The notes under the pieces: generated by a model
Databases searched by the model: none
What the model saw: the letters and a program-made list of their open reading frames with translations, nothing else
Told to the model about the DNA's origin: nothing
DNA from: Rhizaria sp. SCN 62-66
Taxonomy: Eukaryota
Length of the DNA: 64,000 bases
Direction: 5' to 3'
NCBI GenBank assembly: GCA_001724265.1
Contig: MEDY01000012.1
Coordinates: 62,001 to 126,000 of the forward strand
Position numbers and translations under genes: made by a program
In this document: positions 1 through 64,000 of the stretch, one piece after another
Layout of the letters: the number at the start of each line of letters is the position of its first letter
How positions within the stretch are numbered: position 1 is the stretch's first letter

Positions 1-1
1 T

Positions 2-3000
2 CTGAACTCATCGTTGTCCGAAACGGACATACCGACACATCACAGTGCGCGGAAGACCGAGGGCGACGCCCATGACCCGTGGTTTGCACTGTCGAACTTC
101 GACGGCCCCGTGATTGCCTCTGTCACTGGCTGGGACACGCTCGCGATGCCCGCGCTCGCCGCGGTGGCGATGCGGCGGCTGGAGCTGCGGCGGCGTGACG
201 CCGAGTACCGCGCTGCGCTGAAGCGGCTGCAGGGGCGGATCGAGCGGGCCGAGCGGCTGCAGGAGCAAAGGGATCAGGGCGAGGATGAGAGCGCGAACGA
301 CGATAATGATCACAATAACGACAATGTCGAACACGACGACCTAAGCAGCGACATCGGCGCACGCGCGTCGAAAAAGAAGAAGTCTAGTTCTGGTCACCAA
401 GTTATCTACGACTCGTCTCTGTCCACTGCGACGCATTGGTTGCACTGGCTCGCGGCCGACACCTCCCTCCCCCCTGGGCCGTCGCCGCTGTCTCCCCACG
501 CGCGCCCCGTGCACCCCCGCGTTCTGAGCGTCTTCGGCTCTTACGGCGTCCCCGCGGCGTACTCGGCCCCCGTGCTCAACACCGTCGCCGCGCCCGCGCT
601 CTCGGAACAGCCCTCGATCGCGGGCTTCTTCGCGCTTCTCGCCGCGCCCTCGGCCGTGGTGGCGCCGCTGCTGGGCGTGCCCGCCGTGCCGGCCGTGCTG
701 CGCGGCGGGCTAGGCGACGCGCGCGCGTGGCAGCGCGCGGGCGAGAGCGCGCTGCGCACCAAGACGCTGCGCGACTGGACGCGGCCCGCGTTGTCGAGGC
801 TGGTACAGACCAACACTATGTTCAACGTGCAGAGCCAGCGCTGGCAGCAGCTGCAGGGCATCGAACGCGACCTGAGCGCGGAAATCGCGCAGGATAAACT
901 CAACGGCCTCCACGGCGACGGCGACATCACCGACGACGACGGCAGTCTCGCGGCGGCCGCGGCCACGGCGGCTGAGGTGTTCTCCACCCCCAGCGCAGTC
1001 CCCATGCGGGCGCTGGCAGCCTACGCGGAGGCCGTGACGCACTTGCCGCCGCCCATCATGCGGACGCTGCGGCAGCGGCTGACGATCGAGTCATCCGTCG
1101 GGCCCGCGCGCGCCGCCGCGGCCGCTTCGGCTGCTGCTACCGCGGCGCTGGCCGCTGCTGAGGCCGCTGCGGCCGCGACAGCAGTAACGTCGAACAAGAA
1201 CGACACCATGCCCGCCGACCCTGCGGCCGCGTCCGCAGCCGCTGCAGCTGCAGCCGCCGCCACAGCTGCTTCGGCCTTCGCCGCCGCGGTTGGTGGCTCT
1301 TTGCAGCAGGCCTACAGCATGCCGCAGTCCAAAGCTGCTGCGCTCTTGTCTCTGTCTTCGACTCCCGGCGCCTCCGCGGCCGCGCGCGCGCTCGAGGACA
1401 TGCCGGGGCGTCGGCAACACGAGCTTGCGGAGGCGAAGATCGAGGCGACCCGCAACACGCAACGCGCGAACCATGCCAAGGCGCTTGCTGCAAAGCTCGA
1501 AGAGGAGGCGAAGCAGGCGGCCGCGGACGTCGAAGCTGCCAAGGCTGCGCTTGCCGCCGCATTGTCGGCTGCGAGGGCCGATGTAGCAGCGTTGACTCAG
1601 GCCGCGGCAGCCAAGAAGACCTCGAACAAGTTAAACGCTGCTGCTATCGACGCTGAGGCCGACGTCGAGACTGAGGCAGATGCCGAGGCAGAGGCTGAAG
1701 CAGAGGCTGAGGCTGAAGCAGAGGCAGAGGCTGAAGCAGAGGCAGAGGCTGAGGCTGAGGCAGCTGCTGCGGCCGCGGATGCGCCTGCTTCTGCGGCGAC
1801 TGTTGCTTCTGCAGACCTTGTGGCGCCAGTCGTCGGTCTCACCGCTGACAGCCACAACCCTCACAGCCGGGCGCCCCCCGTTCTATCTCGCGAAGACGCG
1901 TTTACCGACGCCGCCGCCGTGCCCCTGCACGCGCTGTCCTCTCCCGCACCCGACGCCGCTGGCGATGATGCCTGCAGCAGTCAGAGTGGCACAGGCAAGG
2001 CTGCATATGTCAGTTGGCGCAAGCGCGATCTTTTCACACCAAAGACGGCGATGCTGACCGACGGCGGCGTGGTGCGCACTCTTGCGGCCGACACCGCGGC
2101 GCGCGCGCGCGCTGAAGCGTTGGCTGCGGCCAAGTTGCGACTCCAGTCTCGTTCTAAGGTTCTGCGGAAAGAGTATTCGGCTGTGATCAAGAATGAAAAG
2201 CTCGCCAAATTAGCAGTTAAACCAACGCCTGAGCCGACTGAAGAGACCGTCGTGCTTGCGAAGGCTGAACGTGAAGCGCTGGTTGCCGCAGTGCAGATTG
2301 CCAAGCAAAAGGCGAAGGCTGCGCGCGCCCAGCGGCTTGATGCCGAGTCCAAGGCGACGGTGGCAGCGGAGTCGTCTCAAAAGGCGCGCCTTGCGCGGGC
2401 CATGGCGAAGGAAGAACTTGCGAGCATTGCCGCCTCAAAGGCTGCTGTGACCGCCAACGCGACGGTCGCCGCTAATGCCGCCAAGGCGGCTGCTAACATG
2501 GCTGAAAACGCGTACAATCGCTTCAGCGCTACCAAGAGTCACACCGCTGCCAATGCGTTCGGTCGCCTCCAGGATCTCGATGCTGAGCCTGCTGCTGGTC
2601 CGAACACTGGTGACGAGCGGGGTCACTTTTCGCTCGCGCGCCACTTCCCGACCCCTGTTGACTCTGCAGATGTCGCTGCTGTCGCAACTGCTCATGCTGG
2701 ACCTGCGTCTGCCGCTGCGGCCGCAGCTGCCGCCGCAGTGGCTTCCGGTACGAATGCCGATCTGTCGATCACTTACTACTCTGCGCCGGGATCGCGGGTG
2801 CCTCAACACAGCGCGTCAGCGCCTGTTCCGCGCGGCGACACGAGCGGCTGGGCTGACGGCGGCACCTCGGGCGTCGCGTCCACCAAGGTTTATGCCGAGT
2901 TCTCCAAAATGTTGCAGAGGATCTCCCCTAGTCCTGGTGCCAGCGTCATGACGCTTGAGCAGGCCGATTCGACGGCGACGTCGCTCGAGGAGCTCGACGC

Positions 3001-6000
3001 GGCGCGCTCGCGTGTCGCACGCAGTGCCGAGCGGGCGACTCGCGCCGCCGCAGCAGAGGCCGCCGCGGACGCTGCTATCGCTGTGATGTCAGACTATCAC
3101 GACTTTGTGGATGACGGCGCTGATGAGTTCTACGAGGCCAAGGCCGCCAGCACGACTCTTGCCGGTCGGCGTGCGGCTGCTCACGCTGCCAATGCTCGTT
3201 CTAAGACTGGTGTCAGCTCGAAATCAGGCTCGGCGGCGGCGGCGCAGTACGCACTCCTGCAGGCCAGCGCACCATCGTCCATTGCTGCAACCGCTGCGGC
3301 AACCGCTGCTGCCGCTGCCGCAGCCGCCGCTGCAGCAGCCGCTGCGGCTGACGCTGCGGTGGCTGCTGGGGCTGTTCCGTCGCCACCATCCGACATCGGC
3401 ACTCAAAGGCGGCGGAAAATGTCAAAGAAAGACACGGAAAAGGAACATTCGATGGCCACGCAGATTGTCGACGCAAATTCGATCGACAACAACGATACCA
3501 ACGGCAACGAGCTTGAAGCCGATGCTGACCTTAATGCTGACGAAAGTGGGGATAAAGACAGTAGCGGAAGCTTTGGCGGCACTGGCAGTCGCGGCATGGG
3601 CTTTGGCTCAGGCAGCAGGCCTCTGTACGCGATGTCAGGATCTGCTGCCCGTCGCTCCGCTTCTCCGCTCGATAATGATCACTCGAATGCAGCAGATTCC
3701 AGCGGCAGTACTAACAACGGTGCACTGGACTCCGCTGAACAAACATTCCTTTCGTCTGCAGACACTGCAGCGGCGGCCTTGCGAATGGCGAACTCGGTGC
3801 ACAAGAGTATCAATGCCGGCCAGGCGCAGAGCACGGCCGCATTCGACTTGTTAGTCGCAAGTTCTATCGATGCCAAGTCGGTCGAGACCACTGCTGGGCT
3901 GGCTCGCACCGCGTCGACCGCGGTAGAGCCTGCGTTTTCACGCAAAGGTCACAATAACGATTCTGTTACATCGGACTCAGCGTCGTCTACGTCTGCGACT
4001 GCACAGTCGGCAGCGACTGCCGTTTCGGCTGCACGTGCCTTTGCTCAGCCGCCGCCTGTGCCGCTGCCCGCTGTTTCGAGTATCGATCCCCTTAATGTTA
4101 ACGACCCGGCGTCGTTCGCCGCGTTTCTCCACGCTTCCGGCTTTAACTCGATCTCGGCAATGGCCACCACTCACATCGCGTCCGTGCCTGTCACGCCGTT
4201 TCCACGACCCACGCCACCTGTCTCCCAAACCGACGCGGAGCAAAACCCGAGGGCAGCTGCTGTGGCTGCTGCTGTGTCCGCAGCCAATCGCGCTGCAGCC
4301 GCTGCGAACGTTGCCACAGCCGCGTCCGCTGGGTTGACGTTTTCGGCCATGGGCACCGCGGGCATGCCGCGCGCGCTCTACACGTTCCGCGATGCTATTC
4401 GCCCAGGGCTCGCGCTTCCCCCGGCGCACACGCTCGTGGAGGACCTGGCTGCCACACTGCCGTCTTCAGACGACAAGGCTGACAAAGCCGACAGCAACAT
4501 TTCGCATGCCGAGACTGATGCTGCCGGAGCCCAACGAGAGGCGGAAGATAAGGCGAAGGCTGAGGCTGCAGCTGACGCTGAGGCGGGCACTTCCGTGATG
4601 TCGCCGCCGCCGCTCGACGTCGGCTGGGGCTGGGGCCTGCTTGCAGGTTTGCACGCGGCGCGTAACAGGCTGTACGGTGTCACGCCCGCAGACGCCGCGG
4701 CCACTGCCAGGCAGCAGCTCTCGACAGGCTCGAATGTGCCTGACGCGAACTCTAAGGACGTCTCAAGCACTGGCGCCAACACATGTTCGGGTACAGAGAG
4801 CAGCGACACGTCTACGGCCGACAGTGCTGCGCCACAGTCGGGTCGTGTCGGTTTGGATGCGCTCGAGATGGCAGATACCGTGCGCGCTGTGCTGGGCGGC
4901 GATGCGCTGGCGGCTGCTGGTATCGTCACACCCTCGCTCGCCAAGCTTTACTTCTCGGGCGCGCTATTCGACAGGGCGCAGCAACAGCAACAGCAACAGG
5001 AGCATTCGCAACACCAGCAACAGCCAAGCCCGGGTGCTGGAGCCATCGCAAGCGCCACAGGGAGTGCTCTTTCAAGTGAGGATCTCAAGTTAGATTCTCT
5101 TTTGAACACTGCTTTTGCGCTCTCACCACTTCACTCACGTGCTGCAGATCTTTTTGCTGCCGCGGGCGCGTCGCAACTGCCGTCGTTTGGACCTGCGCCC
5201 GAGACGTCAGCCGCTGTTAAGCTTCTCCCGCTCCCGCTCCCTAATCCCATCGCTACCGCCAACGAGAGCACACATCAGTCACACACGAGCTCAACTATTT
5301 CTGCTTCTGATGATGCTGCTGCTATGCTTGAACGTGCGCTGGTGAGTTCGATGGCAACACGGAAGGCAATGACAGTCGCACCTTTGCACGCTCTGAGCCG
5401 TGGCCGTGCAAACATTTTCGTTCAGGACGATGATCGCTCGGCATCTAAGGTCGGCGCGCTACACGTCTTAGCTGCCGCCTGGGCTGCTGCGGCGGGTCGG
5501 TGGGCGCGCGCGAAGCCATTGTTCGTGCCTTTGGCCACGGATGAGAGCGAAGACGCGTATGAGCCGCTCTCACTGAGTCACAATAACGACCACAAGTCAG
5601 CTGTTGAGACCGCGCAAATGTTTTCTATGTTCGAAGAGCTCAGTTTGACATCTACGACGAGCTTTTACTCATTTGCCAACACCATCCCTGGCCACGCCCA
5701 CACGGCCGCGCTTGGCCTGCTGTTTCGGACACCAATGGTTCTTAATCTGAGCCTCGAGGGCAAGATCATCCCCCGCGCTGCGCTTGATCTCGCGCTTGCT
5801 AGCGGCGTCTTTCACCGTCTCCGCGCGCGCCGCTCTGCGGTCGCGACCATGGCCGCCGCAGTGATTGCTCCGAACGGCACCAATGTCAGCAATAGCGGAA
5901 GCGCTGGCGCAGCTGGCAGCGCGAATGCTGGTGTGAAAGCGACACCACGTGCGCGCGCCGAAGCCGCTGCCACCACGTTCAACTCCTTGTCCGCGGCCAC

Positions 6001-9000
6001 ATCCCCTGTGGCAGTTCTCGCCCCCGCAGCGTTTGACGCCCTAGGTCTGTCCGCGCTTGTTCGCAGCGATGGAAGCTCTGCGGACGCGGTGCTCTGGTCT
6101 CACAGCGACAACCTTGAAGAAATGCTTGTAGGTGGTGACACGGGCGCTGTGTTGGCGCCTAACGTGCGCCCCCGCGGCAGGCCATCGCTGCTGCTGGTTT
6201 TCACTGGTAGCGAGACGCAGCAAGATACCATTGACCCGTCTGCCGCTACAGAGGCGCTGGTGACCGCGTTTACCGATACTGGTGCCGCTGCGGACGCATT
6301 CTCTGCTTTTTCCGGGACTTCTAGCACAAACCATGCCCCTGGTGCTGGGACCGGCACTATGGCAGGAACTATGGCAGGAAGTGGAGTTGTGGGCCCACGC
6401 AAGTTACCACGCTTTGTGCGCGTGCGCATCAACAAACCGCTTTGGCTTCCGAGTTCGAAACCTCAGATCTATGGCGCAAGGTGGTCACCCACTGCTCCAC
6501 GAGCGGTGAGGACTGCGCGAAAGAACGAGCGCCGGCTGTTGCGTCCCTCTTCTTCAACGTCGCCATATGCCTACCCGTCGTCAACGCCGTCGTCATCAGC
6601 CTTATCAGTGTCATCGCGCGGTAGCGGACTTGGTCCCGTTGCGAGCCGTGTTTCGCTAACCCACGAGGACGACGATGGCGACCAAGGGCTTCACACGGAC
6701 CGTGACCGTGATGTTTCTGACGATGAAGGTTTCTTCGACCGCGACGATGTCGTTGCAGACAACGAGATCGTGGAGGACGATGACGAAGACGCGGTCACAG
6801 CGGCTCTCCTGCGCGAGACCGCGGCTTACAGCTCTGGTGATCTCATCAAGAACAAGGATGGCCGCCGTGACGAGAGGTCAGGCGAGGAAGATGATGACGA
6901 GATTGATGTTTCGCACGTCGACCACGACGCCGATTCTCTGGTCAGCCCTCGGGCTAGCAAGCGCAAGGGCAAGAAGAGTGCCGCATTCCTTAGTGCGACT
7001 GAGAGTACGAGTACTGTCGTCAGTGTCTCAAAGCGCCGTCCACTCCCGTCACGCAGCCGCACTGCGTATGTCCCATACTACCACGCGCCTAAAAATCCTG
7101 CATTGTTGATGTTCGATGTTTGGTTTGACCAGCAAACCTTGTTCGATGCTGTTTCGGTTGAGAACGCTGCAATCGCTGCCGCTAACGCGGCGGATGAATC
7201 TGCAGCGGAGATTAGGGCCAGTATCTCACTCATGAACGACACGTCCACTGCTGGCGGCACACCTGGCGTGTCATCTCCCTCTGACACAATCCCCGACATG
7301 GGGGCGCTATTGGAGGCCTATGGCGTGCGCGCTCCCACGACTCCGCTGCGCCCTCAGCTTGTCACGCGATCTGTGTGCTCTTGGTTTCCTTCGATTTCGC
7401 ACGTGCTGGCCGTTGAGAATAAGCTCGGCGTGCAGCGCCGGTCTCGTCTGCGTGTGGGCGACGTCGATGCCGCTCTCACCACCCTTGCTGCGCGCTCTGC
7501 AGCGGCGACCGCGGCGGCCGAGCGGGCTGCAGGCGACGTCGGCGACGACGGAGAGCCCATCTCGTGGACTGGCCCGGCGACGGGTGTGCGCGCCGCCGTG
7601 TGGTCTGGCCCGCGCCGGACTGTCAGGGCGCGCATGGACGAAGATGAAGGGCTTGACGCTACCGCAACTGCCATCTCCAGAATGATGCGGCGCCAGAACC
7701 TGATGCGTCTGCAACTTGATGACGAGCACAAAAGCACGACGCACACCGGCTCTGATGACGTGTTTAGCGTGAAACACACAATCAACGTTCTTGCCCCGGA
7801 GCTTCGCGATACGATTCTGACCCACCTGGGATTCTCTGCAAGCGACAGCGATAAACCGCGCAATCGGTTCGCCACTGCCGTGTCTCTCGATTCTGCGGAC
7901 TCTGCATCCATGAGTAGGAGCACAAAGTCACCGCGTCCTCGTTTGCGTTTGACTCCTGACGCGAGCCCATTCGCCACGACCCCTGCGAGTCGTGGTTCAA
8001 GCTCAGGTGCGGGTGTGAACCCAGGTTCAGGCCGTGTCGTCGAGACAAGCTACACTGAGACTGAGACTGAGCTTGAGCTCCCGATGAACTCGCGCAGCAG
8101 CAGTAGCAAACAGACCACTCGCAATAACACCTCAAGCAATGCGAGCCTCCGCGTTGGTTTCGGCGCCAGTGTCGGCGGCAATGCTACCGGCAACACCACG
8201 GACACTCATCCAAACTCGGCGAGTGCAATGGACAATGATGTTGTGACTGAGGTGTACACGCTTAGTCTCAATGAAACCGATCGCAGTGACGCTGTTTTCT
8301 CATCTGCGTCGCTGTCGCCTTCCGATGCCGCTGCTGATGTTGCCTCTAACCAACCCTTCACTGGTCGCTCCAGCGTTGCAGAAGAGGCTGTCGCGGCGGC
8401 CGCGACCAATATATCATATGCGCAGCAGCGTCGCACAATGAACATGCAACAGGCTGAAAATGAGGCTAACGCCACGCAGATGCACCGTGACAATAGTGGC
8501 AACTGGCGCATGTCTGGCTCAAAGCATCACCGTCGCCGTGACAGCGACGACCACGACTCCAGCCGTCATGCTGATGTTGACACTGACGGCAGTGACGTTG
8601 TTGACATCGCGTCCGTCACCAACGCGTACGCGCTTGATCCGTCCTTATATCCAGATGCTGAGCTCTGGGTCGAGGATCCTGAAGCCAAGGCGGCCGCTGC
8701 GGCCGAGCACGCTGCTGCCACCCAGGCGCGCAAGGCGGCGGAGGCTGAGTCCGCCGCCAAGGCTGCGGCGGAGGCGGCGGCCAAGGCGCGCTCTGCGCTC
8801 ACCCCGCTGCTTGCGCTCCCTGACAACCCAACATGGACTTCTCCCTCGTATTTTTCACTCCCATTGCCAGGATCATCCGATTCAACCTTGCCTTCCAGCT
8901 CTGCGCAGCGGAGTGCGGCTGCAGTGACGCCGGAGATGGGGGCGCGAAACGCGCAGGCGTGGGCGTATCGTCTCCAGTTTCCGGAGCTTTTTGCGCCTGT

Positions 9001-12000
9001 CATTGCGTCGATGACGTTCTTGCCGCAGTTCCAGCCCGGTGCACAGTTGGGATCGCGCCGGCTCGCGGCAGCGTACAAAGACCCGGCTGCAGCGGTCGCT
9101 AGCGCGGCTGCCGCCGTGCTCTCGCGCGGCGGGCGGCGCCTCACGGTTGCACAGGCGACGTCTGCGATGCTGGTGTCGCGACCGGATCCTGCACTGGCGC
9201 TCCAACCGCTTTCGCGCGACGCCGCGTACGCCAACGCGGTTGCGGTCGATGGTGCGCGACCGTTCGAGTCAGTTGCAATGCCGGATCTCGAGCCGCCGCG
9301 CGACCGTGCCCAGCTCTGGTCTGCAGTGTTTACACACCCCTCAGCCACCACCACTGCTACACACTCATCTAGCTCTGTGCCGACGGCGACTGAGCTGAGG
9401 ATGTCCGCGACCGCTACGACGACACTGTCTGCGACCTCGTCTATCGCAGCGATCGCGGCATCTATGGAGCCTGTGTGCGACCTCGCCGTGTCGTCGCTGC
9501 CGCACCGCGCGATGTGGGCGCCACAGACGCTGTCCGCTGCTGAGAAGCTCTGGCTCCGGACGCGCTCGGGCGACGACACGGCCTCAGTCATTGCCGCAGC
9601 CGCCGAGAACGCTGCCGCTGCTGCAGCCAACGCACTGCAGAACGAGGTTGCTGCGACTGCCGCGGCCGTGGAGGCCACAAACGCCGCACAGATGGCGATC
9701 TGGCGCGCTCGACTGCGTGCGGTGACGACCAATATTTATCAGCAGCGGTGTACTGTGATGTACCAAACATCTTCGCGCCTGCAGCCGACGCCAGCGATGA
9801 TGCAGATGTTCCGCGACTGCGGGCTAGCGACGCGGTTCGAGGCTGTTTCGACCGCAGAATCTACGCTTTCTGAATTCCGCCACAAGCCGACGGGCGATGA
9901 GCTGGTAAACCTTGACCGCAGGCTGACGCTCAAAGATCACGTCTGGGGTCAGACAGGTGTGAACTTTTCGCCGCACAAGTACATGCGTGCATCTGAGTTT
10001 GAAGAAGCGAAGAGGTCAGGATTGATCCCGCCGCTAAAGCCGTATATTCGGGGTATCTCGGGCCGAAAGACGCGCGAACAGGCCGCAGCAGCTGCCAAAG
10101 CCGTCGTTGACGCGGCCGCAGCGGCGAACGGTGACACAAGTAACACCCAGACCAAGGGCGCTAGGAGCTACTTACTTGACTTTGCTGAAGCTGAGATCGT
10201 TGATCCCGAAACTAAGACGAATAACGACAACAGTGACGACAACAGTGATGACGCAGAGCTTGATACAAAGCCGAAGCGCCCCGTCAAGTACTTTGTACCG
10301 TTGACGCCGGACACGTACCGCAAACCGGCGGCACTTGCGCGTGAAAAGGCACTCAAGATCGCGCAAACGTCCCAGTTTCCCGTGCTGCCATTCACGCGCA
10401 TTGTCGTGACAGATACGGGCGTCACGATTCCGCAATCTCCAGTCGCCAGTATGGCCATGCTGCCCCTGTCTGACCAGCGTGTTATTCTGCAGTTGTGGTG
10501 GCGTCGCAACGTGCCGTTCATGCCTTCGACTGTGTACAACTCGGGTGTCTACATCCCCCCCGCAGCCGATGCGTTCACGCACGTTGTCGCACTGCTGAGG
10601 CGCGTGATTGCTGACGGTGGCATCAAGCCCGTGCTTCGCGTGACTGGTGACGCGCTGCTCGGTCTCGCCCCGTCTTTCATGGTGAACGACTCAGTGCCTC
10701 GCTCAGATCGTGGTGCATACCGCGCGCTGATCCAGTACGTGAGCGAGCCCTTCACGGGCGACGGCCGGCCGGTCAACTACCTCCAGTCGGGACTCGCGGC
10801 AACCACGGCGTATCGTCGGTGGCTCCGCTTGCACCGGTTCACTGCTCCTGACGACACGGGAGAGATTTTGCAGCCGCGCTTCAACTCTGGCATCGCGCTC
10901 AACAGCTCTTTGTACCACACATACGGGGACGATTTTGACCCTGACATGGAAGGCACAGAAAGTGAGTACGATATCTCGGACAACACCGACGCCATCGCCC
11001 GTGCCGGTGCGACCGCGCGCGCGAGCGCGGACGCGCGCGCGAGCTCCACAGACGCCGCGGAGACCGCGGGTGCCGTCGCTTCAGTTGAGGCCGTGTGTGA
11101 GGCGGCATCGGAGGCCGCCGGCGACGCCTACGGTGAGGTAACTCGCGCGTCATGCCGTGCCGCGAACGTGGCGGCGTTTAGCGGTGACATCGAACATTTC
11201 TCCGCGCCTTTTGCTGAAGCTGGCGACGACGACTGTTACATTGTCGGTGCCTCCCCACTCAGCACGCTGCCCGGCATCGATGTGGTTTGCGACCCGTCAC
11301 GCTCGCTCGCGCCGATGTACGCGTTCGCACCGCTGCTGCCGCCACTGCTGCGCCAGACACCCGCAGGGGCTCTCGATGTTTCCCCATTGGCAACGGCCAC
11401 AGCCACCGAGCGTGCCACGAAGGCGGCGCTGACTAAAGCTGTGCAGGAAGACTTAGAGTCCAAGAGTAAAGTTGAGACGGCCGCCGAGACGACTGATAGG
11501 TATGCAGCTGCTGCCGCTGCAGCTGCTGCGGCTGCGAGCGCTTCACCCTCTTCATCGACTGATAAAGCTGTTGCTGCTGGCATTGCAGCCGCGACCGCTG
11601 CTGCCGTCGCCGCGACTGCACAAGCTCACGCAGCTTCGCTAGAAGTGTTGCAGCGCGTCGAACGCATGCGTGCGTAGCAAGAGGGCCCGTCCACACCGCG
11701 TGAGATCATGGCTGCAATCCGTGCCGCCGCCGAGACGCTGGCGTGCCTTGAGCGCCATGCACACTCACTTGAGTTCACGGACAGCTTCACGCGCACCGCG
11801 TTTACTAGCGTTGACGAAGCAACCGACGGCGTGCGACGCCGCGCGCGCCACACAGTTCCTTCAGTGTCTCCGTTCCTGGAGTACGAGCGCCGCGCTCTGC
11901 AGAGCGAGTACGAGTCCGCGCGCGCACAGCTTGCGTTGCGCGCGAATGAGATTGGTTTGTCGGAGAGCATGGCTGCGCTCGTCGCGCCTCACGACTCCGT

Positions 12001-15000
12001 TCACCGGTTCATGATGTGCACGCCGCCACATTCTTCTCTTGAGAACGAGTTGGGCTTGCACGCTGACTCGACAGCGTTCAACTACATCAACAATGCGAAC
12101 GCAGGCCCGAACGAAGAGAAGAGTGCGAGCGATCTGAACAAGCTTCGCGATAATAAGCGCCGTGGTGACGATTCAATGACATGCGAGTCGGCACTGACAA
12201 TGGCAGCGTTGGTGACTGAGCGTGAGCGCAGTTTGACCGGGCTGCACACAGCAGTTACGGAGGCAGCCAGGGCTAACAGCGCAGCGTCGCTCGCTAAGAT
12301 CACAGCTGTGAGTGGGACTGCCAACACGCAAGAATCAACTGAACCTGAGGACGAGCATGACATCAACTGCAGCAACAACATTGCCCAGCAGGATGAGACT
12401 AACCTTGAGAGCGATGTCAACACCAACGATAACGAAGAGCACAGTGAAATCAACCCCAAGGATGAGGCTGATGTCTTTAGCGAGAGTAACATCACTAACG
12501 ATGTTAGCCCTGCTGCTACTGCCAGCACCGAGAGGCAGAAGTACGCGCCCCGCAAGCGGACCACCACTCGCACTCTCCCCCCCGTGAGCGCAGGACACGG
12601 CCGTCCTCGCCTTTACCCGCGCGATCCCGTTGTTCTAGTTGACCGAGTCTCCTCAGAGCCGCTGTGGCGGCAGGCCCAGATCGACGCGTGGGACCGCGGA
12701 TACACCCGCGCGACTCAACGCATCGCTGACAGTTTCCGCTCAAAGATTGGCATCGCAAAGAGCTGGCGCTACCCTAGCACGACAGGCAACTCTGGCTCCT
12801 TTGGCCGTAAGAGGGACACATTATCAACCGAGGACGAGGCGGAGATTGACGAGGCTGACGAAGAAGAATTGGAAGAGAGCATCAACGCAGAAGCATTGCT
12901 TGAGGCACAAGAAGCTGAAGATGAGCTTGCCGCGATTGAGGCCGAGGCTGCCGCCGCTGCTCACGAAGATGCTGAGGATAAGACTGACTCGGACGCGCAC
13001 ACCGAGGGCCAGGCTGCAGCTGAGAAGGGCGACAAGCTCACCCCTGAACAGGCTGCAGCGCGCATGCGACACGACCGCCTAGTGGCTCACCGCGCGCGCG
13101 CCCAAAAGGCGGCTCAGAAGATCAAGTTATTGATTGAGCGCGCTGAGTCCATTCATGGGTCACTGTTTCCTGACATTTCGTACGCGCCAGCTCTGTACTT
13201 CGACACTCTTGCACGCATCTTGCTGAACGTCCCCGTTCTTCCTGCGTCCGTTGACGCCGCATCTGTTTGCGTCTCCGCGGCCGCATCGCGTAATAGCGCA
13301 CTCTTGGCGCTTGAACAGCGTCTATCAAACACCATGACTGAGCTCACGGAAGAGGAGGCCGACGTGCTGCCGTTGCTCGCGTGGGTGAACCAGCAGCGCT
13401 CCCAACTCCGCTTTGTGCTGCGCCGCGGCATTCTGCTTCGCGAGCGCGCGTATGCTGAGATGATTGAACGCTATCGTCTGCACCTGCTGCAAGCCATCGC
13501 GTCAGCATGGGATGCGTACGACCGCCATGTCCGCTACCGCGCACAGCCAAAGCCCCAAGCACAGCCTCCCCAGCCACAAGTACAGCAACCAGTTGCGCAG
13601 TCCCTCCCTGTGAAACACGCGCGTCCAGGCCGGCCGCGCAAGCCTGCACCTGTTGTCTCTGACCAGCCTGAACCGAGGGCAGTGGACCTCCAGTGGGCCG
13701 CGTTCGATGCTCTCGAGTGGCCTTCGTCGACTATTGCCGAGCTCACCGCGCTGACACAGCAGTGGTGTCCCGAGATGCCTGTGCTGGCGCCGAGTGCGTT
13801 GGAGCTGGCGTCGATGGAGCGCGCGCAGGCGGCGCTGGTGTGCCGCGGCGGTGGTGTGGCTGTGGTCCCGGCGCCCATGTCGCTTGCCGCACTCGCCAGT
13901 AGTTCTGCTGCTCTGGAGCGTGTTATTATCCCCTCTGTGCGTGCGTATGTCACTGAGGTTTACGCGAAGTACCATCAGCCGTCGTCTTCATCCACCGCGT
14001 ACGCAGTTGCATTTGCGGGGAAGAGCGCTAACAATGACGACACTGACGACGCGGGGGAGGCCAAGAAGAAGAGGAAGTATACCAAGCGGGGCGATTCATT
14101 GGTGGCAAATATGGAGTCAGACACAATCCCGAGCGCGTATTTGGCTTCGTTGACCACAGCAACCGCTCTCTCGAGCAATGCGACCGCGGCTACGTTCCTT
14201 GCCACTGCACCAGGTCTAGCGTCATTTACGCACCACCAATTGCTCACCCTTGCGACGATCATTACGACAGAGACTTTGCGCTCTGCTGGTATCACGGCTG
14301 CAATCTCAGCAACTGCCCCGTACCTTAAGCAGCCGCAGTCGCGCACAGGCCCGACGCCGGTACTCAACTCCGAAGAGCGCGCACTCATGAGTTCTGCAGT
14401 GGTGCGCTCTGGTGATAAGAAGTTGCGCGCCCTCGTTGAAGCCGCTATCGGTGCGGCTGCCGCGCGGTTAACGTCTCCCCTCGACCCCGCCGTTGCTGCC
14501 CTCGCGTCTTCCGCGGTCGTTGCGACTGCGCACGAGCACGATGCGGCAGCAGCAAAGGAAGGCAATGAAGTTAACACGGCTCTGCTGCGCCTTCTTCCTG
14601 GCGCGAGCGGAGCGCAGGGTGGAGCACACATGAGTATCTGGTTCGACGAGCTGCCGCGCTTTGACATCCGTTCGCCTATCGACGGCGTCGCACTAATTTT
14701 ATCGGGCGTCGGCGCCCCTGCGGTGGTGCCACACTCCACTGCAACGAGCACTGAAGAAAAGATGACGGATGACAACAGCCAACCTGCGCGCGCTGGTGCC
14801 GGTGCGACGAATGTGAATGCTACGACAGTGGCTGCGACTGAAATGCTGCGCGAGCGCGTGAACGCGAGCATCAAGGCCGGTAAGGCTAAGAAGGGCAAGG
14901 GTAAGGGCAATTGGGGTAGCAGCACTTCCGCGGGAACAGATGCAGCAAACAACAGTTCTTCCGCCAACAGTTTCGATACTGCGGTGCAAGCTGAGGCGGC

Positions 15001-17146
15001 AGCGCTGAGTGAAGATGTCGCTGCGTACATGCACATGCAGCGTGATATCCGTGCGGTGTTGGCGCTTGTTGAGCGCGAGCGTCTGCGTCAGCGTTACGCA
15101 CCCGCGCACGACGACAATGGTCTGGACCTTGGTCGCGGTCAGGGCACCAACAACGATAATACTGCAGAAGATGGCACAATCGCCGTGCAGAATAAGCTCA
15201 AGGAAGCCGAGGCTCACGTCGCGGCAGTGTTGGTCGCGCTATCAGAGCAACAACAACTCATTGCCGGTCTCTCGACCGATGATGCGCACAATAGCTCTCA
15301 TTCTAACGACGAGTCATCAATCAACACTGTTGCCACCACGCGCAACACCAAGACTGCAACGGATTGCGGCAACGTTGTTAGCACTATCGCCGACACTTCT
15401 TCCCCATTCCGGCGTGCTCTCGATGATCGCTACGCGGCGCTGCCTAGTGCGGTTCGCGCTGTTCTCGGTGTTGCCACAAACACCACCGACACCGATAACT
15501 CGACGTCGAGCTCTCCTGCTCTTGCGGCGCCTTCGCTGTCGCAACAGTCTGCGAACGTGTGGAAGTCGTCTCAGCTGTCGCTGCTGTCGTCCCTGTCCTC
15601 ATTCGCATCGTCGTCACCGTTACTGTCGCCGCTCGCCAAGGCGCGTCGTGGTCTTGTACAGCGTGACCTCGCCGCGAAACTTACTGCAGCACACGGACCT
15701 CAGGAACAAGAGCAGACGTCTTCGACTGTGCAACAACCACTTCCGTCACGCATGCTTCGCACCGCTCTCTCCGCTTTTGGCAACGCCCCCGTAACGGCTC
15801 CTGCGACTCACTCTCTGTCCCAGTATCACTTTACTGACACAATTTTACCTGTGATCTCAACGATTCCCGTGATCACTGTTGCTAAAGAGCTCAAGCTCCA
15901 TTCCGATCGCATCATCGCGCTTCATCGTAGGGAGGCCAACTCTGAGACTGGCGCATCATTCTCAGTTTCCACACTGCACGCGGCTCCTACGTTCTCGCCC
16001 GTTGCCACCGCTGCTGCAGCGGCCGCAGCGGCCGTGGGAGGTAAGGCGCGTCCGGCTGCTGCCGCGAACGCCGCGGCTGCGGCTGCCGCGTCCGCACGCT
16101 CTTTCATGGGCGTCTCAACGTCTCCCGCTTCAGCGACCGCCGCAGATGACGGCGCGGAATCTGGCTACGCCTCTGGCTCCGGTTTTGCATCTGGCTCCGA
16201 CGCCGACTCGAGCATGGGCAGCGCGCTGTCGCCGGGACTGGGGGAGACGGCGCTGCGCGTGTTCGGGAACGAGCTCAACACCATCTTCAGCAGCACGCAC
16301 TCGAACGATCACAGCAAAGCGACTGCGGCCGCCGCTGCGGTTGCGACTGCGCACATGCCGGGCTTTCCCTACATCTCGCCTTCTGCAGCGGGCAAGCGTG
16401 AGTCGGAACAACATGAGCTGACCGAGCTGGGCCAGGGACCGCTGGCGATGACCGCGGCCGAGAACGCAGAGCTGCTTGAGCGCAGGCTTCGCGGGCTGGT
16501 TGATGATGATGACGGTGATTATGTCGCCGACGACATGTTCGCTGAGTTCGATGTTTCTGAGGACGACGATTTTGATCACCAACGCAGCAGCCTCAACTCT
16601 GCGCGCCGCCATTCCCACTCACCCGATCACGGCCACGCCAACTACGGTGGCAAGATCATGACCAGCAGCAGTTTCTATTCCAACAACAGGGTTCGCAGAT
16701 CTACCGAAGGCAATGTGCCGGAGCCCTTCGCTGCTCTCACGGCGCGCGAGAACTTGCAGCTCGCCCAGGCGGCGGCGATGCTGGACCACGCGAACGCTGC
16801 TCGCGACAACGGCAGCGACCGCAACAGCGGCAGCAGCGCTGGCGGGCGCGGTGGCTACCTGGCCAATGGGGTCAACGCACCGGTTGCGGCTGAGGCGGCT
16901 GCTGAGGCTGCTGTGGCCGCGGCGACTGCCGCTGCTGATGAAGTGGAGGCTGAAGCTGAGGCCGCTGCTGCGGAGGAAGAGATGAGGCGTATCGCGAACG
17001 AGTTCAACATCGACTATGCGACTGATATCACCGAAGACAGTTATAACAGTGCCCGAGTTAGCAGTCATTCTAACTTTGGGAGTCGCCGTCACGGCAGTCC
17101 GTCTAGCTTTAGCAGGTACAAGAGCAAGACACAGAAGGATGAGTAA
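2..17146 (+). CDS. Giant low-complexity protein (5' end outside window, >=5,714 aa if the TAG at 11675-11677 is read through); Ala/Ser/acidic-rich with AT-hook-like motifs; function unknown, possibly nuclear
   Basis: Frame is open from position 2. Track ORFs 14..11677 and 11708..17146 are in the same frame, separated only by TAG and 10 sense codons (CAA GAG GGC CCG TCC ACA CCG CGT GAG ATC). Ends TAA at 17144-17146, followed by an AT-rich spacer. Motifs PRGRP (~6170), GRPR (~12600), RPGRPRKP (13622-13645) and KKKRKYTKR (~14065). Confidence 0.7.
1685..1762 (+). repeat. Coding dipeptide repeat (Glu-Ala)13
   Basis: GAR-GCW hexamer units in the frame of the giant ORF. Confidence 0.9.
11675..11677 (+). 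other. In-frame TAG inside giant gene 1 (context ERMRA*QEGPS)
   Basis: GCG TAG CAA; the same frame continues for more than 1,800 codons with no compositional break. Confidence 0.75.
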
Positions 17147-17501
17147 TTCGTACGAAGAAACAAACAGTTGCTGTTGGTGTGCCCTTTGTATAAGGTAAAT
17201 TACTTGTGACAATCTATTTCAAATATTTATCTGTAACTTATTTAATTCATTACGAACGTTAACAAACGAAACAGCTATACATTAATACAGTGATTAATTG
17301 CAATGCATGTCATAGGAGGTGGGGCTGAAACAAGATGATCAAAATAGGAACCCTGAAGGGACGCATCGACTATATATTTCACTGTATTGATTGATAAGCT
17401 TACAAGACTTGGTTGAAACTACCGACCTTCATTCCAAGGTTTGATCAATGACCAAAGCCGTCGCTCCGAGGTTGAGTGGGTGTGCTGAGCAAATGAGTCT
17501 T

Positions 17502-18860
17502 TCACTTGAACTTGCGCTTCGCCTCCATCTCTTTCCTCTTCTTCTCCTCCTCACGTCCCTTGGCGATGGACTCGAATGTCGGCGCCGTCATCGCCTCCAC
17601 CCTCTTGCGCTCGACCAGCTCGGTGTACACGGCCCTGTTCTCGTCCTTGGCCTGCCGCAGCTGTTCCTTCATCACGGCCACGCGCGCCGCCTCGCGCTCC
17701 GACGCCTCGGCGTGGCGACGGCTCTGCTGCTCCACGCGCAGCGCCTCGGCGTCGCTCATGGCGCCCTTGCCCGCTGCGCCGTGGCCGAGGCGGCCCGCGG
17801 CGGCCTCGGCGCGCTCCCACTTCTCGACGTTGTAATACTTGACGTGCGGCAGCGTCGCCGTGTTGTAATCCTCGACGAACTGCGCAAACATCTCCTTCTC
17901 CTCGCGCTTGCCCAGCCGGTCGCGGCCGGATCCCTTGACCTCGACCAGCCAGAGGGAGAACTCGTCCAGCTTGCTCATCATGTCCTGCTCTTTGATGAGC
18001 CCGTAGGCGCCGTACTGCCCGTTGAGCGCAAGCGCCGTCGTCGACGGGGCTGCGGACGGGGGCCTCGACGACGAGCCGCCGTCTTTCTTGTCCTTCTTGT
18101 CCCTCTTGTCTTTCTTGTCCTTTTTGTCCTTCTTGTCGCGGCGGCGGTCGCGACTGCGGCTGCCGCTGCGACTGCGGCGACGGCGACGGCGACTACGGCT
18201 GCGGTCACTCCCGGAGTCCGATTCGGAGCCAGAACTAGAGTCCGAGTCAGAGCGACTGCGGCTGCGGCGGCTGCGGCGCTGGTGATGGTGACGGCGACTG
18301 TCACGGTCACGACTGCGGCTGCGGTCGCGGCTCCGGCTGCGGTCACGGCGACTGCGACTGTCACGGTGGTGGCGGCTGCGTCCGGGGCTACGGCTACGGC
18401 TGCGGCTACGGCTACTGTCACGGTGGCGATGGCGGCGGCTGCTGCTGCGGTCACGGTCACGGTCACTCCGATCACGATCACGATCGCGACGGTCCCGGTC
18501 CCGGTCGCGACTGCGGCTGCGGTCACGATCACGGTTGCTGCTAGCACGGTCACGGTTCCGGTCGCGACTGCGCGAGCGTGAGCGCGACCGGTCCCGGGCG
18601 CTGTCGTCGTCGCGACGATCCTTAGAGCTGACTGCAACGTCGTCGTTATTGTCGCTCGAAGTTCGCACCTCCGAGGAGGTGGCGGCGGCAACGATGGGCT
18701 TCGGCGACGCGAGCGGGACTGGGGGAGGAGACATCGGCATCAACGGGGGCGGAGAGCTAGGGGACGTATCTCCCTGGACAGGAGGCAAGTCATCCGCAGA
18801 GGCGCCCGTCTGGAGCTCCATGCTCGACTTACTTGACTGGCTGGATGGGACAGTGATCAT
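17502..18860 (-). CDS. RS/RD-repeat protein with a conserved-looking C-terminal domain (YGAYGLIKEQD...EFSLWLVEVK...EEKEMFAQFVEDYNTATLPHVKYYN); probable nuclear, RNA-processing-associated protein
   Basis: Long RS/RD dipeptide tract (~18136-18600), KKD repeats and a coiled-coil tail. The C-terminal motif resembles an uncharacterised eukaryotic 'nucleic-acid-binding' family I recall from plants and protists. Start uncertain (ATG at 18860 or 18821). Stop TGA. Confidence 0.75.
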   Translation of the reverse strand: MITVPSSQSSKSSMELQTGASADDLPPVQGDTSPSSPPPLMPMSPPPVPLASPKPIVAAATSSEVRTSSDNNDDVAVSSKDRRDDDSARDRSRSRSRSRDRNRDRASSNRDRDRSRSRDRDRDRRDRDRDRSDRDRDRSSSRRHRHRDSSRSRSRSRSPGRSRHHRDSRSRRDRSRSRDRSRSRDRDSRRHHHQRRSRRSRSRSDSDSSSGSESDSGSDRSRSRRRRRRSRSGSRSRDRRRDKKDKKDKKDKRDKKDKKDGGSSSRPPSAAPSTTALALNGQYGAYGLIKEQDMMSKLDEFSLWLVEVKGSGRDRLGKREEKEMFAQFVEDYNTATLPHVKYYNVEKWERAEAAAGRLGHGAAGKGAMSDAEALRVEQQSRRHAEASEREAARVAVMKEQLRQAKDENRAVYTELVERKRVEAMTAPTFESIAKGREEEKKRKEMEAKRKFK

Positions 18861-19315
18861 ACGATCAAGAAAGGGGATGACAGTGAGTTGCCATAGTGAA
18901 GCCAATCAAGTAATAACATAAATCAACGTTTAAAACACACATACAAAAGCGAAACACATACTTAACCATTCTTTGACGATGTATATAAGTTGGGTATTGA
19001 ATTTTCTTAACACGACCTCTTTGAGGTAACAGAACTCTATCGACTGTTCTCAAAAAATCGTAGCCAGCGGCCAAACAAAATGATTTTCCGAAGCGGGACC
19101 CCCCTGAGTAAAAGGAGACCACTTTGACGGTCATAGAGGCCTAGTTTGAAGCTGTAGTTTTTATCAAGGACAGTTTTATTGCTTTATTATTTCCTGGCAC
19201 GACGACTATCTTTGAATGGGTCACGCTTGTGCCGCTATGGAGGTGCCCTGGTGTCTCCTTTCCACTCTCGTCTCAGTCTCACTCTTTTCTCCTTGTCACC
19301 TGCCCTGTCCCGTAG

Positions 19316-20924
19316 ATGCGATCCGTCGCGTTGCTTGCGCTTTCTGCGCTTGCATTCATGGCGGTTCTGCCCATGTTCACCGTGGCTTCGCCCGGTGAGG
19401 TACGTTTCCTATCCTGCAATTCACTTCTTTGAAACCCTTGTTTTCTCTCTCCCCTCGCTTTGCTCTCTCGACCTCTTTCCTTTGCGCCACTCTGTCCGCT
19501 CACAGCAACACGCGTGCCTTATGTCTTTTCTATATACTTTTCCACGTTTGCAGCTGGGCAACGAGCTCGCTGCTGACAGCGAGTTCGACTCGATCAGCAT
19601 GTCGTATGACACGCTGTCCGCCGAGTCTGCCCCTTACTCTGCTTCGTTCGTCGAGGCCGACTCTGAGGCGTTCGCCGCCGTCGCCATCGACGCCGAGGCT
19701 CAGGCCGACTCCGAGGCTGCCGCGGACATTAACGCGCGCTTTGCCGTTGACTTCTCGCTCAACGCTGAGGCCGATGCCGACGCCGACGCCGAGTCCGAGG
19801 ACGAGCTCGCCGAGATGGCCGAGATGACCGAGGTCGACCGCGACCTCGCCGCCTTCCTCGCCCGTGATTCCTTCATCGAGTCCACCATCAACTCCAACGC
19901 CGCTCGTCGCCGCCGTGGCGGCTTCCTCCGCCGCGTCGGCCGCGCCATCCGCTGCCTCTTCCGCCGCTGCCGTCGTCGCCGTCGCCGCGGTGGCCGTGGT
20001 GGCGGTGGCCGTCGTGGACGCCGCGGACGTGCCCCGCGCGCTGCCCCCGCGCGCCCCGTCCCCGCCGCCGCGCGCCCCGTTGCCCGCCCCGCCGCGCCGC
20101 CCGCCGCGCGCCGCCCCGTTCCCCGCCGCGCACCCCCCAAGCGCGCTGCCCCCCGCCGCGCGGTCCGCCGCCATGCGCCCCGCCGCGCCGTCCGCCGTGC
20201 CGTCGCTAAGCCGCGCCGCGCGGCGCCCCGCAAGGCGGCGCCCAAGCGCGCCCGCCCGGTTCCCAAGCGCGTGCCCCCGCCGCGCAGCCGCCTGCCGAAG
20301 CGCATCCCGATGCCGAAGCCGATCAAGCCCGTGGCGCGCAAGCTGTCGCTGCCCAAGCCGCGCGTGCCTAAGCGTAAGCACCACAAGAAGCCCGTGCCCA
20401 AGCGCAAGGTCGTCCGCCGCCGCCGCCCCGCGCCGCGCCCCAAGCGTCGCGTCGTGCACAAGAAGCGCCGCACGGTGCGCCGCCGCCGCAGCAGCAACAG
20501 CGCCGCCGAGGCCGCCAAGGCTGCCGCCGCCAAGGCTGCGGCCGCCAAGGCTGCCGCTGCGATGCGCGCGGCCGCCCGGCGTGACCCGCCCTTGCCGCCG
20601 AGCCGCCGCCTGGTGAAGAAGTACCTCAAGCGGTTCGAGGATATGTACAAGATGGGCGTGTGGACGGGCGGCGCGACGCCGATCAAGCCCAAGTCTGAGT
20701 GGAAGTACTCGTTCCAGAAGGACCGCAACGGCAAGGTGGACCTCTTCATGCCCGTGCCCGACATGATGCAGTACGAGAAGAAGAACGAGGATCTGTGGAA
20801 GAACAACGTGGCCACGAACCGCAACCCGGCAGCGATTAAGCTCGTCGACTCCGTGGGTGCGAACCGCAACATGACCCGCGAGCTCTTCGACGTCTTCCCC
20901 CACCCGCTCCCCAAGCTCGACTAA
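19316..20924 (+). CDS. Secreted prepro-protein, 484 aa, join(19316..19399,19554..20924): signal peptide, acidic pro-region, RRRR, very basic Arg/Lys/Pro region, ~110-aa C-terminal domain
   Basis: Exon 1 reads MRSVALLALSALAFMAVLPMFTVASPGE (hydrophobic signal peptide). Donor GTACGT at 19400 and acceptor TTTGCAG ending 19553 give a phase-0 join into the long ORF. Stop TAA. The track start at 19179 runs through intron and UTR. Confidence 0.8.
19400..19553 (+). other. Spliceosomal intron (154 nt, GT-AG)
   Basis: GTACGT donor, pyrimidine-rich body, CAG acceptor; removing it joins the signal peptide in frame. Confidence 0.85.
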
Positions 20925-21504
20925 GTACGTGGGATTGACGCAGACACAGACGCAGACGCAGACGTAAGTGACTGAGGTCGCTGTCGCTGTTTGCTGTTTG
21001 CCGTCTCGACATGTTGTGCCGTGTTGAGACCGGTCTGAGATGGTTTTGAGGAGTTGTGGCTCCTGCTTGTTTTTATAATTGAAACACAGGAGTTGTAACG
21101 GTGAAATTAGAGTACTACGCAGAAAATAATACAAATATTTGTATTCATTCAAACTAATGCTATATTTTTTGTCTGTATCCTTGACTTTTTCAATGTTGGC
21201 ACTAGCAACCATAATCGAAATAGTGCATCACAGTAGTTGACACTGAATATAGATAGCATAGCCAATGTTTCTTGAGCATAAGATCCAATAGTCATTTCAT
21301 GAATTTATACACAAATATCAGCAGAATTAGCAGAATATTGCGGTAAAATCAACCCTCAAACGAAAAGGCCATCTGTATTGCAAAAAAATGTTGCCCATTT
21401 GACACATGAATATGTCAAACCAATAAATGTTAAGCACAACACAACCACATCAACAATCCCATTAAATTACCTCTTCCCATGCAGCCTCACCGCGCGCGCG
21501 CCGC

Positions 21505-23208
21505 TCACTTCTTGGCGAGCGCGTAAGACGAGTTGGTGCCCGCCTGGACCTTGACGATCTCCCCCGCCGGCGACATGTAGCGGCCCTTAACAAAGTCGAG
21601 CTGCATCGGCCGGTCGCGGCCCGCCGCCACGGACTCCATGCGGTCGCCGCGGCCCAGCTGGCCGTCACGCCCGCGGCCCCACACCCACAACTGGCCCAGG
21701 CCCGCGCCCGCGGCCCGCGCGCGCTCGCGCTCCGAGGCGTTCGCAGCAGCCATCGCAGCAGCGGCAGCAGGAGTAGCGGCGGAGGGTGGGAGCGCGCGGA
21801 CGATGGTGTGGCCGCCGCCGCACGCGACATCCGCGGCGCGCACGCCCTTGGCGTCCCTGAGCGAGGAGATGACGGCGGCGTTGGCGTTCTTGACTGCGCG
21901 CGTGGCGGTGCCCATCTGGCCGTCGCTGCCGAGCCCCCAGGTGAAAACGGCGCCGTCCTCGGTCACGGCCGCCGCGTGCTGCTCGCCCGCCGACACGGCC
22001 ACGACGCGGTGTCCATGCAACCCCGCCACGGGCCGCGGCGTGTACACGCAGCGGCCCGCTGTCGCCGCGCCCTGGCCCGTCTGCCCGTACGAGTCGTCGC
22101 CGCAGGAGAAGACGCGGCCGTCGGCGGTCAGGAAGAGCGAGAAGCGCTTGCCCGCGGCCACGTCGGTGACGCGCAGCCCGTCCAGCCCGCGCACACGCAC
22201 CGGCAGCTCGAACGTGCCGTTGAGCTTGCCGTTGAGCCCGCTCGCGGTGCAGTTCGCGCTGCTGCTGCTGCTGCTGATGCTGTTGACAGAGGCCGCGGCG
22301 GCGTTGCCGTGCGTAGCCCAGGTGGCCTTGTCAGTGAGACTCATGTTGCCCTGCTCGCCGAGCCCCATGGCGCCCTCTGCGTTGCTGCCGAGGGCAAACA
22401 CCTGTCCGTTCTCGGTCACGATGAGCGTGTGGTTGAGTCCACAGGCGACCTTGACTGCCCGCTGCGCGCCCAGCTCGCCGCCCGCGACGGGCCCCGGCAC
22501 GCCCGCCGTGGCCTCGGTGAACGGCCGGCCCAGCGCGCGGTTGCCCCACGTCCACACGCGGCCCTCTGCGTCGATGGCGGCCGCGTGCGACGCGCTGAGC
22601 GCCGCCGACACCACGGGCGGCAGCCCCGCGACGGGCAGCGGCGAGCGCGACAGCTCCCACCGGCGGCCCTGGCCCAGCACGTAGTTGTCGCCGCGGCCCC
22701 AGGCGTAAAGCGTGCCGTCGGCGGCGAGCGCGAGCACGGACTCGGCCGCGGCGGAGATGTCGACGAGATCGAGCTCGTCCAAGTCCGTCAGGTGGCGCGG
22801 GACGGCCTCGGACTCGGCGCTTGTCTCTGTGCCCAGCTGCCCGAACTGGTTGCTGCCCCACGCGAACACGACGTTCGGGCCAGACGCGCGGGACGCATGC
22901 GTGGCGGCGGCGGGAGCCGCGACGGACTCAGCGGTGATGGGGGCGGCGGCGGCCGCAGCGGCTACGGCGTCAGTGGACGCGGCGGAGACGGCCGCGCCGA
23001 CTGCGGGCTGGCCGCCGCCAAACGAGAACCAAGAGGAGGAGCTGGAGGCGTTGGCGTCGGAAGGAGACGAGGCGGACGCGACTGTAGTGAGCGTGGCGAG
23101 GCCGAGGAGGGCGCCGAAGAGCCCGTTGCGAGAGGAAGACGAGAAGGCCGAGCCAGAGCGGCGGCCACCGCCTGAGACGCGGGCCAGCAGAGTGCGCGAA
23201 CGGTGCAT
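21505..23208 (-). CDS. RCC1-repeat beta-propeller protein, 567 aa, probably mitochondrial (RCC1L/Fmp25-like)
   Basis: Repeated RCC1 motifs (VFAWGSNQFGQLG, VACGLNHTL, VFSCGDDSYGQTG, VFTWGLGSDGQMG, LWVWGRGRDGQLG). Arg/Ser-rich, acid-free N-terminus followed by a hydrophobic stretch. Stop TGA. Confidence 0.88.
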   Translation of the reverse strand: MHRSRTLLARVSGGGRRSGSAFSSSSRNGLFGALLGLATLTTVASASSPSDANASSSSSWFSFGGGQPAVGAAVSAASTDAVAAAAAAAPITAESVAAPAAATHASRASGPNVVFAWGSNQFGQLGTETSAESEAVPRHLTDLDELDLVDISAAAESVLALAADGTLYAWGRGDNYVLGQGRRWELSRSPLPVAGLPPVVSAALSASHAAAIDAEGRVWTWGNRALGRPFTEATAGVPGPVAGGELGAQRAVKVACGLNHTLIVTENGQVFALGSNAEGAMGLGEQGNMSLTDKATWATHGNAAAASVNSISSSSSSANCTASGLNGKLNGTFELPVRVRGLDGLRVTDVAAGKRFSLFLTADGRVFSCGDDSYGQTGQGAATAGRCVYTPRPVAGLHGHRVVAVSAGEQHAAAVTEDGAVFTWGLGSDGQMGTATRAVKNANAAVISSLRDAKGVRAADVACGGGHTIVRALPPSAATPAAAAAMAAANASERERARAAGAGLGQLWVWGRGRDGQLGRGDRMESVAAGRDRPMQLDFVKGRYMSPAGEIVKVQAGTNSSYALAKK

Positions 23209-23818
23209 GGCAGGCCTTTGTGAGGGTGCTTTTCGGGGTTAAAAACGACTACACGCAATACCGTTGGAGAAAAGTGAGATCGAGTTAGGAAGGGCGGTGG
23301 GATGGAGCAAGACTGACACGAGTGCGCAAGTCGAGTGACTAGAGGCAGGACGCCAGACTTCAAGGAGCAGCCTTGCATGGAGGCGAAGACACATGCGATT
23401 TTAATAATAGGTGAAAGCAGATCATTCACTTTTCTACCAGTAAGTTCGTTTGCAGAACTTTTAGCGAAGAATACAAGGCTTGCGAGACATCTCGGTGATC
23501 CAACTCGGAGAGGTACTTTTGGTCGCTGGGATCAGCCCGACTCACGATACACCACAAACACTTTTGGATTGTAATATTCACTTGATTTCTCCACATATCG
23601 AGGCTATCATCATCTGAGCTCAAGCAAGAACATACAAACGTATCTATGATTCCCTACAACGACGTTTTATTTGGCGATGAAACCATAACGGCCTTCATAT
23701 CTTCATTAACAATAAATACTCACTCTAAGTATAATGAGCCTCTCCGTCGTGATTGCATCCAGAGTGCCACCCTTCCCCAAGCGTGCTCGCGGCTCGCCCA
23801 CTCTGCGCAGCCACGCCC

Positions 23819-24493
23819 TCACAGTCCGAAGCCGCCCCTGCAGTTGGGCGAGCCCGGCAGCCCGTCCGCGCCCCTCTGCGCGCCCTCTTCGCTCTGCACG
23901 TACTCGGCCCACTCGGCGTCAGAGAAGAGCTGCAGTGAGAGTGCGTGGACGCCGCCCTTCAGCTGCGGCGCGAGGACCTTGGTGACGGCGCGGTGGCGGT
24001 CCACGCGGCGCGGCAGCGCGGCAAGCGCGGGAGCGGCGAGGACGACGCGGAAGTGCGTCTCGGAGTGGGCGGGCACCGAGTGCATGTGCGACTCGTTGAA
24101 CACGGTCAGGTGCGTCACGGGCGCGAAGGCCACCGTGAGTGCGGCCACGATCGACGCCTCCACGGGCGGGGCCGGGCGGGACGCCGCGGCATCAGTTGCA
24201 GGCGCAGACGCAGGCGCTGTGACGGGAGAAGGGCGGTCACACTTGGAGCTGAACAAACGCAACTGCGAGGTCAACAGAGAACGAGCACGCAATTCCGACG
24301 ACGAGAGCAAACTGCGGAAGTCGCGACTCACGTTAATGTTGCTGCTACTGTTGCTGCTGAAGCTTTTGCTGTTGCCGAGACTGCTCCTGCTGTTGCTGTT
24401 GCTGTTGCCCGTACTGGTGAAGCACAGAGGCATACACGCAGAGGCAACGCGGTGCAATGCGGCAACGCGGCGAGAAACTGTTGTGGCAAGCAT
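23819..24493 (-). CDS. bolA: BolA-family protein (BolA1-like), 224 aa, with a transit-peptide-like N-terminus
   Basis: NESHMH...SETHFRVV...RHRAV...GVHALSL core and C-terminal SPNCRGG typical of BolA1. ATG at 24493 (MLATTVSRRVAALHR). Stop TGA. Confidence 0.9.
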   Translation of the reverse strand: MLATTVSRRVAALHRVASACMPLCFTSTGNSNSNSRSSLGNSKSFSSNSSSNINVSRDFRSLLSSSELRARSLLTSQLRLFSSKCDRPSPVTAPASAPATDAAASRPAPPVEASIVAALTVAFAPVTHLTVFNESHMHSVPAHSETHFRVVLAAPALAALPRRVDRHRAVTKVLAPQLKGGVHALSLQLFSDAEWAEYVQSEEGAQRGADGLPGSPNCRGGFGL

Positions 24494-25656
24494 TGCGCGG
24501 CTATTTATGAGACACACTCGATGTCTTACGATGTGCAAGCCGTGGAGGTGAAGCCTGGAAGTCCTGTGTGCGGAAGAAGAACTGTCTACGAAGTGACAAA
24601 GATGCAGACAAACAGACACAAAACAAAGCTGGTTAAAACGCTACAGCATCGTATTACACAAGGTCGATCGACAGATGCGCGGATTTGCATTGTTTACGTT
24701 ACTGCGCCGGTCTGTCGTGCTTGTTACTGTTTTGCCACCACGAAGCGAGATGAACAGGTTGTTGCGGGGAGCAGAGAAGCAGAACAGCAATTGCGAAGCA
24801 CAAAACCACCATAAACAGACATTAAATATACACGAAATTACGGTCAAAGTTCTGCGTCCGCGACTGAGCAAGCATAAACGCTCTCAAGACAGTCATTCTG
24901 GAAAACAACTTGGCGTAGCAGATCATTCCAGAGGAAGACAAAAGATCGCGATAATAGGCACGATAGACGCACGATGCAGGAGGTATAATTAACAATCTAA
25001 AAATAAATCCATATGAAGTATCAGGATTGCATAGTCATGGGTCGATATACGAACGTTTTCTTCGCGGTTCAATCTGACCAGCGATACCCCCCCTGTCCCT
25101 GCCATCTTCGCGCTGTGGTATAGAAACAACCACATTTGAGCAACTAGACTGCTCTCGAGCGATGTTCTCCGTCGTATACATTTCGGGCCATATGTCCAAA
25201 TTTTTGCGTTGCATTTCATATAATATTCGATTTATTTATTCGCATAATCTCGCGTCTTGGTACTTTAATTCATCATATCTTGCCTGCTCTCTCGACTCCT
25301 CCCACGCCGCGCCAACTCAAGCCCCCGTACGCGTTCCACAGACGCTTCCGGGTACTTCTAACACACAGGCTTCCGCCCAATCCACGTTCTCTGACTGAGG
25401 GAGCTAACACACACAGCTAGATTGCTTTCTAGCGCTTTCCCCTGAGTCAGCGAGCCGGTTGCTTTTCTCGGTCTCCTCGTTCGGCTCTCGCACTCTCTCG
25501 CCCTCGCTCTCACGGGCAGAGCGTCTTCTCGACCTCAGCCACTTGCGCTAGCGCACCTGCTCTCGCTTGAGCCCGCGTTGCCCTTGCCCCGCACCGCATT
25601 GCACGCTCGCTTTGCCTTATCTCCGCGTTCGACGCTGAGTGACAGAGCGAGCTTTG

Positions 25657-26195
25657 ATGTCCACCCATTCCGGTCCCAACGCCGCCGCAGCCGCTGCGGC
25701 CGCCGCGGCCGTGGGTAGTATTCCCGCGCCCGCGCCCGGCTCGCCCCCCGGGTCCGCCCCCAGGTCCCCGCCGCGCCCGCCGCGCTCACAACTTCAGTCA
25801 GGGGCCTTTGCCGCCGCACACCCGCACGCGCACCCGCACAGCGCTAACTACACAAACGCTAACGCGCAGCCCGCAGTCGCATCTGGCTTCAGTTCTGGCG
25901 CTGGCGCTGGCGCTGGCTCTGCTGCGGCCACGGGCGCCTCTCCGAGCCCTGCGTACGCGCACGTGAGCGCGCTGACGCTCTCGACCGGGCCCAGCTCCCG
26001 CTCCGTCTCGGCTGCTGCGGGTGATACTGCCACAACGGCTCACGCCGACCCAGCGGGCAGTGGCGCGCACGCGCTCGCGCCGGCACCCGTGACCGCGCCC
26101 ACACACATGCCCGTGCCCGACTCGACCCCCGCGTCGGGCTCCGCTCTGGGCACTGCGACCGCCTCTGCCTCAGCCTCAGCATCAACCTCTGCTGT

Positions 26196-26245
<50 letters not shown>

Positions 26246-29200
26246 ACTCTGTTGGGTCCACTTACACGCCGCACTCGCCGCACTCGCCCCAGTCGCCCTA
26301 CTCGCACCTGGAGTCGCCGTCACGCTATCCGCACGCGCAGCACGGGCAGCTGCAGCCGCAGCCGCTGCTGCGCGCCGCGTCGTTGGCGACCGCGTTCGCG
26401 CCCCGCGCGTCGCAGAGCAGCAGCAAGATGGCCGCGAACGGCGCCGGTCAGACCGCTAGTAGCGTGAAGAATGCCAATGCCGTTGCAAGATCATCAACGC
26501 AGTATAAACAGCCGACACTACAGCTACAACCGTTGCAGCAACAGCAACAGCAACAGCAACAACAACAGCAACAGCAACAACAACAGCAACAGCAACAACA
26601 ACAGCAAAGGCAGGGCGCGATCGCGGGCCCTGCGGCAGCGGGGAGCGATCAACGGCCGCCGTTTCCGGTTGCCGAATCGGTGGCTTCCCACGCTTCCTCC
26701 TCCTCCTCCTCATCGTCATCGTCGTCGTCGTCAACGGCCCAGCCTCAGTCGCATCATCAACAGCAACAGCAGCAGCAGCAGCCGCAGCAAGCGATGCTGC
26801 AACAGCAGCAGCAGCGCCAGCATGCCGACATTCACCGCCAGATCCAACAGCAGCAACAGCGGCAACAACAGCAACATCAGCAACATCGGCAACAGCAGCA
26901 GTCGCAGTATACGTATCATCACTACGACCCCGCGACCGGCACCCCCACGACGACCACCACGCCTTCTCTGGGCGGCGACTTCGCCTCCGCCGCCGCCGCC
27001 GCCACCGCCGGCGCCGCGTCGCGGGCCGCGCCGCCCCCGTCCGAGCACGGCTCGTGGTCGCTACTCTTCCGCCTCCAGCTGCTCTGCCGGCTGTACTCGA
27101 TCGCGCAGGACGCCATCATGGCCAAGCCCACCTCGATCGCGCTGCTCGCGTCGGATCCCGTGCTGGGCCGCGCGCTGCAGCCCATGATCCCCTGCTGCGG
27201 CCCGCCGCCGCCGCACGCCGCCGCCGCGCGCGCCACGGCCGCCGCCGCGCAGTCATCGCTACCCCCGCTGCAGAGCATGTTCCCGGCCTCTGGCTCCGGC
27301 GCTGGCGCTGGCTCCGGCTCCGGCTCCGGCTCTGGCCACGGCAGCGGCAGCGCGGCGGGCGAGGGCGCGAGCCGCAGCATGACTGCGGTGACGCAGATCG
27401 GCGCGGGGCGCGCGGAGCTAGCGGCGTGGTTCGGGGACCATAGCAGCAGCGACGACGGCGACGACGCCACGGCCTCGGCCGTTGGCGGCTTTCTCTCCGC
27501 CGCGTCGACCGCCGCGGCGCACGCGGCCGCCGCGGTCGCCGACGCCGCCGCCGCCGCCGCCGAGTCCGGCCGGCCCCAGCCTGGGCAGCCTGGACAGCAG
27601 CAGGGACAGGGAGGATCCGGGCAGGAGCAGCAGGGCCCCGCGTTCGCGACCGCGAGCAGCGGCCTGCGCCGCGGCAGCCGCCGCTCGCAGCGCCGCCGCG
27701 GGTGCGCGCGCGTCTTTTCCTGCTGCGCTGGTGGCGGCGACGGCGACGCGAACTCCGCGGGCGCGGGCGCCAGCCAGAGCCGCCTCAGCGCCGTGCACGG
27801 CGGCCACGGCCACAGCCGGTCGCGCGCGCGCTCGAAGTCGCGCGGCACGCCCCGCTCCGTTGGCGCGCACGCCGGCGCCGCCGCTGCGGGCAACGGAGCC
27901 GCAGGCGCGTCGTCTTCGCTGTCGTGGCGCCGCGGCTCGTCCTCGGTCGCGCCGTTCGAACACCCGCCGTCACAGGGCCCCACGCTGGCCACGACCGCAG
28001 CAGCAACGGCTGCGGCGGGCAAGGCGGGCGCCAAGGCCGCCGAGGCGAAGGCTGCGACCGCGACTGCGGGCGCCGCGACTGTGGCGACCGCGCGCGCCCC
28101 CGTGGCCGCGGCGGCGGCGCGCACGGGCTGGCTCGAGGCGCTGCTGCGCACGACCGCGGCCGCGACCGAGGCCAATGCGGCGCGCACCAGCGTTGGCACG
28201 CACGCCGTCACGCGCGCCCATGCGGGCGGTGGGGCGGGCGACGGCCGCGACGGCGAAAACTCGCCGTCTGTGGCGGATAGCGCCCGCCTTGGCGACGCGG
28301 CCGTGTCCAGCTCCAACTCAAGCTCGAGCTCTAACTCCCAGCCGCAAGGCCCGGGCCAACAACAAGAGCACCAGCCAGAGCAAGAGCAGCAGCAGCGGTG
28401 GTGGTGGCGTCGGTCCTTCTGGTCCTGGCCCTCGGCGCTGGCCCCGATAGCGGCCGCCGCGGCCAACGCCGACGCCGACGCCGCCTACCAGGACTCGGCC
28501 GCGCCCGCCGCGGCCACGGCCAACGCCGCCGCGGTGCTGTCCGCCCGCCGCCAGCGCCGGCGCACGCGCTTCCTTAGCTCCTTCGCGTCGAGCAGCAGCG
28601 GCGCGACAACACATAAGAGCAGCGGCCGCGCTGCCTCGTCCGCAGTAGCGGCGGCGGCTGCAGGCAGCGCGAGCGCGAGCGCCGAGCCCGATGCTGATGC
28701 CGAGGCTGAGGCTGAGGCTGACGCCAAGCATGAGCTGGCGCAGCGCGACGTACGCAGGGCCCGGCGGCGCGCGCGCGCGGCCGGCGCGGCTGCCGCGGCG
28801 GCGTCTGCGGCCGCTGCGGCTGCGGCGGCGGCGGGCGCGGGCGACGCCGCCCCGCTCGACGTGTCTTTGCTGTTCCACAACGGCTCCGACTCAGGATCTG
28901 ACTCGGGCTCCGGGTCCGACTCCGAGTCAGCCACGGACTCCGCCTCGTCCTCGGCGCGCGAATCGGACTGCAACGACTCGGACTTCGAGACCGAGGCCGA
29001 GGACGAGGCCGTCACCGGGCGCAGCCACATGCGCCACGCCGCTGCTGCCGCCGCCAAGGCCGTCAGCGGCAGCGGGCATAGCCACACGCGCGCGAGCCGC
29101 CGCGAGCGACGCCGCCTGCGCCGCGCGCTGGACACGGTATCGCGCCAGTATCTTTTCTACTGCACGCTGTACCGGCAGCACCCGCTCTGCGGCACGCTCC

Positions 29201-32200
29201 CGCCGTCTAGCGGCGCGTAGGCCGCGGCGCACGCGGGCCGCGGCAGAGCTCGCGAGCCGGCGTTCACGATGACCTCTCGGGCCGCTGCGGCGCGCGCCGC
29301 CGCGCTGGGTCTGCCCCCCGTGGCCGCGGCGGCGTTTGTGGACCCGACCAACGTGCGCGCGGCCATGGCGGCGCTGCTGACGGCCCCCGTCGAGGCGCTG
29401 TGCGCGATGTACGTCGAGGCCCGGTGTCCGCTGATCCTGCAGCAGCCTGGGACAGGCATTGCCGCAGTCGACGATGACGACGACCACCGCGGCAACGGCG
29501 GCAAGAACAACGGCGCGGACGACTCTGTATCTGCCCATGCTGGTGCTGATGCGAAGCTTGACACGCCCGCGGTCACCGATCTCCCACCCACCCCGTTCTA
29601 CCCCGGCGCGGCCGACGGCAACAATAGCAGCGTGGTGACCGGCAGCGACTCGAGCGGCTGCACCCCGGTCACCGGCTCCGTGCTCAGCGACAGGATCTAC
29701 GGCGGGGCGGCCCTGTCGACGAAGAACACGCCCCAGATTCCGCCGGCCGCGCTGGCGCTTATCTCGCACGCGCAGGTCATCGTGCGCCGCCACCATGGCG
29801 CCTACAGCGCGATGCGGCAGGCGCCCGAGCCGATGCTGCCCGCCCTCACGGTTGCGGATCGGCTGTCGATGCAGCGCCGCGCCGCGCGCTTCGCCGACTC
29901 GCCCATGGTTGTCATCGTGCTCACGGTCGTCGTGCTGTGGACGATCATCATGTTCCCCATTCAGTTCGCGTATCTGTCGAGCGACGCGGACCGCATTGTG
30001 TTCCGGCTGTACGGCGTTTCGTTCGGCCTGCTCATTGTCGAAATGGTTGTTTCCATCTTCGGCAGTCCGTTCCGCCCCCACTTCTGGTATAACTTCATCA
30101 TCGACGCCATCGTGCTCTTCACGCTGCTCTTCCAGCTCCCGTCCTTCGCGACGCTGCTCATCGGCGTGCCCTGGGCCGCGATCGCGGGCCGCTTGGATAC
30201 GCCGGGCGATTTCCTCCGCTACGAGAGCGCCGCGGGCGTGTACTACAACGTGTGCCAGGCGATGCGCTACATCCGCCTCGTGCGCATGCTGCGGCTCGCC
30301 GGCTACGTCGAGGCTGCGCAGACGTGGCTCGCGCGCAAGGCCAGGGACCGCCAGCGCACGGCTGCGGGCAAGGCGGCGGCGACGGCGGCGACGGCGGCGA
30401 CCACGGCGGCGACTGCGGCAGCGGAGGCCGAGGCCGTGGCGAAGGCGGCCGTCGCGGCGGCCACTGGAGCGTCGAGGAAGGACGCCCCCGTGAGCGACAG
30501 TGACAGCGAGTCCGAGGTCACGACCGCTGCGGCCTCTGCCGCCGCCGCGGCTGCTGCTGCGAACAAGGCTGCTGCGGCTGCCAATGTGAGTGCCAAAGCT
30601 GAGCAGCAGCAGCAACAGCAACAGCAAGTGCAAACTGGCGTTGTTTCTGTGGCACCCGCGTCACCGCCCGCCGCGGCTGAAACTGCGGCGGCCAGCGCGG
30701 CTGCAGCAGCTTCCGCCGCTGCAGGTGCCAACAGCGGCATTCTGAGGAGCCCTGCCGGCTCTGGTCCCCACGTCACCGGCGTTAGAAGCGACGGCGACGC
30801 TGCGACCAGCGGTGATTTTGACCATGTCACCAGCGACAGCGACAAGCTTGCTCCGATGCCTGCCCCCGGCATCATCTTGCCCCCAACTCACCGGCAGGCG
30901 CGTAACGCAAGCAACACCGCGACTATGGGCATGGCGCACAGCACTAGCAGTCGCGGCGATAGCCACGCCAGCTTCGGCGATCTCAGCTCCCGCGGGGACC
31001 ACAGCGCCCGCGACACGAGTACGCGCGGCGACGTTGAGATGGCGGCGCTTAAGACCGCGCGCGCCACTGCAACCGGTGCCAATGCTTCTGCTGCTGACAA
31101 CATCTCCAGCAAAAATGACAGCCACAGCGTCAGCCGCACGAGCTCTCACAAGCGCAACAACGCGCGCGACGCGGCATCAGCCAACAATGAGGCTGCTGCC
31201 AACGCAGCACAGCAGCACCAGCCGCGCGCCGGCGCTGACTCCGCGACCGTCGGCGCCGAGGCCGTCCCCGCGTCGCTGCTGCCTGTGCTGTCCGCGGGCC
31301 GCCCCACGCTGAGCAGCCGCGAGCTGCACCTGGCGCGCCGCCTTGCGCGCCTGCGCCTGCGCTCGCAGGCCGTGCTCGCACACGCCGAGGCCGCGGCCGC
31401 CGGCAGCACCACGGGCCCGCTCGCGCGCCTGCCGCTGCCGCAGCTGCTGCCGATGCCGCTGGGCGGCGTGTCGCTGCCGCTGGGCCCGCTCACCTCGGTC
31501 GGCGCGGGCGCCGGCGTCGGGGCGACCGCGAGCGTGTCGCTGCTCATGCCGCCACCGTCGCACGCTTCGCACGCTTCGCACGCGCCGCACAGTCTGGCGA
31601 GCGCGAGGAGCGACCTGCCCTCCGACCGCGAGGCCGGCGACTGGGACGGCGACGGCGACTACTACTACGACGACAACGACGACGACGAGCCGCAGTACCG
31701 CATGACGCTGCAGCCGCTCACCGTGTCCACGCTCATCTCCTGGGGCGTCGACGCCATCGCGGCCAACGCGCTCCGCATGTCGGACACAATCGCGCTGATG
31801 AGGCCGCCGACGCGCAGCATGTCTTCTGCGCGCGCCAACGAGGCGGACGCGGCCCGCGCTGACAGCAGCAACACTACCGGCCACGGCAGCGGCGCCAGCG
31901 CGCGCGCCCGCGAATCGAAGCAGCAGCAGCGCCTGCGCCGCCGCCTCGCGCGCTCGCTGCGGCGCTCGGGCGCGGTGCCCCGCGCATCGGCCTCCGCGCT
32001 GGCGGCCGAGGCGGGCGTGCTGCAGGCCACTGCGTCGCCCGCGGGCACCGGCCTCTCCCTGTGCCTACTCGAGGCCGAGGGCGCGGCGGGCACTGACGGC
32101 GAGAGCAACGTCGACAGCGACGCCGTCATCGGCGACACTACTGTCGCGGGCACCGGCGGCGGCGGCGGCCGCGGCAGGCACCGTGGGCGCCGCGGCTCCG

Positions 32201-35200
32201 GGGGGCCCGGATCCTCCGGCGACGAGTCCGCGCTCGCGGCGGCGACGGAGACCGCGGTGGACGCCGCCGCCAAGGCACACCGGGCCGCCGTCGCCGCGCG
32301 CGAGGCGGCCGCCAAGGCTGCGGCGGCGACCGCTGCGGCCGTGGCGGCCGGCGTCGGGCGCAGACGCGCTGGCGCGCACAGCAACAGCAGCAGCAGCAGC
32401 AGCAGTGATGGCAGCGGCGAAGAGAACAGCCGCACGAGCAGCACGACCGTCGCCGGCGGCGTCCCCGGCGACGACAACAGCGACGTGGATTCGCTGCCGC
32501 GCCGCGGCCGCCGCAGCAAGAGCTCGACCACGTCCTCTCCTTCGTCCGAAAGCGACGCTGTCGCCGCGGCGGCTGCGGCGGAGGCCGATGCGGCGGTTAA
32601 GGCCGCCGTCGACGCCGCCGCGGTCGCGAACGCCGCTGCGGCCACCGCCGCCGCCGCCGCTGCTGCCGCGTCGACTGCCGCGACTTCTCGCTCAAACAAC
32701 AACAATACTAAGAACGGCGCGAATAACTCGAGCGCTTCAGCTTCCACAGCGAACGCCTCTCCGGGCGGCGCGGTAGGCAGCAGCGGCAGCGGCAGCAGCG
32801 GCAACGGCGCGGAGGATCCCGCGGCCGCGTCCGCCGCCGTTGCCGCCACGCTAGTGTCTCTGTGCCGCGACCAATCCGTGCTAGAGGAGTCGTCGTCCTC
32901 GCGCATCGCGGTCGAGTACGCGCGCGGCTACCTGGATCGCCTGCAGAGCGGGCCGCTGCCCGGGCTCGCAAGGTGGGTCTACGGCGGCTTCCTGCCCGCG
33001 CTCGCGCCCGGGATGCTGCCGCTCGCCTCGGCCACCGCGGCTGCCACCGTCGTCGTCAGCGCCTCGGTGGGCGCGCCCAGAGAAGCGGATCCCGCGAACG
33101 ACGCCGTCGCCACTGCTGGCACCGGCTTTACGAGCCCCGCACCGGGCGCTGGCGCCATCCCGGGCGCTGGCTCTGGCGCCGGCCTTGACGCCCTCGCCGG
33201 CGCGGGCGGCAGCATCACCGTGCACCGGCCGCTGACCGAGAGCGAGATCACGAACTTTGCGGCCACGGCGGCGTATCTGCCGCCGTGGGTTCGCCGCGCG
33301 CTGCTGCTGCCGCTTGCCCACTCCAGCACTGCGCCCACCGCCGGCGCCGGCGCTGGCGGCGTCGCGACGTCGACGGTGAGCTCCAGCTTCAGCAACATCC
33401 ACACCGCGGGCGGCGGCAACGCCCTCGGCGGCGGCGCGGGCGCTCGCGGCACTGGCAACGGCGGCGGCGACGGCCACCACCACCACGGCCACCACGGCCA
33501 CCACGGCAGCTCTAGCCACACCGACAGCGCCGCCATCGCTGCCGACAGCGACGCCGCTGCGCCCCCGCCTCACCACTATGGCGAGACGGCGCGCGAGGTC
33601 CGCGCGGCGCTGTCGCGGCTCGTGTACGCGGACGTGCGCATGCGCCAGCTGTGGCAGGCGGTGCGTCTCACGTCTCGCATCTCGCGTGTGCTGGCCTCGA
33701 GCATCAGCCTCACCACGAACACGCGCGCGCAGGCGCAGGCCGCTGCCGACGCCGCTGCCGCTGCGGCCGCAGCTGCTGCCGCTAAGGCCGCCGCAGATGC
33801 CACTGCTGCTAACGAGAGTCTTTTGGCTGCTCCCTATGCTGCGAAGAAGCGTGCCTCAGTCATGTTCTCGTCCACAGTCACCGGTGCCACTGCCGCGAAC
33901 AGCGGCGGCAGCAGCAACGGTAACAGACTGTCTGCGGCGCAGCAGGTCAAGGGCGGTTTGCCGCAACAGCAGGCACAGCAGCAACAGCATCAGCAGCGTG
34001 GTGGCGGCCCGAATCCCGGCGTGCCATCGCTCGGGGCTCGCACGTCGTCAGCGCCCTCGGCGACGTTCTCTCTGGCTTCTCTGTCTCCATCTGCCGCGTC
34101 ATCAAGCCTCGCCGTGGTGACGACGACGGCCGTGGCCCCGGCGCCGAGCGTCAGTGCCAGTGTCACCTGCAGCAACAACAACAGCAGTGTGGTGCCGTCG
34201 CTGCGCGCCGACCCTGGGACGGGGCAGCTCACCGTCTCCTGGTGTCCGCACTCGCTGCAGGCGGCCGGCATGGCGATGCTCCAGCGGCTGTTGCGGCAGC
34301 ATTGGCGGCGGCAGTTCTACCTGGCCTACACCGCGACGTGGGCGCAGACGCTGCCAGTGGCGCGCGCGTGGTACGAGGCCAACTACCCGCTTCCGACGCC
34401 CGCGCTTGACTCGGGCAGTAACAACGGCGGCAACCTGTGCGGCACCATGGACACTGACTTCAACATCAGCAACAACAACAGCTACCCGGGCTTCGGCGCG
34501 GACGATGCGTGCGCTGCCGAGGTCGCCGCGGCTGCCGCGACCGGCGTCGCCGCTGCCATGAGCGCGGGCGCGGAGTTCTCTTCGGCCGATAACGCCGCTG
34601 CCGCCGCCGCCGCGGTGGCCGCCGCGCCGCAATGCGAGGCTGACCCGAAATCGACATCGGACGCGAACCTCAGAGCGCGCGCAGGCTCCAGCTCCAGTTC
34701 ATCGCAGCAACAGCAGCTGGGAGGACATGAAAGCAGTAGAATGTTGCCGATGAACCCGAACTTCAGGCTGCGGCTCCCCACCGGCTCCTTCACCTTTGCG
34801 TCCTCGCTCTCTCCCGCCTCCGCCACCTCTGGCTCCGGCTCGGGCTCCGCCTCGGCGTCAGGCCACGGCAGCGCCGCTCCGACCGGGGCCGCTCTGCCCA
34901 GCCCGGCGGGGTCGTCCCGGCCGCCGGGGGGCTCGTTCCCGCCCAACGCCAGCGCCGGCAGCGGCGGGCCTGCGGCCCCGCAGGTCGTGGTGGTTTACCC
35001 GCCGCACCCGAGCCTCCCGCTGTCGCCGGCGTCTGTGTCGTCGTACTCGTACACGTCCTTCCACCCGCACCCGCTCATCACGCCGCGGCCGCGCGCGCTC
35101 ACGGCCTCCGTGTCGCACGCTTCCCAAGCCCCTTCCTCGGCCGCGACGGCCGCTGACACGAACTCGCAGGCCACGCAGGCCGCCGCCGACACTGCATCTG

Positions 35201-38200
35201 GCGCCAGCTCGACCGCGACTGCTGCCGCTGTGGGGGTAGGCATTATGATCGATGCGACGGGCTCCGGCGCAGCCACCACCGCCGGCGGCGCCGCGAGCGT
35301 TGCCCCGGGCACCGGCGCGGGCGCGCGGGGCCGGTCGTTCTGGGCAACGCCGCCGCAGCATTCGCCGCCGCAGCCGGATCAGCACGCGGCGCCGCACCCG
35401 CTGCTGCCGCCGCAGCAGGCCGGCAGCCCCAGCGGCTTCCTCGCCGCCCCGGGTGCGCTCGCCACGCCCCGCGGCGCCGCAGGCTCAGCCACCGCCTCCG
35501 CGGGCTCTGGCGCGGCCTCAGGCTCGGGCGGCAGCAGCTCGTCGGTCGGGGCGACGACCGGCGGCAGCCCGGGCTTCCTACTGCAGCCACCGCCGCCGCA
35601 CATGATGCTGCATTCATTGCACTCGCCTTCTCTCAGCGGCTCTGCTGCCGCCATGACCGCTGCGTCGAGTGGCTTCGGCCTCTCCCTCGCCCCGCCCACA
35701 GCGTCCGCATCAGCTTCCGCCTCCGCCGCTGCCGCCGCTGCCGCCGCGGCCGCATCTGGCGCCGCTGCCGGCGACGGCGACGGCCCCGCGGCGGGCGCGA
35801 GCGCCGGCGCCGGCCGCGCGCGCGCACTGACCCGCGCGATGATGCGCATGCTGTCCCCGCGCGCGCAGTCGACGATGAAGGCGTTCCACTCCCCGCGCGG
35901 CGCCAACGCTTTCGCCAAGGTGGTGACGGCGGCGATGGCGGCCGCGGCCGCGGGTTCGCCCGTGCGCGCGGCCGCCGCGACGCCCGGGTCCGCGATGGGG
36001 ACGCCGCTGCACGACTCGAACCTCAGCAGCGTGAGCAGCAGTAGCGTCACCATCCACGCGCGCAGCCCCGCGGCCGCCGCGGCGTCGCCGAGCGCGGTGG
36101 GCCCGAGCGAGGCCGCCGCTGGTGCTGCCGGTCTCCGCAAGTACCCGAGCGACGCGCTGTACACGGCCGCCGCGCAAGCTAAGGCGCAGGCCCAGGGCTC
36201 GCCGGGAACGCTGCCTTCCGAGTCGCCCGCTGCGTCCATGTCGTCGCAGTCCTCACAGTCTCAGTCCCAGTCCCAGTCGCAGTCGCCGCAGAATGCGCTG
36301 TCATCACCGAGCAACAACACGGCTGTCTTCACCCCGACCATTGCTGGCGCGACTGCAGCCATCGGGGGCGATGACACCCCTGCTTCTACTGCCGCTGCTG
36401 CCGCTGCTGCCGCCGCGGCCGCCGCTGCTGTGGCCGCCGCCGCGCTGCCGCCACTGACTGTGAGCTCGCTCCCCGCGCTCAGCGCGCACGTTGTCGCCGT
36501 GGCAGCCACCACGGTCTCGCGCTTTAACCAAGCGCTGCCGGGCCACGGCGCCGCCGCCGCGCGCGCCGCGGCCGAGGCGGCGACCTCGGAGGCCTGGGCC
36601 ACCGCGCATCGCCGCCACTGCCGCCGCATCGCTGCCGCCGCGCCCAAGGGGCATCTCGCGGTCGTGCACCCGGCACCCCCGCATCTCTACTATGGCGGCG
36701 GGGCTGCGGCTAGAGCGCCCGTGCCTATTTACTCTGCTGGTACTGGTGGTGGGAATCTGGCGAGCGAGCTCGATGCTGCCGCTGCTCCAACTATCGCGGC
36801 CGCGCCTGTTGCGACGGCGAGAGTCGGAGATACCGCTGCTGCTGCGGGCGCAACTGCCGCTGCCGCTGCACCTGGTGCTGGTGCTGCGAGTGGCGGACTG
36901 GCCTCGCTCCCACACCCGCCGAAGCTGCAGCTGCAGCCATCGACCGAGCTGACTTCGTTGGCGCCCTCACACACGAGCGCGAACACACTGGCAACGAGTA
37001 CCGGCACCATTGCAGGCATGAGCCCTGACCACAAGTCCCCCACCGCCCTCTCGCAGACTATCGCCAGCACCAACACGAGCTTTGGCGCTCAGAACGGCGG
37101 TCAGGGCAACGCGGCGATGACAACTCTGTCGCCGACTGCGTCTGGCGGCACCCACACCGGCGCCGGCGCTGGCGCGCGATTCGCGTCGCCGTTCACGCCG
37201 AGGCGCGGCAGCACGCACAGCGCCGCTGCCGCCGCGAGTGCAGGCGCCGCTGCTGGCGGGGGTGTGCCTCCGCCGGTCATCCGCATCCACACCGTCGAAG
37301 ACTGCACCACCCAGCCGACCGGTGCGCCGGAGCGTGCACAGACTGCGAATGAGGACGATGACGAGCTGACTCGCGCAGTATACGACAAGACCAAGCAGAG
37401 TGCCGACGACAAGGACGAGCAGGGCGAGGACCAGGGCGACGACGACGGTGCGCAGCTTGGACTCGGCCTTGCTGACATGGTTACTTACCACAACAACAGC
37501 ACGAGTGGTAACGCCAACAGGAAGAGCAAGACTAAGGGCCGTATCATGAGCGCGGGCGCCGCCTCGAGCAACACGGCTGCTGGCGGTGAGACTTCTGGAG
37601 TCAACAGTGCGCGCGTCAATCAAAGTAACCGCGACCGCGCGACCGAGGACGATGGCGACAAGGAGGATTTCGCCCAGGATTCGCTGTTGGCGTCTTTTTC
37701 ACAGCGCCACAAGCTCTCTGTGATGGTCGGACTCGACGACCACCACGGCGACGATCACGGCGAGGACCACGGCGACGAAGCGCACCACGGTAGCGCGCAT
37801 GCTAGCTCGGCCGACGCGGCGGGCGCGGCGCCCTCGGTGGTCGCTGTGCCGCTGCACCGCGGCGCGACCGCGCGGTCCGTGCTGGTGAACGTGGCGTCGA
37901 CGCTGCCGGGGTCGCCCAAGAACGCGACCAACATGTCGACCACCACCGCGCGCACGGCCACGACGAGCGCGCACAGCGCCAACTCCACCATCACGCGACA
38001 GAGCACCTACGCCAGTACAGCCAAGACCGTCGGCTCCGCCAGCACGACGGACCCGAGCAACGCTGCCACGGTAGCCGCCACCGCGGGGGCTGCTGGCAAT
38101 GACGCTGTGCCGGAAATTGCGACCGCGCGCCGCCGGTCTTTGTTTGACCTGCAGACCAAGGCGCGCGACGAGCTTAGCTCGAGTCGTCTCGCAGCGCCTT

Positions 38201-41200
38201 TCGCGGCAGATGCGGCGAACCCGGCCTTGGCGTCACGGCCTACCAGTAGCAGCAGCAGTAGCAGCAGTGGGAGCGGCGGCGTCGCCGGCTCTGACAGTAC
38301 CAACCCACAGCGCAGTCTGTTTTTGGAGCAGCAGCGCATCATCTATGGCAACAACACCCCCGTCATCATCGCGACTGCGACTGGGAACACCCCCCCCAAG
38401 CCCGCTCTCCACGCCAGCACTAGGACAAGAGCCGCTGACTCTGTCCATGTCTCAGCCCCGATCCCTGGGATCCCGCGAGCTGCCGCGGTCACTGAGGCTC
38501 CTGCGGTCACAGCTAGCAACACCGCATCAGCGCCGGCTTCCAGCCAGGCTAACCGCCGCCGTCGCCACCGTCGTCCGGTCACCGTCGTCCCTCTGCCCGC
38601 TCCCGTGCCAGTCACCTTTCGCCGGCTTCCGGCCTCCTTTCTGGCGTCTCTGATCCCCGCCGTGTCCCGCGCCAAGCGCTACGCGGGCGTCATTGCGACC
38701 GCGGAGGAGGCCGCCGCAGCCGCAGCCGCCGCGGCCGCCGCATCTGCGGCCGCGGCGAGCGCCGCTGCGGCAGCTGTGGCTGACGCGTCCGTGAACGACT
38801 CGTGGCGCGAGGCCGTGCACGTGGCGGCGGAGCTGGCGTCGCGGCCGGATTTCCTGGGCGCGACTCCGTACTCGCTGCTGTTGCTGGGCACGCTGGCGAC
38901 GCTGACGCCTACGGTCGTCCCAGCGCCGTTCTTCCGCCACAGCCACAACGCGCACGCTGAAGCGGCCGGCAGTAGCGCTGGGATGGCGCCCTCACAGACT
39001 GCGGGCGCGGGCGATAGGTCGAGTCTGCGCTCTGCCGCTAATGCCGTCATCAACAGCAGCAAGAACGTGAATGCCGCGGGTGGCGCGCGCACTGCGACGG
39101 CGTCGAGTCACACCACGTCTTCGAGCGGTGCTGGCTCCACGGCTTCCGGCGCAAGCCAACAGTCGCCCCCCGCTCTCCAGTCCCCGCCCGTGTCGGTCCC
39201 GTTCAACTCTAACTACGGCGTCGTGACTGTGGGCGAGTACGGCTCGCGTCCCGGCTCGCCCGCCATCGCCCTCGGTCCTTCCGGTACCGCTGGCGGCGCA
39301 GTCGGCGCTGGCCACGGCCAGCAGCAGCAAATGGGGCCGCAACAGGGCTACGGGGGGATGTACACCGCCCGCGGCAGCGTCGTCAGTGTCGGCGGGCTTT
39401 CCCTGCACAACATGGGAGCGCCCAGCGAGTTCGACGGCGCGCCGAACGAGAACGGCAACAACAGCAACAACAGCGGTCAGAACAACGGCTCGTCTTCGTC
39501 TTCGTCGTCGTCAGCCGCATCGACCGCCACAGCCGTTCCTGCCCTCTTGCAGCAGCAGCCGTTGCCGGGACAGGGCCAGGGCCACGGCGCGAGCGCCGTG
39601 TCGCACCGCTACGCTCGCTTCGGTCCCGCGCCCATCATCGCCTCCACCGGTGCCAGCCCGGGCCACGGGCCCAGTGGCAGCGGCAACGGCGTGAGCGCGC
39701 TGGCGCTGCAGCCGGCGCCGCACACGGCGCTGATTCCCGTGCCGTCGGTGCTGCACCACCTGCCGCTGTCGACGCACGCGTCGGCACTCTCGCTGCCGCG
39801 CCTGGGCTACCACAAGAAGGCGTATTCGCTGACGACGCACCCGTTCCTCACGCCGCAGGGCAGCACGACAGGCCACCGCGGCAGCCAGCTGTCGGACCAC
39901 CTCACGCGCCTTGCCACGGTGTGCGTGCTCATCGTGGCGTGCCTCGTGCCGCTGATGGTGCAGTCGGACCCGGACATGGGCGTGCGCCGCGGCGTGTGGA
40001 TGCTTATCACACTGGCCGACTCGTCGATGCTCGCCTCCTCGGTGGCGCCGGAGCTGCCAGTCATCCAGCCCGTCGCGGACTCCGACGTTGACTCCAACAG
40101 TGCGAGCGCGAGTTCGAGTCCGAGTGCTGCGACCAAGAGCTCGCGGGACAGTGTGAGTGATGTGATGGAGCTCATGCAGTCCGCAATGCTCGGTCTCCCT
40201 CTCGCGCAGGGCGTGTTTTCGCTGTCCACGCGCACTGTCGCCGCTGATGCCGGAGACTCCGACGACGTAACTTATCTCAGCAGCGAGGATAGTGATGCCC
40301 AGAAACCACGATCGTCGCTGGTCAGTGTGTCCGCGTCACGCGCCCTTGCGCGCTCGCTTGCAGCGCTCACCCCAGTCCCAGTCGCGACTGTCGCATCAGC
40401 AATTTCCGACGCCGTAAATGCGGACACCGCGTCGATGACACCTGTGATGGGCCAAACCGACCAGAAGCGCCACGCCAGTCGTGCTGTGTTGAAGCGGTTG
40501 TGGCGTCTCGCGATGCACCCGCCGTCGGTTGTGCCTGCCGTCATGACTCCTCCTGCCGCCGGACGCAGTGTCGCTGAAGACGCTGCGAGCAAGATTCACA
40601 ACACGAGCACGGCAGCCAACGAGGATGACGACGACACGTGGGAGTGGGTTGTCTTGTCAAACAGCGGAGACGCGTTTTCACCCTTGGCCAACTACAGTGG
40701 CACAGGAACTGTGAACAGTCCTGAGTGCGTCGCTGTTGCGGCCTACATCACCGGCGCCGGCGGCGTCCTCGCCATCACCACGCGCACCGCACCGCAGTCT
40801 CAGTCCCAATCCCCGCGGAGCACGACCAGTCCCGAGTACACACTTCCCGGCCCCGGCGAGCCGATCGTGGACGAGGCCACGTGGTGCGCGATTCTGGAGA
40901 CGTTTGTGGCCCAGTTTGCACACAACCGCACGCCCGTTTTGTGGCTTGCCGTGAGCGGGAAACACGCCCAGGTAGAGTACATGCGAGGACAAACGGAGCT
41001 TACGACATTGTGGTCCCTTTCCGGGCTTCCGGGGTCTGTCACGGGGGCGTGGACCACCGCGTCCGCTCTCGCGGCACACGCGGCCGCTGCCGGTGCGAGC
41101 GCGCTTAAGACATCGTATGCCACAGTTGCGGGCGCGGTCAGGTGGGCTGCGGGGGCGCCGTTAAGCACTGACGATTACTATCGTGCGACAATCGATAGTG

Positions 41201-44200
41201 GCGTCACGAGTGACACCAACGCCGCTTCCGATGGCGTGGAGACGAGTTCAGCGAATGCGACTGAGAATTCGGATTCGAACATCACGGAGAATAGTGAGCC
41301 GGAGCAAGCGAGTGTTTATCTGGTTACACTCACGCGTCGCGGTGTGCGCACGGTGATTGCGACGACTGCCACATCACCTGAGGCCGCCAAGGCTGCCATG
41401 CTGTCACTGCCTTCGCTTGCCCCCCACTATGAGCAGCAGCAGCAGCAGCAGCAGCAAAAGGAGGACGAACAGCGCCTGCGTGCGGATAACATCAACGCAA
41501 CTCTGTCTGAGACCGACGCCGATGACGAGCCTACAGTCGGTGCCCGCGTCCCATCCCTGCCCGGCATCGGCAGCCCTAACACGGACGTGACGGTCCCTGA
41601 CACGCCTTTGTTCAACTCTCCCGTTCCTGCTCTGCGCCACGACCGCTGCGTCACCGCGGTCGGTCTGCTTTACACAAACTCGAACATGAAGGGCATCACA
41701 TTGCCGAGACCGACGTCGCAGAGCGTAACACTTGAGCACGCGATGAGCACACTTAATCCCGATCCGAGTGTTGTGGCGCAGTCTGATGAGACGGAGATGA
41801 TGGCGAAACGCAAGCGCGCTGCGATTGCGCTTGCCGAGCTTGGTGCTTTTGCTCTCCACACCACCGCCGCTGAGTCTAGCACAGAGAATGGAGTTCTCGC
41901 CACCTCTGCTGCGAATGCCCGCGCTACCGTGTCCCCTCGTGCATTCACCGTTTCTGGCGACGGTTTAGGCAGTGTCATTTACTCCACCACTCCGCTGCTC
42001 GCCGCCATGGCGCCGTTTGCCATCGCCTCGTTCATCGTCATCATCGTCGTGCTCTTGTTCGCCGGCCTCAAGTTCCACGCACTCAGTGAGACCCTCGTCG
42101 TCCGGCCGCTGCGCAACATGATGATGCTCGTGCGCGAAGTGCAGGATAAGCCGCTCACGTTCCACAAGCAGCAGCAGCGCCAGCCGCCGCCGGCCACGGC
42201 TGCCGCGGATGCGCCCGCGACCGCGGCCACGGTCAACGATACCGGTCTACTGGAGCGCACCCTTCTCAAGCTTTCGCTGCTCACACAGGTCGGTTTCGGC
42301 GAGGCCGGCGCGCGCATCGTCGCCACTGCACTGCGGCCCATCACGCAGCGTGCGCGCGGCGGAGCGGCGGCGACGATCGCGGCGACCAGCGCGATTGCGA
42401 CCGCGGCTGCGGCGTCGTGCGCGAATACCGCGGCGCTGTTTTCACCGTCGTTCCTTGCTCTCGCGGACGCGGTCGGTGCACGCATTGGCGAAGGACCACA
42501 ACCCATCATTTCTTCGAGCGAGAACAACAAGAACATCAATTGCAACGCCAGCAACATCGCCAACTCCGGCCCGGCTCCTACCGGCTCCGCTGGTGCGACT
42601 GGGCTCGCGAGCAGCGCCTCTGGCGCCACTGTGCGGGCCGGCGGCGCGCTCACCGTCGTCGCCCCGCCCACAGAAGCCGTTGTGCGCACTACGGGCTCGT
42701 TCCAGGCACCGATCTTTGCCTCCGCCGCCGCGACTAGCGCAGCTGCTGCCGCGGCTGCCGCGGCCACCGCGAGTGTGACTGCACAGGCTGCCGCTGCAGG
42801 CGCCAACGCAGGCGCCGCGACTATGTCCGTCGGCACTGGCGTCGGCGGTCTAGCTAGAAGCGCGGGCACTTTGGACATCACTCAACAGGGTCGCAAGGTG
42901 CTTGCGATTCTTGGTTTCTGCGACGTGCGTCAGTTCACGGACGCGACCGAGTACCTCCGTGACCAAGTCATGATTTACGTCAACGGTATCGCCGACATCG
43001 TCCACGAACAGACCACTGAGTGCCTCGGGTTCCCGAACAAGAACGTCGGTGACGCCTTCTTGCTGGTGTGGCGTCTGCCCGAACAGCTCTGGCGACACAC
43101 GCCGCCGGCGAGCCCGCAGCAGTCGTCCTCGTCGGGCTCCTCGTCGTCCTAGAACCTGTCGTCCTCGTCCTCGTCATCGTCGCCCTCATCGTCGACGTCG
43201 TCGTCGGAGAGCGAGACCGAGAGTGACGAGCGTGATACCGTGTACAGTTACATCACAAACAAGTCTGACACTGCTACGTCGACCGGCGCCGCGAACGGGC
43301 GCCACAGCCGCAGCGCAACAAAGGCGGCTCGCTTGTTCTACTCGAGCCGCAAGGCGAACAACACCATCGTTCCCGGCATGAACAGCCGCGCTGCCGCCGC
43401 TTTGCGTGCCAGCGGCGGCGGTGATCTCCGCAGCAACGGTGCGAATGACAGCAGCGACGATGGCGAAGGCGCTAGTGAGAGCGAGAGCACCCAACGTCGC
43501 CGCGCCCGTCGCACTCGCGTCGTCGCGGCCCGCGGCCTCGCCCACTGGCGCCACCACCGCACGCGCCGTGCGGCCGCGATCGCCGCTGCGGACGCAGACG
43601 CTGCAGCGTTCGCGGCGGCCGCGGCCGTGCCTCGCGATGACTCGAATCCGAACCGGAACAGCGGCGCTCTGCCGAATAACTCTCCAGTCGCTGTCACGGG
43701 GGCTGTTGACGGCGATGACTACGTTGGGCTGGCTGATAGTAGTGCCGGCGAGTCGATCGAGGCCCTTCTCTCCGGCAGCAGCGACAGCGAAGACCCGTAC
43801 GTGGAGGCGACTGAGGACGGAGATCTGGCCGTCATCTTTGGATTTGGGCTGCCTACCGTCACCTCAACCCCTGCAACCCAGTCTACGACTGCGCCGAGTC
43901 CTATCGCCAGCTCTGGCACGAGGAGCACAAGGGCCAACTCGACGGCCCTCGCGCTGGCCAACAACACTGCCAATGCGCCAACGCGCGCCGCACTGACGCC
44001 TGCTGCAGCGTTCGAGCTCTACACCGAGCACTACGCGCGCTTGCTCCTTGCGCAAAAGGTCATTTACGCCGCGCCCCAGCGCTTTATGGCCAGCGCGCGT
44101 GCCGTGGCCTATCAAAAGCTCGCGCGCAGCGACGCGGTGCGCACGGGCAAGCTCGTCGTTTCGGCCCCACCGACCGTCGCGCACTCGTGGGCTCAGTCGC

Positions 44201-47200
44201 ACGCTCACTCGCAGCCTCAAGGCATCGCGCGCGCGCTGCCGCGGCAGCTGCTGTCGCAGCTGTACGTCACTGCCGGATCTGCACTCGCCACGGTCACCAC
44301 GGCGGCTGCGTTCTTGCGAAGGTATGGTCCCTCTGCCACCGCGGCACCGCGCATTGCATCATCAGCTAAGCCACATGCGGGTAGGCAGAGCAAGCTCGGT
44401 GGTGCCGTCCGTGCTGATGTTGACGATGACGCGAACGCGAACACGCTGGCTCAGAAGCGGTTCGTAGCGCGCCTCCGTCGCCAGTTCGCTTTCACTGAAG
44501 AGTCAGATTCGGACATCGAAACGATCGCTGCAGCGGCTGCGGCCGAGGCGCGTCGTCGCCCTCGGCGCTCTAGACACGGCAACAGCACGAACTCCGACTC
44601 GTTCTCGGGCTCTGGTTCCGGCTCCGGCTCCGGCTCTGGCTCTCACACAGGCTCTGGCTCTGGATCCGGGTCGGACCACCGGCCGCGCTCTCGCTCACAA
44701 TCGCGTTCCGGCTCCGGCTCGGGCAGCTCACGCTCACGGTCCGGCTCGCGCAACCACATGCCCATCTCCGCTGTGACTGCCTCCGCCTACGGTTTCATCT
44801 TTCCGCGTTCGGGTAGTCTTCCCGCCGGCGGCAGCAACACGGCTGCGCTGAGCGCGGGCGACGCTGAGACCGAGCGCGCGCACCGCCGCCGTAGCAACAG
44901 CCACAACCGTAGCCGCAGCGGCAGCCGCAGCCGCAGCGGCATCCACACGACCGCTGACGGCAACGCCAACACCGATACTACCAGCGGTAACGCTGCCGTT
45001 GGCTCGAGTCGCGGCCGCGGGCACGAGGGCGGCGCGGGCTCGGCTATTGACGCGCTTGCCGCTGACGCTGGGATCCCGCGCTCCCGCTCGCGCTCGCAAT
45101 CGCGGTCGCGTTCGCCCCAGCTCAGCGCCCGCCGAGTGCGCTGGGCCGCCGCAGGCGGTGCTTCCGGTCCAGCCACCGGCGCCCCCGACGGCGGTCAGCG
45201 CCACAGCAGCGGCCGCAGTGGGCGACGCTCTCGAGCCCGCTCCGGCGACAGCGATGACAGCGACGCCGGGCCGCCCACGCTGCCCCCGCCGCGCGTACCG
45301 CCTGCGATCGCCGCCCTCATCAACGGCAGCAACAACAGCAGCAACAATAACAACAGCAAGGTGATTGCCCCGAGGGCTGCTTCTGGCACGAGCGCCGGCG
45401 TTGTCGGGACGCGCTGCAAGAAGCCCCGCCTGCCGCCCACCGTCCCGGTCCCGCCCGGCCTGCGCCTGTTCTTGTTTCCGCGTCTGCTGCGCCGCGCCTT
45501 CGCGGGCGGCGACACGGTGGGCGCAGACTCGCGCGGCAGGGACCGCGGCGCCGCGCGCGCTGCGAAGCCCGCGAAGTCTGCGGCTGGCTCGGGGGCCCGC
45601 AAGGGGAGCGCGCCTGATGGCGATGGCTACGATGACGATGACGACGATGACAACGATGATGATGATGATGACGATGATGATGACGACGACGACGACGACG
45701 ACGATGATGATGATGACGAGAACTTCGATGTTTTCCTCCTCTCGTCTCCGCCTGTCGCCCCCGCTGCCGTCCCCTCTGCACCGGCTCCTAACCCAGCGAG
45801 GTCGAGCACGAGCTCGGCGCAGCGCATGCAGACCGGTAATGCAGAGATGCCGGCCTCCGCCGCGGCTGCCGAAATCGCTGCTGCAGGTCCTGGCGCTGGC
45901 GTCGCCTATGGTGCTGGTCCGACTGACACAGTTAGAGTCTTCCCTGCCGATGGCTACACACAGAGCAACGAACACTACAACTACTACCGCGGCGAGAGTA
46001 TTACAGATGCTGTCATCAACGGCGGCCTTGACGGCAGTCCCAATCATTACCACAACGGAGGTGCTGGTAGCGGAGTCCACTCCGGCCACCCTGCCTACAG
46101 TCACTCTGCCCACGGTCACAGCCTCAACGACAACAGTGCTCAAGACGGCCACGATAGCGACTTCGACGACGAAGACGAGGACGACTACGACGATTACAGC
46201 GACACGCGTTCAATCTCATCCTCGTCTTCGTCCTCCTCCGCAGCTGTCGGTGAGCACCACAATCACCCCGACAACGGCACCCGCCCGCGCCGCCGCCGCC
46301 ACCGCCGCCGCGACAGCGTCGTGGGTGCCGCGCCGCAGGCCCAGGGCCAACAACAGCAGCACCATCGGCGCCGTCGCCGTCACCGCAACAGTCTGGGCGA
46401 CTCGGACGCCAGCGAAGACGTCGACCTCGACAACATCTACGCCAGCGCTGCCGCGGTCCATGGCCCGGGCGCCGGCGCCGGGCCGCGCGGCAGCGACGGC
46501 GACGGTGACGGCGACTGCGACGGCGTCGTCGGCGTCGGCGTCGGCGTCGGCGGCGAGCCCGATGACGCAACCGTGGCCGCGGCCGCGATGATGGCGCTCG
46601 TGCGCATGCAGAGCATCGCCTCAGTCGGCAGCATTGGCAGCGCGGGCAGCGTCAACACTGCTGCTGCTGCTGTCGCTGCGGCTGCCGCGACCGCAGCTGC
46701 TGCGGCGCGCGGGATGAGCAGCGGCGTGTTCGGCGGCTCCGGTGCCTTCGGCGGCAGCGTGTGCTTTGACCCCGCGGCGGCGTCGCTCGCGATGATGCCT
46801 GGCGGGGGCGCGTTCAACATGAACAGCAACGCTACCATGATGATGATGCCGCCGTCGCCTGAAGCGACTGTCGCCGCTGCCAACGCTGCTGCTGCAGCTG
46901 CCAACGTGGCTATTGCGTCGCAGGCCTCCACCGCCGCGAACGCTGGTTTGACGCAGCAGCAACACCAGGAGCAGCAGCAGATGCAGTGGCAGATGCTGTA
47001 CGACAATTTCTTCCAGCATCATTTGTTCATGCAGCAGCAGCAACAACAGCTTTGGCATCAACAGCAACAGCATCAGATGTTCTTGGCGTCACAAGGCGTT
47101 GTGCCCACACCGGCTGGACCCGGCCACACTTTCTTCCCCCCACCCGCATCGCCCGGTGGTGCCGCTGGTATGTTCGGTGCGACTACAAGCAACATCTCGG

Positions 47201-50200
47201 CTCCTGCACCGAGCCCAGCGCAAAGCCACGGCCACGGCCACATCATGGCGGCGCCGCCCGGCGGCGACCCCGGTACGGCTGATTTCGCGGCGATGTCGCT
47301 CGATTTCGACGAGATGGATTCCACCACGCTCGCTGCGCCCGTCGCCACAAACAACAACGCGAACCCACCGAAGACTAACATGAGCACGATCCCACAGGCA
47401 AGCACTGTTAGCAGTCAACACCATCTGCAGTATCCCGGCTCATTCAGCGGCGACGGCGGCAGCGTCCCTGATGGCCTCACCAACAACTCCAGTGCCGGCG
47501 CCGCCGGCGTCATCACTGCACCCGTCGCCCGCCGTCACCAGCAGTCTAGAGGCCCCAACGCCCCCGCCGCGCACGGCGGCCACACTCTCACAGTCAACCA
47601 AGGACAGACGCACACCCCTAACCACGGGCTGTTCTTGACCGAGTCGGTGCCGCCGCCCTCGGTGACCATCACGCCGGGCGCGCTGGGCCGCGTGACGAGC
47701 AGCACGAGCGCCACGACAAGCAGCAGCAACGGCACCACCACGACCAGCAACAGCAGCAGCAGTGGCGGCGCAGGCGCCGGCATGGTCGCGCTTGGCAACG
47801 CAGCGCCTCTCACCGGCGCGCCGCCGCCGCAAGTCACGGCGCGCTCCGGCGCTCCCCGCCGCGGCTCCCGCGCGCGCGCGCACTCGCGCTCCGGCTCGCG
47901 CTCCGGCTCCCGCTCCGGCTCGCGCAGCGGCTCGCGGCCGGGGTCGCGCACAGGGTCCCGGTCGGCCTCGCGCTCGCGCTCGCAGTCGCACACGGTCGGC
48001 GACGCCCCTGGCACTGCCGCTGGCGCGGCCACGACCGGGACCACCGCCACTACGGGCGGGAATGTTGCGGGCGTGATTGTAAACGTGAACCCGGTGATTA
48101 CCGCCGCGCACGGTCAAAACTCGACCGCGGACTCTGATGCGTTCATGAACGCGTCTCTCGCAGCCACGGACATGTGCGGCTTAACTTTGCCCGCACTGCC
48201 TGACCCCGACCCGCGGCCCGAGTCGTCGCTGGGGTACTCGTCGCTGCATCACAGCTATTTGCACAGCGCCACACCCTTGCCCGGCGGCGCTTACCGGGCC
48301 AGTCTCAGTATCGCCGGCCGCGCCTCGGCGGGCCCCGTGCCTGGCGCTGGCCCTGGGGTTCGCGCTGGTGCTGACGGCCGTGCGTCGTCTCGGTACAGCA
48401 CCGAGTCGGACGCGCAGACCAACACCACCAGCACGCACGCGGACACGCGCAGTGACACGCCCGCCACGGGCTCGGCCACTGGCTCAGGCGCAGGTTCTGG
48501 CACAGGTTCTGGCACTACCGGCTCCGGAACAGGCTCTGGCTCTGGCAATGACACTGGCACTGGCTCTGGCACAGGCTCTGGCGCCGGCTCCGGGACTTAC
48601 CCAAGCTCCAACGCGCCGTCGTCGAGTGCCGGTCGCTACGGCCAGTCACCCATCCCTGCCGCCGCAGCAGCTGCCCATAATAGCGCTGATCTCTCCCCTG
48701 TGCGCCACCTGTCGTTCTCGCCATCGCACTCGCCCTACCACAACACCGCCAACGCCAACGGCGCTCCAGCGAACCTTGCTGGCGGCTTCAGCTTTGGCGG
48801 TAGTGGCGACGCGCAGCTCTTCGCAACGCCCCCGAAGCTCGACTCACTTTTCGCCAACGCGTCGTTTGCGGGCGGCTCGTTCCTGTCTCCGACCGCCGCC
48901 GCGCTCGCTGCGGCCGCCGTCACGGCTGCCGCACTGTCCCCGGCCGGCGCCAAGCCCGCGACCGGCGGCCGGCCCGGAGCGGCAGCGACGACTGCGGCGC
49001 TGTTGTCCGCGGCGGCGACCCTGTTGCCGATGTCGACCTCGGCCGCCGCCGCCGCCGCGGCGTTCCCGTACTCGTCCTCGGCGCTCACGGCCGCGCTGTC
49101 GCGGCGGCTGCGGCCGCGGCTGGTGTACGACTACGTGTCGGGTCGCTGCGTGAGCTACGCCAAGCTGGTCCCGCTGCTGCGCGAGCGCGCGCGCGCGCTG
49201 GCCATTATGCAGACGCCGCCCCCGCGTCTCTGGGTGTCGTCGGCGGCCACAACGAGCGCCAACACCGGCGATAACGGTAATCAAGGCATGAGTCGGAGCG
49301 CAAGCGGCGGCAATGCAGCGACAAGAACACGGTCTGGGACGGTATCCGGCAGCAACAACGTTGCCTATGGCTCTAGTAGAAATACACTGAATGGAGCTGC
49401 AGGACGGTTCTTGCCCGGTAGTTTCATCCCTGCGCCAGGCGCATATAATGCTGCAGCGCCGCTTCAGATGCAGATGTCTATGGCGTCGATGCCTTTTGCG
49501 GCGTCTATGTCCCCCGGCTTTGGTGCCGCCGCGACATCTTCGTCGATGTTCACCGGAAGCGTCGCCGCCCCGTTCCCGTTCGCCTACCAGAATATGTTCC
49601 CCGGCGCCGCGACCGGACCTGCGCCCGCGTTCCCACATCCCCCGATGGCCATGCCTGCTTCCGCCTCGGCGCCTGTGCCGGGGTCGGCCCCAGTGCAGGA
49701 GCCGGGCCAGGGCCTGATGCTGCCCGCGATGGCCCCCGCGCTGCTCCAACAGACCGCGATGAACTCCTCCATGGTCGGCTCGGACTTCTTCCCGTTCGGC
49801 GCGACAGGCACGACGAGCGGCAGCGGCAGCGGCAGCGGCAGCGGCGTCGGCAGCAGTGGCGGCGCGTCCGCGTTCGCTGCTGCCCCGGCCAACAGCGGCA
49901 GCAACAACAGCCCCGGCGCGCAGGTGCCGATGCGGATGCCGCCGTCGTTTGTGCGCGTTAACAGCACCGGGCAGGCCTTCCCTGTTCTGCCCTACATGAG
50001 TGCGTACAATGCCGGCGTCAACCCGCAGCTCTCTCCCGCTCACGCCCAGGCACAGCAAGCGCAGGCATCAGCGTTCCATGCGTGCATGCAGCAGCTCCAG
50101 CAGCAGCTCCAGCAGCAGCAACAGCAGCAGGTTTCGACCAGTGTAATGACGCCGATGAACGCTGGCGTGAACAACGCGAGTCCTTTCGCCACGCCCGCGC

Positions 50201-51041
50201 GTGTCCGTGCTGCGGTGCCGTTTGTCGCTGCGCTGAACGCCCAAAGCAACGCCAGTAACACTGATCCTGATGGTGCAACGTCTGGTGCCGTGGCTGGTGC
50301 TCAAACCAGCATGAGCACGTTGGCGCCGCACACTCCCGTCCGTGTGGGTCCCGGCTCTGCTCTCGCCGCCGCTAGTGCCGCCGCGACTCCTGGCCTGAAC
50401 TCCGGTGACAGGCCAATGCCGCCGCCGTCGGTCGTCATCACGACGCCGCCGCCTTTCCCCGCCACAACCAGCAACAACGAAGGCGCAAGTGGCAGTGCTG
50501 TTCACACAACAAGCCCTAACAGCGGCCTTATCTTGCCTGCCTTTGTGCCGCGCTCGCCGTTCCCGGCCGCTTTCTGTCCATCTCTCGGCCTTGGCCTAAG
50601 TCACAGTCAGAACGCTGGCGCTTTCCCCCCCGCTTTTGCTTTTGGTGGGGGCGCGCCCGGGGGCTTGCAAGTGCAGCCCCCTGGGTCGCCGTTCTTTTAC
50701 CCGTCTTTGGCGTACGGGAGTAATTCTTATCTCGGCGCTGATGCGAACACTGGCGCTGCTACCATGGGCCCGGGTCCGAGAGTCGGTGCCAGCGATCTTG
50801 CCTTCGCACTCGCGCGCTCGCAGTCCTTATTCACCAGTCCGCTTGCAGCTGCGAACAGTGGTCTCTACAGCAACAACCCCGGTGCTGGTGCCGGTGCGGC
50901 GATGATGGGGACGCCTAGCTTCAGTCCTACAAATGCGTACAGCAACAACAACTTTGCAGGCTCTGTCCCCATCTTCTCGCCCTACTCCCCTTTCCAACCA
51001 CAACCGCCACAGTTCCCTTCCCCATCCATGACTCAACAACC

Positions 51042-51111
<70 letters not shown>

Positions 51112-54100
51112 GCTGCGGCGGCTGCCAGGCGTCAGAGCAACTTCGACCGCGCCAGCTCCCGCGTTCTGCGCGAGGTTGACTCTGCGCTAGTGAAGCTCAT
51201 CACGGGCGTGCGTACCAGCGATCAGCGCGCGCGCGAGAGTCGGCGCGCCGCCCGCGCGGCCGAGGGCGACACGGACGGGCTGCAGAGGCAGGCTCTGCGG
51301 TCGACCGAGAGCATTCTCGCTGAGCTGACGTGCAAGGACACGCTGCAGGTCGGCAAGAAGAACAAGGGCAAGAGCAAGAAGCATGGCAAGAACGAGCACA
51401 ATGGTTGCGTTTCTACGCTTGATGCTGCTTGTCCTCACGCGAACTCGCGGTCGTACCTGTCTTCATCCAGCTCCGGCAAGCACCGGCGCAGTAGCGCCAG
51501 CGGCCGCAGCGGCAGCAGCGCGACGCGGTCCGCGATCGCCAACGCCGTGCTAAGCTCGCGCCCCTTGGCGGCCACGATCGACGCCGCAGTGCTGTTGATC
51601 GCGTCCCAACGCATGGCCGACATGGCGCTGTCGTCGATCCTGCGCACCATCGTCGCCGTGCGCGCGTCGCCGGGGCTGAGCCGCATCGTCGAGGCGCACC
51701 TGCTCCCGTCGCTTCCGCACTTCCGCGTTGCGCTCGGCTTCGGCCTCCACGTCGGCTGGATGGTCGAAGGCGCGATCGGCTCCAACAAGAAGCTCGACGC
51801 TGCCTACGTCTCCCCGCACGTGCAGCTGACCGAGACGCTTGAGTCGGCGACGAAGCACTACGGCGTGCCGCTGCTGATGAGTGGCGAGTTCGTCGCGCTT
51901 CTGTCGCCGGCGATGCGCGTGTTGTGCCGCAGGCTCGACCGCGTGGTCATCCCGAACAACAGCTACACTGCGCCGACGGCCGCCGCGACGACGGCCGACC
52001 AGCAGCAGGTCGCGGCTGGCGGCGGCAAGACGGCGGCGTCCTCTGGTAGCGCTACTGCGTCGACTTCGAACGGCGGCGCAAGCGCAAGCGCAAGCGTGAA
52101 CGCGAATCAGAAGGCCGCGCTCTGGATGGATCTCTACACGTTTGACATCAACAACGAGGCACTCGACGACACCGCCTTCGGCCCGCTTTTGCCCGAAGAC
52201 CTCGAGCTCGCATACGCGGCCGTCACCGACGCACAGGCAGCGGCGCGCGCTGCGGCCGAGGAGGCCGAGGCAGCGCGCCAGCTGCAGCTGCAGTTGCAGC
52301 TCCAAGCCCAGGCCCAGGTGCAGGCTCAAGCCCGTGCACAGGCTCTTGCGCAGGCTCAGCAGCAGAACGCGACGCCTGCAAGTGCCTGGCGTGGCGGCAA
52401 GAACAACGGGGCGCTCGACGAGTCTAATGCCATTACCGGGACGCCTGGGACACTTATGCGCGGAAAGTCTCACCGCCGCAGTCTCATTCAGCAGCAACAA
52501 CAGCAGCAACAAATGGGCGATGCGCTGAACTCTTCGAACGGTGGTATTACGAGTGGTATCTTTGGTGGTGCAAACGGGTTTAACTTCAACGCCACCAATA
52601 GTGTCAATGGCGAGGCGGTCGCTTCTGTGACCGGCTCGGTGCGACAAAAGCACCGTCGTCGCCGTGGCAGTGCTATCAAGCAGTCGCTGCAGCCACAGAC
52701 CGTGTCTGTCCAGCAGCAGCAACAACTACAGCAAGGTGGTGACTTGAGCGTGCTTGAGCGTGCGAACTCGAACTCCTCCGGCTCATCGTCCGCGTCTTCT
52801 TCCGCCGCTGCCGCGTCTTCATCGTCAGCCGCGACGGCGACGACGAACAGCAGCAGCAGCAGCTCCTGCATCGTGACCATCGGCGCGCCCGTCGCGATGG
52901 GCAGCGGCCTGAACAACGCCAACTTTGGCGCGATCGCGATCAGCCCGTCGGTTACCGTACACTCGCAACATACCTCGTCATCGTCGTCGTCCTCGCTGCC
53001 CTCATCCGCCTCCACCGGCACCGCGGTGACCACCCCCGCCGCTGGCGCCGCCGCGGCCGCCTTTGGGTTTCCTCCCGCGGCTGCAACGACAAGTGATGCA
53101 ACCGCGACGCATATCAGCAACAACGGCAGCAGCGGTAGTGGCAATGGCAACGGCAGCGGCAGTCTCACCGCGGCAGCTGCCCCCCAGACGAGTGACTTCT
53201 TCACTCTTCCGGGACTCGACTTAAACAACAACATGAACCCCAATGTCGGCCCTCTCGGCGCTACTGGCCCCGGCGTTGGCGGCGTTGGTGGGGCAGGAAG
53301 GGGCTTCCTGCGTCCGACCGTCCTGGGCGACCCCCTCGACGTTGTCGTCGAGTCGGAGGGCGACGAGGAGGAGGAGGCCAACTCGCCGCGCAATCTCCTC
53401 TCGAACACCCACGCCAACGCTGCCGCCCGCGCGAACGCGCATATGCATGCTTCGCATATGCATGCTCCTGCCACCGGTCACACTCACGGCCACGACGCTG
53501 ACGGCGATGCGGTCATTGACCTCATCACGCCCGGCGCTGCCGCTACTGGCACTCGTGTCGCCAATAACCATCCCGGCGCGATGCGTCCCCAGCAGAACAA
53601 GCCGCGCGGCGGCGAGGAGGAAGGCGAGGAGGAGGGCGAGGACAACTACGACTTCAACGTCACGACCCCCGCGAGCATCGCCGTCGCCACGCTGTCTCGC
53701 CCTCGCGGCAGCGGCAGCGCGCTGCTGTCCCGCGGCGCCCACGGCAGCGCCGGCATCAGCCACAGCCAGAGCGGCAAAGCGCCAGCCGCCGGACTGCACT
53801 CGGACACGATGTACTACCGCCGCTCGCGCGACACGGCGCCGCCTACTCTCTCGCGCCCCGGCTCCGAATCAGTGTCCACGGCCGGCAACGGCGCCGGCGC
53901 CGGGGCGGATGGGACGAACGCGCACGACGGTGTCGGCTTCGAGTCGCCGCCGCCCATCGCCGCGATGCTTTCCCCCGTCGTGCAGCCGCAGCAGCCGTCT
54001 CAGCCTTTTGCTCCAGCTTTCGCGGCTGTTGCGACCGTGCCGTCGGCAGTGCCGCGCACATCGCGCGGCGCGTCGTCGCGCCCGGAGCTGACACAGTCTA

Positions 54101-55860
54101 ACTCGATGGACGCACGGCCCGAGCTCATTAAGGACGCCAGTAATGACACCGTCACAATGGCGACTGCGCTGGTCGAGGCGCGGCTGCAGCTAATGGTCAA
54201 CAACGCTGGTAACTCCAAGGCCGTCGTGACGCTGCCCGCGTACGAGGCCACTGGGCCCCGCCTCTCGGCCTCGCGTCCCGGCCCCGCCGGCTCTGGCTCC
54301 GGTCCGAACGCCGGCGCTGGCGCAGGTGCGGGCGGGCTGGAGAGGGGCAGTGTGACCGCGATGCGGCCTGCGCGTGGCTCAATCACAGCGGCAGCGACAG
54401 GAACTGGGGCGACTGGGATTGACAGCTTCGGGGCAAGCGCCACTGCCGGCACTGGCGCCCCGCAGCACCCCTACAGTTACAGCCTCGGGACCGCGAATCC
54501 GCCAAACTACAGCAGCTCGCTTTCGCCGTCGAATATGAACACGAGCGGGTACAACGCTGCCAACGGCATGATGTTCCCGTCCGCCCAGGGCCAGCCCAAC
54601 GGCTACCCGCACAGCCACAGCCCCGGCCACGGGGGGTACGACGGCAACGACGCGTCCTACTCGCAGTCGCATTCGCACAGCGGGTACTCTCAGAGCGGGT
54701 ACTCGCAGCTAGGCCGCGGCAGCGCGAGCGCCCACACGCTCCCGCAGCTGCTGCCGATGCCGTTCCTCGCCAAGGCCCCGTCCGACGGCTCTGCGTCGTC
54801 GAACGCGACGGGGTCGTCGCTGACCGTCTCGTCGCCCGGGTCGAGCACCAGCTCCGCGTTCCACGGCTTCGTGCCGTCGCCCAACAACAACAGCAGCAAC
54901 AACTACAACGGCAACTTCAACATCAACAATAGCATGAACAATAATACCAGCAGCTACAGTCAGAATGCGGGTTACTTCCCACAGAACAACAGCAACACGT
55001 TCGCGACGAACGCTGCGGTTGATATCTCTGTTTCCACCGTCAGTAGCAACAACACGACCGCCAGTGCTCTGCCCCCCATTCCCCCGACTCCCGCTGCTGC
55101 CGCTGCCACAGCATACGCCGCAGCCTCTGCCGCCTCTGCCGCTGCCGCAGCCACCGCCGCCGCCTCCGCTGCCGCTGCTTCCGCGGCCGCCAACGCCCAG
55201 CTGCCGTCCGCGCGCACGGCGGCGCACGCGCTGCTGGTCTCTTTGTTGCAGCAGTCTAGCGGCGGCCTGCGCGCTTTCGGAGATGACACCGTCTTCCGCG
55301 CGCGGTCTAGCGAGGGCCCCTCGCCCGCAGCTACGGCGCCCTTCGCGCCGCCCAGCCTCGAGTCGATGGAGGCCGAGTACGCGCTGTATGAACGCGCCGC
55401 ACTGGCCCGCCTTGACCCCGAAGACCTGCGCACGCGCTCTGGCCCCGCCTTCGTGAGAGGTTTTGCGCCGCTTGACGCCGCTGAGATCGCGCACTGCCGC
55501 GGCAAGGCGCGTGCCGCGCTGGCGGCGCTGGCGGACGCAGAGAACGCGGGGACCGAGATCGCGAGCAACGCCGCCGTGATGGCGCAGCTGCCGCAACTGC
55601 CCGCGCTGGAGGAGGGCCGCACATCGGTGCCGGTGACGGCGCTGCAGAGGGGCATCCCGCGCGCTTTCCACGCGCACACGGCGCTGGGCATGCACCACTA
55701 CGTGCGTGGGCGCTGGGGCCGCGCGCGGCTGCACCTGCTGCGCGCCGCCGAGGTGTACCCCGACGGCGACGAGTCGCAGCTCCCCGTGGTCAAGTTCATG
55801 GCTGAGCACAATTTCATCGCGCCGCCTGGGTGGAAGGGCTACCGTGTGCTCGAGCTGTAA
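25657..55860 (+). CDS. Giant voltage-sensor/ion-channel-like class III adenylyl cyclase fusion (Paramecium/Plasmodium AC-alpha type); 10,067 aa if the TAGs at 29218 and 43150 are read through
   Basis: Track ORFs 25639.., 29269.. and 43240.. share one frame. Family blocks occur in the expected order: S1-S4 (29905-30300, S4 MRYIRLVRMLRL), S5 (~39880-39960), S6 plus LVVRPLRNM (~42001-42160), GFGEAG (~42290), cyclase N-half (GFCDVRQFTD..NKNVGDAFLLVW, ~42870-43080), cyclase C-half (GFGLHVGW.EGAIGS.KLDAAYVSP, 51613-~51950), TPR-like tail ending APPGWKGYRVL (~55660-55857). Stop TAA. Confidence 0.8.
26197..26241 (+). repeat. Perfect (GGC)15 microsatellite, poly-Gly
   Basis: Read directly; in frame. 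Confidence 0.95.
26536..26607 (+). repeat. Poly-Gln (Q24), mixed CAA/CAG
   Basis: Read directly; in frame. Confidence 0.95.
29218..29220 (+). other. In-frame TAG (context PPSSGA*AAAHAG)
   Basis: GCG TAG GCC; 16 GC-rich sense codons lead to the next in-frame ATG with no AT-rich spacer. Confidence 0.7.
43150..43152 (+). other. In-frame TAG between the two halves of the cyclase domain (context SGSSSS*NLSSSSSSS)
   Basis: TCC TAG AAC; the Ser run continues on both sides, and the second half of the catalytic domain lies downstream in the same frame. Confidence 0.85.
45631..45717 (+). repeat. Poly-Asp tract (D7-N-D21), GAT/GAC
   Basis: Read directly; in frame within the cyclase insert. Confidence 0.9.
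51043..51105 (+). repeat. Perfect (CAG)21 microsatellite, part of Q23
   Basis: Read directly; in frame. Confidence 0.95.
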
Positions 55861-56158
55861 ACACATCACGTACTCTGTTCTTAACCACGCTTTCATCATA
55901 ATCGTTGTAAGACAAGAAGAGATGAGTTGATGAACAGAAGATATTCTTGTTCTGTATTATTCTTTTCTTTAAATTATGGTTTTCATTTCATTTCAAAAAT
56001 TACTGTTTTATCTATAGTATAATTACCTAGTGAAAATTATTATTGCATTATTGAACCCCAATCAATACATATTATCTCGTTGAATTTACCAATAATCATA
56101 TTAAGGTAAACATGACACAATGACGACAGCTACGCGCTCACAGAAAGCATCCATATGC

Positions 56159-59100
56159 TTACTGCGTCGCAGCGCCCACATCCACAAACATGTCATCGGG
56201 GTCGTCCATCCTCAGCACACCGCGCTCGCCCAAGTCGTGCGCCTTGCCCGCCCGCGACGCCAGCGCGGGCCCGTTGGGGTCGCTGTAGCCCAGCGACCAC
56301 CACCCGCTGCCGGCGGCGCCGCGCGTGGTGCCCACCGCCGCAGCCGCGGCCGTCGCGGAGCCGCCCTCACCGGGGCCCAGCCCCGCGTCGACTGCGGCGG
56401 TTGCAGCGGCGTTCTCCTCGCGGCGCGCCTCGCGCACGCGGTCCTTGACCATCTCGCGCGTGTAGCCGAACTCGGCCGCGTCCTTGACGTCCTCGGGCGC
56501 CGCCCCGGACCGCAAGAGCACCTCGACGCGCTGCCGCGCCGCCGCCTGCACGTTGGACGCCGGCAGCGGGTCCACGTGCGCGGGGGCGCCTCGCAGCGCG
56601 AGCTCGACCGCGGACGAGTGCAGAGCGCGCCGGGCCGGCGTGCCGGCGGCAGTGCCGGCGTGGGGGCCGCCCGCGCGCGCGTTGGTGCTGTACTGCGCCG
56701 TGTCGTCGTTGCCGTACCACGGCGTGCCGTCGGCGCCGTACGCGCGAGTGACGCTGTTGCGAGGCCGGTTGCTGCGGCGGCGACGGCAGCAGCCCGACGA
56801 CGACGCCTGAGCATCATCGTCCGCAGCGGCCGCTGCGTTATCGGCGCCGCGGCCGTTGTCGTCATCGTCGCGACTCTGGTAATCGTTGCAGCAGCCGCAG
56901 CAGTAGCAGCCGCAGCACGCTCTATGCACGCTGTCGCCCGCCTTGGACACCGTGCGCACGCAGCGGCGCCAGCACAGCGTGGTCGCGATGGCGGCGTAGA
57001 TGTTGCTGAAGGTCGACGAGGGCCCGATGAGGAGCAGCAGCACGGGGATGACCGCAATGGCGACGAAAACGCTATAGATCTGGCATAGGAAGAAGAGGAT
57101 CGCAAAGGAGCGGAAAATCGCGGTGGAGGAGATGAAGAGGAAGACCAACGGGACAAGCGTGACAAGGAAGGCGCAGATGACGGGGAAGCTGTTCTTGGTC
57201 AGGGTCTCGCGGACGCGGTCGTAGGGGTTGAACGCCGAAGCGTTGAGGTAGCCCTCGACGATGAGTGTGAAGTGGACCGCCGACACACCCGGGATGACCA
57301 GCAGCGGCACCGTGGTGACCAGACCGGCGTTGTACTGCAAGGCGGCGACGAGTCCGACAAGCACGCAGACCACGCTCGCGGCCGCCACGGCGACGAGGAA
57401 GGAGAGAAAGATGTGGCCCGTGGCGAGAAATACGGCGACGAAGACCATAGCGATTGTGAGACCCGTGCCTTGCACAAGTTCACGACCCTGAAGAAAGAAA
57501 GAGTAAATAAAGGTTGAAGCGGTAATGAGTTCGTTGTGATGAGACTTTGACATGAGTTAATGCGTAGTGGGATTCTAGTCGTTTGCGAATAGGCGTACCA
57601 TTTCAGAGAGGAAGAAGTAGAAGTGCCAGGGGTCCCACATGGTGATGACGCCAAACTGGAAGCCCGTGTGCGTGCCGACAGAGAGCGTGGACTGGCCGCG
57701 GATGGGGCCGACGTGGCCCGCGATGGCGTCGAACGACACCGGCCCGAACGAAGTGGGGTTGGCGCTGGTGTTGGGCGACCCGTCGGGGTTGACCGCGTTC
57801 ACGCGCGACAGGGGCGACGCGGCACCGGCGGCCACGCCTGCACCAGAGTCAGTGTCGCTGTCGTTGGCCATGACGCGATACACATCAGCGAGGACGTCGG
57901 AGTGTGACAAGGATAGCTGAGACTCACCATCAGCATCTGAATCAGAGTCACTGTTCGAGTCCGAATCCTCTGGCGCGTCGGAGTCATAGCTGAGGGTTTT
58001 CTTGTTCAAACCCGTAATCGGCACAGCAGCAGCGGGACTGACCGTCGGCGCAATACGGACGTCTTGCGGCAGAAAGCGGTCGACTGAAGCGAACAAGTCC
58101 TGGAAGAAAAGCGTGACGTTGCCGTCGTTGCTGGCATTGTAGGGCGCAGCGTAGTTGGCGCAGCTCGACGACGGGGAAAGAGGACCGAGGAAGGCCGTGG
58201 TGAAGGCCTCCCAGACCCAGAAGAGCCGCTTGCCGTCGTAGTAGTTGATTGAGCTCGACTGGGACAGATCGACCTATGAGAAGACAAACAAACGAGCATG
58301 ATCAGAATATTGAGTTAAGTAAAATGAGGATGGGATTTAATCAATAAAGTTGAGCAAAACAGCATTCGAAATTGGAGTGATCAGACGCACCTGCACTGTG
58401 AAAAGGCGTGTAGAGATAGTACTGAAGTCAATGATCGCTCCCGGCAGCACGCTACTGTTCGCGGTGAGCTTCACATCGAAAACATAGTCGCGACCATTCG
58501 CAGTGGCAAGATTGATAGCTTTGTTGCTGATCTCAGTCGCTGCGACTTCGAGCGCAAACTGGGAGCTCGGCCGGTACCACGCAGGCGTCCGGCTCTCGTA
58601 GCCAGGTAGCGAGCTGAGAAGAGAGCTTACAGTCACCTGCGACGGAGTGAGGCCGCCACTATACATCGTATTGTCGCTGAAGCGACTGTTTGACGACAGC
58701 GCGCGGTTACGGTGACGCAACCATTCGCGACGTAGCTTTCGATGCACGCTGTCGCTGGCAATAAACCCATCATCACTGCCGATAGCGCTGTGACTTTCAC
58801 CAGTAGAGTTATCGTCTCGTCGCTGCTTTTGCTTGTTGCTGGTAGTGTTCGTAAGAATAAGATCTTCATCATCTGGCACGTGAAACACCAGCATATCACG
58901 GTACTTTTCGTAGCATCTAATGTCCGCACCCTGATCCTTGCAGTCGCCTTCCAGCGCCACAAATGTGAAGAAGTAGTCCCAGAACTTGTCCTCAGTGAGC
59001 GTTGTGTTGCGCATGCCGCCGGGGACGTTCTGCAGGCCGTACTGCGACACGGAGCCGGTGGCCATCCAGTCCGAGAGCTCCGCAATCAGACACGTCGGCC

Positions 59101-62100
59101 CCGTTGTGTTGGACTGCGCCAGCAGCCGCAGCCGGTCGTTAGACACGCCGAGGATGCCGCAGAAGTCCATAATGCAGTTGCGCATGGCGAACAAGTCCAC
59201 GGAGTTGTCCGTGCTGACGAGATCCGTCCACACCGGCTCGCCGAAGGACCAGGGGTCGAGCGTGTTGGCCGTGGAGCGGTCCACGGGCCGGTACGCGTTG
59301 AGCCCGAAGCTGAAGTCGAGCACGATGCTGCTGCCAAAGCGGAACTGCGCGCGCGCCGCCGTGAAAGCGTTGATGGGGTGCGTGTCGACGAAGATGGCGC
59401 TCGTGACGGACCGGCTGTCAATCGTGATGAGCGTGCAAAAGTACACGAACACGCCCACAATCAGCGCGCCCAGAAACAGCACCGCAAGGCGGTTCTTCAC
59501 CAGGAACAGAAGCATGCGCGTGTGAAACAGCGTCTCGAACGGGCTCAGACGCGCGTACTCACCGGACCCCGCGCCGCCGCCGAGACCACCGCCGGCCACC
59601 GCGGCGGCGCCAGCGCCTCTACTGGGGCCAGCGCCGCTGGCCCCGGCCGCGCCGCCGCTGCTGTTGTTGCCATCGCCGTTGTTGGAACCGAGCAACGGAC
59701 CCGTTGAGGCAGCGCCGCCGCCCGCGCCGCCGCTGCCGCCGCCGCCGGTCTCGGCGTCCAGCCCCTGAAGCCTGGCGAGCGAGATGTCCTTGCGGTAGGG
59801 CCGGAAGCAGATGCAGCAGCGGCGGTCGTAGAGGTACTTGTGGTGGCACGTGATCGCCGCGGGCCAAACAAGGATGATGAGGATGAAGTAGACGATCGCG
59901 AGCACCGCCGCAAAGAGCGAGAAAGCGCGCAGGGCGGGCAGTCGGAGCGCGATGTTGACCAGCATGGCGAGCACGAGCGCGCCGATGGCCAACGCGAGCG
60001 TAAAGGACGAGGAGCGGAACGTCCACGAAAGCCGCCGCCAGATCCAGGACGGCATGTACCGCTTCGAGGCCTCAAGTGGTCGCAGCGCGTCGGCCGTGAT
60101 GGCCGCGATGTACTGCGCGCGCAGCCGCTGCCGGCTCGCCGTGTCGCCCCCGCCGGCGGCACCCTCGCCGCCCGCGGCCGCGGCGTCGGCGTCCGCGTTG
60201 CCGCGGTTGCCGCGGCCCCGACTGTTCGTGTTGAACGCGAAATCGTCGTCGTCGTCGTCGTAGTCGTAGTCGTACCCACTGCCGTTGGGGCCGCCCGCGC
60301 CGTCGCCGCCGTCGCCCGCGGCGGCGTCGCCCTCCGCGCGTAGCTGCAGCCGGCCGGAGCGCGCGAGGATGGGGATGGGCGCGTACAGCCGCTCGGCCTG
60401 GTCCCAGCGGTTCATGTAGATGATGACGAGGAAGTGGCCGACAAACATCATGACGACGACGGCGAGCAGGTGAAAGAGCCCGATGTACTCATAGCCGCAA
60501 GCGCGGTAGAGCAGGTACGCGGGCGCGCAGCCGCCGAGGAAGAGCGACATGGCCGCGACGGCGAGGATGCTGGAGCGAAGGTAGATCGCCATGCCCAGCC
60601 AGAGCGTGATCACAGAGGCGATGAGCAGAGGCGAAGACAAGAAAAGCTCCTCGGCGAACAGTCCCTCGAGCGCGCCGGACTTAATGGCCTCAAATGTGAT
60701 CGAGATCTGGGGCTCGAAGAAGGAGCTGCTCGAGATGACGGTCGACAGAAAGTCCTGCACCACGTAGTTCTCGATGTCTTTGGTCTGGGCCGCTTGGTCG
60801 ATGATCGACGTGTTGAACCCTTCCAGCGGCAGCGCCATCTTGAACCGCGAGCGCACGGCGCGCCCAGTCGGGTTCCCGTTGCCGAACGTCATATCCACCA
60901 GGTCGAACCACTGCGGCGACACCGGCGCCGATGCGTACAAGTTAAGCCGCCTGTTCTTGATGTTCTCGTCGAGCTGTCCGTCGGCGGTGAGCAGCCCCAT
61001 GGGGATGCAGACGCCGTCGTCGCACGTGGCTGGGTCCACCGGGGTCGCCGCGGGGCGCAGGTAAGCCGCGCACGTGCCAGGGTCGTTAAACGAGTCGTCG
61101 TCGACCTGGATCGTCTCGCGCGGGCCCGCTCCGGCGCGCGCGCTGTTGTTGCTGCGTGAGTACTGACGGCCGAGCTGCTCGAATTGCGCGGAAAGCGCTT
61201 CCAGCTCGGCGAGCTGCTTGCGCAGGTTGTCTCCCGGGAAGCGCGGCGCCATGCGCCGGGCCGCCGCGGCGATGCGCGCAGAGCGGGCTAGGATTTGGTC
61301 ACTGATGCTCTTAATGTCTCTAGCGTCGCCATCAATAGAAGTCGAACGCGAGCGGCGCGCCAACTCGCGACTGGGGACGTGGCTCAGCTTGCGGCGCGGG
61401 TCGTCTGGCGCCGGCGGGCGGAAGCGCGGCAAGCCGTCGGCCAGTAACAGGTCGCGCGAAAACTTGGGGTGCGTCGGGGGCATCGACGCCTCAGCAGAAT
61501 CACTTTGTGTCGAGGCGTGCTTAGACGCCTTGAACGGAACCCGGTTGGGCGCGTTCGCCGTGGAGTCGCGCTGGACGTGGGTGGTTTTTGACCGCAGGTG
61601 CGACGGCAGTGTCGCCTGTGTCTTGAAGCCCCGGGACGCGCGACCGCCGCTGCCCGCATCCGTGGGGTACAGCTCGTCACTCTCAGCCTCGTCGGCGGCG
61701 AGCGAGGCCGTTGAGAAGTTGTACGGCGGGACGTTGTCGACGTTTGACACCGCGGGGATGAGCGTGCCCGCGTGCCACGCGCAGCCGACTTCGCCAACGT
61801 AGCGGCTGTTGTAGTAAGCGAGGTTCACCAGCGTCTGGTTCAGAATACTGTGAAAGTTAGGAAGCAAGGAAGCAACAATTTATGAAAATTGTGATGAGAT
61901 CAAGATCATATGGGTTGACGGCGTTGTGTAACGATTGATACAATTGAATATAGCAAAATGGTGATGTAAAACATGCGGGCTGTTAACTTGGGACGTACTA
62001 GACTGCGGTGTCATCATCCCATAAAAATGCGACTGTAGCCGACATATAGCGTGACAGAAGCTGGTTATCTTCAGCACCTTCAATAGCGTAGCCAGTCGTG

Positions 62101-64000
62101 GCGTCTACAATGCAAGTAACAGACAATAACAGGGGATTAAGAAAGCATAATGAGGGTGCGTTTGAGATCGAAACTTTGGCGGGTTGCGATTAAAGGACAC
62201 ATGTTCGGAGCAGAGAGATGTTAGAACGTACCGATCACACAGTCGCCGTTTTCGTAGAAATTGAACCCGCCGTTGGTGATCGTCGCCCAGTCGAGCAGGC
62301 AGTGGTCCTGGTACGTGGGGGAGTCACGGACCCTTTGCTGCTCAAACTGGAAGATTTTGATGAGTTGATCCATGTTAAACACGTTTCCTTGCTGCGCGGA
62401 GTAAATCACCTCGAGCTCGCGCTCGACGGAGGAGCGCATGAGCAGCACGGGCGCGACGTACTCGAGCCGCACGTTGTTGAACTCCTCCGCGGCGCGCGCG
62501 CCCTGCGAGCGGAAGTAGCCGCCGTCAAGGTTCCAGTCGGTCACTTCGAGCGGGAAGTCGGTCCAGAGGAAGTTGACGAAGCTGCCGTTGGTCCAGGCCG
62601 AGGCAACTGCGACGAACCAGAGCACGAGGAGGATGAAGTAGGCCAGGAAGCAGCTCATGCACGGCCGTTCCACGGCCAAACGCAGGTGTTGCATCGGCGT
62701 AAAAGGCGTCGACCGCTTGTCCACGACGCTGTCCTCGGCGCTTGCGGCGCCGGCGCCCGCGGGGCCTGCCAGCGCGCCCGTGCCTAGGGGTCCGTGTGCG
62801 CCGCCCGGCCCGCCGCCGGCGCCCGCGGCCGCCGCGCCGGAGAGCCGGATCGCCTCGGCGCGCGCGATGGCGTCGGCGGCGGACTTGGCGCGCGCGGCCG
62901 CGGCCGTGGAGACCAGCACGGCGGGGTCGTCGCTGACCGCCGTGAAGGCCGACATCGGCGGCGCCGTGGCGCGCGCGAGCAGCGTGCCGTCCTCGCGCAC
63001 CACGTACTGCGGCTTCTCGGCCGCCGCAGGTCCCGCGCCCACCGAGTTGTCCCCGTCGATAGTGTAGACGCTGCCGCGCGCGCCGCCCCCCATGTCGTTC
63101 GTAGCTGCGCTGGCGCCGGCCGCGCCGTTGACGCTGTTGGCGTGCTGCTCTTGCGCCTGCGTGAAGGCGTACTCGGTCACCGCGGCCTCGGCCGTCGTGT
63201 ACCCGCCCAGCGCGCCGCGGTCGCGCAGCATGGCGCGCGCAGACAGCGCGTCCTCCACGGCGCGGTCCTCGGCGCGCGCGCGCAAGAATGCCTCGGCCTC
63301 CTCGCGCGCCGTGAGCCCGCTCTCGGCCGAGACGGCCGTCAGATGAGCCTCGTTGGCGCGTTCACGCTCGGCTCGGTCCCGTGCCGCGCGCTCCCGCTCC
63401 AGCCGCTCGCGCTCGGCGGCGCGCTCGCGGGCAGCGGCGGCCGCGAGATCGTGATCACTGAGCGCGCCGGGGGCGGCGGCGGCGACGCTGTTGTTGCGCG
63501 ATGGGGTGAGGCGCGAGAAGAGCGCCGACTGGCCCAGCGGCCGAGGCGCAACCGCGGACGCCAGCGCAACGCTGTCACCGCCCTGGCTGCCACCGCCTTG
63601 GCCGCCACCGCCCGCTGCCGCGGCCGTGGCGCCGCGAGGGCGCGCGGGCGCGGGCGCGGTCGCGGGCACAGCCCTGCCTTGCTGCTGCTGCTGCTGTTGC
63701 TGTGGCTGCTGCGCGGCGTACAGCGACCTGGGGGGCGAGCGCGACTGGGGCCGCGAGCTCGTCGCGGGCACGTCGTTCACGTTGCTACTCGTATTCGGTG
63801 GCACGGCGGGGCCGTACGCTCCGCGCGGCGCCGGCGTCTGAAGCTGTGAGGCCGAGGCGGCGGCGGGCGCGTAGGGGTCCGGGTGGTACCGGATGTGCTG
63901 ACTGCCGCCACTGCCCACGGTCCCGCCGGAAATCAAGCCGCCTGGGGAGCTGACGGTCCCGCGGGGGCGCAGCCTCGGACTCGCGGCTACGCTATTGCCG
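56159..64000 (-). CDS. Dispatched/Patched-like RND (sterol-sensing domain) membrane protein, 5' end outside window, >=2,444 aa; exons >64000..62232, 62104..61999, 61847..58391, 58273..57599, 57487..56159
   Basis: Topology TM1, large loop, 5 TM (SSD-like; WTFRSSSFTLAL, LPALRAFSLFAAV...LVWPAAI), TM7, large loop, 5 TM (DRVRETL...FRSFAIL...IPVLLLLIGP). Four GT-AG introns join the track ORFs plus a 106-nt exon with consistent phases (1, 2, 0, 0). Stop TAA. Confidence 0.82.
57488..57598 (-). other. Spliceosomal intron (111 nt, phase 0)
   Basis: GTACGC donor, TTTCTTTCTTCAG acceptor; joins SEM to GRELVQ. Confidence 0.85.
58274..58390 (-). other. Spliceosomal intron (117 nt, phase 0)
   Basis: GTGCGT donor, TTTGTCTTCTCATAG acceptor; joins FTVQ to VDLSQ. 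Confidence 0.85.
61848..61998 (-). other. Spliceosomal intron (151 nt, phase 2)
   Basis: GTACGT donor, CTAAC branch-like site, TTTCACAG acceptor; TA|T forms a Tyr codon. Confidence 0.8.
62105..62231 (-). other. Spliceosomal intron (127 nt, phase 1)
   Basis: GTACGT donor, TTGCATTGTAG acceptor; G|AC forms an Asp codon. Confidence 0.8.

Follow-up and report, generated by a model that had tools for sequence, protein, structure and literature searches.

The organism that carries this DNA probably reads UAG through instead of stopping at it, although a changed genetic code is unproven. The first-pass annotation had proposed UAG as a sense codon, and the part of this proposal that has gained support is that one in-frame TAG lies inside a single conserved gene; genome-wide reassignment, with three rare codons and seven gene ends to go on, is the part that is not established.

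Two giant reading frames interrupted only by TAG

The window, which is the whole 64,000 nt stretch that was analysed, is 65% GC and contains several genes; its contig is at least 156 kb long. Stop-to-stop ORFs and translation identify two + strand frames totalling 15,787 codons (~47 kb), in which the only interruptions are TAG codons at 11675 (TAG1), 29218 (TAG2) and 43150 (TAG3). There are no TAA codons, no TGA codons and no frameshifts inside either giant ORF, just as the first-pass annotation had described, and the bases at the three positions agree with its reading. The first frame is made up of the ORFs 2..11677 (3,891 codons, open at the window 5' end) and 11678..17146, and the second of 25639..29220, 29221..43152, and 43153..55860. 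The host of these giant ORFs is an uncultured GC-rich wastewater protist.

After each TAG the same frame continues for 1,822–4,643 codons, as had been claimed, with a GC of 0.61–0.79 in the 200 nt that follow and with no AT-rich spacer. For 150 codons on each side of every TAG this frame is stop-free and has the best codon-usage score, while the other two frames have 0–8 stops per 150 codons. Chance falls far short of producing open frames of 1,193–4,643 codons. Several GC-rich control loci do have runs of at least 250 codons that a single stop divides, TAG, TAA and TGA all being represented, but no ORF in the controls is longer than 2,438 codons. UAG accounts for 3 of the 15,787 codons (0.019%), some 50 times rarer than CAA in the same ORFs, and is not found in frame in the other genes of the window, within which no tRNA genes were found either.

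TAG3 and the channel-cyclase gene

By family profile and Pfam, the second giant frame (ORF2) is a 10,073-codon ion-channel/adenylyl-cyclase fusion gene. The profile was built from 20 full-length channel-cyclase homologues, and because these were collected with the first catalytic half only, its matches after TAG3 are independent. On the + strand before TAG3 there is a voltage-gated-type ion-channel transmembrane domain (29866..30558, aa 1410–1640; Pfam Ion_trans E 2e-05; profile 27–196, E 1.7e-16), a linker conserved in the channel-cyclase family (41971..42336, aa 5445–5566; profile 346–472, E 1.3e-22), and the first half of a class III cyclase catalytic domain (FCDVRQFTD ... GDAFLLVWRLP; 42853..43092, aa 5739–5818; profile 472–551, E 3e-44), which has 1,531 homologues at E<=0.001 and a best identity of 63%. 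TAG3 (43150..43152, +, codon 5838, context TCC TAG AAC CTG) is 20 codons past the end of this half, in a poly-Ser tract. It is held within a giant insertion of low-complexity sequence that expands the catalytic domain's variable loop (43093..51600, +), recognized by comparing spacer length with the homologues: from GDAFL to GxG[LM]HxGW there are 2,891 aa in ORF2, against 59–201 aa, uninterrupted, in 20 out of 20 homologues.

Between 2,800 and 4,200 codons downstream of TAG3 are the second half of the catalytic domain (GFGLHVGWMVEGAIGS ...; 51601..52014, +, aa 8655–8792; profile 571–714, E 1.4e-46) and a family-conserved TPR-like C-terminal end (55612..55860, +, aa 9992–10071; profile 741–819, E 4.6e-14), after which ORF2 stops with TAA at 55858, followed by an AT-rich spacer. 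The profile is therefore colinear with ORF2 on both sides of TAG3. The second half has 187 homologues, many with PF00520, PF00211, and PF26726, with a best identity of 58%; its PDB matches to adenylyl cyclases are weak, and its Atlas score is 0.91 for a guanylate-cyclase cluster. This arrangement supports the view that TAG3 is internal to a single conserved gene, with an indispensable second catalytic half and C-terminus downstream of it. Since TAG3 falls midway through a conserved enzyme domain, this UAG is probably passed.

DNA and RNA contigs across the TAGs, and introns

A 500 nt contig of the polyA RNA library X5, spanning 42933–43432, carries TAG3 and matches the window with 0 differences and 0 gaps; the library is from a different study and a later year, and the contig is presumed to be of RNA origin. 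TAG2 is present in an 889 nt DNA contig from runs X2/X3 covering 28852–29713, also with 0 differences; these two runs seem to be a single data set, and X2 belongs to the same study as the likely source run. Across 4 runs from 3 studies, 2016 to 2025, no alternative letter is listed at TAG2 or TAG3. The sequence at both sites is thus as first read, and TAG3 is not an assembly error. A-to-I editing, which had been suggested as a way around the TAGs, and splicing are both contradicted at TAG3, which in this one RNA-library contig, its RNA origin presumed, is unspliced and has its A unchanged.

The organism does have spliceosomal introns. A control gene (56159..63999, - strand, ending in TAA at 56161-56159), whose product is a multi-pass membrane protein that weakly matches a sterol-sensing domain, has four of them (62231-62105, 61998-61848, 58390-58274, and 57598-57488, all -), and without these it is one open frame of 2,444 codons. 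They are 111–151 nt long with a GC of 0.36–0.43, GTRCGY donors, and YAG acceptors, and nothing resembling these four AT-rich introns is seen around the three TAGs. Both these introns and the channel-cyclase identity of the second giant ORF had been missed by the first-pass annotation; the introns are the best control available and the identity is the best argument.

Each TAG could in principle close an intron because it ends in AG, and TAG1 overlaps a perfect consensus donor, GTGCGT, with a possible in-frame acceptor, TTCCTTCAG, 195 nt downstream. That the TAGs are removed by atypical GC-rich introns of this sort, or changed in the RNA by editing, is nonetheless very unlikely. The TAG1 candidate (11670-11864) has a GC of 0.65, unlike the verified introns, has its best coding score in frame 0, and contains no stop, while GTRCGY occurs by chance 1.4 times per kb in the giant ORFs. 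At TAG2, 0 of 27 GT..AG candidates have a consensus donor. An intron at TAG3 was rejected, as splicing from the sole consensus donor would take out the conserved catalytic half, and the RNA-library contig also speaks against it.

Possible nonsense mutation under a standard code

It is also conceivable, but unlikely, that the code is standard and that the TAGs arose by nonsense mutation and became fixed, in which case the two giant genes would recently have been inactivated or truncated and would now be starting to decay. With the codons that these ORFs contain, TAG is the outcome of a random nonsense change with P 0.64, which bears out the earlier caution that TAG is the likeliest random nonsense codon; three TAGs out of three therefore has P 0.26, and this uniformity alone carries no significance. 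Each of the sites lies in unconstrained, unalignable low-complexity sequence, and the genes have swollen to about ten times the size of their homologues. The strain differences listed in ORF2 are nonsynonymous in 4 of 4 cases, so amino-acid constraint is not evident on these stretches. Because 3,301 of the 142,083 possible single-base changes in these ORFs (~2.3%) create a stop, neutral divergence of ~0.3% would suffice for three stops, and the absence of frameshifts would then be only moderately unlikely.

However, the conserved parts downstream of TAG3 are as well preserved as the upstream ones (E 1.4e-46 versus 3e-44; best identity 58% versus 63%), and there are 47 kb without a frameshift, TAA, or TGA. 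The TAGs are fixed, in that 0 of the 4 runs list an alternative allele at TAG2 or TAG3, and the polyA RNA library represents the locus, including sequence downstream of TAG3. Decay would need three separate inactivating events in a pair of adjacent genes, in an organism that is thriving. As no TAG falls in a conserved column, no amino acid is supported for UAG, in agreement with the view that it could not be assigned here.

Gene ends and readthrough signals

The gene ends in the window are four TAA and three TGA, with 0 of 7 TAG. The 200 nt after each have a GC of 0.28–0.49, and the next in-frame stop follows within 5–32 codons, so both the lack of TAG ends and the AT-richer spacers noted at first pass are seen again. 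One of the genes with a counted end (23819-24640, -) was called on codon composition alone. If a usual TAG share of 20–30% is assumed, then 0 of 7 has a P of roughly 0.08–0.2, and seven ends are too few to settle terminator usage.

Leaky termination under a standard code, in which near-cognate tRNAs would give low-level readthrough, sufficient for rarely needed giant proteins, and UAG would be an ordinary terminator elsewhere, is quite unlikely. It would be in keeping with the great rarity of in-frame UAG, at three sites only, and with a dedicated tRNA not being seen in the window. The CAA after TAG1 is the first half of CARYYA, the tobacco-mosaic-type readthrough context. The 3' contexts are, however, unlike one another (CAAGAG, GCCGCG, and AACCTG for TAG1, TAG2, and TAG3) and downstream RNA structure at the three sites is not above that of shuffled controls (z 0.75, 0.59, and -0.24), consistent with the earlier statement that there is no shared readthrough motif. 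TAG ends none of the seven genes and ORF2 would require two successive readthrough events, so that the yields multiply; basal readthrough is usually well below 1%.

TAG1, TAG2, and possible upstream ORFs

Before TAG1, the first giant frame (ORF1; 2..11674, +, 3,891 codons) encodes an Ala/Ser-rich orphan protein with no Pfam family and, for aa 3250–3700, no Atlas matches. At TAG1 (11675..11677, +, context GCG TAG CAA GAG) frame 0 is coding on both sides, and ORF1 continues (11678..17146, +, 1,822 codons) to a TAA at 17144, with an AT-rich spacer beyond it. The ORF that begins at ATG 11708, shortly past TAG1, was called on 4 contigs, and on a fifth as a variant with 1 of 1,812 residues different. 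ORF2 begins with a low-complexity part a (25639..29217, +, 1,193 codons, first ATG 25657, GC3 0.82), for which Pfam returns only a sub-threshold low-complexity match (Serglycin, E 0.0086), and this ends at TAG2 (29218..29220, +, context GCG TAG GCC GCG). No homology bridging TAG1 or TAG2 was detected with Pfam, Atlas, or the family profile. Because there are no detectable homologues and the next in-frame ATGs are 10 and 16 codons downstream (11708 and 29269), TAG1 and TAG2 could end upstream ORFs, and part a is either an N-terminal extension of the channel-cyclase gene or an upstream ORF. Indeed, TAG2 is upstream of all the conserved channel-cyclase parts, the profile beginning 216 residues after it, and the homologues have short N-termini.

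That all of the TAGs are real stops between separate ORFs, starting at these two ATGs, with TAG3 splitting the cyclase into two polypeptides that would later assemble, is nevertheless highly improbable. An ATG that near would be expected by chance at 15–25% of places. The spacers would be 30 and 48 nt, GC-rich and coding-like, whereas the seven accepted ends have AT-rich spacers, and the P for both downstream ORFs sharing the upstream frame is 1/9. At TAG3 the first ATG is 75 codons downstream, and a split class III cyclase is seen in 0 of 20 homologues.

Proposed decoding of UAG

The preferred explanation, held tentatively and at somewhat less than an even chance, is that UAG is read as a sense codon organism-wide and that UAA and UGA stay terminators. 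The simplest means of decoding UAG as an amino acid would be a tRNA with the anticodon CUA, coupled with weakened eRF1 recognition of UAG. The codon would be extremely rare, and only the disordered, low-complexity regions of giant genes would tolerate it, a restriction that suggests inefficient decoding or a recent change. We infer translation past the TAGs, an extension of the TAG3 behaviour to TAG1 and TAG2, an organism-wide mechanism, and its basis in tRNA and eRF1.

Comparison with known systems

In Rhizaria sp. exLh UAG is Leu, and in Iotanema spirale it is Gln, both with UAA and UGA as stops (PMC5304391). In exLh, 71 genes hold 384 in-frame UAGs, of which many occupy conserved Leu columns, and the terminators are 56 UAA and 15 UGA; UAG is rarest in highly expressed genes, and inefficient decoding was suggested by the authors (PMC5304391). 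The window is like both in that UAG alone interrupts frames and the terminators are UAA and UGA only. It differs from exLh in having 3 UAGs in 15,787 codons, none of them at a conserved column.

Ciliate genomes are AT-rich, and phyllopharyngeans have gene-sized chromosomes, whereas the window is 65% GC, has several genes and is part of a contig of 156 kb or more. UAG reassignments occur in phyllopharyngean ciliates (PMC11687900), and one ciliate has different meanings for UAA and UAG (PMC10553269); in these, as would be the case in the window, the meaning of UAG changes independently of that of UAA. In the ambiguous stop/sense codes of Condylostoma and karyorelict ciliates (PMC4967479, 10.1101/2022.04.12.488043) and of Blastocrithidia (PMC12153298) a stop codon is translated within genes, as it would be in the window, and position-dependent termination would let UAG stay a terminator elsewhere in the genome. 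Their in-frame stops are abundant and involve several stop codons, whereas in the window it is UAG only, and very rarely.

In programmed stop-codon readthrough as known from viruses or Drosophila, too, a long open frame comes after a single UAG. The TAGs of the window differ from this in having no common 3' context and no structure above shuffles, and in extensions of 1,822–4,643 codons that include essential catalytic parts.

The named matches to the second catalytic half include a Cryptosporidium 'membrane associated adenylyl cyclase with 6 transmembrane regions' and others from Toxoplasma, Neospora, Vitrella, Amoebophrya, Plasmodiophora, and Stentor, with Mataza sp. also named among the channel-cyclase homologues. 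ORF2 shares with these ion-channel/adenylyl-cyclase fusions of alveolates and other protists the colinear channel, linker, class III cyclase, and TPR-like end. The homologues are 754–1,448 aa, however, whereas ORF2 has 10,073 codons, a catalytic spacer of 2,891 aa, and two in-frame TAGs.

Giant reading frames and their TAG codons

The two giant reading frames on the + strand, ORF1 (2–17146) and ORF2 (25639–55860), are interrupted by TAG codons at 11675 (TAG1), 29218 (TAG2), and 43150 (TAG3). From stop to stop, ORF1 is split at TAG1 into 2–11677 and 11678–17146, and ORF2 is split at TAG2 and TAG3 into 25639–29220, 29221–43152, and 43153–55860. Translation of the 15,787 codons of both frames agrees with the first-pass annotation in that all three internal stops are TAG, with no TAA, no TGA, and no frameshift. 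The frames remain open for 1,822–4,643 codons beyond the TAGs, with a GC of 0.61–0.79 there, as had been claimed, and in the 150 codons on either side of each TAG the same frame is stop-free and has the best codon-usage score, the two alternative frames containing 0–8 stops. The seven gene ends that are TAA or TGA are indeed followed by AT-richer sequence (GC of 0.28–0.49 in the next 200 nt), with the next in-frame stop 5–32 codons on. This contrast with the true gene ends, together with the continuation in the same frame, confirms the observation of in-frame TAGs.

TAG is found at none of the window's seven gene ends, although these are few and one of the seven genes is putative. UAG makes up 3 of the 15,787 codons of the two giant genes (0.019%) and is absent in-frame from the other genes in the window; it is not, in this window, a codon in regular use across many genes.

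It had been cautioned that TAG is the likeliest product of a random nonsense change, and the codon content of the ORFs bears this out (P 0.64). Three TAGs out of three would arise from the same codon content with P 0.26, and the identity of the codons is therefore weak evidence. To that extent the TAGs could be nonsense mutations that have become fixed, or signs of decay, but 47 kb without a frameshift argues against this, and it is an unlikely explanation. Under the standard code, the TAGs might instead be passed by local readthrough. Their 3' contexts differ, as previously noted, being CAAGAG at TAG1, GCCGCG at TAG2, and AACCTG at TAG3, so that there is no common context to indicate programmed readthrough, and the 120 nt from each TAG fold no better than shuffled sequences (z 0.75, 0.59, and -0.24). 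Such readthrough is improbable.

The predicted channel-cyclase gene

The sites of all three TAGs were described as unconserved, and all three do fall in unalignable sequence. With the 91 residues directly before TAG3 as query, 1,531 homologues pass E<=0.001, with a best identity of 63%. A Pfam scan of eight of these identified Guanylate_cyc (PF00211) in four, Ion_trans in two, TPR in two, and no family in three. When a family profile of 20 full-length homologues (754–1,448 aa) is compared with ORF2, there are colinear matches on both sides of TAG3. These are to the channel (profile 27–196, ORF2 aa 1410–1640, E 1.7e-16), a linker (profile 346–472, aa 5445–5566, E 1.3e-22), the first catalytic half (profile 472–551, aa 5739–5818, E 3e-44), the second catalytic half (profile 571–714, aa 8655–8792, E 1.4e-46), and a TPR-like end (profile 741–819, aa 9992–10071, E 4.6e-14). 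The match to the first half is there by construction, because the homologues were gathered with that half; the others are independent of the homologue collection.

Pfam Ion_trans matches the ORF2 channel with an E of 2e-05 and 24.3 bits, just below the Pfam cut-off of 25 bits. ORF2 thus carries the features of the channel/cyclase fusion family: an N-terminal channel domain of the voltage-gated type, a class III cyclase catalytic domain, and a conserved C-terminal end. Neither catalytic half of ORF2 is reported alone by Pfam's own cyclase model. With the second half as the sole query there are 187 homologues, many of them annotated PF00520+PF00211+PF26726; those with names include the Cryptosporidium 'membrane associated adenylyl cyclase with 6 transmembrane regions' and proteins of Toxoplasma, Vitrella, and Plasmodiophora. 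A PDB sequence search with the second half gave weak matches to adenylyl cyclases (E 0.055–0.92), the first half gave no cyclase match in PDB, and Atlas placed the second half with a guanylate-cyclase cluster (score 0.91). From these matches, ORF2 is predicted to be an ion-channel/class III adenylyl-cyclase fusion (PF00520 + PF00211 + PF26726).

TAG3 is codon 5838 of ORF2. On the profile it falls after position 551 and before position 571, within a variable-length loop of 59–201 aa in all 20 homologues and 2,891 aa in ORF2. It lies between the two halves of one catalytic domain and is therefore internal to one gene, and a cyclase cannot do without the part of this gene downstream of TAG3. Conservation after TAG3 equals that before it, which is again not what decay would leave. 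Continuity of the gene across a UAG is shown by homology at this one of the three sites. TAG2, at codon 1194, is upstream of every conserved part of ORF2.

At 10,073 codons, ORF2 is far longer than its 754–1,448 aa homologues. The spacer inside the catalytic domain (43093–51600; 2,891 aa) is rich in Ala, Ser, Gly, and Gln, and about 3,100 aa separate the channel from the next conserved block. Whatever the code, a conserved enzyme has here been expanded by low-complexity sequence to an extreme degree. Exact look-up of ORF2 pieces with six start choices gave no database match, which is no sign of absence, the choice of start probably being wrong.

TAG1, TAG2, and the possibility of separate genes

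Pfam identifies no family across ORF1, no homologue spanning TAG1 is present among the 8,000 candidates scored against a 600 aa query with X at the TAG, and Atlas has no usable match to ORF1 aa 3250–3700. By Pfam, homologue search, family profile, and Atlas, there is no homology bridging TAG1 or TAG2. ORF1, which exceeds 5,714 codons and has its open end at the start of the window, encodes an orphan protein. Its GC3 of 0.64–0.66 is far below that of the other genes in the window (0.77–0.89).

A protein called from the ATG at 11708, ten codons past TAG1, is recorded on four contigs, and a variant with one difference in 1,812 residues is recorded on a fifth. Calls from this ATG on five contigs would be expected of a table-11 caller if a stop precedes the ATG in all of them, and give indirect support to this. 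There is also an ATG 16 codons downstream of TAG2, and these nearby ATGs might suggest that the TAGs are real stops between separately translated ORFs. An ATG that near is expected by chance at 15–25% of places, however, and the spacers that would separate the genes are 30–48 nt, GC-rich, and coding-like, in contrast to all the accepted gene ends in the window. Separate genes are thus very unlikely.

TAG codons in other sequencing runs

Contigs of four runs carrying sequence of this organism (X2, X3, X4, and the polyA RNA library X5) were compared with 28500–45000 at a likeness threshold of 90%; rare variants are hidden in contigs. The contig pieces listed for X4 cross neither TAG2 nor TAG3, those for X2 and X3 do not cross TAG3, and those for X5 do not cross TAG2. 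An 889 nt contig of X2 and X3 spans 28852–29713 without differences, and TAG2 is therefore present in it. The X2 study is that of the likely source run. X2 and X3 have near-identical record numbers and depths and identical listed contig pieces, yet are assigned to separate samples and studies; a single data set was probably deposited twice, and the two are therefore counted as one. A 500 nt contig of X5, which belongs to a study other than that of the likely source run, spans 42933–43432 with 0 differences and 0 gaps, so that this contig of putative RNA origin has TAG3 intact, without splicing and without a change to TGG. The first-pass annotation had proposed looking in the reads for alternative letters; at the contig level of these four runs, none is listed at TAG2 or TAG3. 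That the TAGs are fixed across runs is a further argument against decay.

Strain differences are listed in ORF2 at 31525, 34127, 34165, and 44047 (T>A, T>M, T>A, and L>F) in X4 and X2/X3 contigs. All four are nonsynonymous, and constraint on the low-complexity parts is therefore not evident, although at 90% likeness other loci or organisms may be the source of some of these differences. At 42179, X4, X3, and X2 each have one contig that lacks four bases. These contigs are about 4 deep, whereas the summed depth is 31–396, and this high summed depth suggests cross-matching to repeats rather than a frameshift allele.

Introns and possible removal of TAG from the RNA

The gene for a multi-pass membrane protein at 56159–63999 on the - strand, which has weak similarity to the sterol-sensing domain (E 0.00038, under the Pfam cut-off), contains four spliceosomal introns: 62231–62105 (127 nt), 61998–61848 (151 nt), 58390–58274 (117 nt), and 57598–57488 (111 nt). 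These have a GC of 0.36–0.43, GTRCGY donors, and YAG acceptors, and once they are excised, 2,444 codons form one open frame with a TAA end. Between the first two introns is a micro-exon of 106 nt (62104–61999). The giant + strand genes are apparently intronless.

Removal of the TAGs at the RNA level would need introns or editing at these sites. The intron signature of the organism (GTRCGY, YAG, 111–151 nt, GC about 0.4) is not found at the TAGs, a donor/acceptor pair at TAG1 aside, and none of them has an AT-rich island within 400 nt. At TAG2 there is no consensus donor among frame-keeping GT..AG pairs. The sole consensus donor for TAG3, at 42925, would remove the conserved half FCDVRQFTD...GDAFLLVW and is contradicted by the X5 contig. 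TAG1 does overlap a donor, a perfect GTGCGT, that could pair with an acceptor at 11864. This candidate has a GC of 0.65, however, its sequence is scored as coding in frame 0, and such a donor motif is found 1.4 times per kb by chance. Of the sites at which splicing or editing was to be checked, TAG3 is unspliced and unedited in the putative RNA contig, and TAG1 alone has a candidate intron. Overall, there is little likelihood of RNA-level removal.

In the gene at 19158–20924 (+), the TAA is directly followed by GTACGT, the intron donor consensus, and then by a short repeat of the CAGACG type. Of 200 shuffles, 194 fold less well than the hairpin past this TAA (20922–21041, +; z -1.93), and the element is a candidate for a 3'-UTR intron or for a structure like a terminator. 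There is no tRNA gene or Rfam match within the 64-kb window.

The organism

Metagenomes of bioreactors, wastewater, and activated sludge from several studies dated 2015–2025 contain DNA of this organism, with an abundance that would be enough for assembly and for follow-up across years. It is a eukaryote. The window contains an RCC1-repeat gene, the closest relatives of which have 55–57% identity, and the best of the cyclase's relatives that have names are spread over Rhizaria, euglenids, and alveolates (Mataza, Ploeotia, Cryptosporidium, Vitrella, and Plasmodiophora). A scan of metagenome contigs by RCC1 alignment found 20 loci, none close (best identity 33%), and a scan of genome contigs for the organism or close relatives found four bacterial loci; the loci from both were reused as a chance control for split long ORFs.

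UAG as a putative sense codon

If UAG were translated, one assumption would cover the fixed TAG3 in the catalytic domain and the two TAGs in open frames, as well as the 15,787 codons otherwise free of defects and the lack of a TAG gene end in the window. That UAG is read as an amino acid throughout the organism is a serious possibility, if not quite a probable one, the gene ends being few and the sites unalignable. Given its rarity, a UAG sense codon would be strongly avoided. It is a good deal more doubtful that UAG is nearly unassigned and in transition, having dropped its role as a terminator and almost vanished from frames while still being translated, which would make it a codon-capture intermediate in a nuclear genome of a lineage without known code changes. 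The chance that some other explanation applies is very small. In practice, calling genes with table 11 or the standard code breaks the giant genes into pieces.

The literature searched yielded nothing on this organism, or on a change of UAG in a wastewater protist. According to PMC5304391, few nuclear lineages are known in which UAG has changed and UAA is kept as a stop, among them the rhizarian exLh (UAG=Leu) and Iotanema spirale (UAG=Gln); UAG-only reassignment with a UAA stop also occurs in some ciliates. UAG is already common in all of the known cases, and the early steps of reassignment have therefore so far been unobserved. A UAG that is read yet hardly used would, if true, represent an early or low-efficiency stage. 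The likeness to exLh and Iotanema is the in-frame UAG within a demonstrably continuous gene, which here applies to TAG3. The difference is one of frequency, exLh having 384 UAGs in 71 genes (PMC5304391), against three in 15,787 codons here. If confirmed, this would be a further UAG-only reassignment, in a GC-rich, intron-bearing, uncultured protist, distinctive in that the codon is almost unused.

What the first reader, a model, noticed from the sequence alone, without database searches (positions are those of the whole stretch)
42870..51950. A TAG lies inside a single cyclase catalytic domain, the strongest evidence for readthrough
Seen: the N-half of the class III cyclase (FCD, Asp at 42922; NKNVGD, Asp at 43051) ends ~70 nt before TAG 43150. 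The C-half (ADMAL..., GLHVG..EGAIGS..KLDAAY) begins at 51613 in the same frame. A Ser homopolymer runs straight through the TAG. No phase-0 GT lies between the conserved VWRLP and the TAG, so using the TAG as a splice acceptor would delete conserved residues. Known: these halves belong to one folding unit. Inference: stopping here would leave half a domain, so the codon is decoded, acts as a regulated switch between a channel-only and a channel-cyclase form, or the gene is freshly broken.
Basis: partly seen in the sequence, partly recalled or inferred. Interest (0 to 1): 0.85.

Follow-up and report, generated by a model that had tools for sequence, protein, structure and literature searches.

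The report
In-frame TAG inside giant channel-cyclase gene
A huge gene for an ion-channel/adenylyl-cyclase fusion protein in an uncultured wastewater protist carries a real TAG codon between the two halves of its catalytic domain, which suggests that this organism translates TAG instead of stopping there.

Summary
One frame, 29221-55860 (8,879 codons), contains a single stop, TAG 43150; the other five frames carry 75-277 stops. A profile of 66 relatives matches the read-through product in order: channel, helical region, cyclase N-half (42859-43116, 3e-43), TAG, cyclase C-half (51601-51990, 2e-47), TPR-like end.

- **Relative:** metagenome locus L003 has the same layout, with the halves 2.6 kb apart, in one uninterrupted 3,594-codon frame.
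- **The TAG is real:** a 500-nt contig from a polyA RNA library of another study lies on 42933-43432 without change or gap.
- **Other TAGs:** two more long frames in the window are interrupted only by TAG (11675, 29218).
- **Gene ends:** the seven apparent gene ends use TAA or TGA and are mostly followed by a GC drop. The TAGs show no such drop.

Best reading: one gene, and TAG is translated, either as a rare sense codon or by efficient readthrough. The amino acid, the tRNA and the organism are unknown. A fixed nonsense allele is not excluded. The channel-cyclase family and UAG-sense codes are both already known.

The parts
25639..29217 (+). Possible N-terminal extension of the same gene (1,193 codons, low-complexity). 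It lies in the same frame and is separated from the rest only by TAG 29218.
   Evidence: GC1/2/3 is 0.71/0.68/0.82 in frame. No GC drop and no further same-frame stop follow TAG 29218. There is no family-profile match and no similarity to the N-terminus of L003, so its membership of the gene is inferred, not shown.
29218..29220 (+). In-frame TAG number 2 of the window.
   Evidence: DNA-run contigs X2 record 1 and X3 record 9 lie on 28852-29713 with 0 differences. GC is 0.74 upstream and 0.79 downstream.
29221..43149 (+). Upstream part of the channel-cyclase frame (4,643 codons, P0001).
29860..30543 (+). Voltage-sensor / ion-channel-like transmembrane region.
   Evidence: Family profile positions 30-188, i-E 2e-16. 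Pfam Ion_trans E 2.8e-4, 20.6 bits, below the cutoff of 25. The family profile matches Cav and Shaker chains in PDB, best 1.8e-10.
41962..42336 (+). Last transmembrane helix plus the helical linker with the GFGEAG motif that precedes the cyclase.
   Evidence: Family profile positions 320-439, i-E 1.6e-24. ESM Atlas neighbours are Helical_RasGEFs (PF26726) clusters.
42859..43116 (+). Cyclase N-half, with FCD (Asp 42922) and NKNVGD (Lys 43039, Asp 43051).
   Evidence: Family profile positions 440-525, i-E 3.1e-43. The invariant family residues are kept. It is 70% identical (48/69) to L003.
43150..43152 (+). In-frame TAG, the finding itself. It lies 34 nt after the end of the N-half match, inside a serine run.
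   Evidence: RNA-library contig X5 record 30 lies on 42933-43432 with 0 other letters and 0 gaps. GC is 0.62 upstream and 0.61 downstream, and no same-frame stop follows.
43153..51600 (+). Low-complexity insert of about 2,816 codons within the cyclase domain. It is rich in Ser/Ala/Gly/Gln/Asp runs and SR/SG repeats.
   Evidence: Open frame, in-frame GC3 0.64-0.85, short tandem repeats only. In 89 relatives the same spacing is 55-320 aa, median 73.
51601..51990 (+). Cyclase C-half (GFGLHVGWMVEGAIGS..KLDAAYVSPHVQLTETLES).
   Evidence: Family profile positions 537-672, i-E 1.7e-47. It is 58% identical (73/125) to L003. PDB hits are class III cyclases.
55612..55851 (+). TPR-like C-terminal module, ending ..FIAPPGWKGYRVLEL.
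   Evidence: Family profile positions 707-785, i-E 3e-15. It ends like the relatives do.
55858..55860 (+). Genuine terminator, TAA.
   Evidence: GC falls from 0.70 to 0.28, and four same-frame stops follow within 300 nt.
11675..11677 (+). In-frame TAG number 1 of the window, in an unrelated giant frame (2-17146, which ends in TAA).
   Evidence: GC is 0.64 on both sides and no same-frame stop follows. No homologue evidence is available.

Best explanation
Positions 29221-55860, possibly from 25657, are one intronless gene. It encodes a giant protein of 8,879 to about 10,070 residues that belongs to the voltage-sensor/ion-channel + class III adenylyl cyclase + TPR fusion family, the type described from Paramecium and Plasmodium (AC-alpha).

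Low-complexity sequence has been inserted into every linker. About 2,830 residues sit in the surface loop between the third strand and the following helix of the cyclase fold. TAG 43150 lies in that insert.

The ribosome of this organism passes TAG and inserts an amino acid. TAG is either a rarely used reassigned sense codon read by a cognate tRNA, or a stop that the release factor recognises so poorly that near-cognate tRNAs read through it. UAA and UGA end genes.

**Shown**
- Gene continuity across the TAG.
- The TAG is real.
- A gene-end signature is absent at all three TAGs.

**Inferred**
- That translation actually passes the codon.
- Which residue is inserted.
- How efficient the passage is.
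For: 1. **Colinear family-profile matches on both sides of the TAG.** Model positions 440-525 and 537-672 abut.
2. **The downstream part is under selection.** The frame stays open for 4,235 codons. The C-half keeps nearly all invariant family residues and is 58% identical to L003. The protein ends like its relatives.
3. **The ortholog-like gene in L003 is uninterrupted.** It has 3,594 codons and ends in TAA, with its cyclase halves about 870 residues apart.
4. **All in-frame stops are TAG.** The count is 3 of 3 in 17,559 codons; TAA and TGA are both 0. The same roughly 47 kb of repeat-rich coding sequence has no frameshift.
5. **No TAG at gene ends.** 0 of 7 apparent gene ends use TAG (5 TAA, 2 TGA). 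Six of the seven show a GC drop of 0.08-0.48, and all seven have 1-10 further same-frame stops within 300 nt. The three TAGs show neither.
6. **The TAG is unchanged in an RNA-library contig** from a study other than the probable source, with no splice.
7. **TAG is no rarer than the rarest ordinary codon.** ATA also occurs 3 times.
Against: - There is no direct evidence of translation through TAG.
- No tRNA lies in the window, and the genome is not held, so tRNA(CUA) and eRF1 cannot be examined.
- Only one TAG (43150) is bracketed by homology. The other two rest on composition alone.
- TAG is about 40-150 times rarer than comparable codons (TTG 7.6, TAC 13.4, CAG 30.7 per 1,000). That is odd for a freely usable sense codon in nearly unconstrained low-complexity sequence.
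- L003 has no in-frame TAG.
- By my rough count of single-base precursor codons, TAG is also the most accessible nonsense codon in this codon usage. "All three are TAG" is therefore weak evidence on its own.
- The catalytic Asn and Arg are replaced by Gln and Thr, so selection for cyclase activity as such is uncertain.
- The RNA library may contain DNA, and no silent stretch was laid as a control.
- Seven gene ends are a small sample.
Confidence: 0.7

Rival explanations
1. Recent nonsense allele. The organism uses the standard code, TCG (or another codon) mutated to TAG in the serine run, and the gene is now truncated after half a cyclase domain. The downstream frame has not yet decayed.
For: - TAG is one base away from TCG, the commonest codon of the surrounding run.
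- TAG is the most accessible nonsense codon with this codon usage.
- The catalytic Asn and Arg are already lost.
- In-frame TAG is very rare (3 in 17,559 codons).
Against: - It needs three independent nonsense hits in the three largest frames of one 64-kb window, with not one frameshift or other stop in about 47 kb of indel-prone repeats.
- The TAG is identical in a run of another study, dated ten years after the probable source run.
- The Asn-to-Gln change is shared with the intact L003 gene, so it is not a sign of decay.
Confidence: 0.15
2. Genuine termination with a functional split or a switch. Most ribosomes stop at 43150 and make a channel-only protein. The C-terminal part is made separately, from an internal start or its own transcript, or only by rare programmed readthrough.
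For: The TAG lies exactly between two structural halves in a disordered loop. Known programmed readthrough does produce two isoforms (general knowledge, not tested here).
Against: - The three TAGs share no sequence context: the next bases are AAC, CAA and GCC.
- No unusual RNA structure lies downstream (z -1.02, +0.41, +0.50).
- The first ATG after the TAG would leave about 2,740 low-complexity residues ahead of half a domain.
- The relatives are single chains.
- The same pattern occurs in an unrelated gene, at 11675.
Confidence: 0.1
3. The TAG is removed from the mRNA by an intron, either a small one or the whole 43081-51612 stretch.
For: None was found.
Against: - An RNA-library contig covers 42933-43432 without a gap, and others lie at 43950-44316 and 46523-46836.
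- The 8.5 kb is an open frame with coding GC3.
- L003 keeps its counterpart in frame.
- There is no phase-0 GT before the TAG.
- No intron is needed anywhere else in 30 kb.
Confidence: 0.03
4. Assembly or base-call error at 43150.
For: The site lies in a low-complexity run where short-read contigs break. X2 record 6 ends at 43080.
Against: An independently assembled contig from another study has the same letters, and no run shows an alternative letter at 43150-43152.
Confidence: 0.02

Closest known systems
Ion-channel/adenylyl-cyclase fusion proteins of alveolates (Paramecium AC, Plasmodium AC-alpha, Toxoplasma and Cryptosporidium homologues). Source: passages of PMC3283738, which cites Schultz 1992 and Weber 2004. 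I saw those two only as references.
   Same: The order of modules is the same: an N-terminal voltage-sensor/channel-like membrane part, one class III cyclase domain, and a TPR-like C-terminus. Relatives carry a variable loop of 55-320 residues at the same place in the cyclase.
   Different: - It is about ten times longer than the relatives of 700-1,200 residues used for the profile.
- It has a loop of about 2,830 residues inside the catalytic domain.
- It has an in-frame TAG.
- The transition-state Asn is Gln and the Arg is Thr.
- The family is not confined to alveolates. Named hits come from transcriptomes labelled as the cercozoan Mataza and the euglenid Ploeotia.
Nuclear codes in which UAG alone is a sense codon while UAA and UGA stay stops. 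Examples: the rhizarian exLh (UAG=Leu) and Iotanema spirale (UAG=Gln) (PMC5304391, passages), and phyllopharyngean ciliates (PMC11687900, abstract).
   Same: In-frame stops are exclusively UAG, and genuine ends are UAA or UGA. The paper describes UAG as scarce in I. spirale, as it is here.
   Different: - Here there are only 3 UAGs in 17,559 codons of one window. exLh has 384 in 71 genes.
- No conserved-position alignment, suppressor tRNA or eRF1 is available.
- The genome is 58-74% GC and the lineage is unresolved.
Metagenome locus L003, ORF 4448-15232
   Same: It is the closest relative found. The HSPs are colinear (channel 27%, N-half 70%, C-half 58%, C-terminus 44%). It also has a long in-frame insert in the cyclase and shares the SPHVQ motif, that is, Asn to Gln.
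   Different: It has 3,594 codons, 52.6% GC and no in-frame stop. Its insert is about 870 residues, against about 2,830 here.

Membership tests
Class III nucleotidyl cyclase (Pfam Guanylate_cyc, PF00211) | Significant match to the Pfam model | tested here: not met
   No PF00211 hit on either half or on the read-through translation at E<=10. Of 10 relatives scanned, 3 pass the cutoff (P0005, P0010, P0012), 2 fall just below it and 5 have no hit. The Pfam model is simply insensitive to this subfamily.
Class III nucleotidyl cyclase (Pfam Guanylate_cyc, PF00211) | Class III cyclase fold formed by both halves together | tested here: met
   This was shown for relative P0010, not for the window protein itself. 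The model has mean pLDDT 81.8. Foldseek gives probability 1.00 to OaPAC (4yut), bPAC and CyaC (TM over target 0.78-0.79). The family profile matches bPAC at 6e-14. The window halves align to this family at 3e-43 and 2e-47.
Class III nucleotidyl cyclase (Pfam Guanylate_cyc, PF00211) | Two metal-binding Asp residues (role recalled from the literature on class III cyclases) | tested here: met
   Asp 42922 (FCD) falls in family column 461 (D in 64/66). Asp 43051 (GD) falls in column 504 (D in 65/66).
Class III nucleotidyl cyclase (Pfam Guanylate_cyc, PF00211) | Substrate-defining Lys and Asp (role recalled) | tested here: met
   Lys in NKN falls in column 500 (K in 64/66). Asp in KLD falls in column 603 (D in 61/62 with a residue).
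Class III nucleotidyl cyclase (Pfam Guanylate_cyc, PF00211) | Transition-state Asn and Arg (role recalled) | tested here: not met
   Column 612 is Gln here, while the family has N in 51/61. Column 616 is Thr here, while the family has R in 35/61 and T in 6/61. L003 also has Gln. Catalytic competence is therefore open.
Ion-channel / adenylyl-cyclase / TPR fusion family (Paramecium and Plasmodium AC-alpha type) | N-terminal voltage-sensor/channel-like membrane domain | tested here: met
   Family profile positions 30-188 match at 2e-16. Pfam Ion_trans scores 20.6 bits, below the cutoff of 25. The family profile matches Cav and Shaker chains.
Ion-channel / adenylyl-cyclase / TPR fusion family (Paramecium and Plasmodium AC-alpha type) | Channel, one cyclase domain and a TPR-like end, colinear in one polypeptide | tested here: met
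   There are five colinear profile matches in one frame. This holds only if TAG 43150 is read through. L003 shows the same order without any stop.
Ion-channel / adenylyl-cyclase / TPR fusion family (Paramecium and Plasmodium AC-alpha type) | Ion conductance and a pore motif after the sixth helix | not tested
   The pore region (profile positions 189-319) matched only weakly (201-233, i-E 0.063). The motif was not examined.
Nuclear genetic code with UAG as a sense codon | In-frame UAG inside genes whose continuity is shown by homology | tested here: met
   This is shown for one codon, 43150. For 11675 and 29218 it rests only on an open frame, GC3 and the missing gene-end signature.
Nuclear genetic code with UAG as a sense codon | UAG absent from genuine termination sites | tested here: inconclusive
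   0 of 7 apparent ends use UAG (5 TAA, 2 TGA). The sample is too small, and most of these genes have no homologue to fix their ends.
Nuclear genetic code with UAG as a sense codon | Cognate tRNA(CUA) and/or an altered eRF1 | not testable with these tools
   The window holds 0 tRNA genes and the genome is not held.
Nuclear genetic code with UAG as a sense codon | Amino-acid meaning inferred from conserved alignment columns | tested here: inconclusive
   All three TAGs lie in sequence that cannot be aligned.

The most novel reading that the evidence does not exclude
An uncultured, GC-rich (58-74%) protist of wastewater reactors, without close sequenced relatives, has removed UAG from its set of terminators. 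It decodes UAG with a cognate tRNA as a still very rare sense codon, which would be an early stage of stop-codon capture. In such a stage UAG survives mainly in nearly unconstrained low-complexity inserts of giant genes.

That would be a new, independent UAG-only reassignment in a lineage outside the ciliates, the Sainouroidea and the Fornicata. It would also be observed at a point where the codon frequency is still near zero.
Probability: 0.4. Interest if true: 0.75.

Novelty: new member of a known kind. Interest (0 to 1): 0.6.

Why it matters
**Annotation.** If TAG is translated, gene callers that use the standard or bacterial code cut this organism's genes at every TAG. In this window a channel-cyclase of about 9,000-10,000 residues would be split into two or three \"proteins\".

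**Evolution of the code.** The papers read here report UAG-only reassignments from a few lineages only: a sainouroid rhizarian, the fornicate Iotanema and phyllopharyngean ciliates (PMC5304391, PMC11687900). A case in which the codon is almost unused would bear on how stop codons are captured. The two routes discussed for such changes, as I recall them, are an unassigned or rare codon first, or an ambiguous intermediate.

**Protein architecture.** The gene shows that a class III cyclase fold can be encoded with about 2,800 disordered residues inside one surface loop. It also shows that the channel-cyclase-TPR family reaches beyond alveolates.

Tried and rejected
- **Pfam on the halves and on the read-through translation:** no cyclase hit.
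- **phmmer of the N-half against PDB:** nothing. One search failed because I gave the wrong frame; I corrected it.
- **Word-indexed homologue search with the N-half region of P0001:** nothing at lengths 2,553-8,126. The exhaustive search then found 1,524 relatives.
- **Whole-genome search:** no genome is held.
- **tRNA and Rfam scans of the window:** empty.
- **Identity of the organism:**
  - The sterol-sensing-domain ORF found only itself.
  - L003's site-1 protease has 40-42% hits spread over Amoebozoa, animals and plants.
  - Of 20 cyclase relatives looked up, only 2 carry a species label (Mataza, Ploeotia).
  - Rosculus, a sainouroid with a genome, has 37.7% GC and does not fit.
  - I first thought of a kinetoplastid because of strand-coherent ORFs. 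I dropped that after finding minus-strand ORFs with high GC3 at 17.5-23.2 kb and only a weak Bodo hit.
- **TAG 29218:** L003's N-terminus shows no similarity to 25639-29217, so its status rests on composition only.
- **Readthrough signals:** no shared context and no unusual downstream RNA structure.
- **More sequence of the organism:**
  - An exact 40-mer from the window's right end was not found in viral contigs.
  - The metagenome scan returned relatives but not the window's own contig.
  - The 13 loci with GC of 0.63 or more hold compact genes, 11 ending in TGA, L070 in TAA and L079 with no stop recorded, and no inner stops, so they give no help on the code.
- **Meaning of TAG from other loci (L026, L027, L030):** their TAGs fall in variable columns.
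- **DNA runs X2-X4:** no listed piece bridges 43150. The list is cut, so this says nothing either way.
- **Not run:** Complex prediction on the two halves, because a pass would not have changed my odds.

Full report
**What is there**

The window is 58-74% GC and no genome is held for it. In the frame of the finding the only stops between 25636 (TGA) and 55858 (TAA) are two TAGs, at 29218 and 43150.

The stretch 29221-55857 is 8,879 codons with one stop. The other five frames of the same stretch hold 75-277 stops. In-frame GC3 (0.63-0.95) exceeds GC1 and GC2 in most bins of 300 or 900 nt across both TAGs.

- FCD has its Asp at 42922.
- NKNVGD has its Asp at 43051.
- The TAG sits inside SSSSGSSSS*NLSSSSSSSS.
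- All GTs between VWRLP and the TAG are in phase 2.

**Is it one cyclase domain?**

Pfam finds no Guanylate_cyc on either half or on the read-through translation, even at E<=10. The N-half alone finds no PDB chain. The C-half finds class III cyclases weakly: 14 of 16 hits, best E 0.018.

An exhaustive phmmer search with 42088-43149 found 1,524 relatives at E<=1e-3 and 938 at E<=1e-10. I scanned ten of them with Pfam. They show Ion_trans at the N-terminus, Guanylate_cyc (3 above the cutoff, 2 just below) and TPR at the C-terminus. This is the channel/cyclase/TPR architecture described for Paramecium and Plasmodium AC-alpha (passages of PMC3283738).

I built a profile of 804 positions from the 66 listed hits of 700-1,200 residues. 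That is 66 of the 150 listed; shorter and longer hits were left out. It matches the read-through translation in order:

| Profile positions | Window coordinates | i-E |
|---|---|---|
| 30-188 | 29860-30543 | 2e-16 |
| 320-439 | 41962-42336 | 1.6e-24 |
| 440-525 | 42859-43116 | 3.1e-43 |
| (TAG 43150) | | |
| 537-672 | 51601-51990 | 1.7e-47 |
| 707-785 | 55612-55851 | 3e-15 |

The two cyclase matches are adjacent in the model and 8,484 nt apart in the DNA.

The family profile matches solved bPAC and OaPAC cyclases (6e-14 and about 1e-9) and Cav/Shaker channels. A model of relative P0010 (mean pLDDT 81.8) has the class III fold (Foldseek probability 1.00; CyaC TM over target 0.78-0.79). The break point maps to a disordered loop between strand 352-358 and helix 416-440. 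In 89 relatives that spacing is 55-320 residues, median 73. Here it is about 2,830.

**A relative without the stop**

A scan of metagenome contigs with the family alignment gave 80 loci. L003 (52.6% GC) is the closest, and its gene has the same expanded layout in a single frame:
- The ORF 4448-15232 has 3,594 codons, no in-frame stop, and ends in TAA.
- The cyclase halves lie at 9242-10204 and 12830-13615.

BLASTP against the window's read-through product gives colinear HSPs: channel 27%, N-half 70% (48/69), C-half 58% (73/125), C-terminus 44%. The split-by-insert cyclase is therefore an inherited feature of one gene, and the part downstream of the TAG has been kept by selection.

**Is the TAG real, spliced out or edited?**

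The window's DNA is held by wastewater, bioreactor and activated-sludge runs of several studies dated 2015 to 2025. I laid four runs on 28500-48499:
- A 500-nt contig of a polyA RNA library from a study other than the probable source lies on 42933-43432 with 0 differences and 0 gaps, and so bridges the TAG.
- Other contigs of that library lie inside the insert, at 43950-44316 and 46523-46836.
- No run shows another letter at 43150 or 29218.
- DNA-run contigs bridge 29218 unchanged.

Three caveats apply. These are contigs and not reads. DNA can be present in an RNA library, and I had no call left to lay a silent control stretch. X2 and X3 look like the same data.

**Is TAG a stop in this organism?**

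The window holds a third in-frame TAG, at 11675, in an unrelated giant frame (2-17146) that ends in TAA. In 17,559 codons of the four best-supported frames there are 3 TAG, 0 TAA and 0 TGA. The sense codon ATA also occurs only 3 times.

One search compared the three TAGs with the seven apparent gene ends (5 TAA, 2 TGA):

| Site type | GC, 200 nt upstream / downstream | Further same-frame stops within 300 nt |
|---|---|---|
| Three TAGs | 0.64/0.64, 0.74/0.79, 0.62/0.61 | none |
| Seven gene ends | for example 0.70/0.28 and 0.76/0.28; six of seven drop | 1-10 |

One gene end, 58337 on the minus strand, has no GC drop (0.47/0.53).

About 47 kb of indel-prone, repeat-rich coding sequence carries no frameshift. 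That argues against a decaying genome.

No readthrough context is shared by the three sites. The 120 nt after each TAG fold no better than shuffles (z -1.02, +0.41, +0.50).

**Results that cut the other way**

- TAG is far rarer than comparable codons.
- L003 has no in-frame TAG.
- Only 43150 is bracketed by homology. The stretch 25639-29217 matches neither the profile nor L003.
- The catalytic Asn and Arg are Gln and Thr. The Gln is shared with L003, so it marks a subfamily and is not a sign of decay.
- With this codon usage TAG is the easiest nonsense codon to reach.
- tRNA(CUA) and eRF1 could not be examined.

**Organism**

The organism is unresolved. The window's sterol-sensing-domain ORF has no relative beyond itself. 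L003's site-1 protease has 40-42% hits scattered over eukaryotes.

Named members of the cyclase family among 20 looked up come from transcriptomes labelled Mataza (Cercozoa) and Ploeotia (Euglenida). Known UAG-only codes are the sainouroid exLh (Leu) and Iotanema (Gln) (PMC5304391, passages) and phyllopharyngean ciliates (PMC11687900, abstract).

Two searches bear on whether this is in print. One combined UAG, Rhizaria, genetic code and leucine. The other combined stop codon reassignment, UAG, activated sludge and eukaryot. In their listings I saw nothing about a GC-rich sludge protist. The sainouroid Rosculus has 37.7% GC.

**Verdict**

The region is one gene for a giant channel-cyclase-TPR protein, and TAG 43150 lies in a hugely expanded surface loop of its catalytic domain.

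| Reading | Confidence |
|---|---|
| TAG is translated in this organism (rare sense codon or efficient readthrough) | 0.7 |
| Fixed nonsense allele | 0.15 |
| True stop with a split or switch | 0.1 |
| Intron | 0.03 |
| Sequencing or assembly error | 0.02 |

Both the protein family and UAG-sense codes are known kinds. The new points are the host lineage, the near-zero usage of the codon and the size of the insert.

Noticed in passing
window 2-17146 (+), TAG at 11675: A second giant frame (3,891 + 1,822 codons, open at the window's left edge, ending in TAA at 17144) is interrupted only by a TAG. It has no Pfam family on either side, and no gene-end signature follows the TAG.
   Followed up: partly
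window 25639-29220 (+): A frame of 1,193 low-complexity codons (polyQ, polyG, polyA) runs directly into the channel-cyclase frame through TAG 29218. The next ATG is only 45 nt downstream, while tandem intergenic spacers elsewhere in the window are 342-781 nt. It is probably an N-terminal extension, which would make the protein about 10,070 residues long.
   Followed up: partly
window, four best-supported frames (17,559 codons): The isoleucine codon ATA is almost unused: 3 occurrences, against ATC 289 and ATT 104. That is as rare as in-frame TAG.
   Followed up: no
window 51883-51897 and L003 ORF residues about 2866-2876: The cyclase motif reads SPHVQ (Gln) where 51 of 61 relatives have Asn. 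The following Arg (35 of 61) is Thr in the window and Ser in L003. This may be a catalytically altered or inactive subfamily.
   Followed up: partly
L030:849-2990: A channel-cyclase homologue on a 3.1-kb metagenome contig (49% GC) has five in-frame TAGs and no in-frame TAA or TGA. It may come from another organism that reads UAG as sense. The TAGs fall in variable columns, so no residue could be inferred.
   Followed up: partly
L029, L031, L048, L050, L066, L067: Channel-cyclase homologues here have many in-frame TAA and TAG codons, as expected for ciliates with UAR as sense codons.
   Followed up: no
L003:3-3335 (-), 15782-16951 (+), 18670-20205 (+): The neighbours of the intact relative are a site-1 protease (MBTPS1 domains, one 1,111-codon frame), a protein kinase and a protein with five LIM domains. 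All are single open frames, so this organism too seems poor in introns.
   Followed up: partly
window 58337-61879 (-): A 1,180-codon ORF with a weak sterol-sensing-domain match (E 3.8e-4, below the cutoff). Its only hit among 5.8 billion clustered proteins is itself, seen on 3 contigs, the longest 168,417 nt.
   Followed up: partly
window 38000-47999 in public runs: The same sequence, with 0 differences in most of the listed contig pieces, occurs in reactor and wastewater runs of several studies dated 2015 to 2025. The organism therefore seems a recurrent, nearly clonal inhabitant of such systems.
   Followed up: partly
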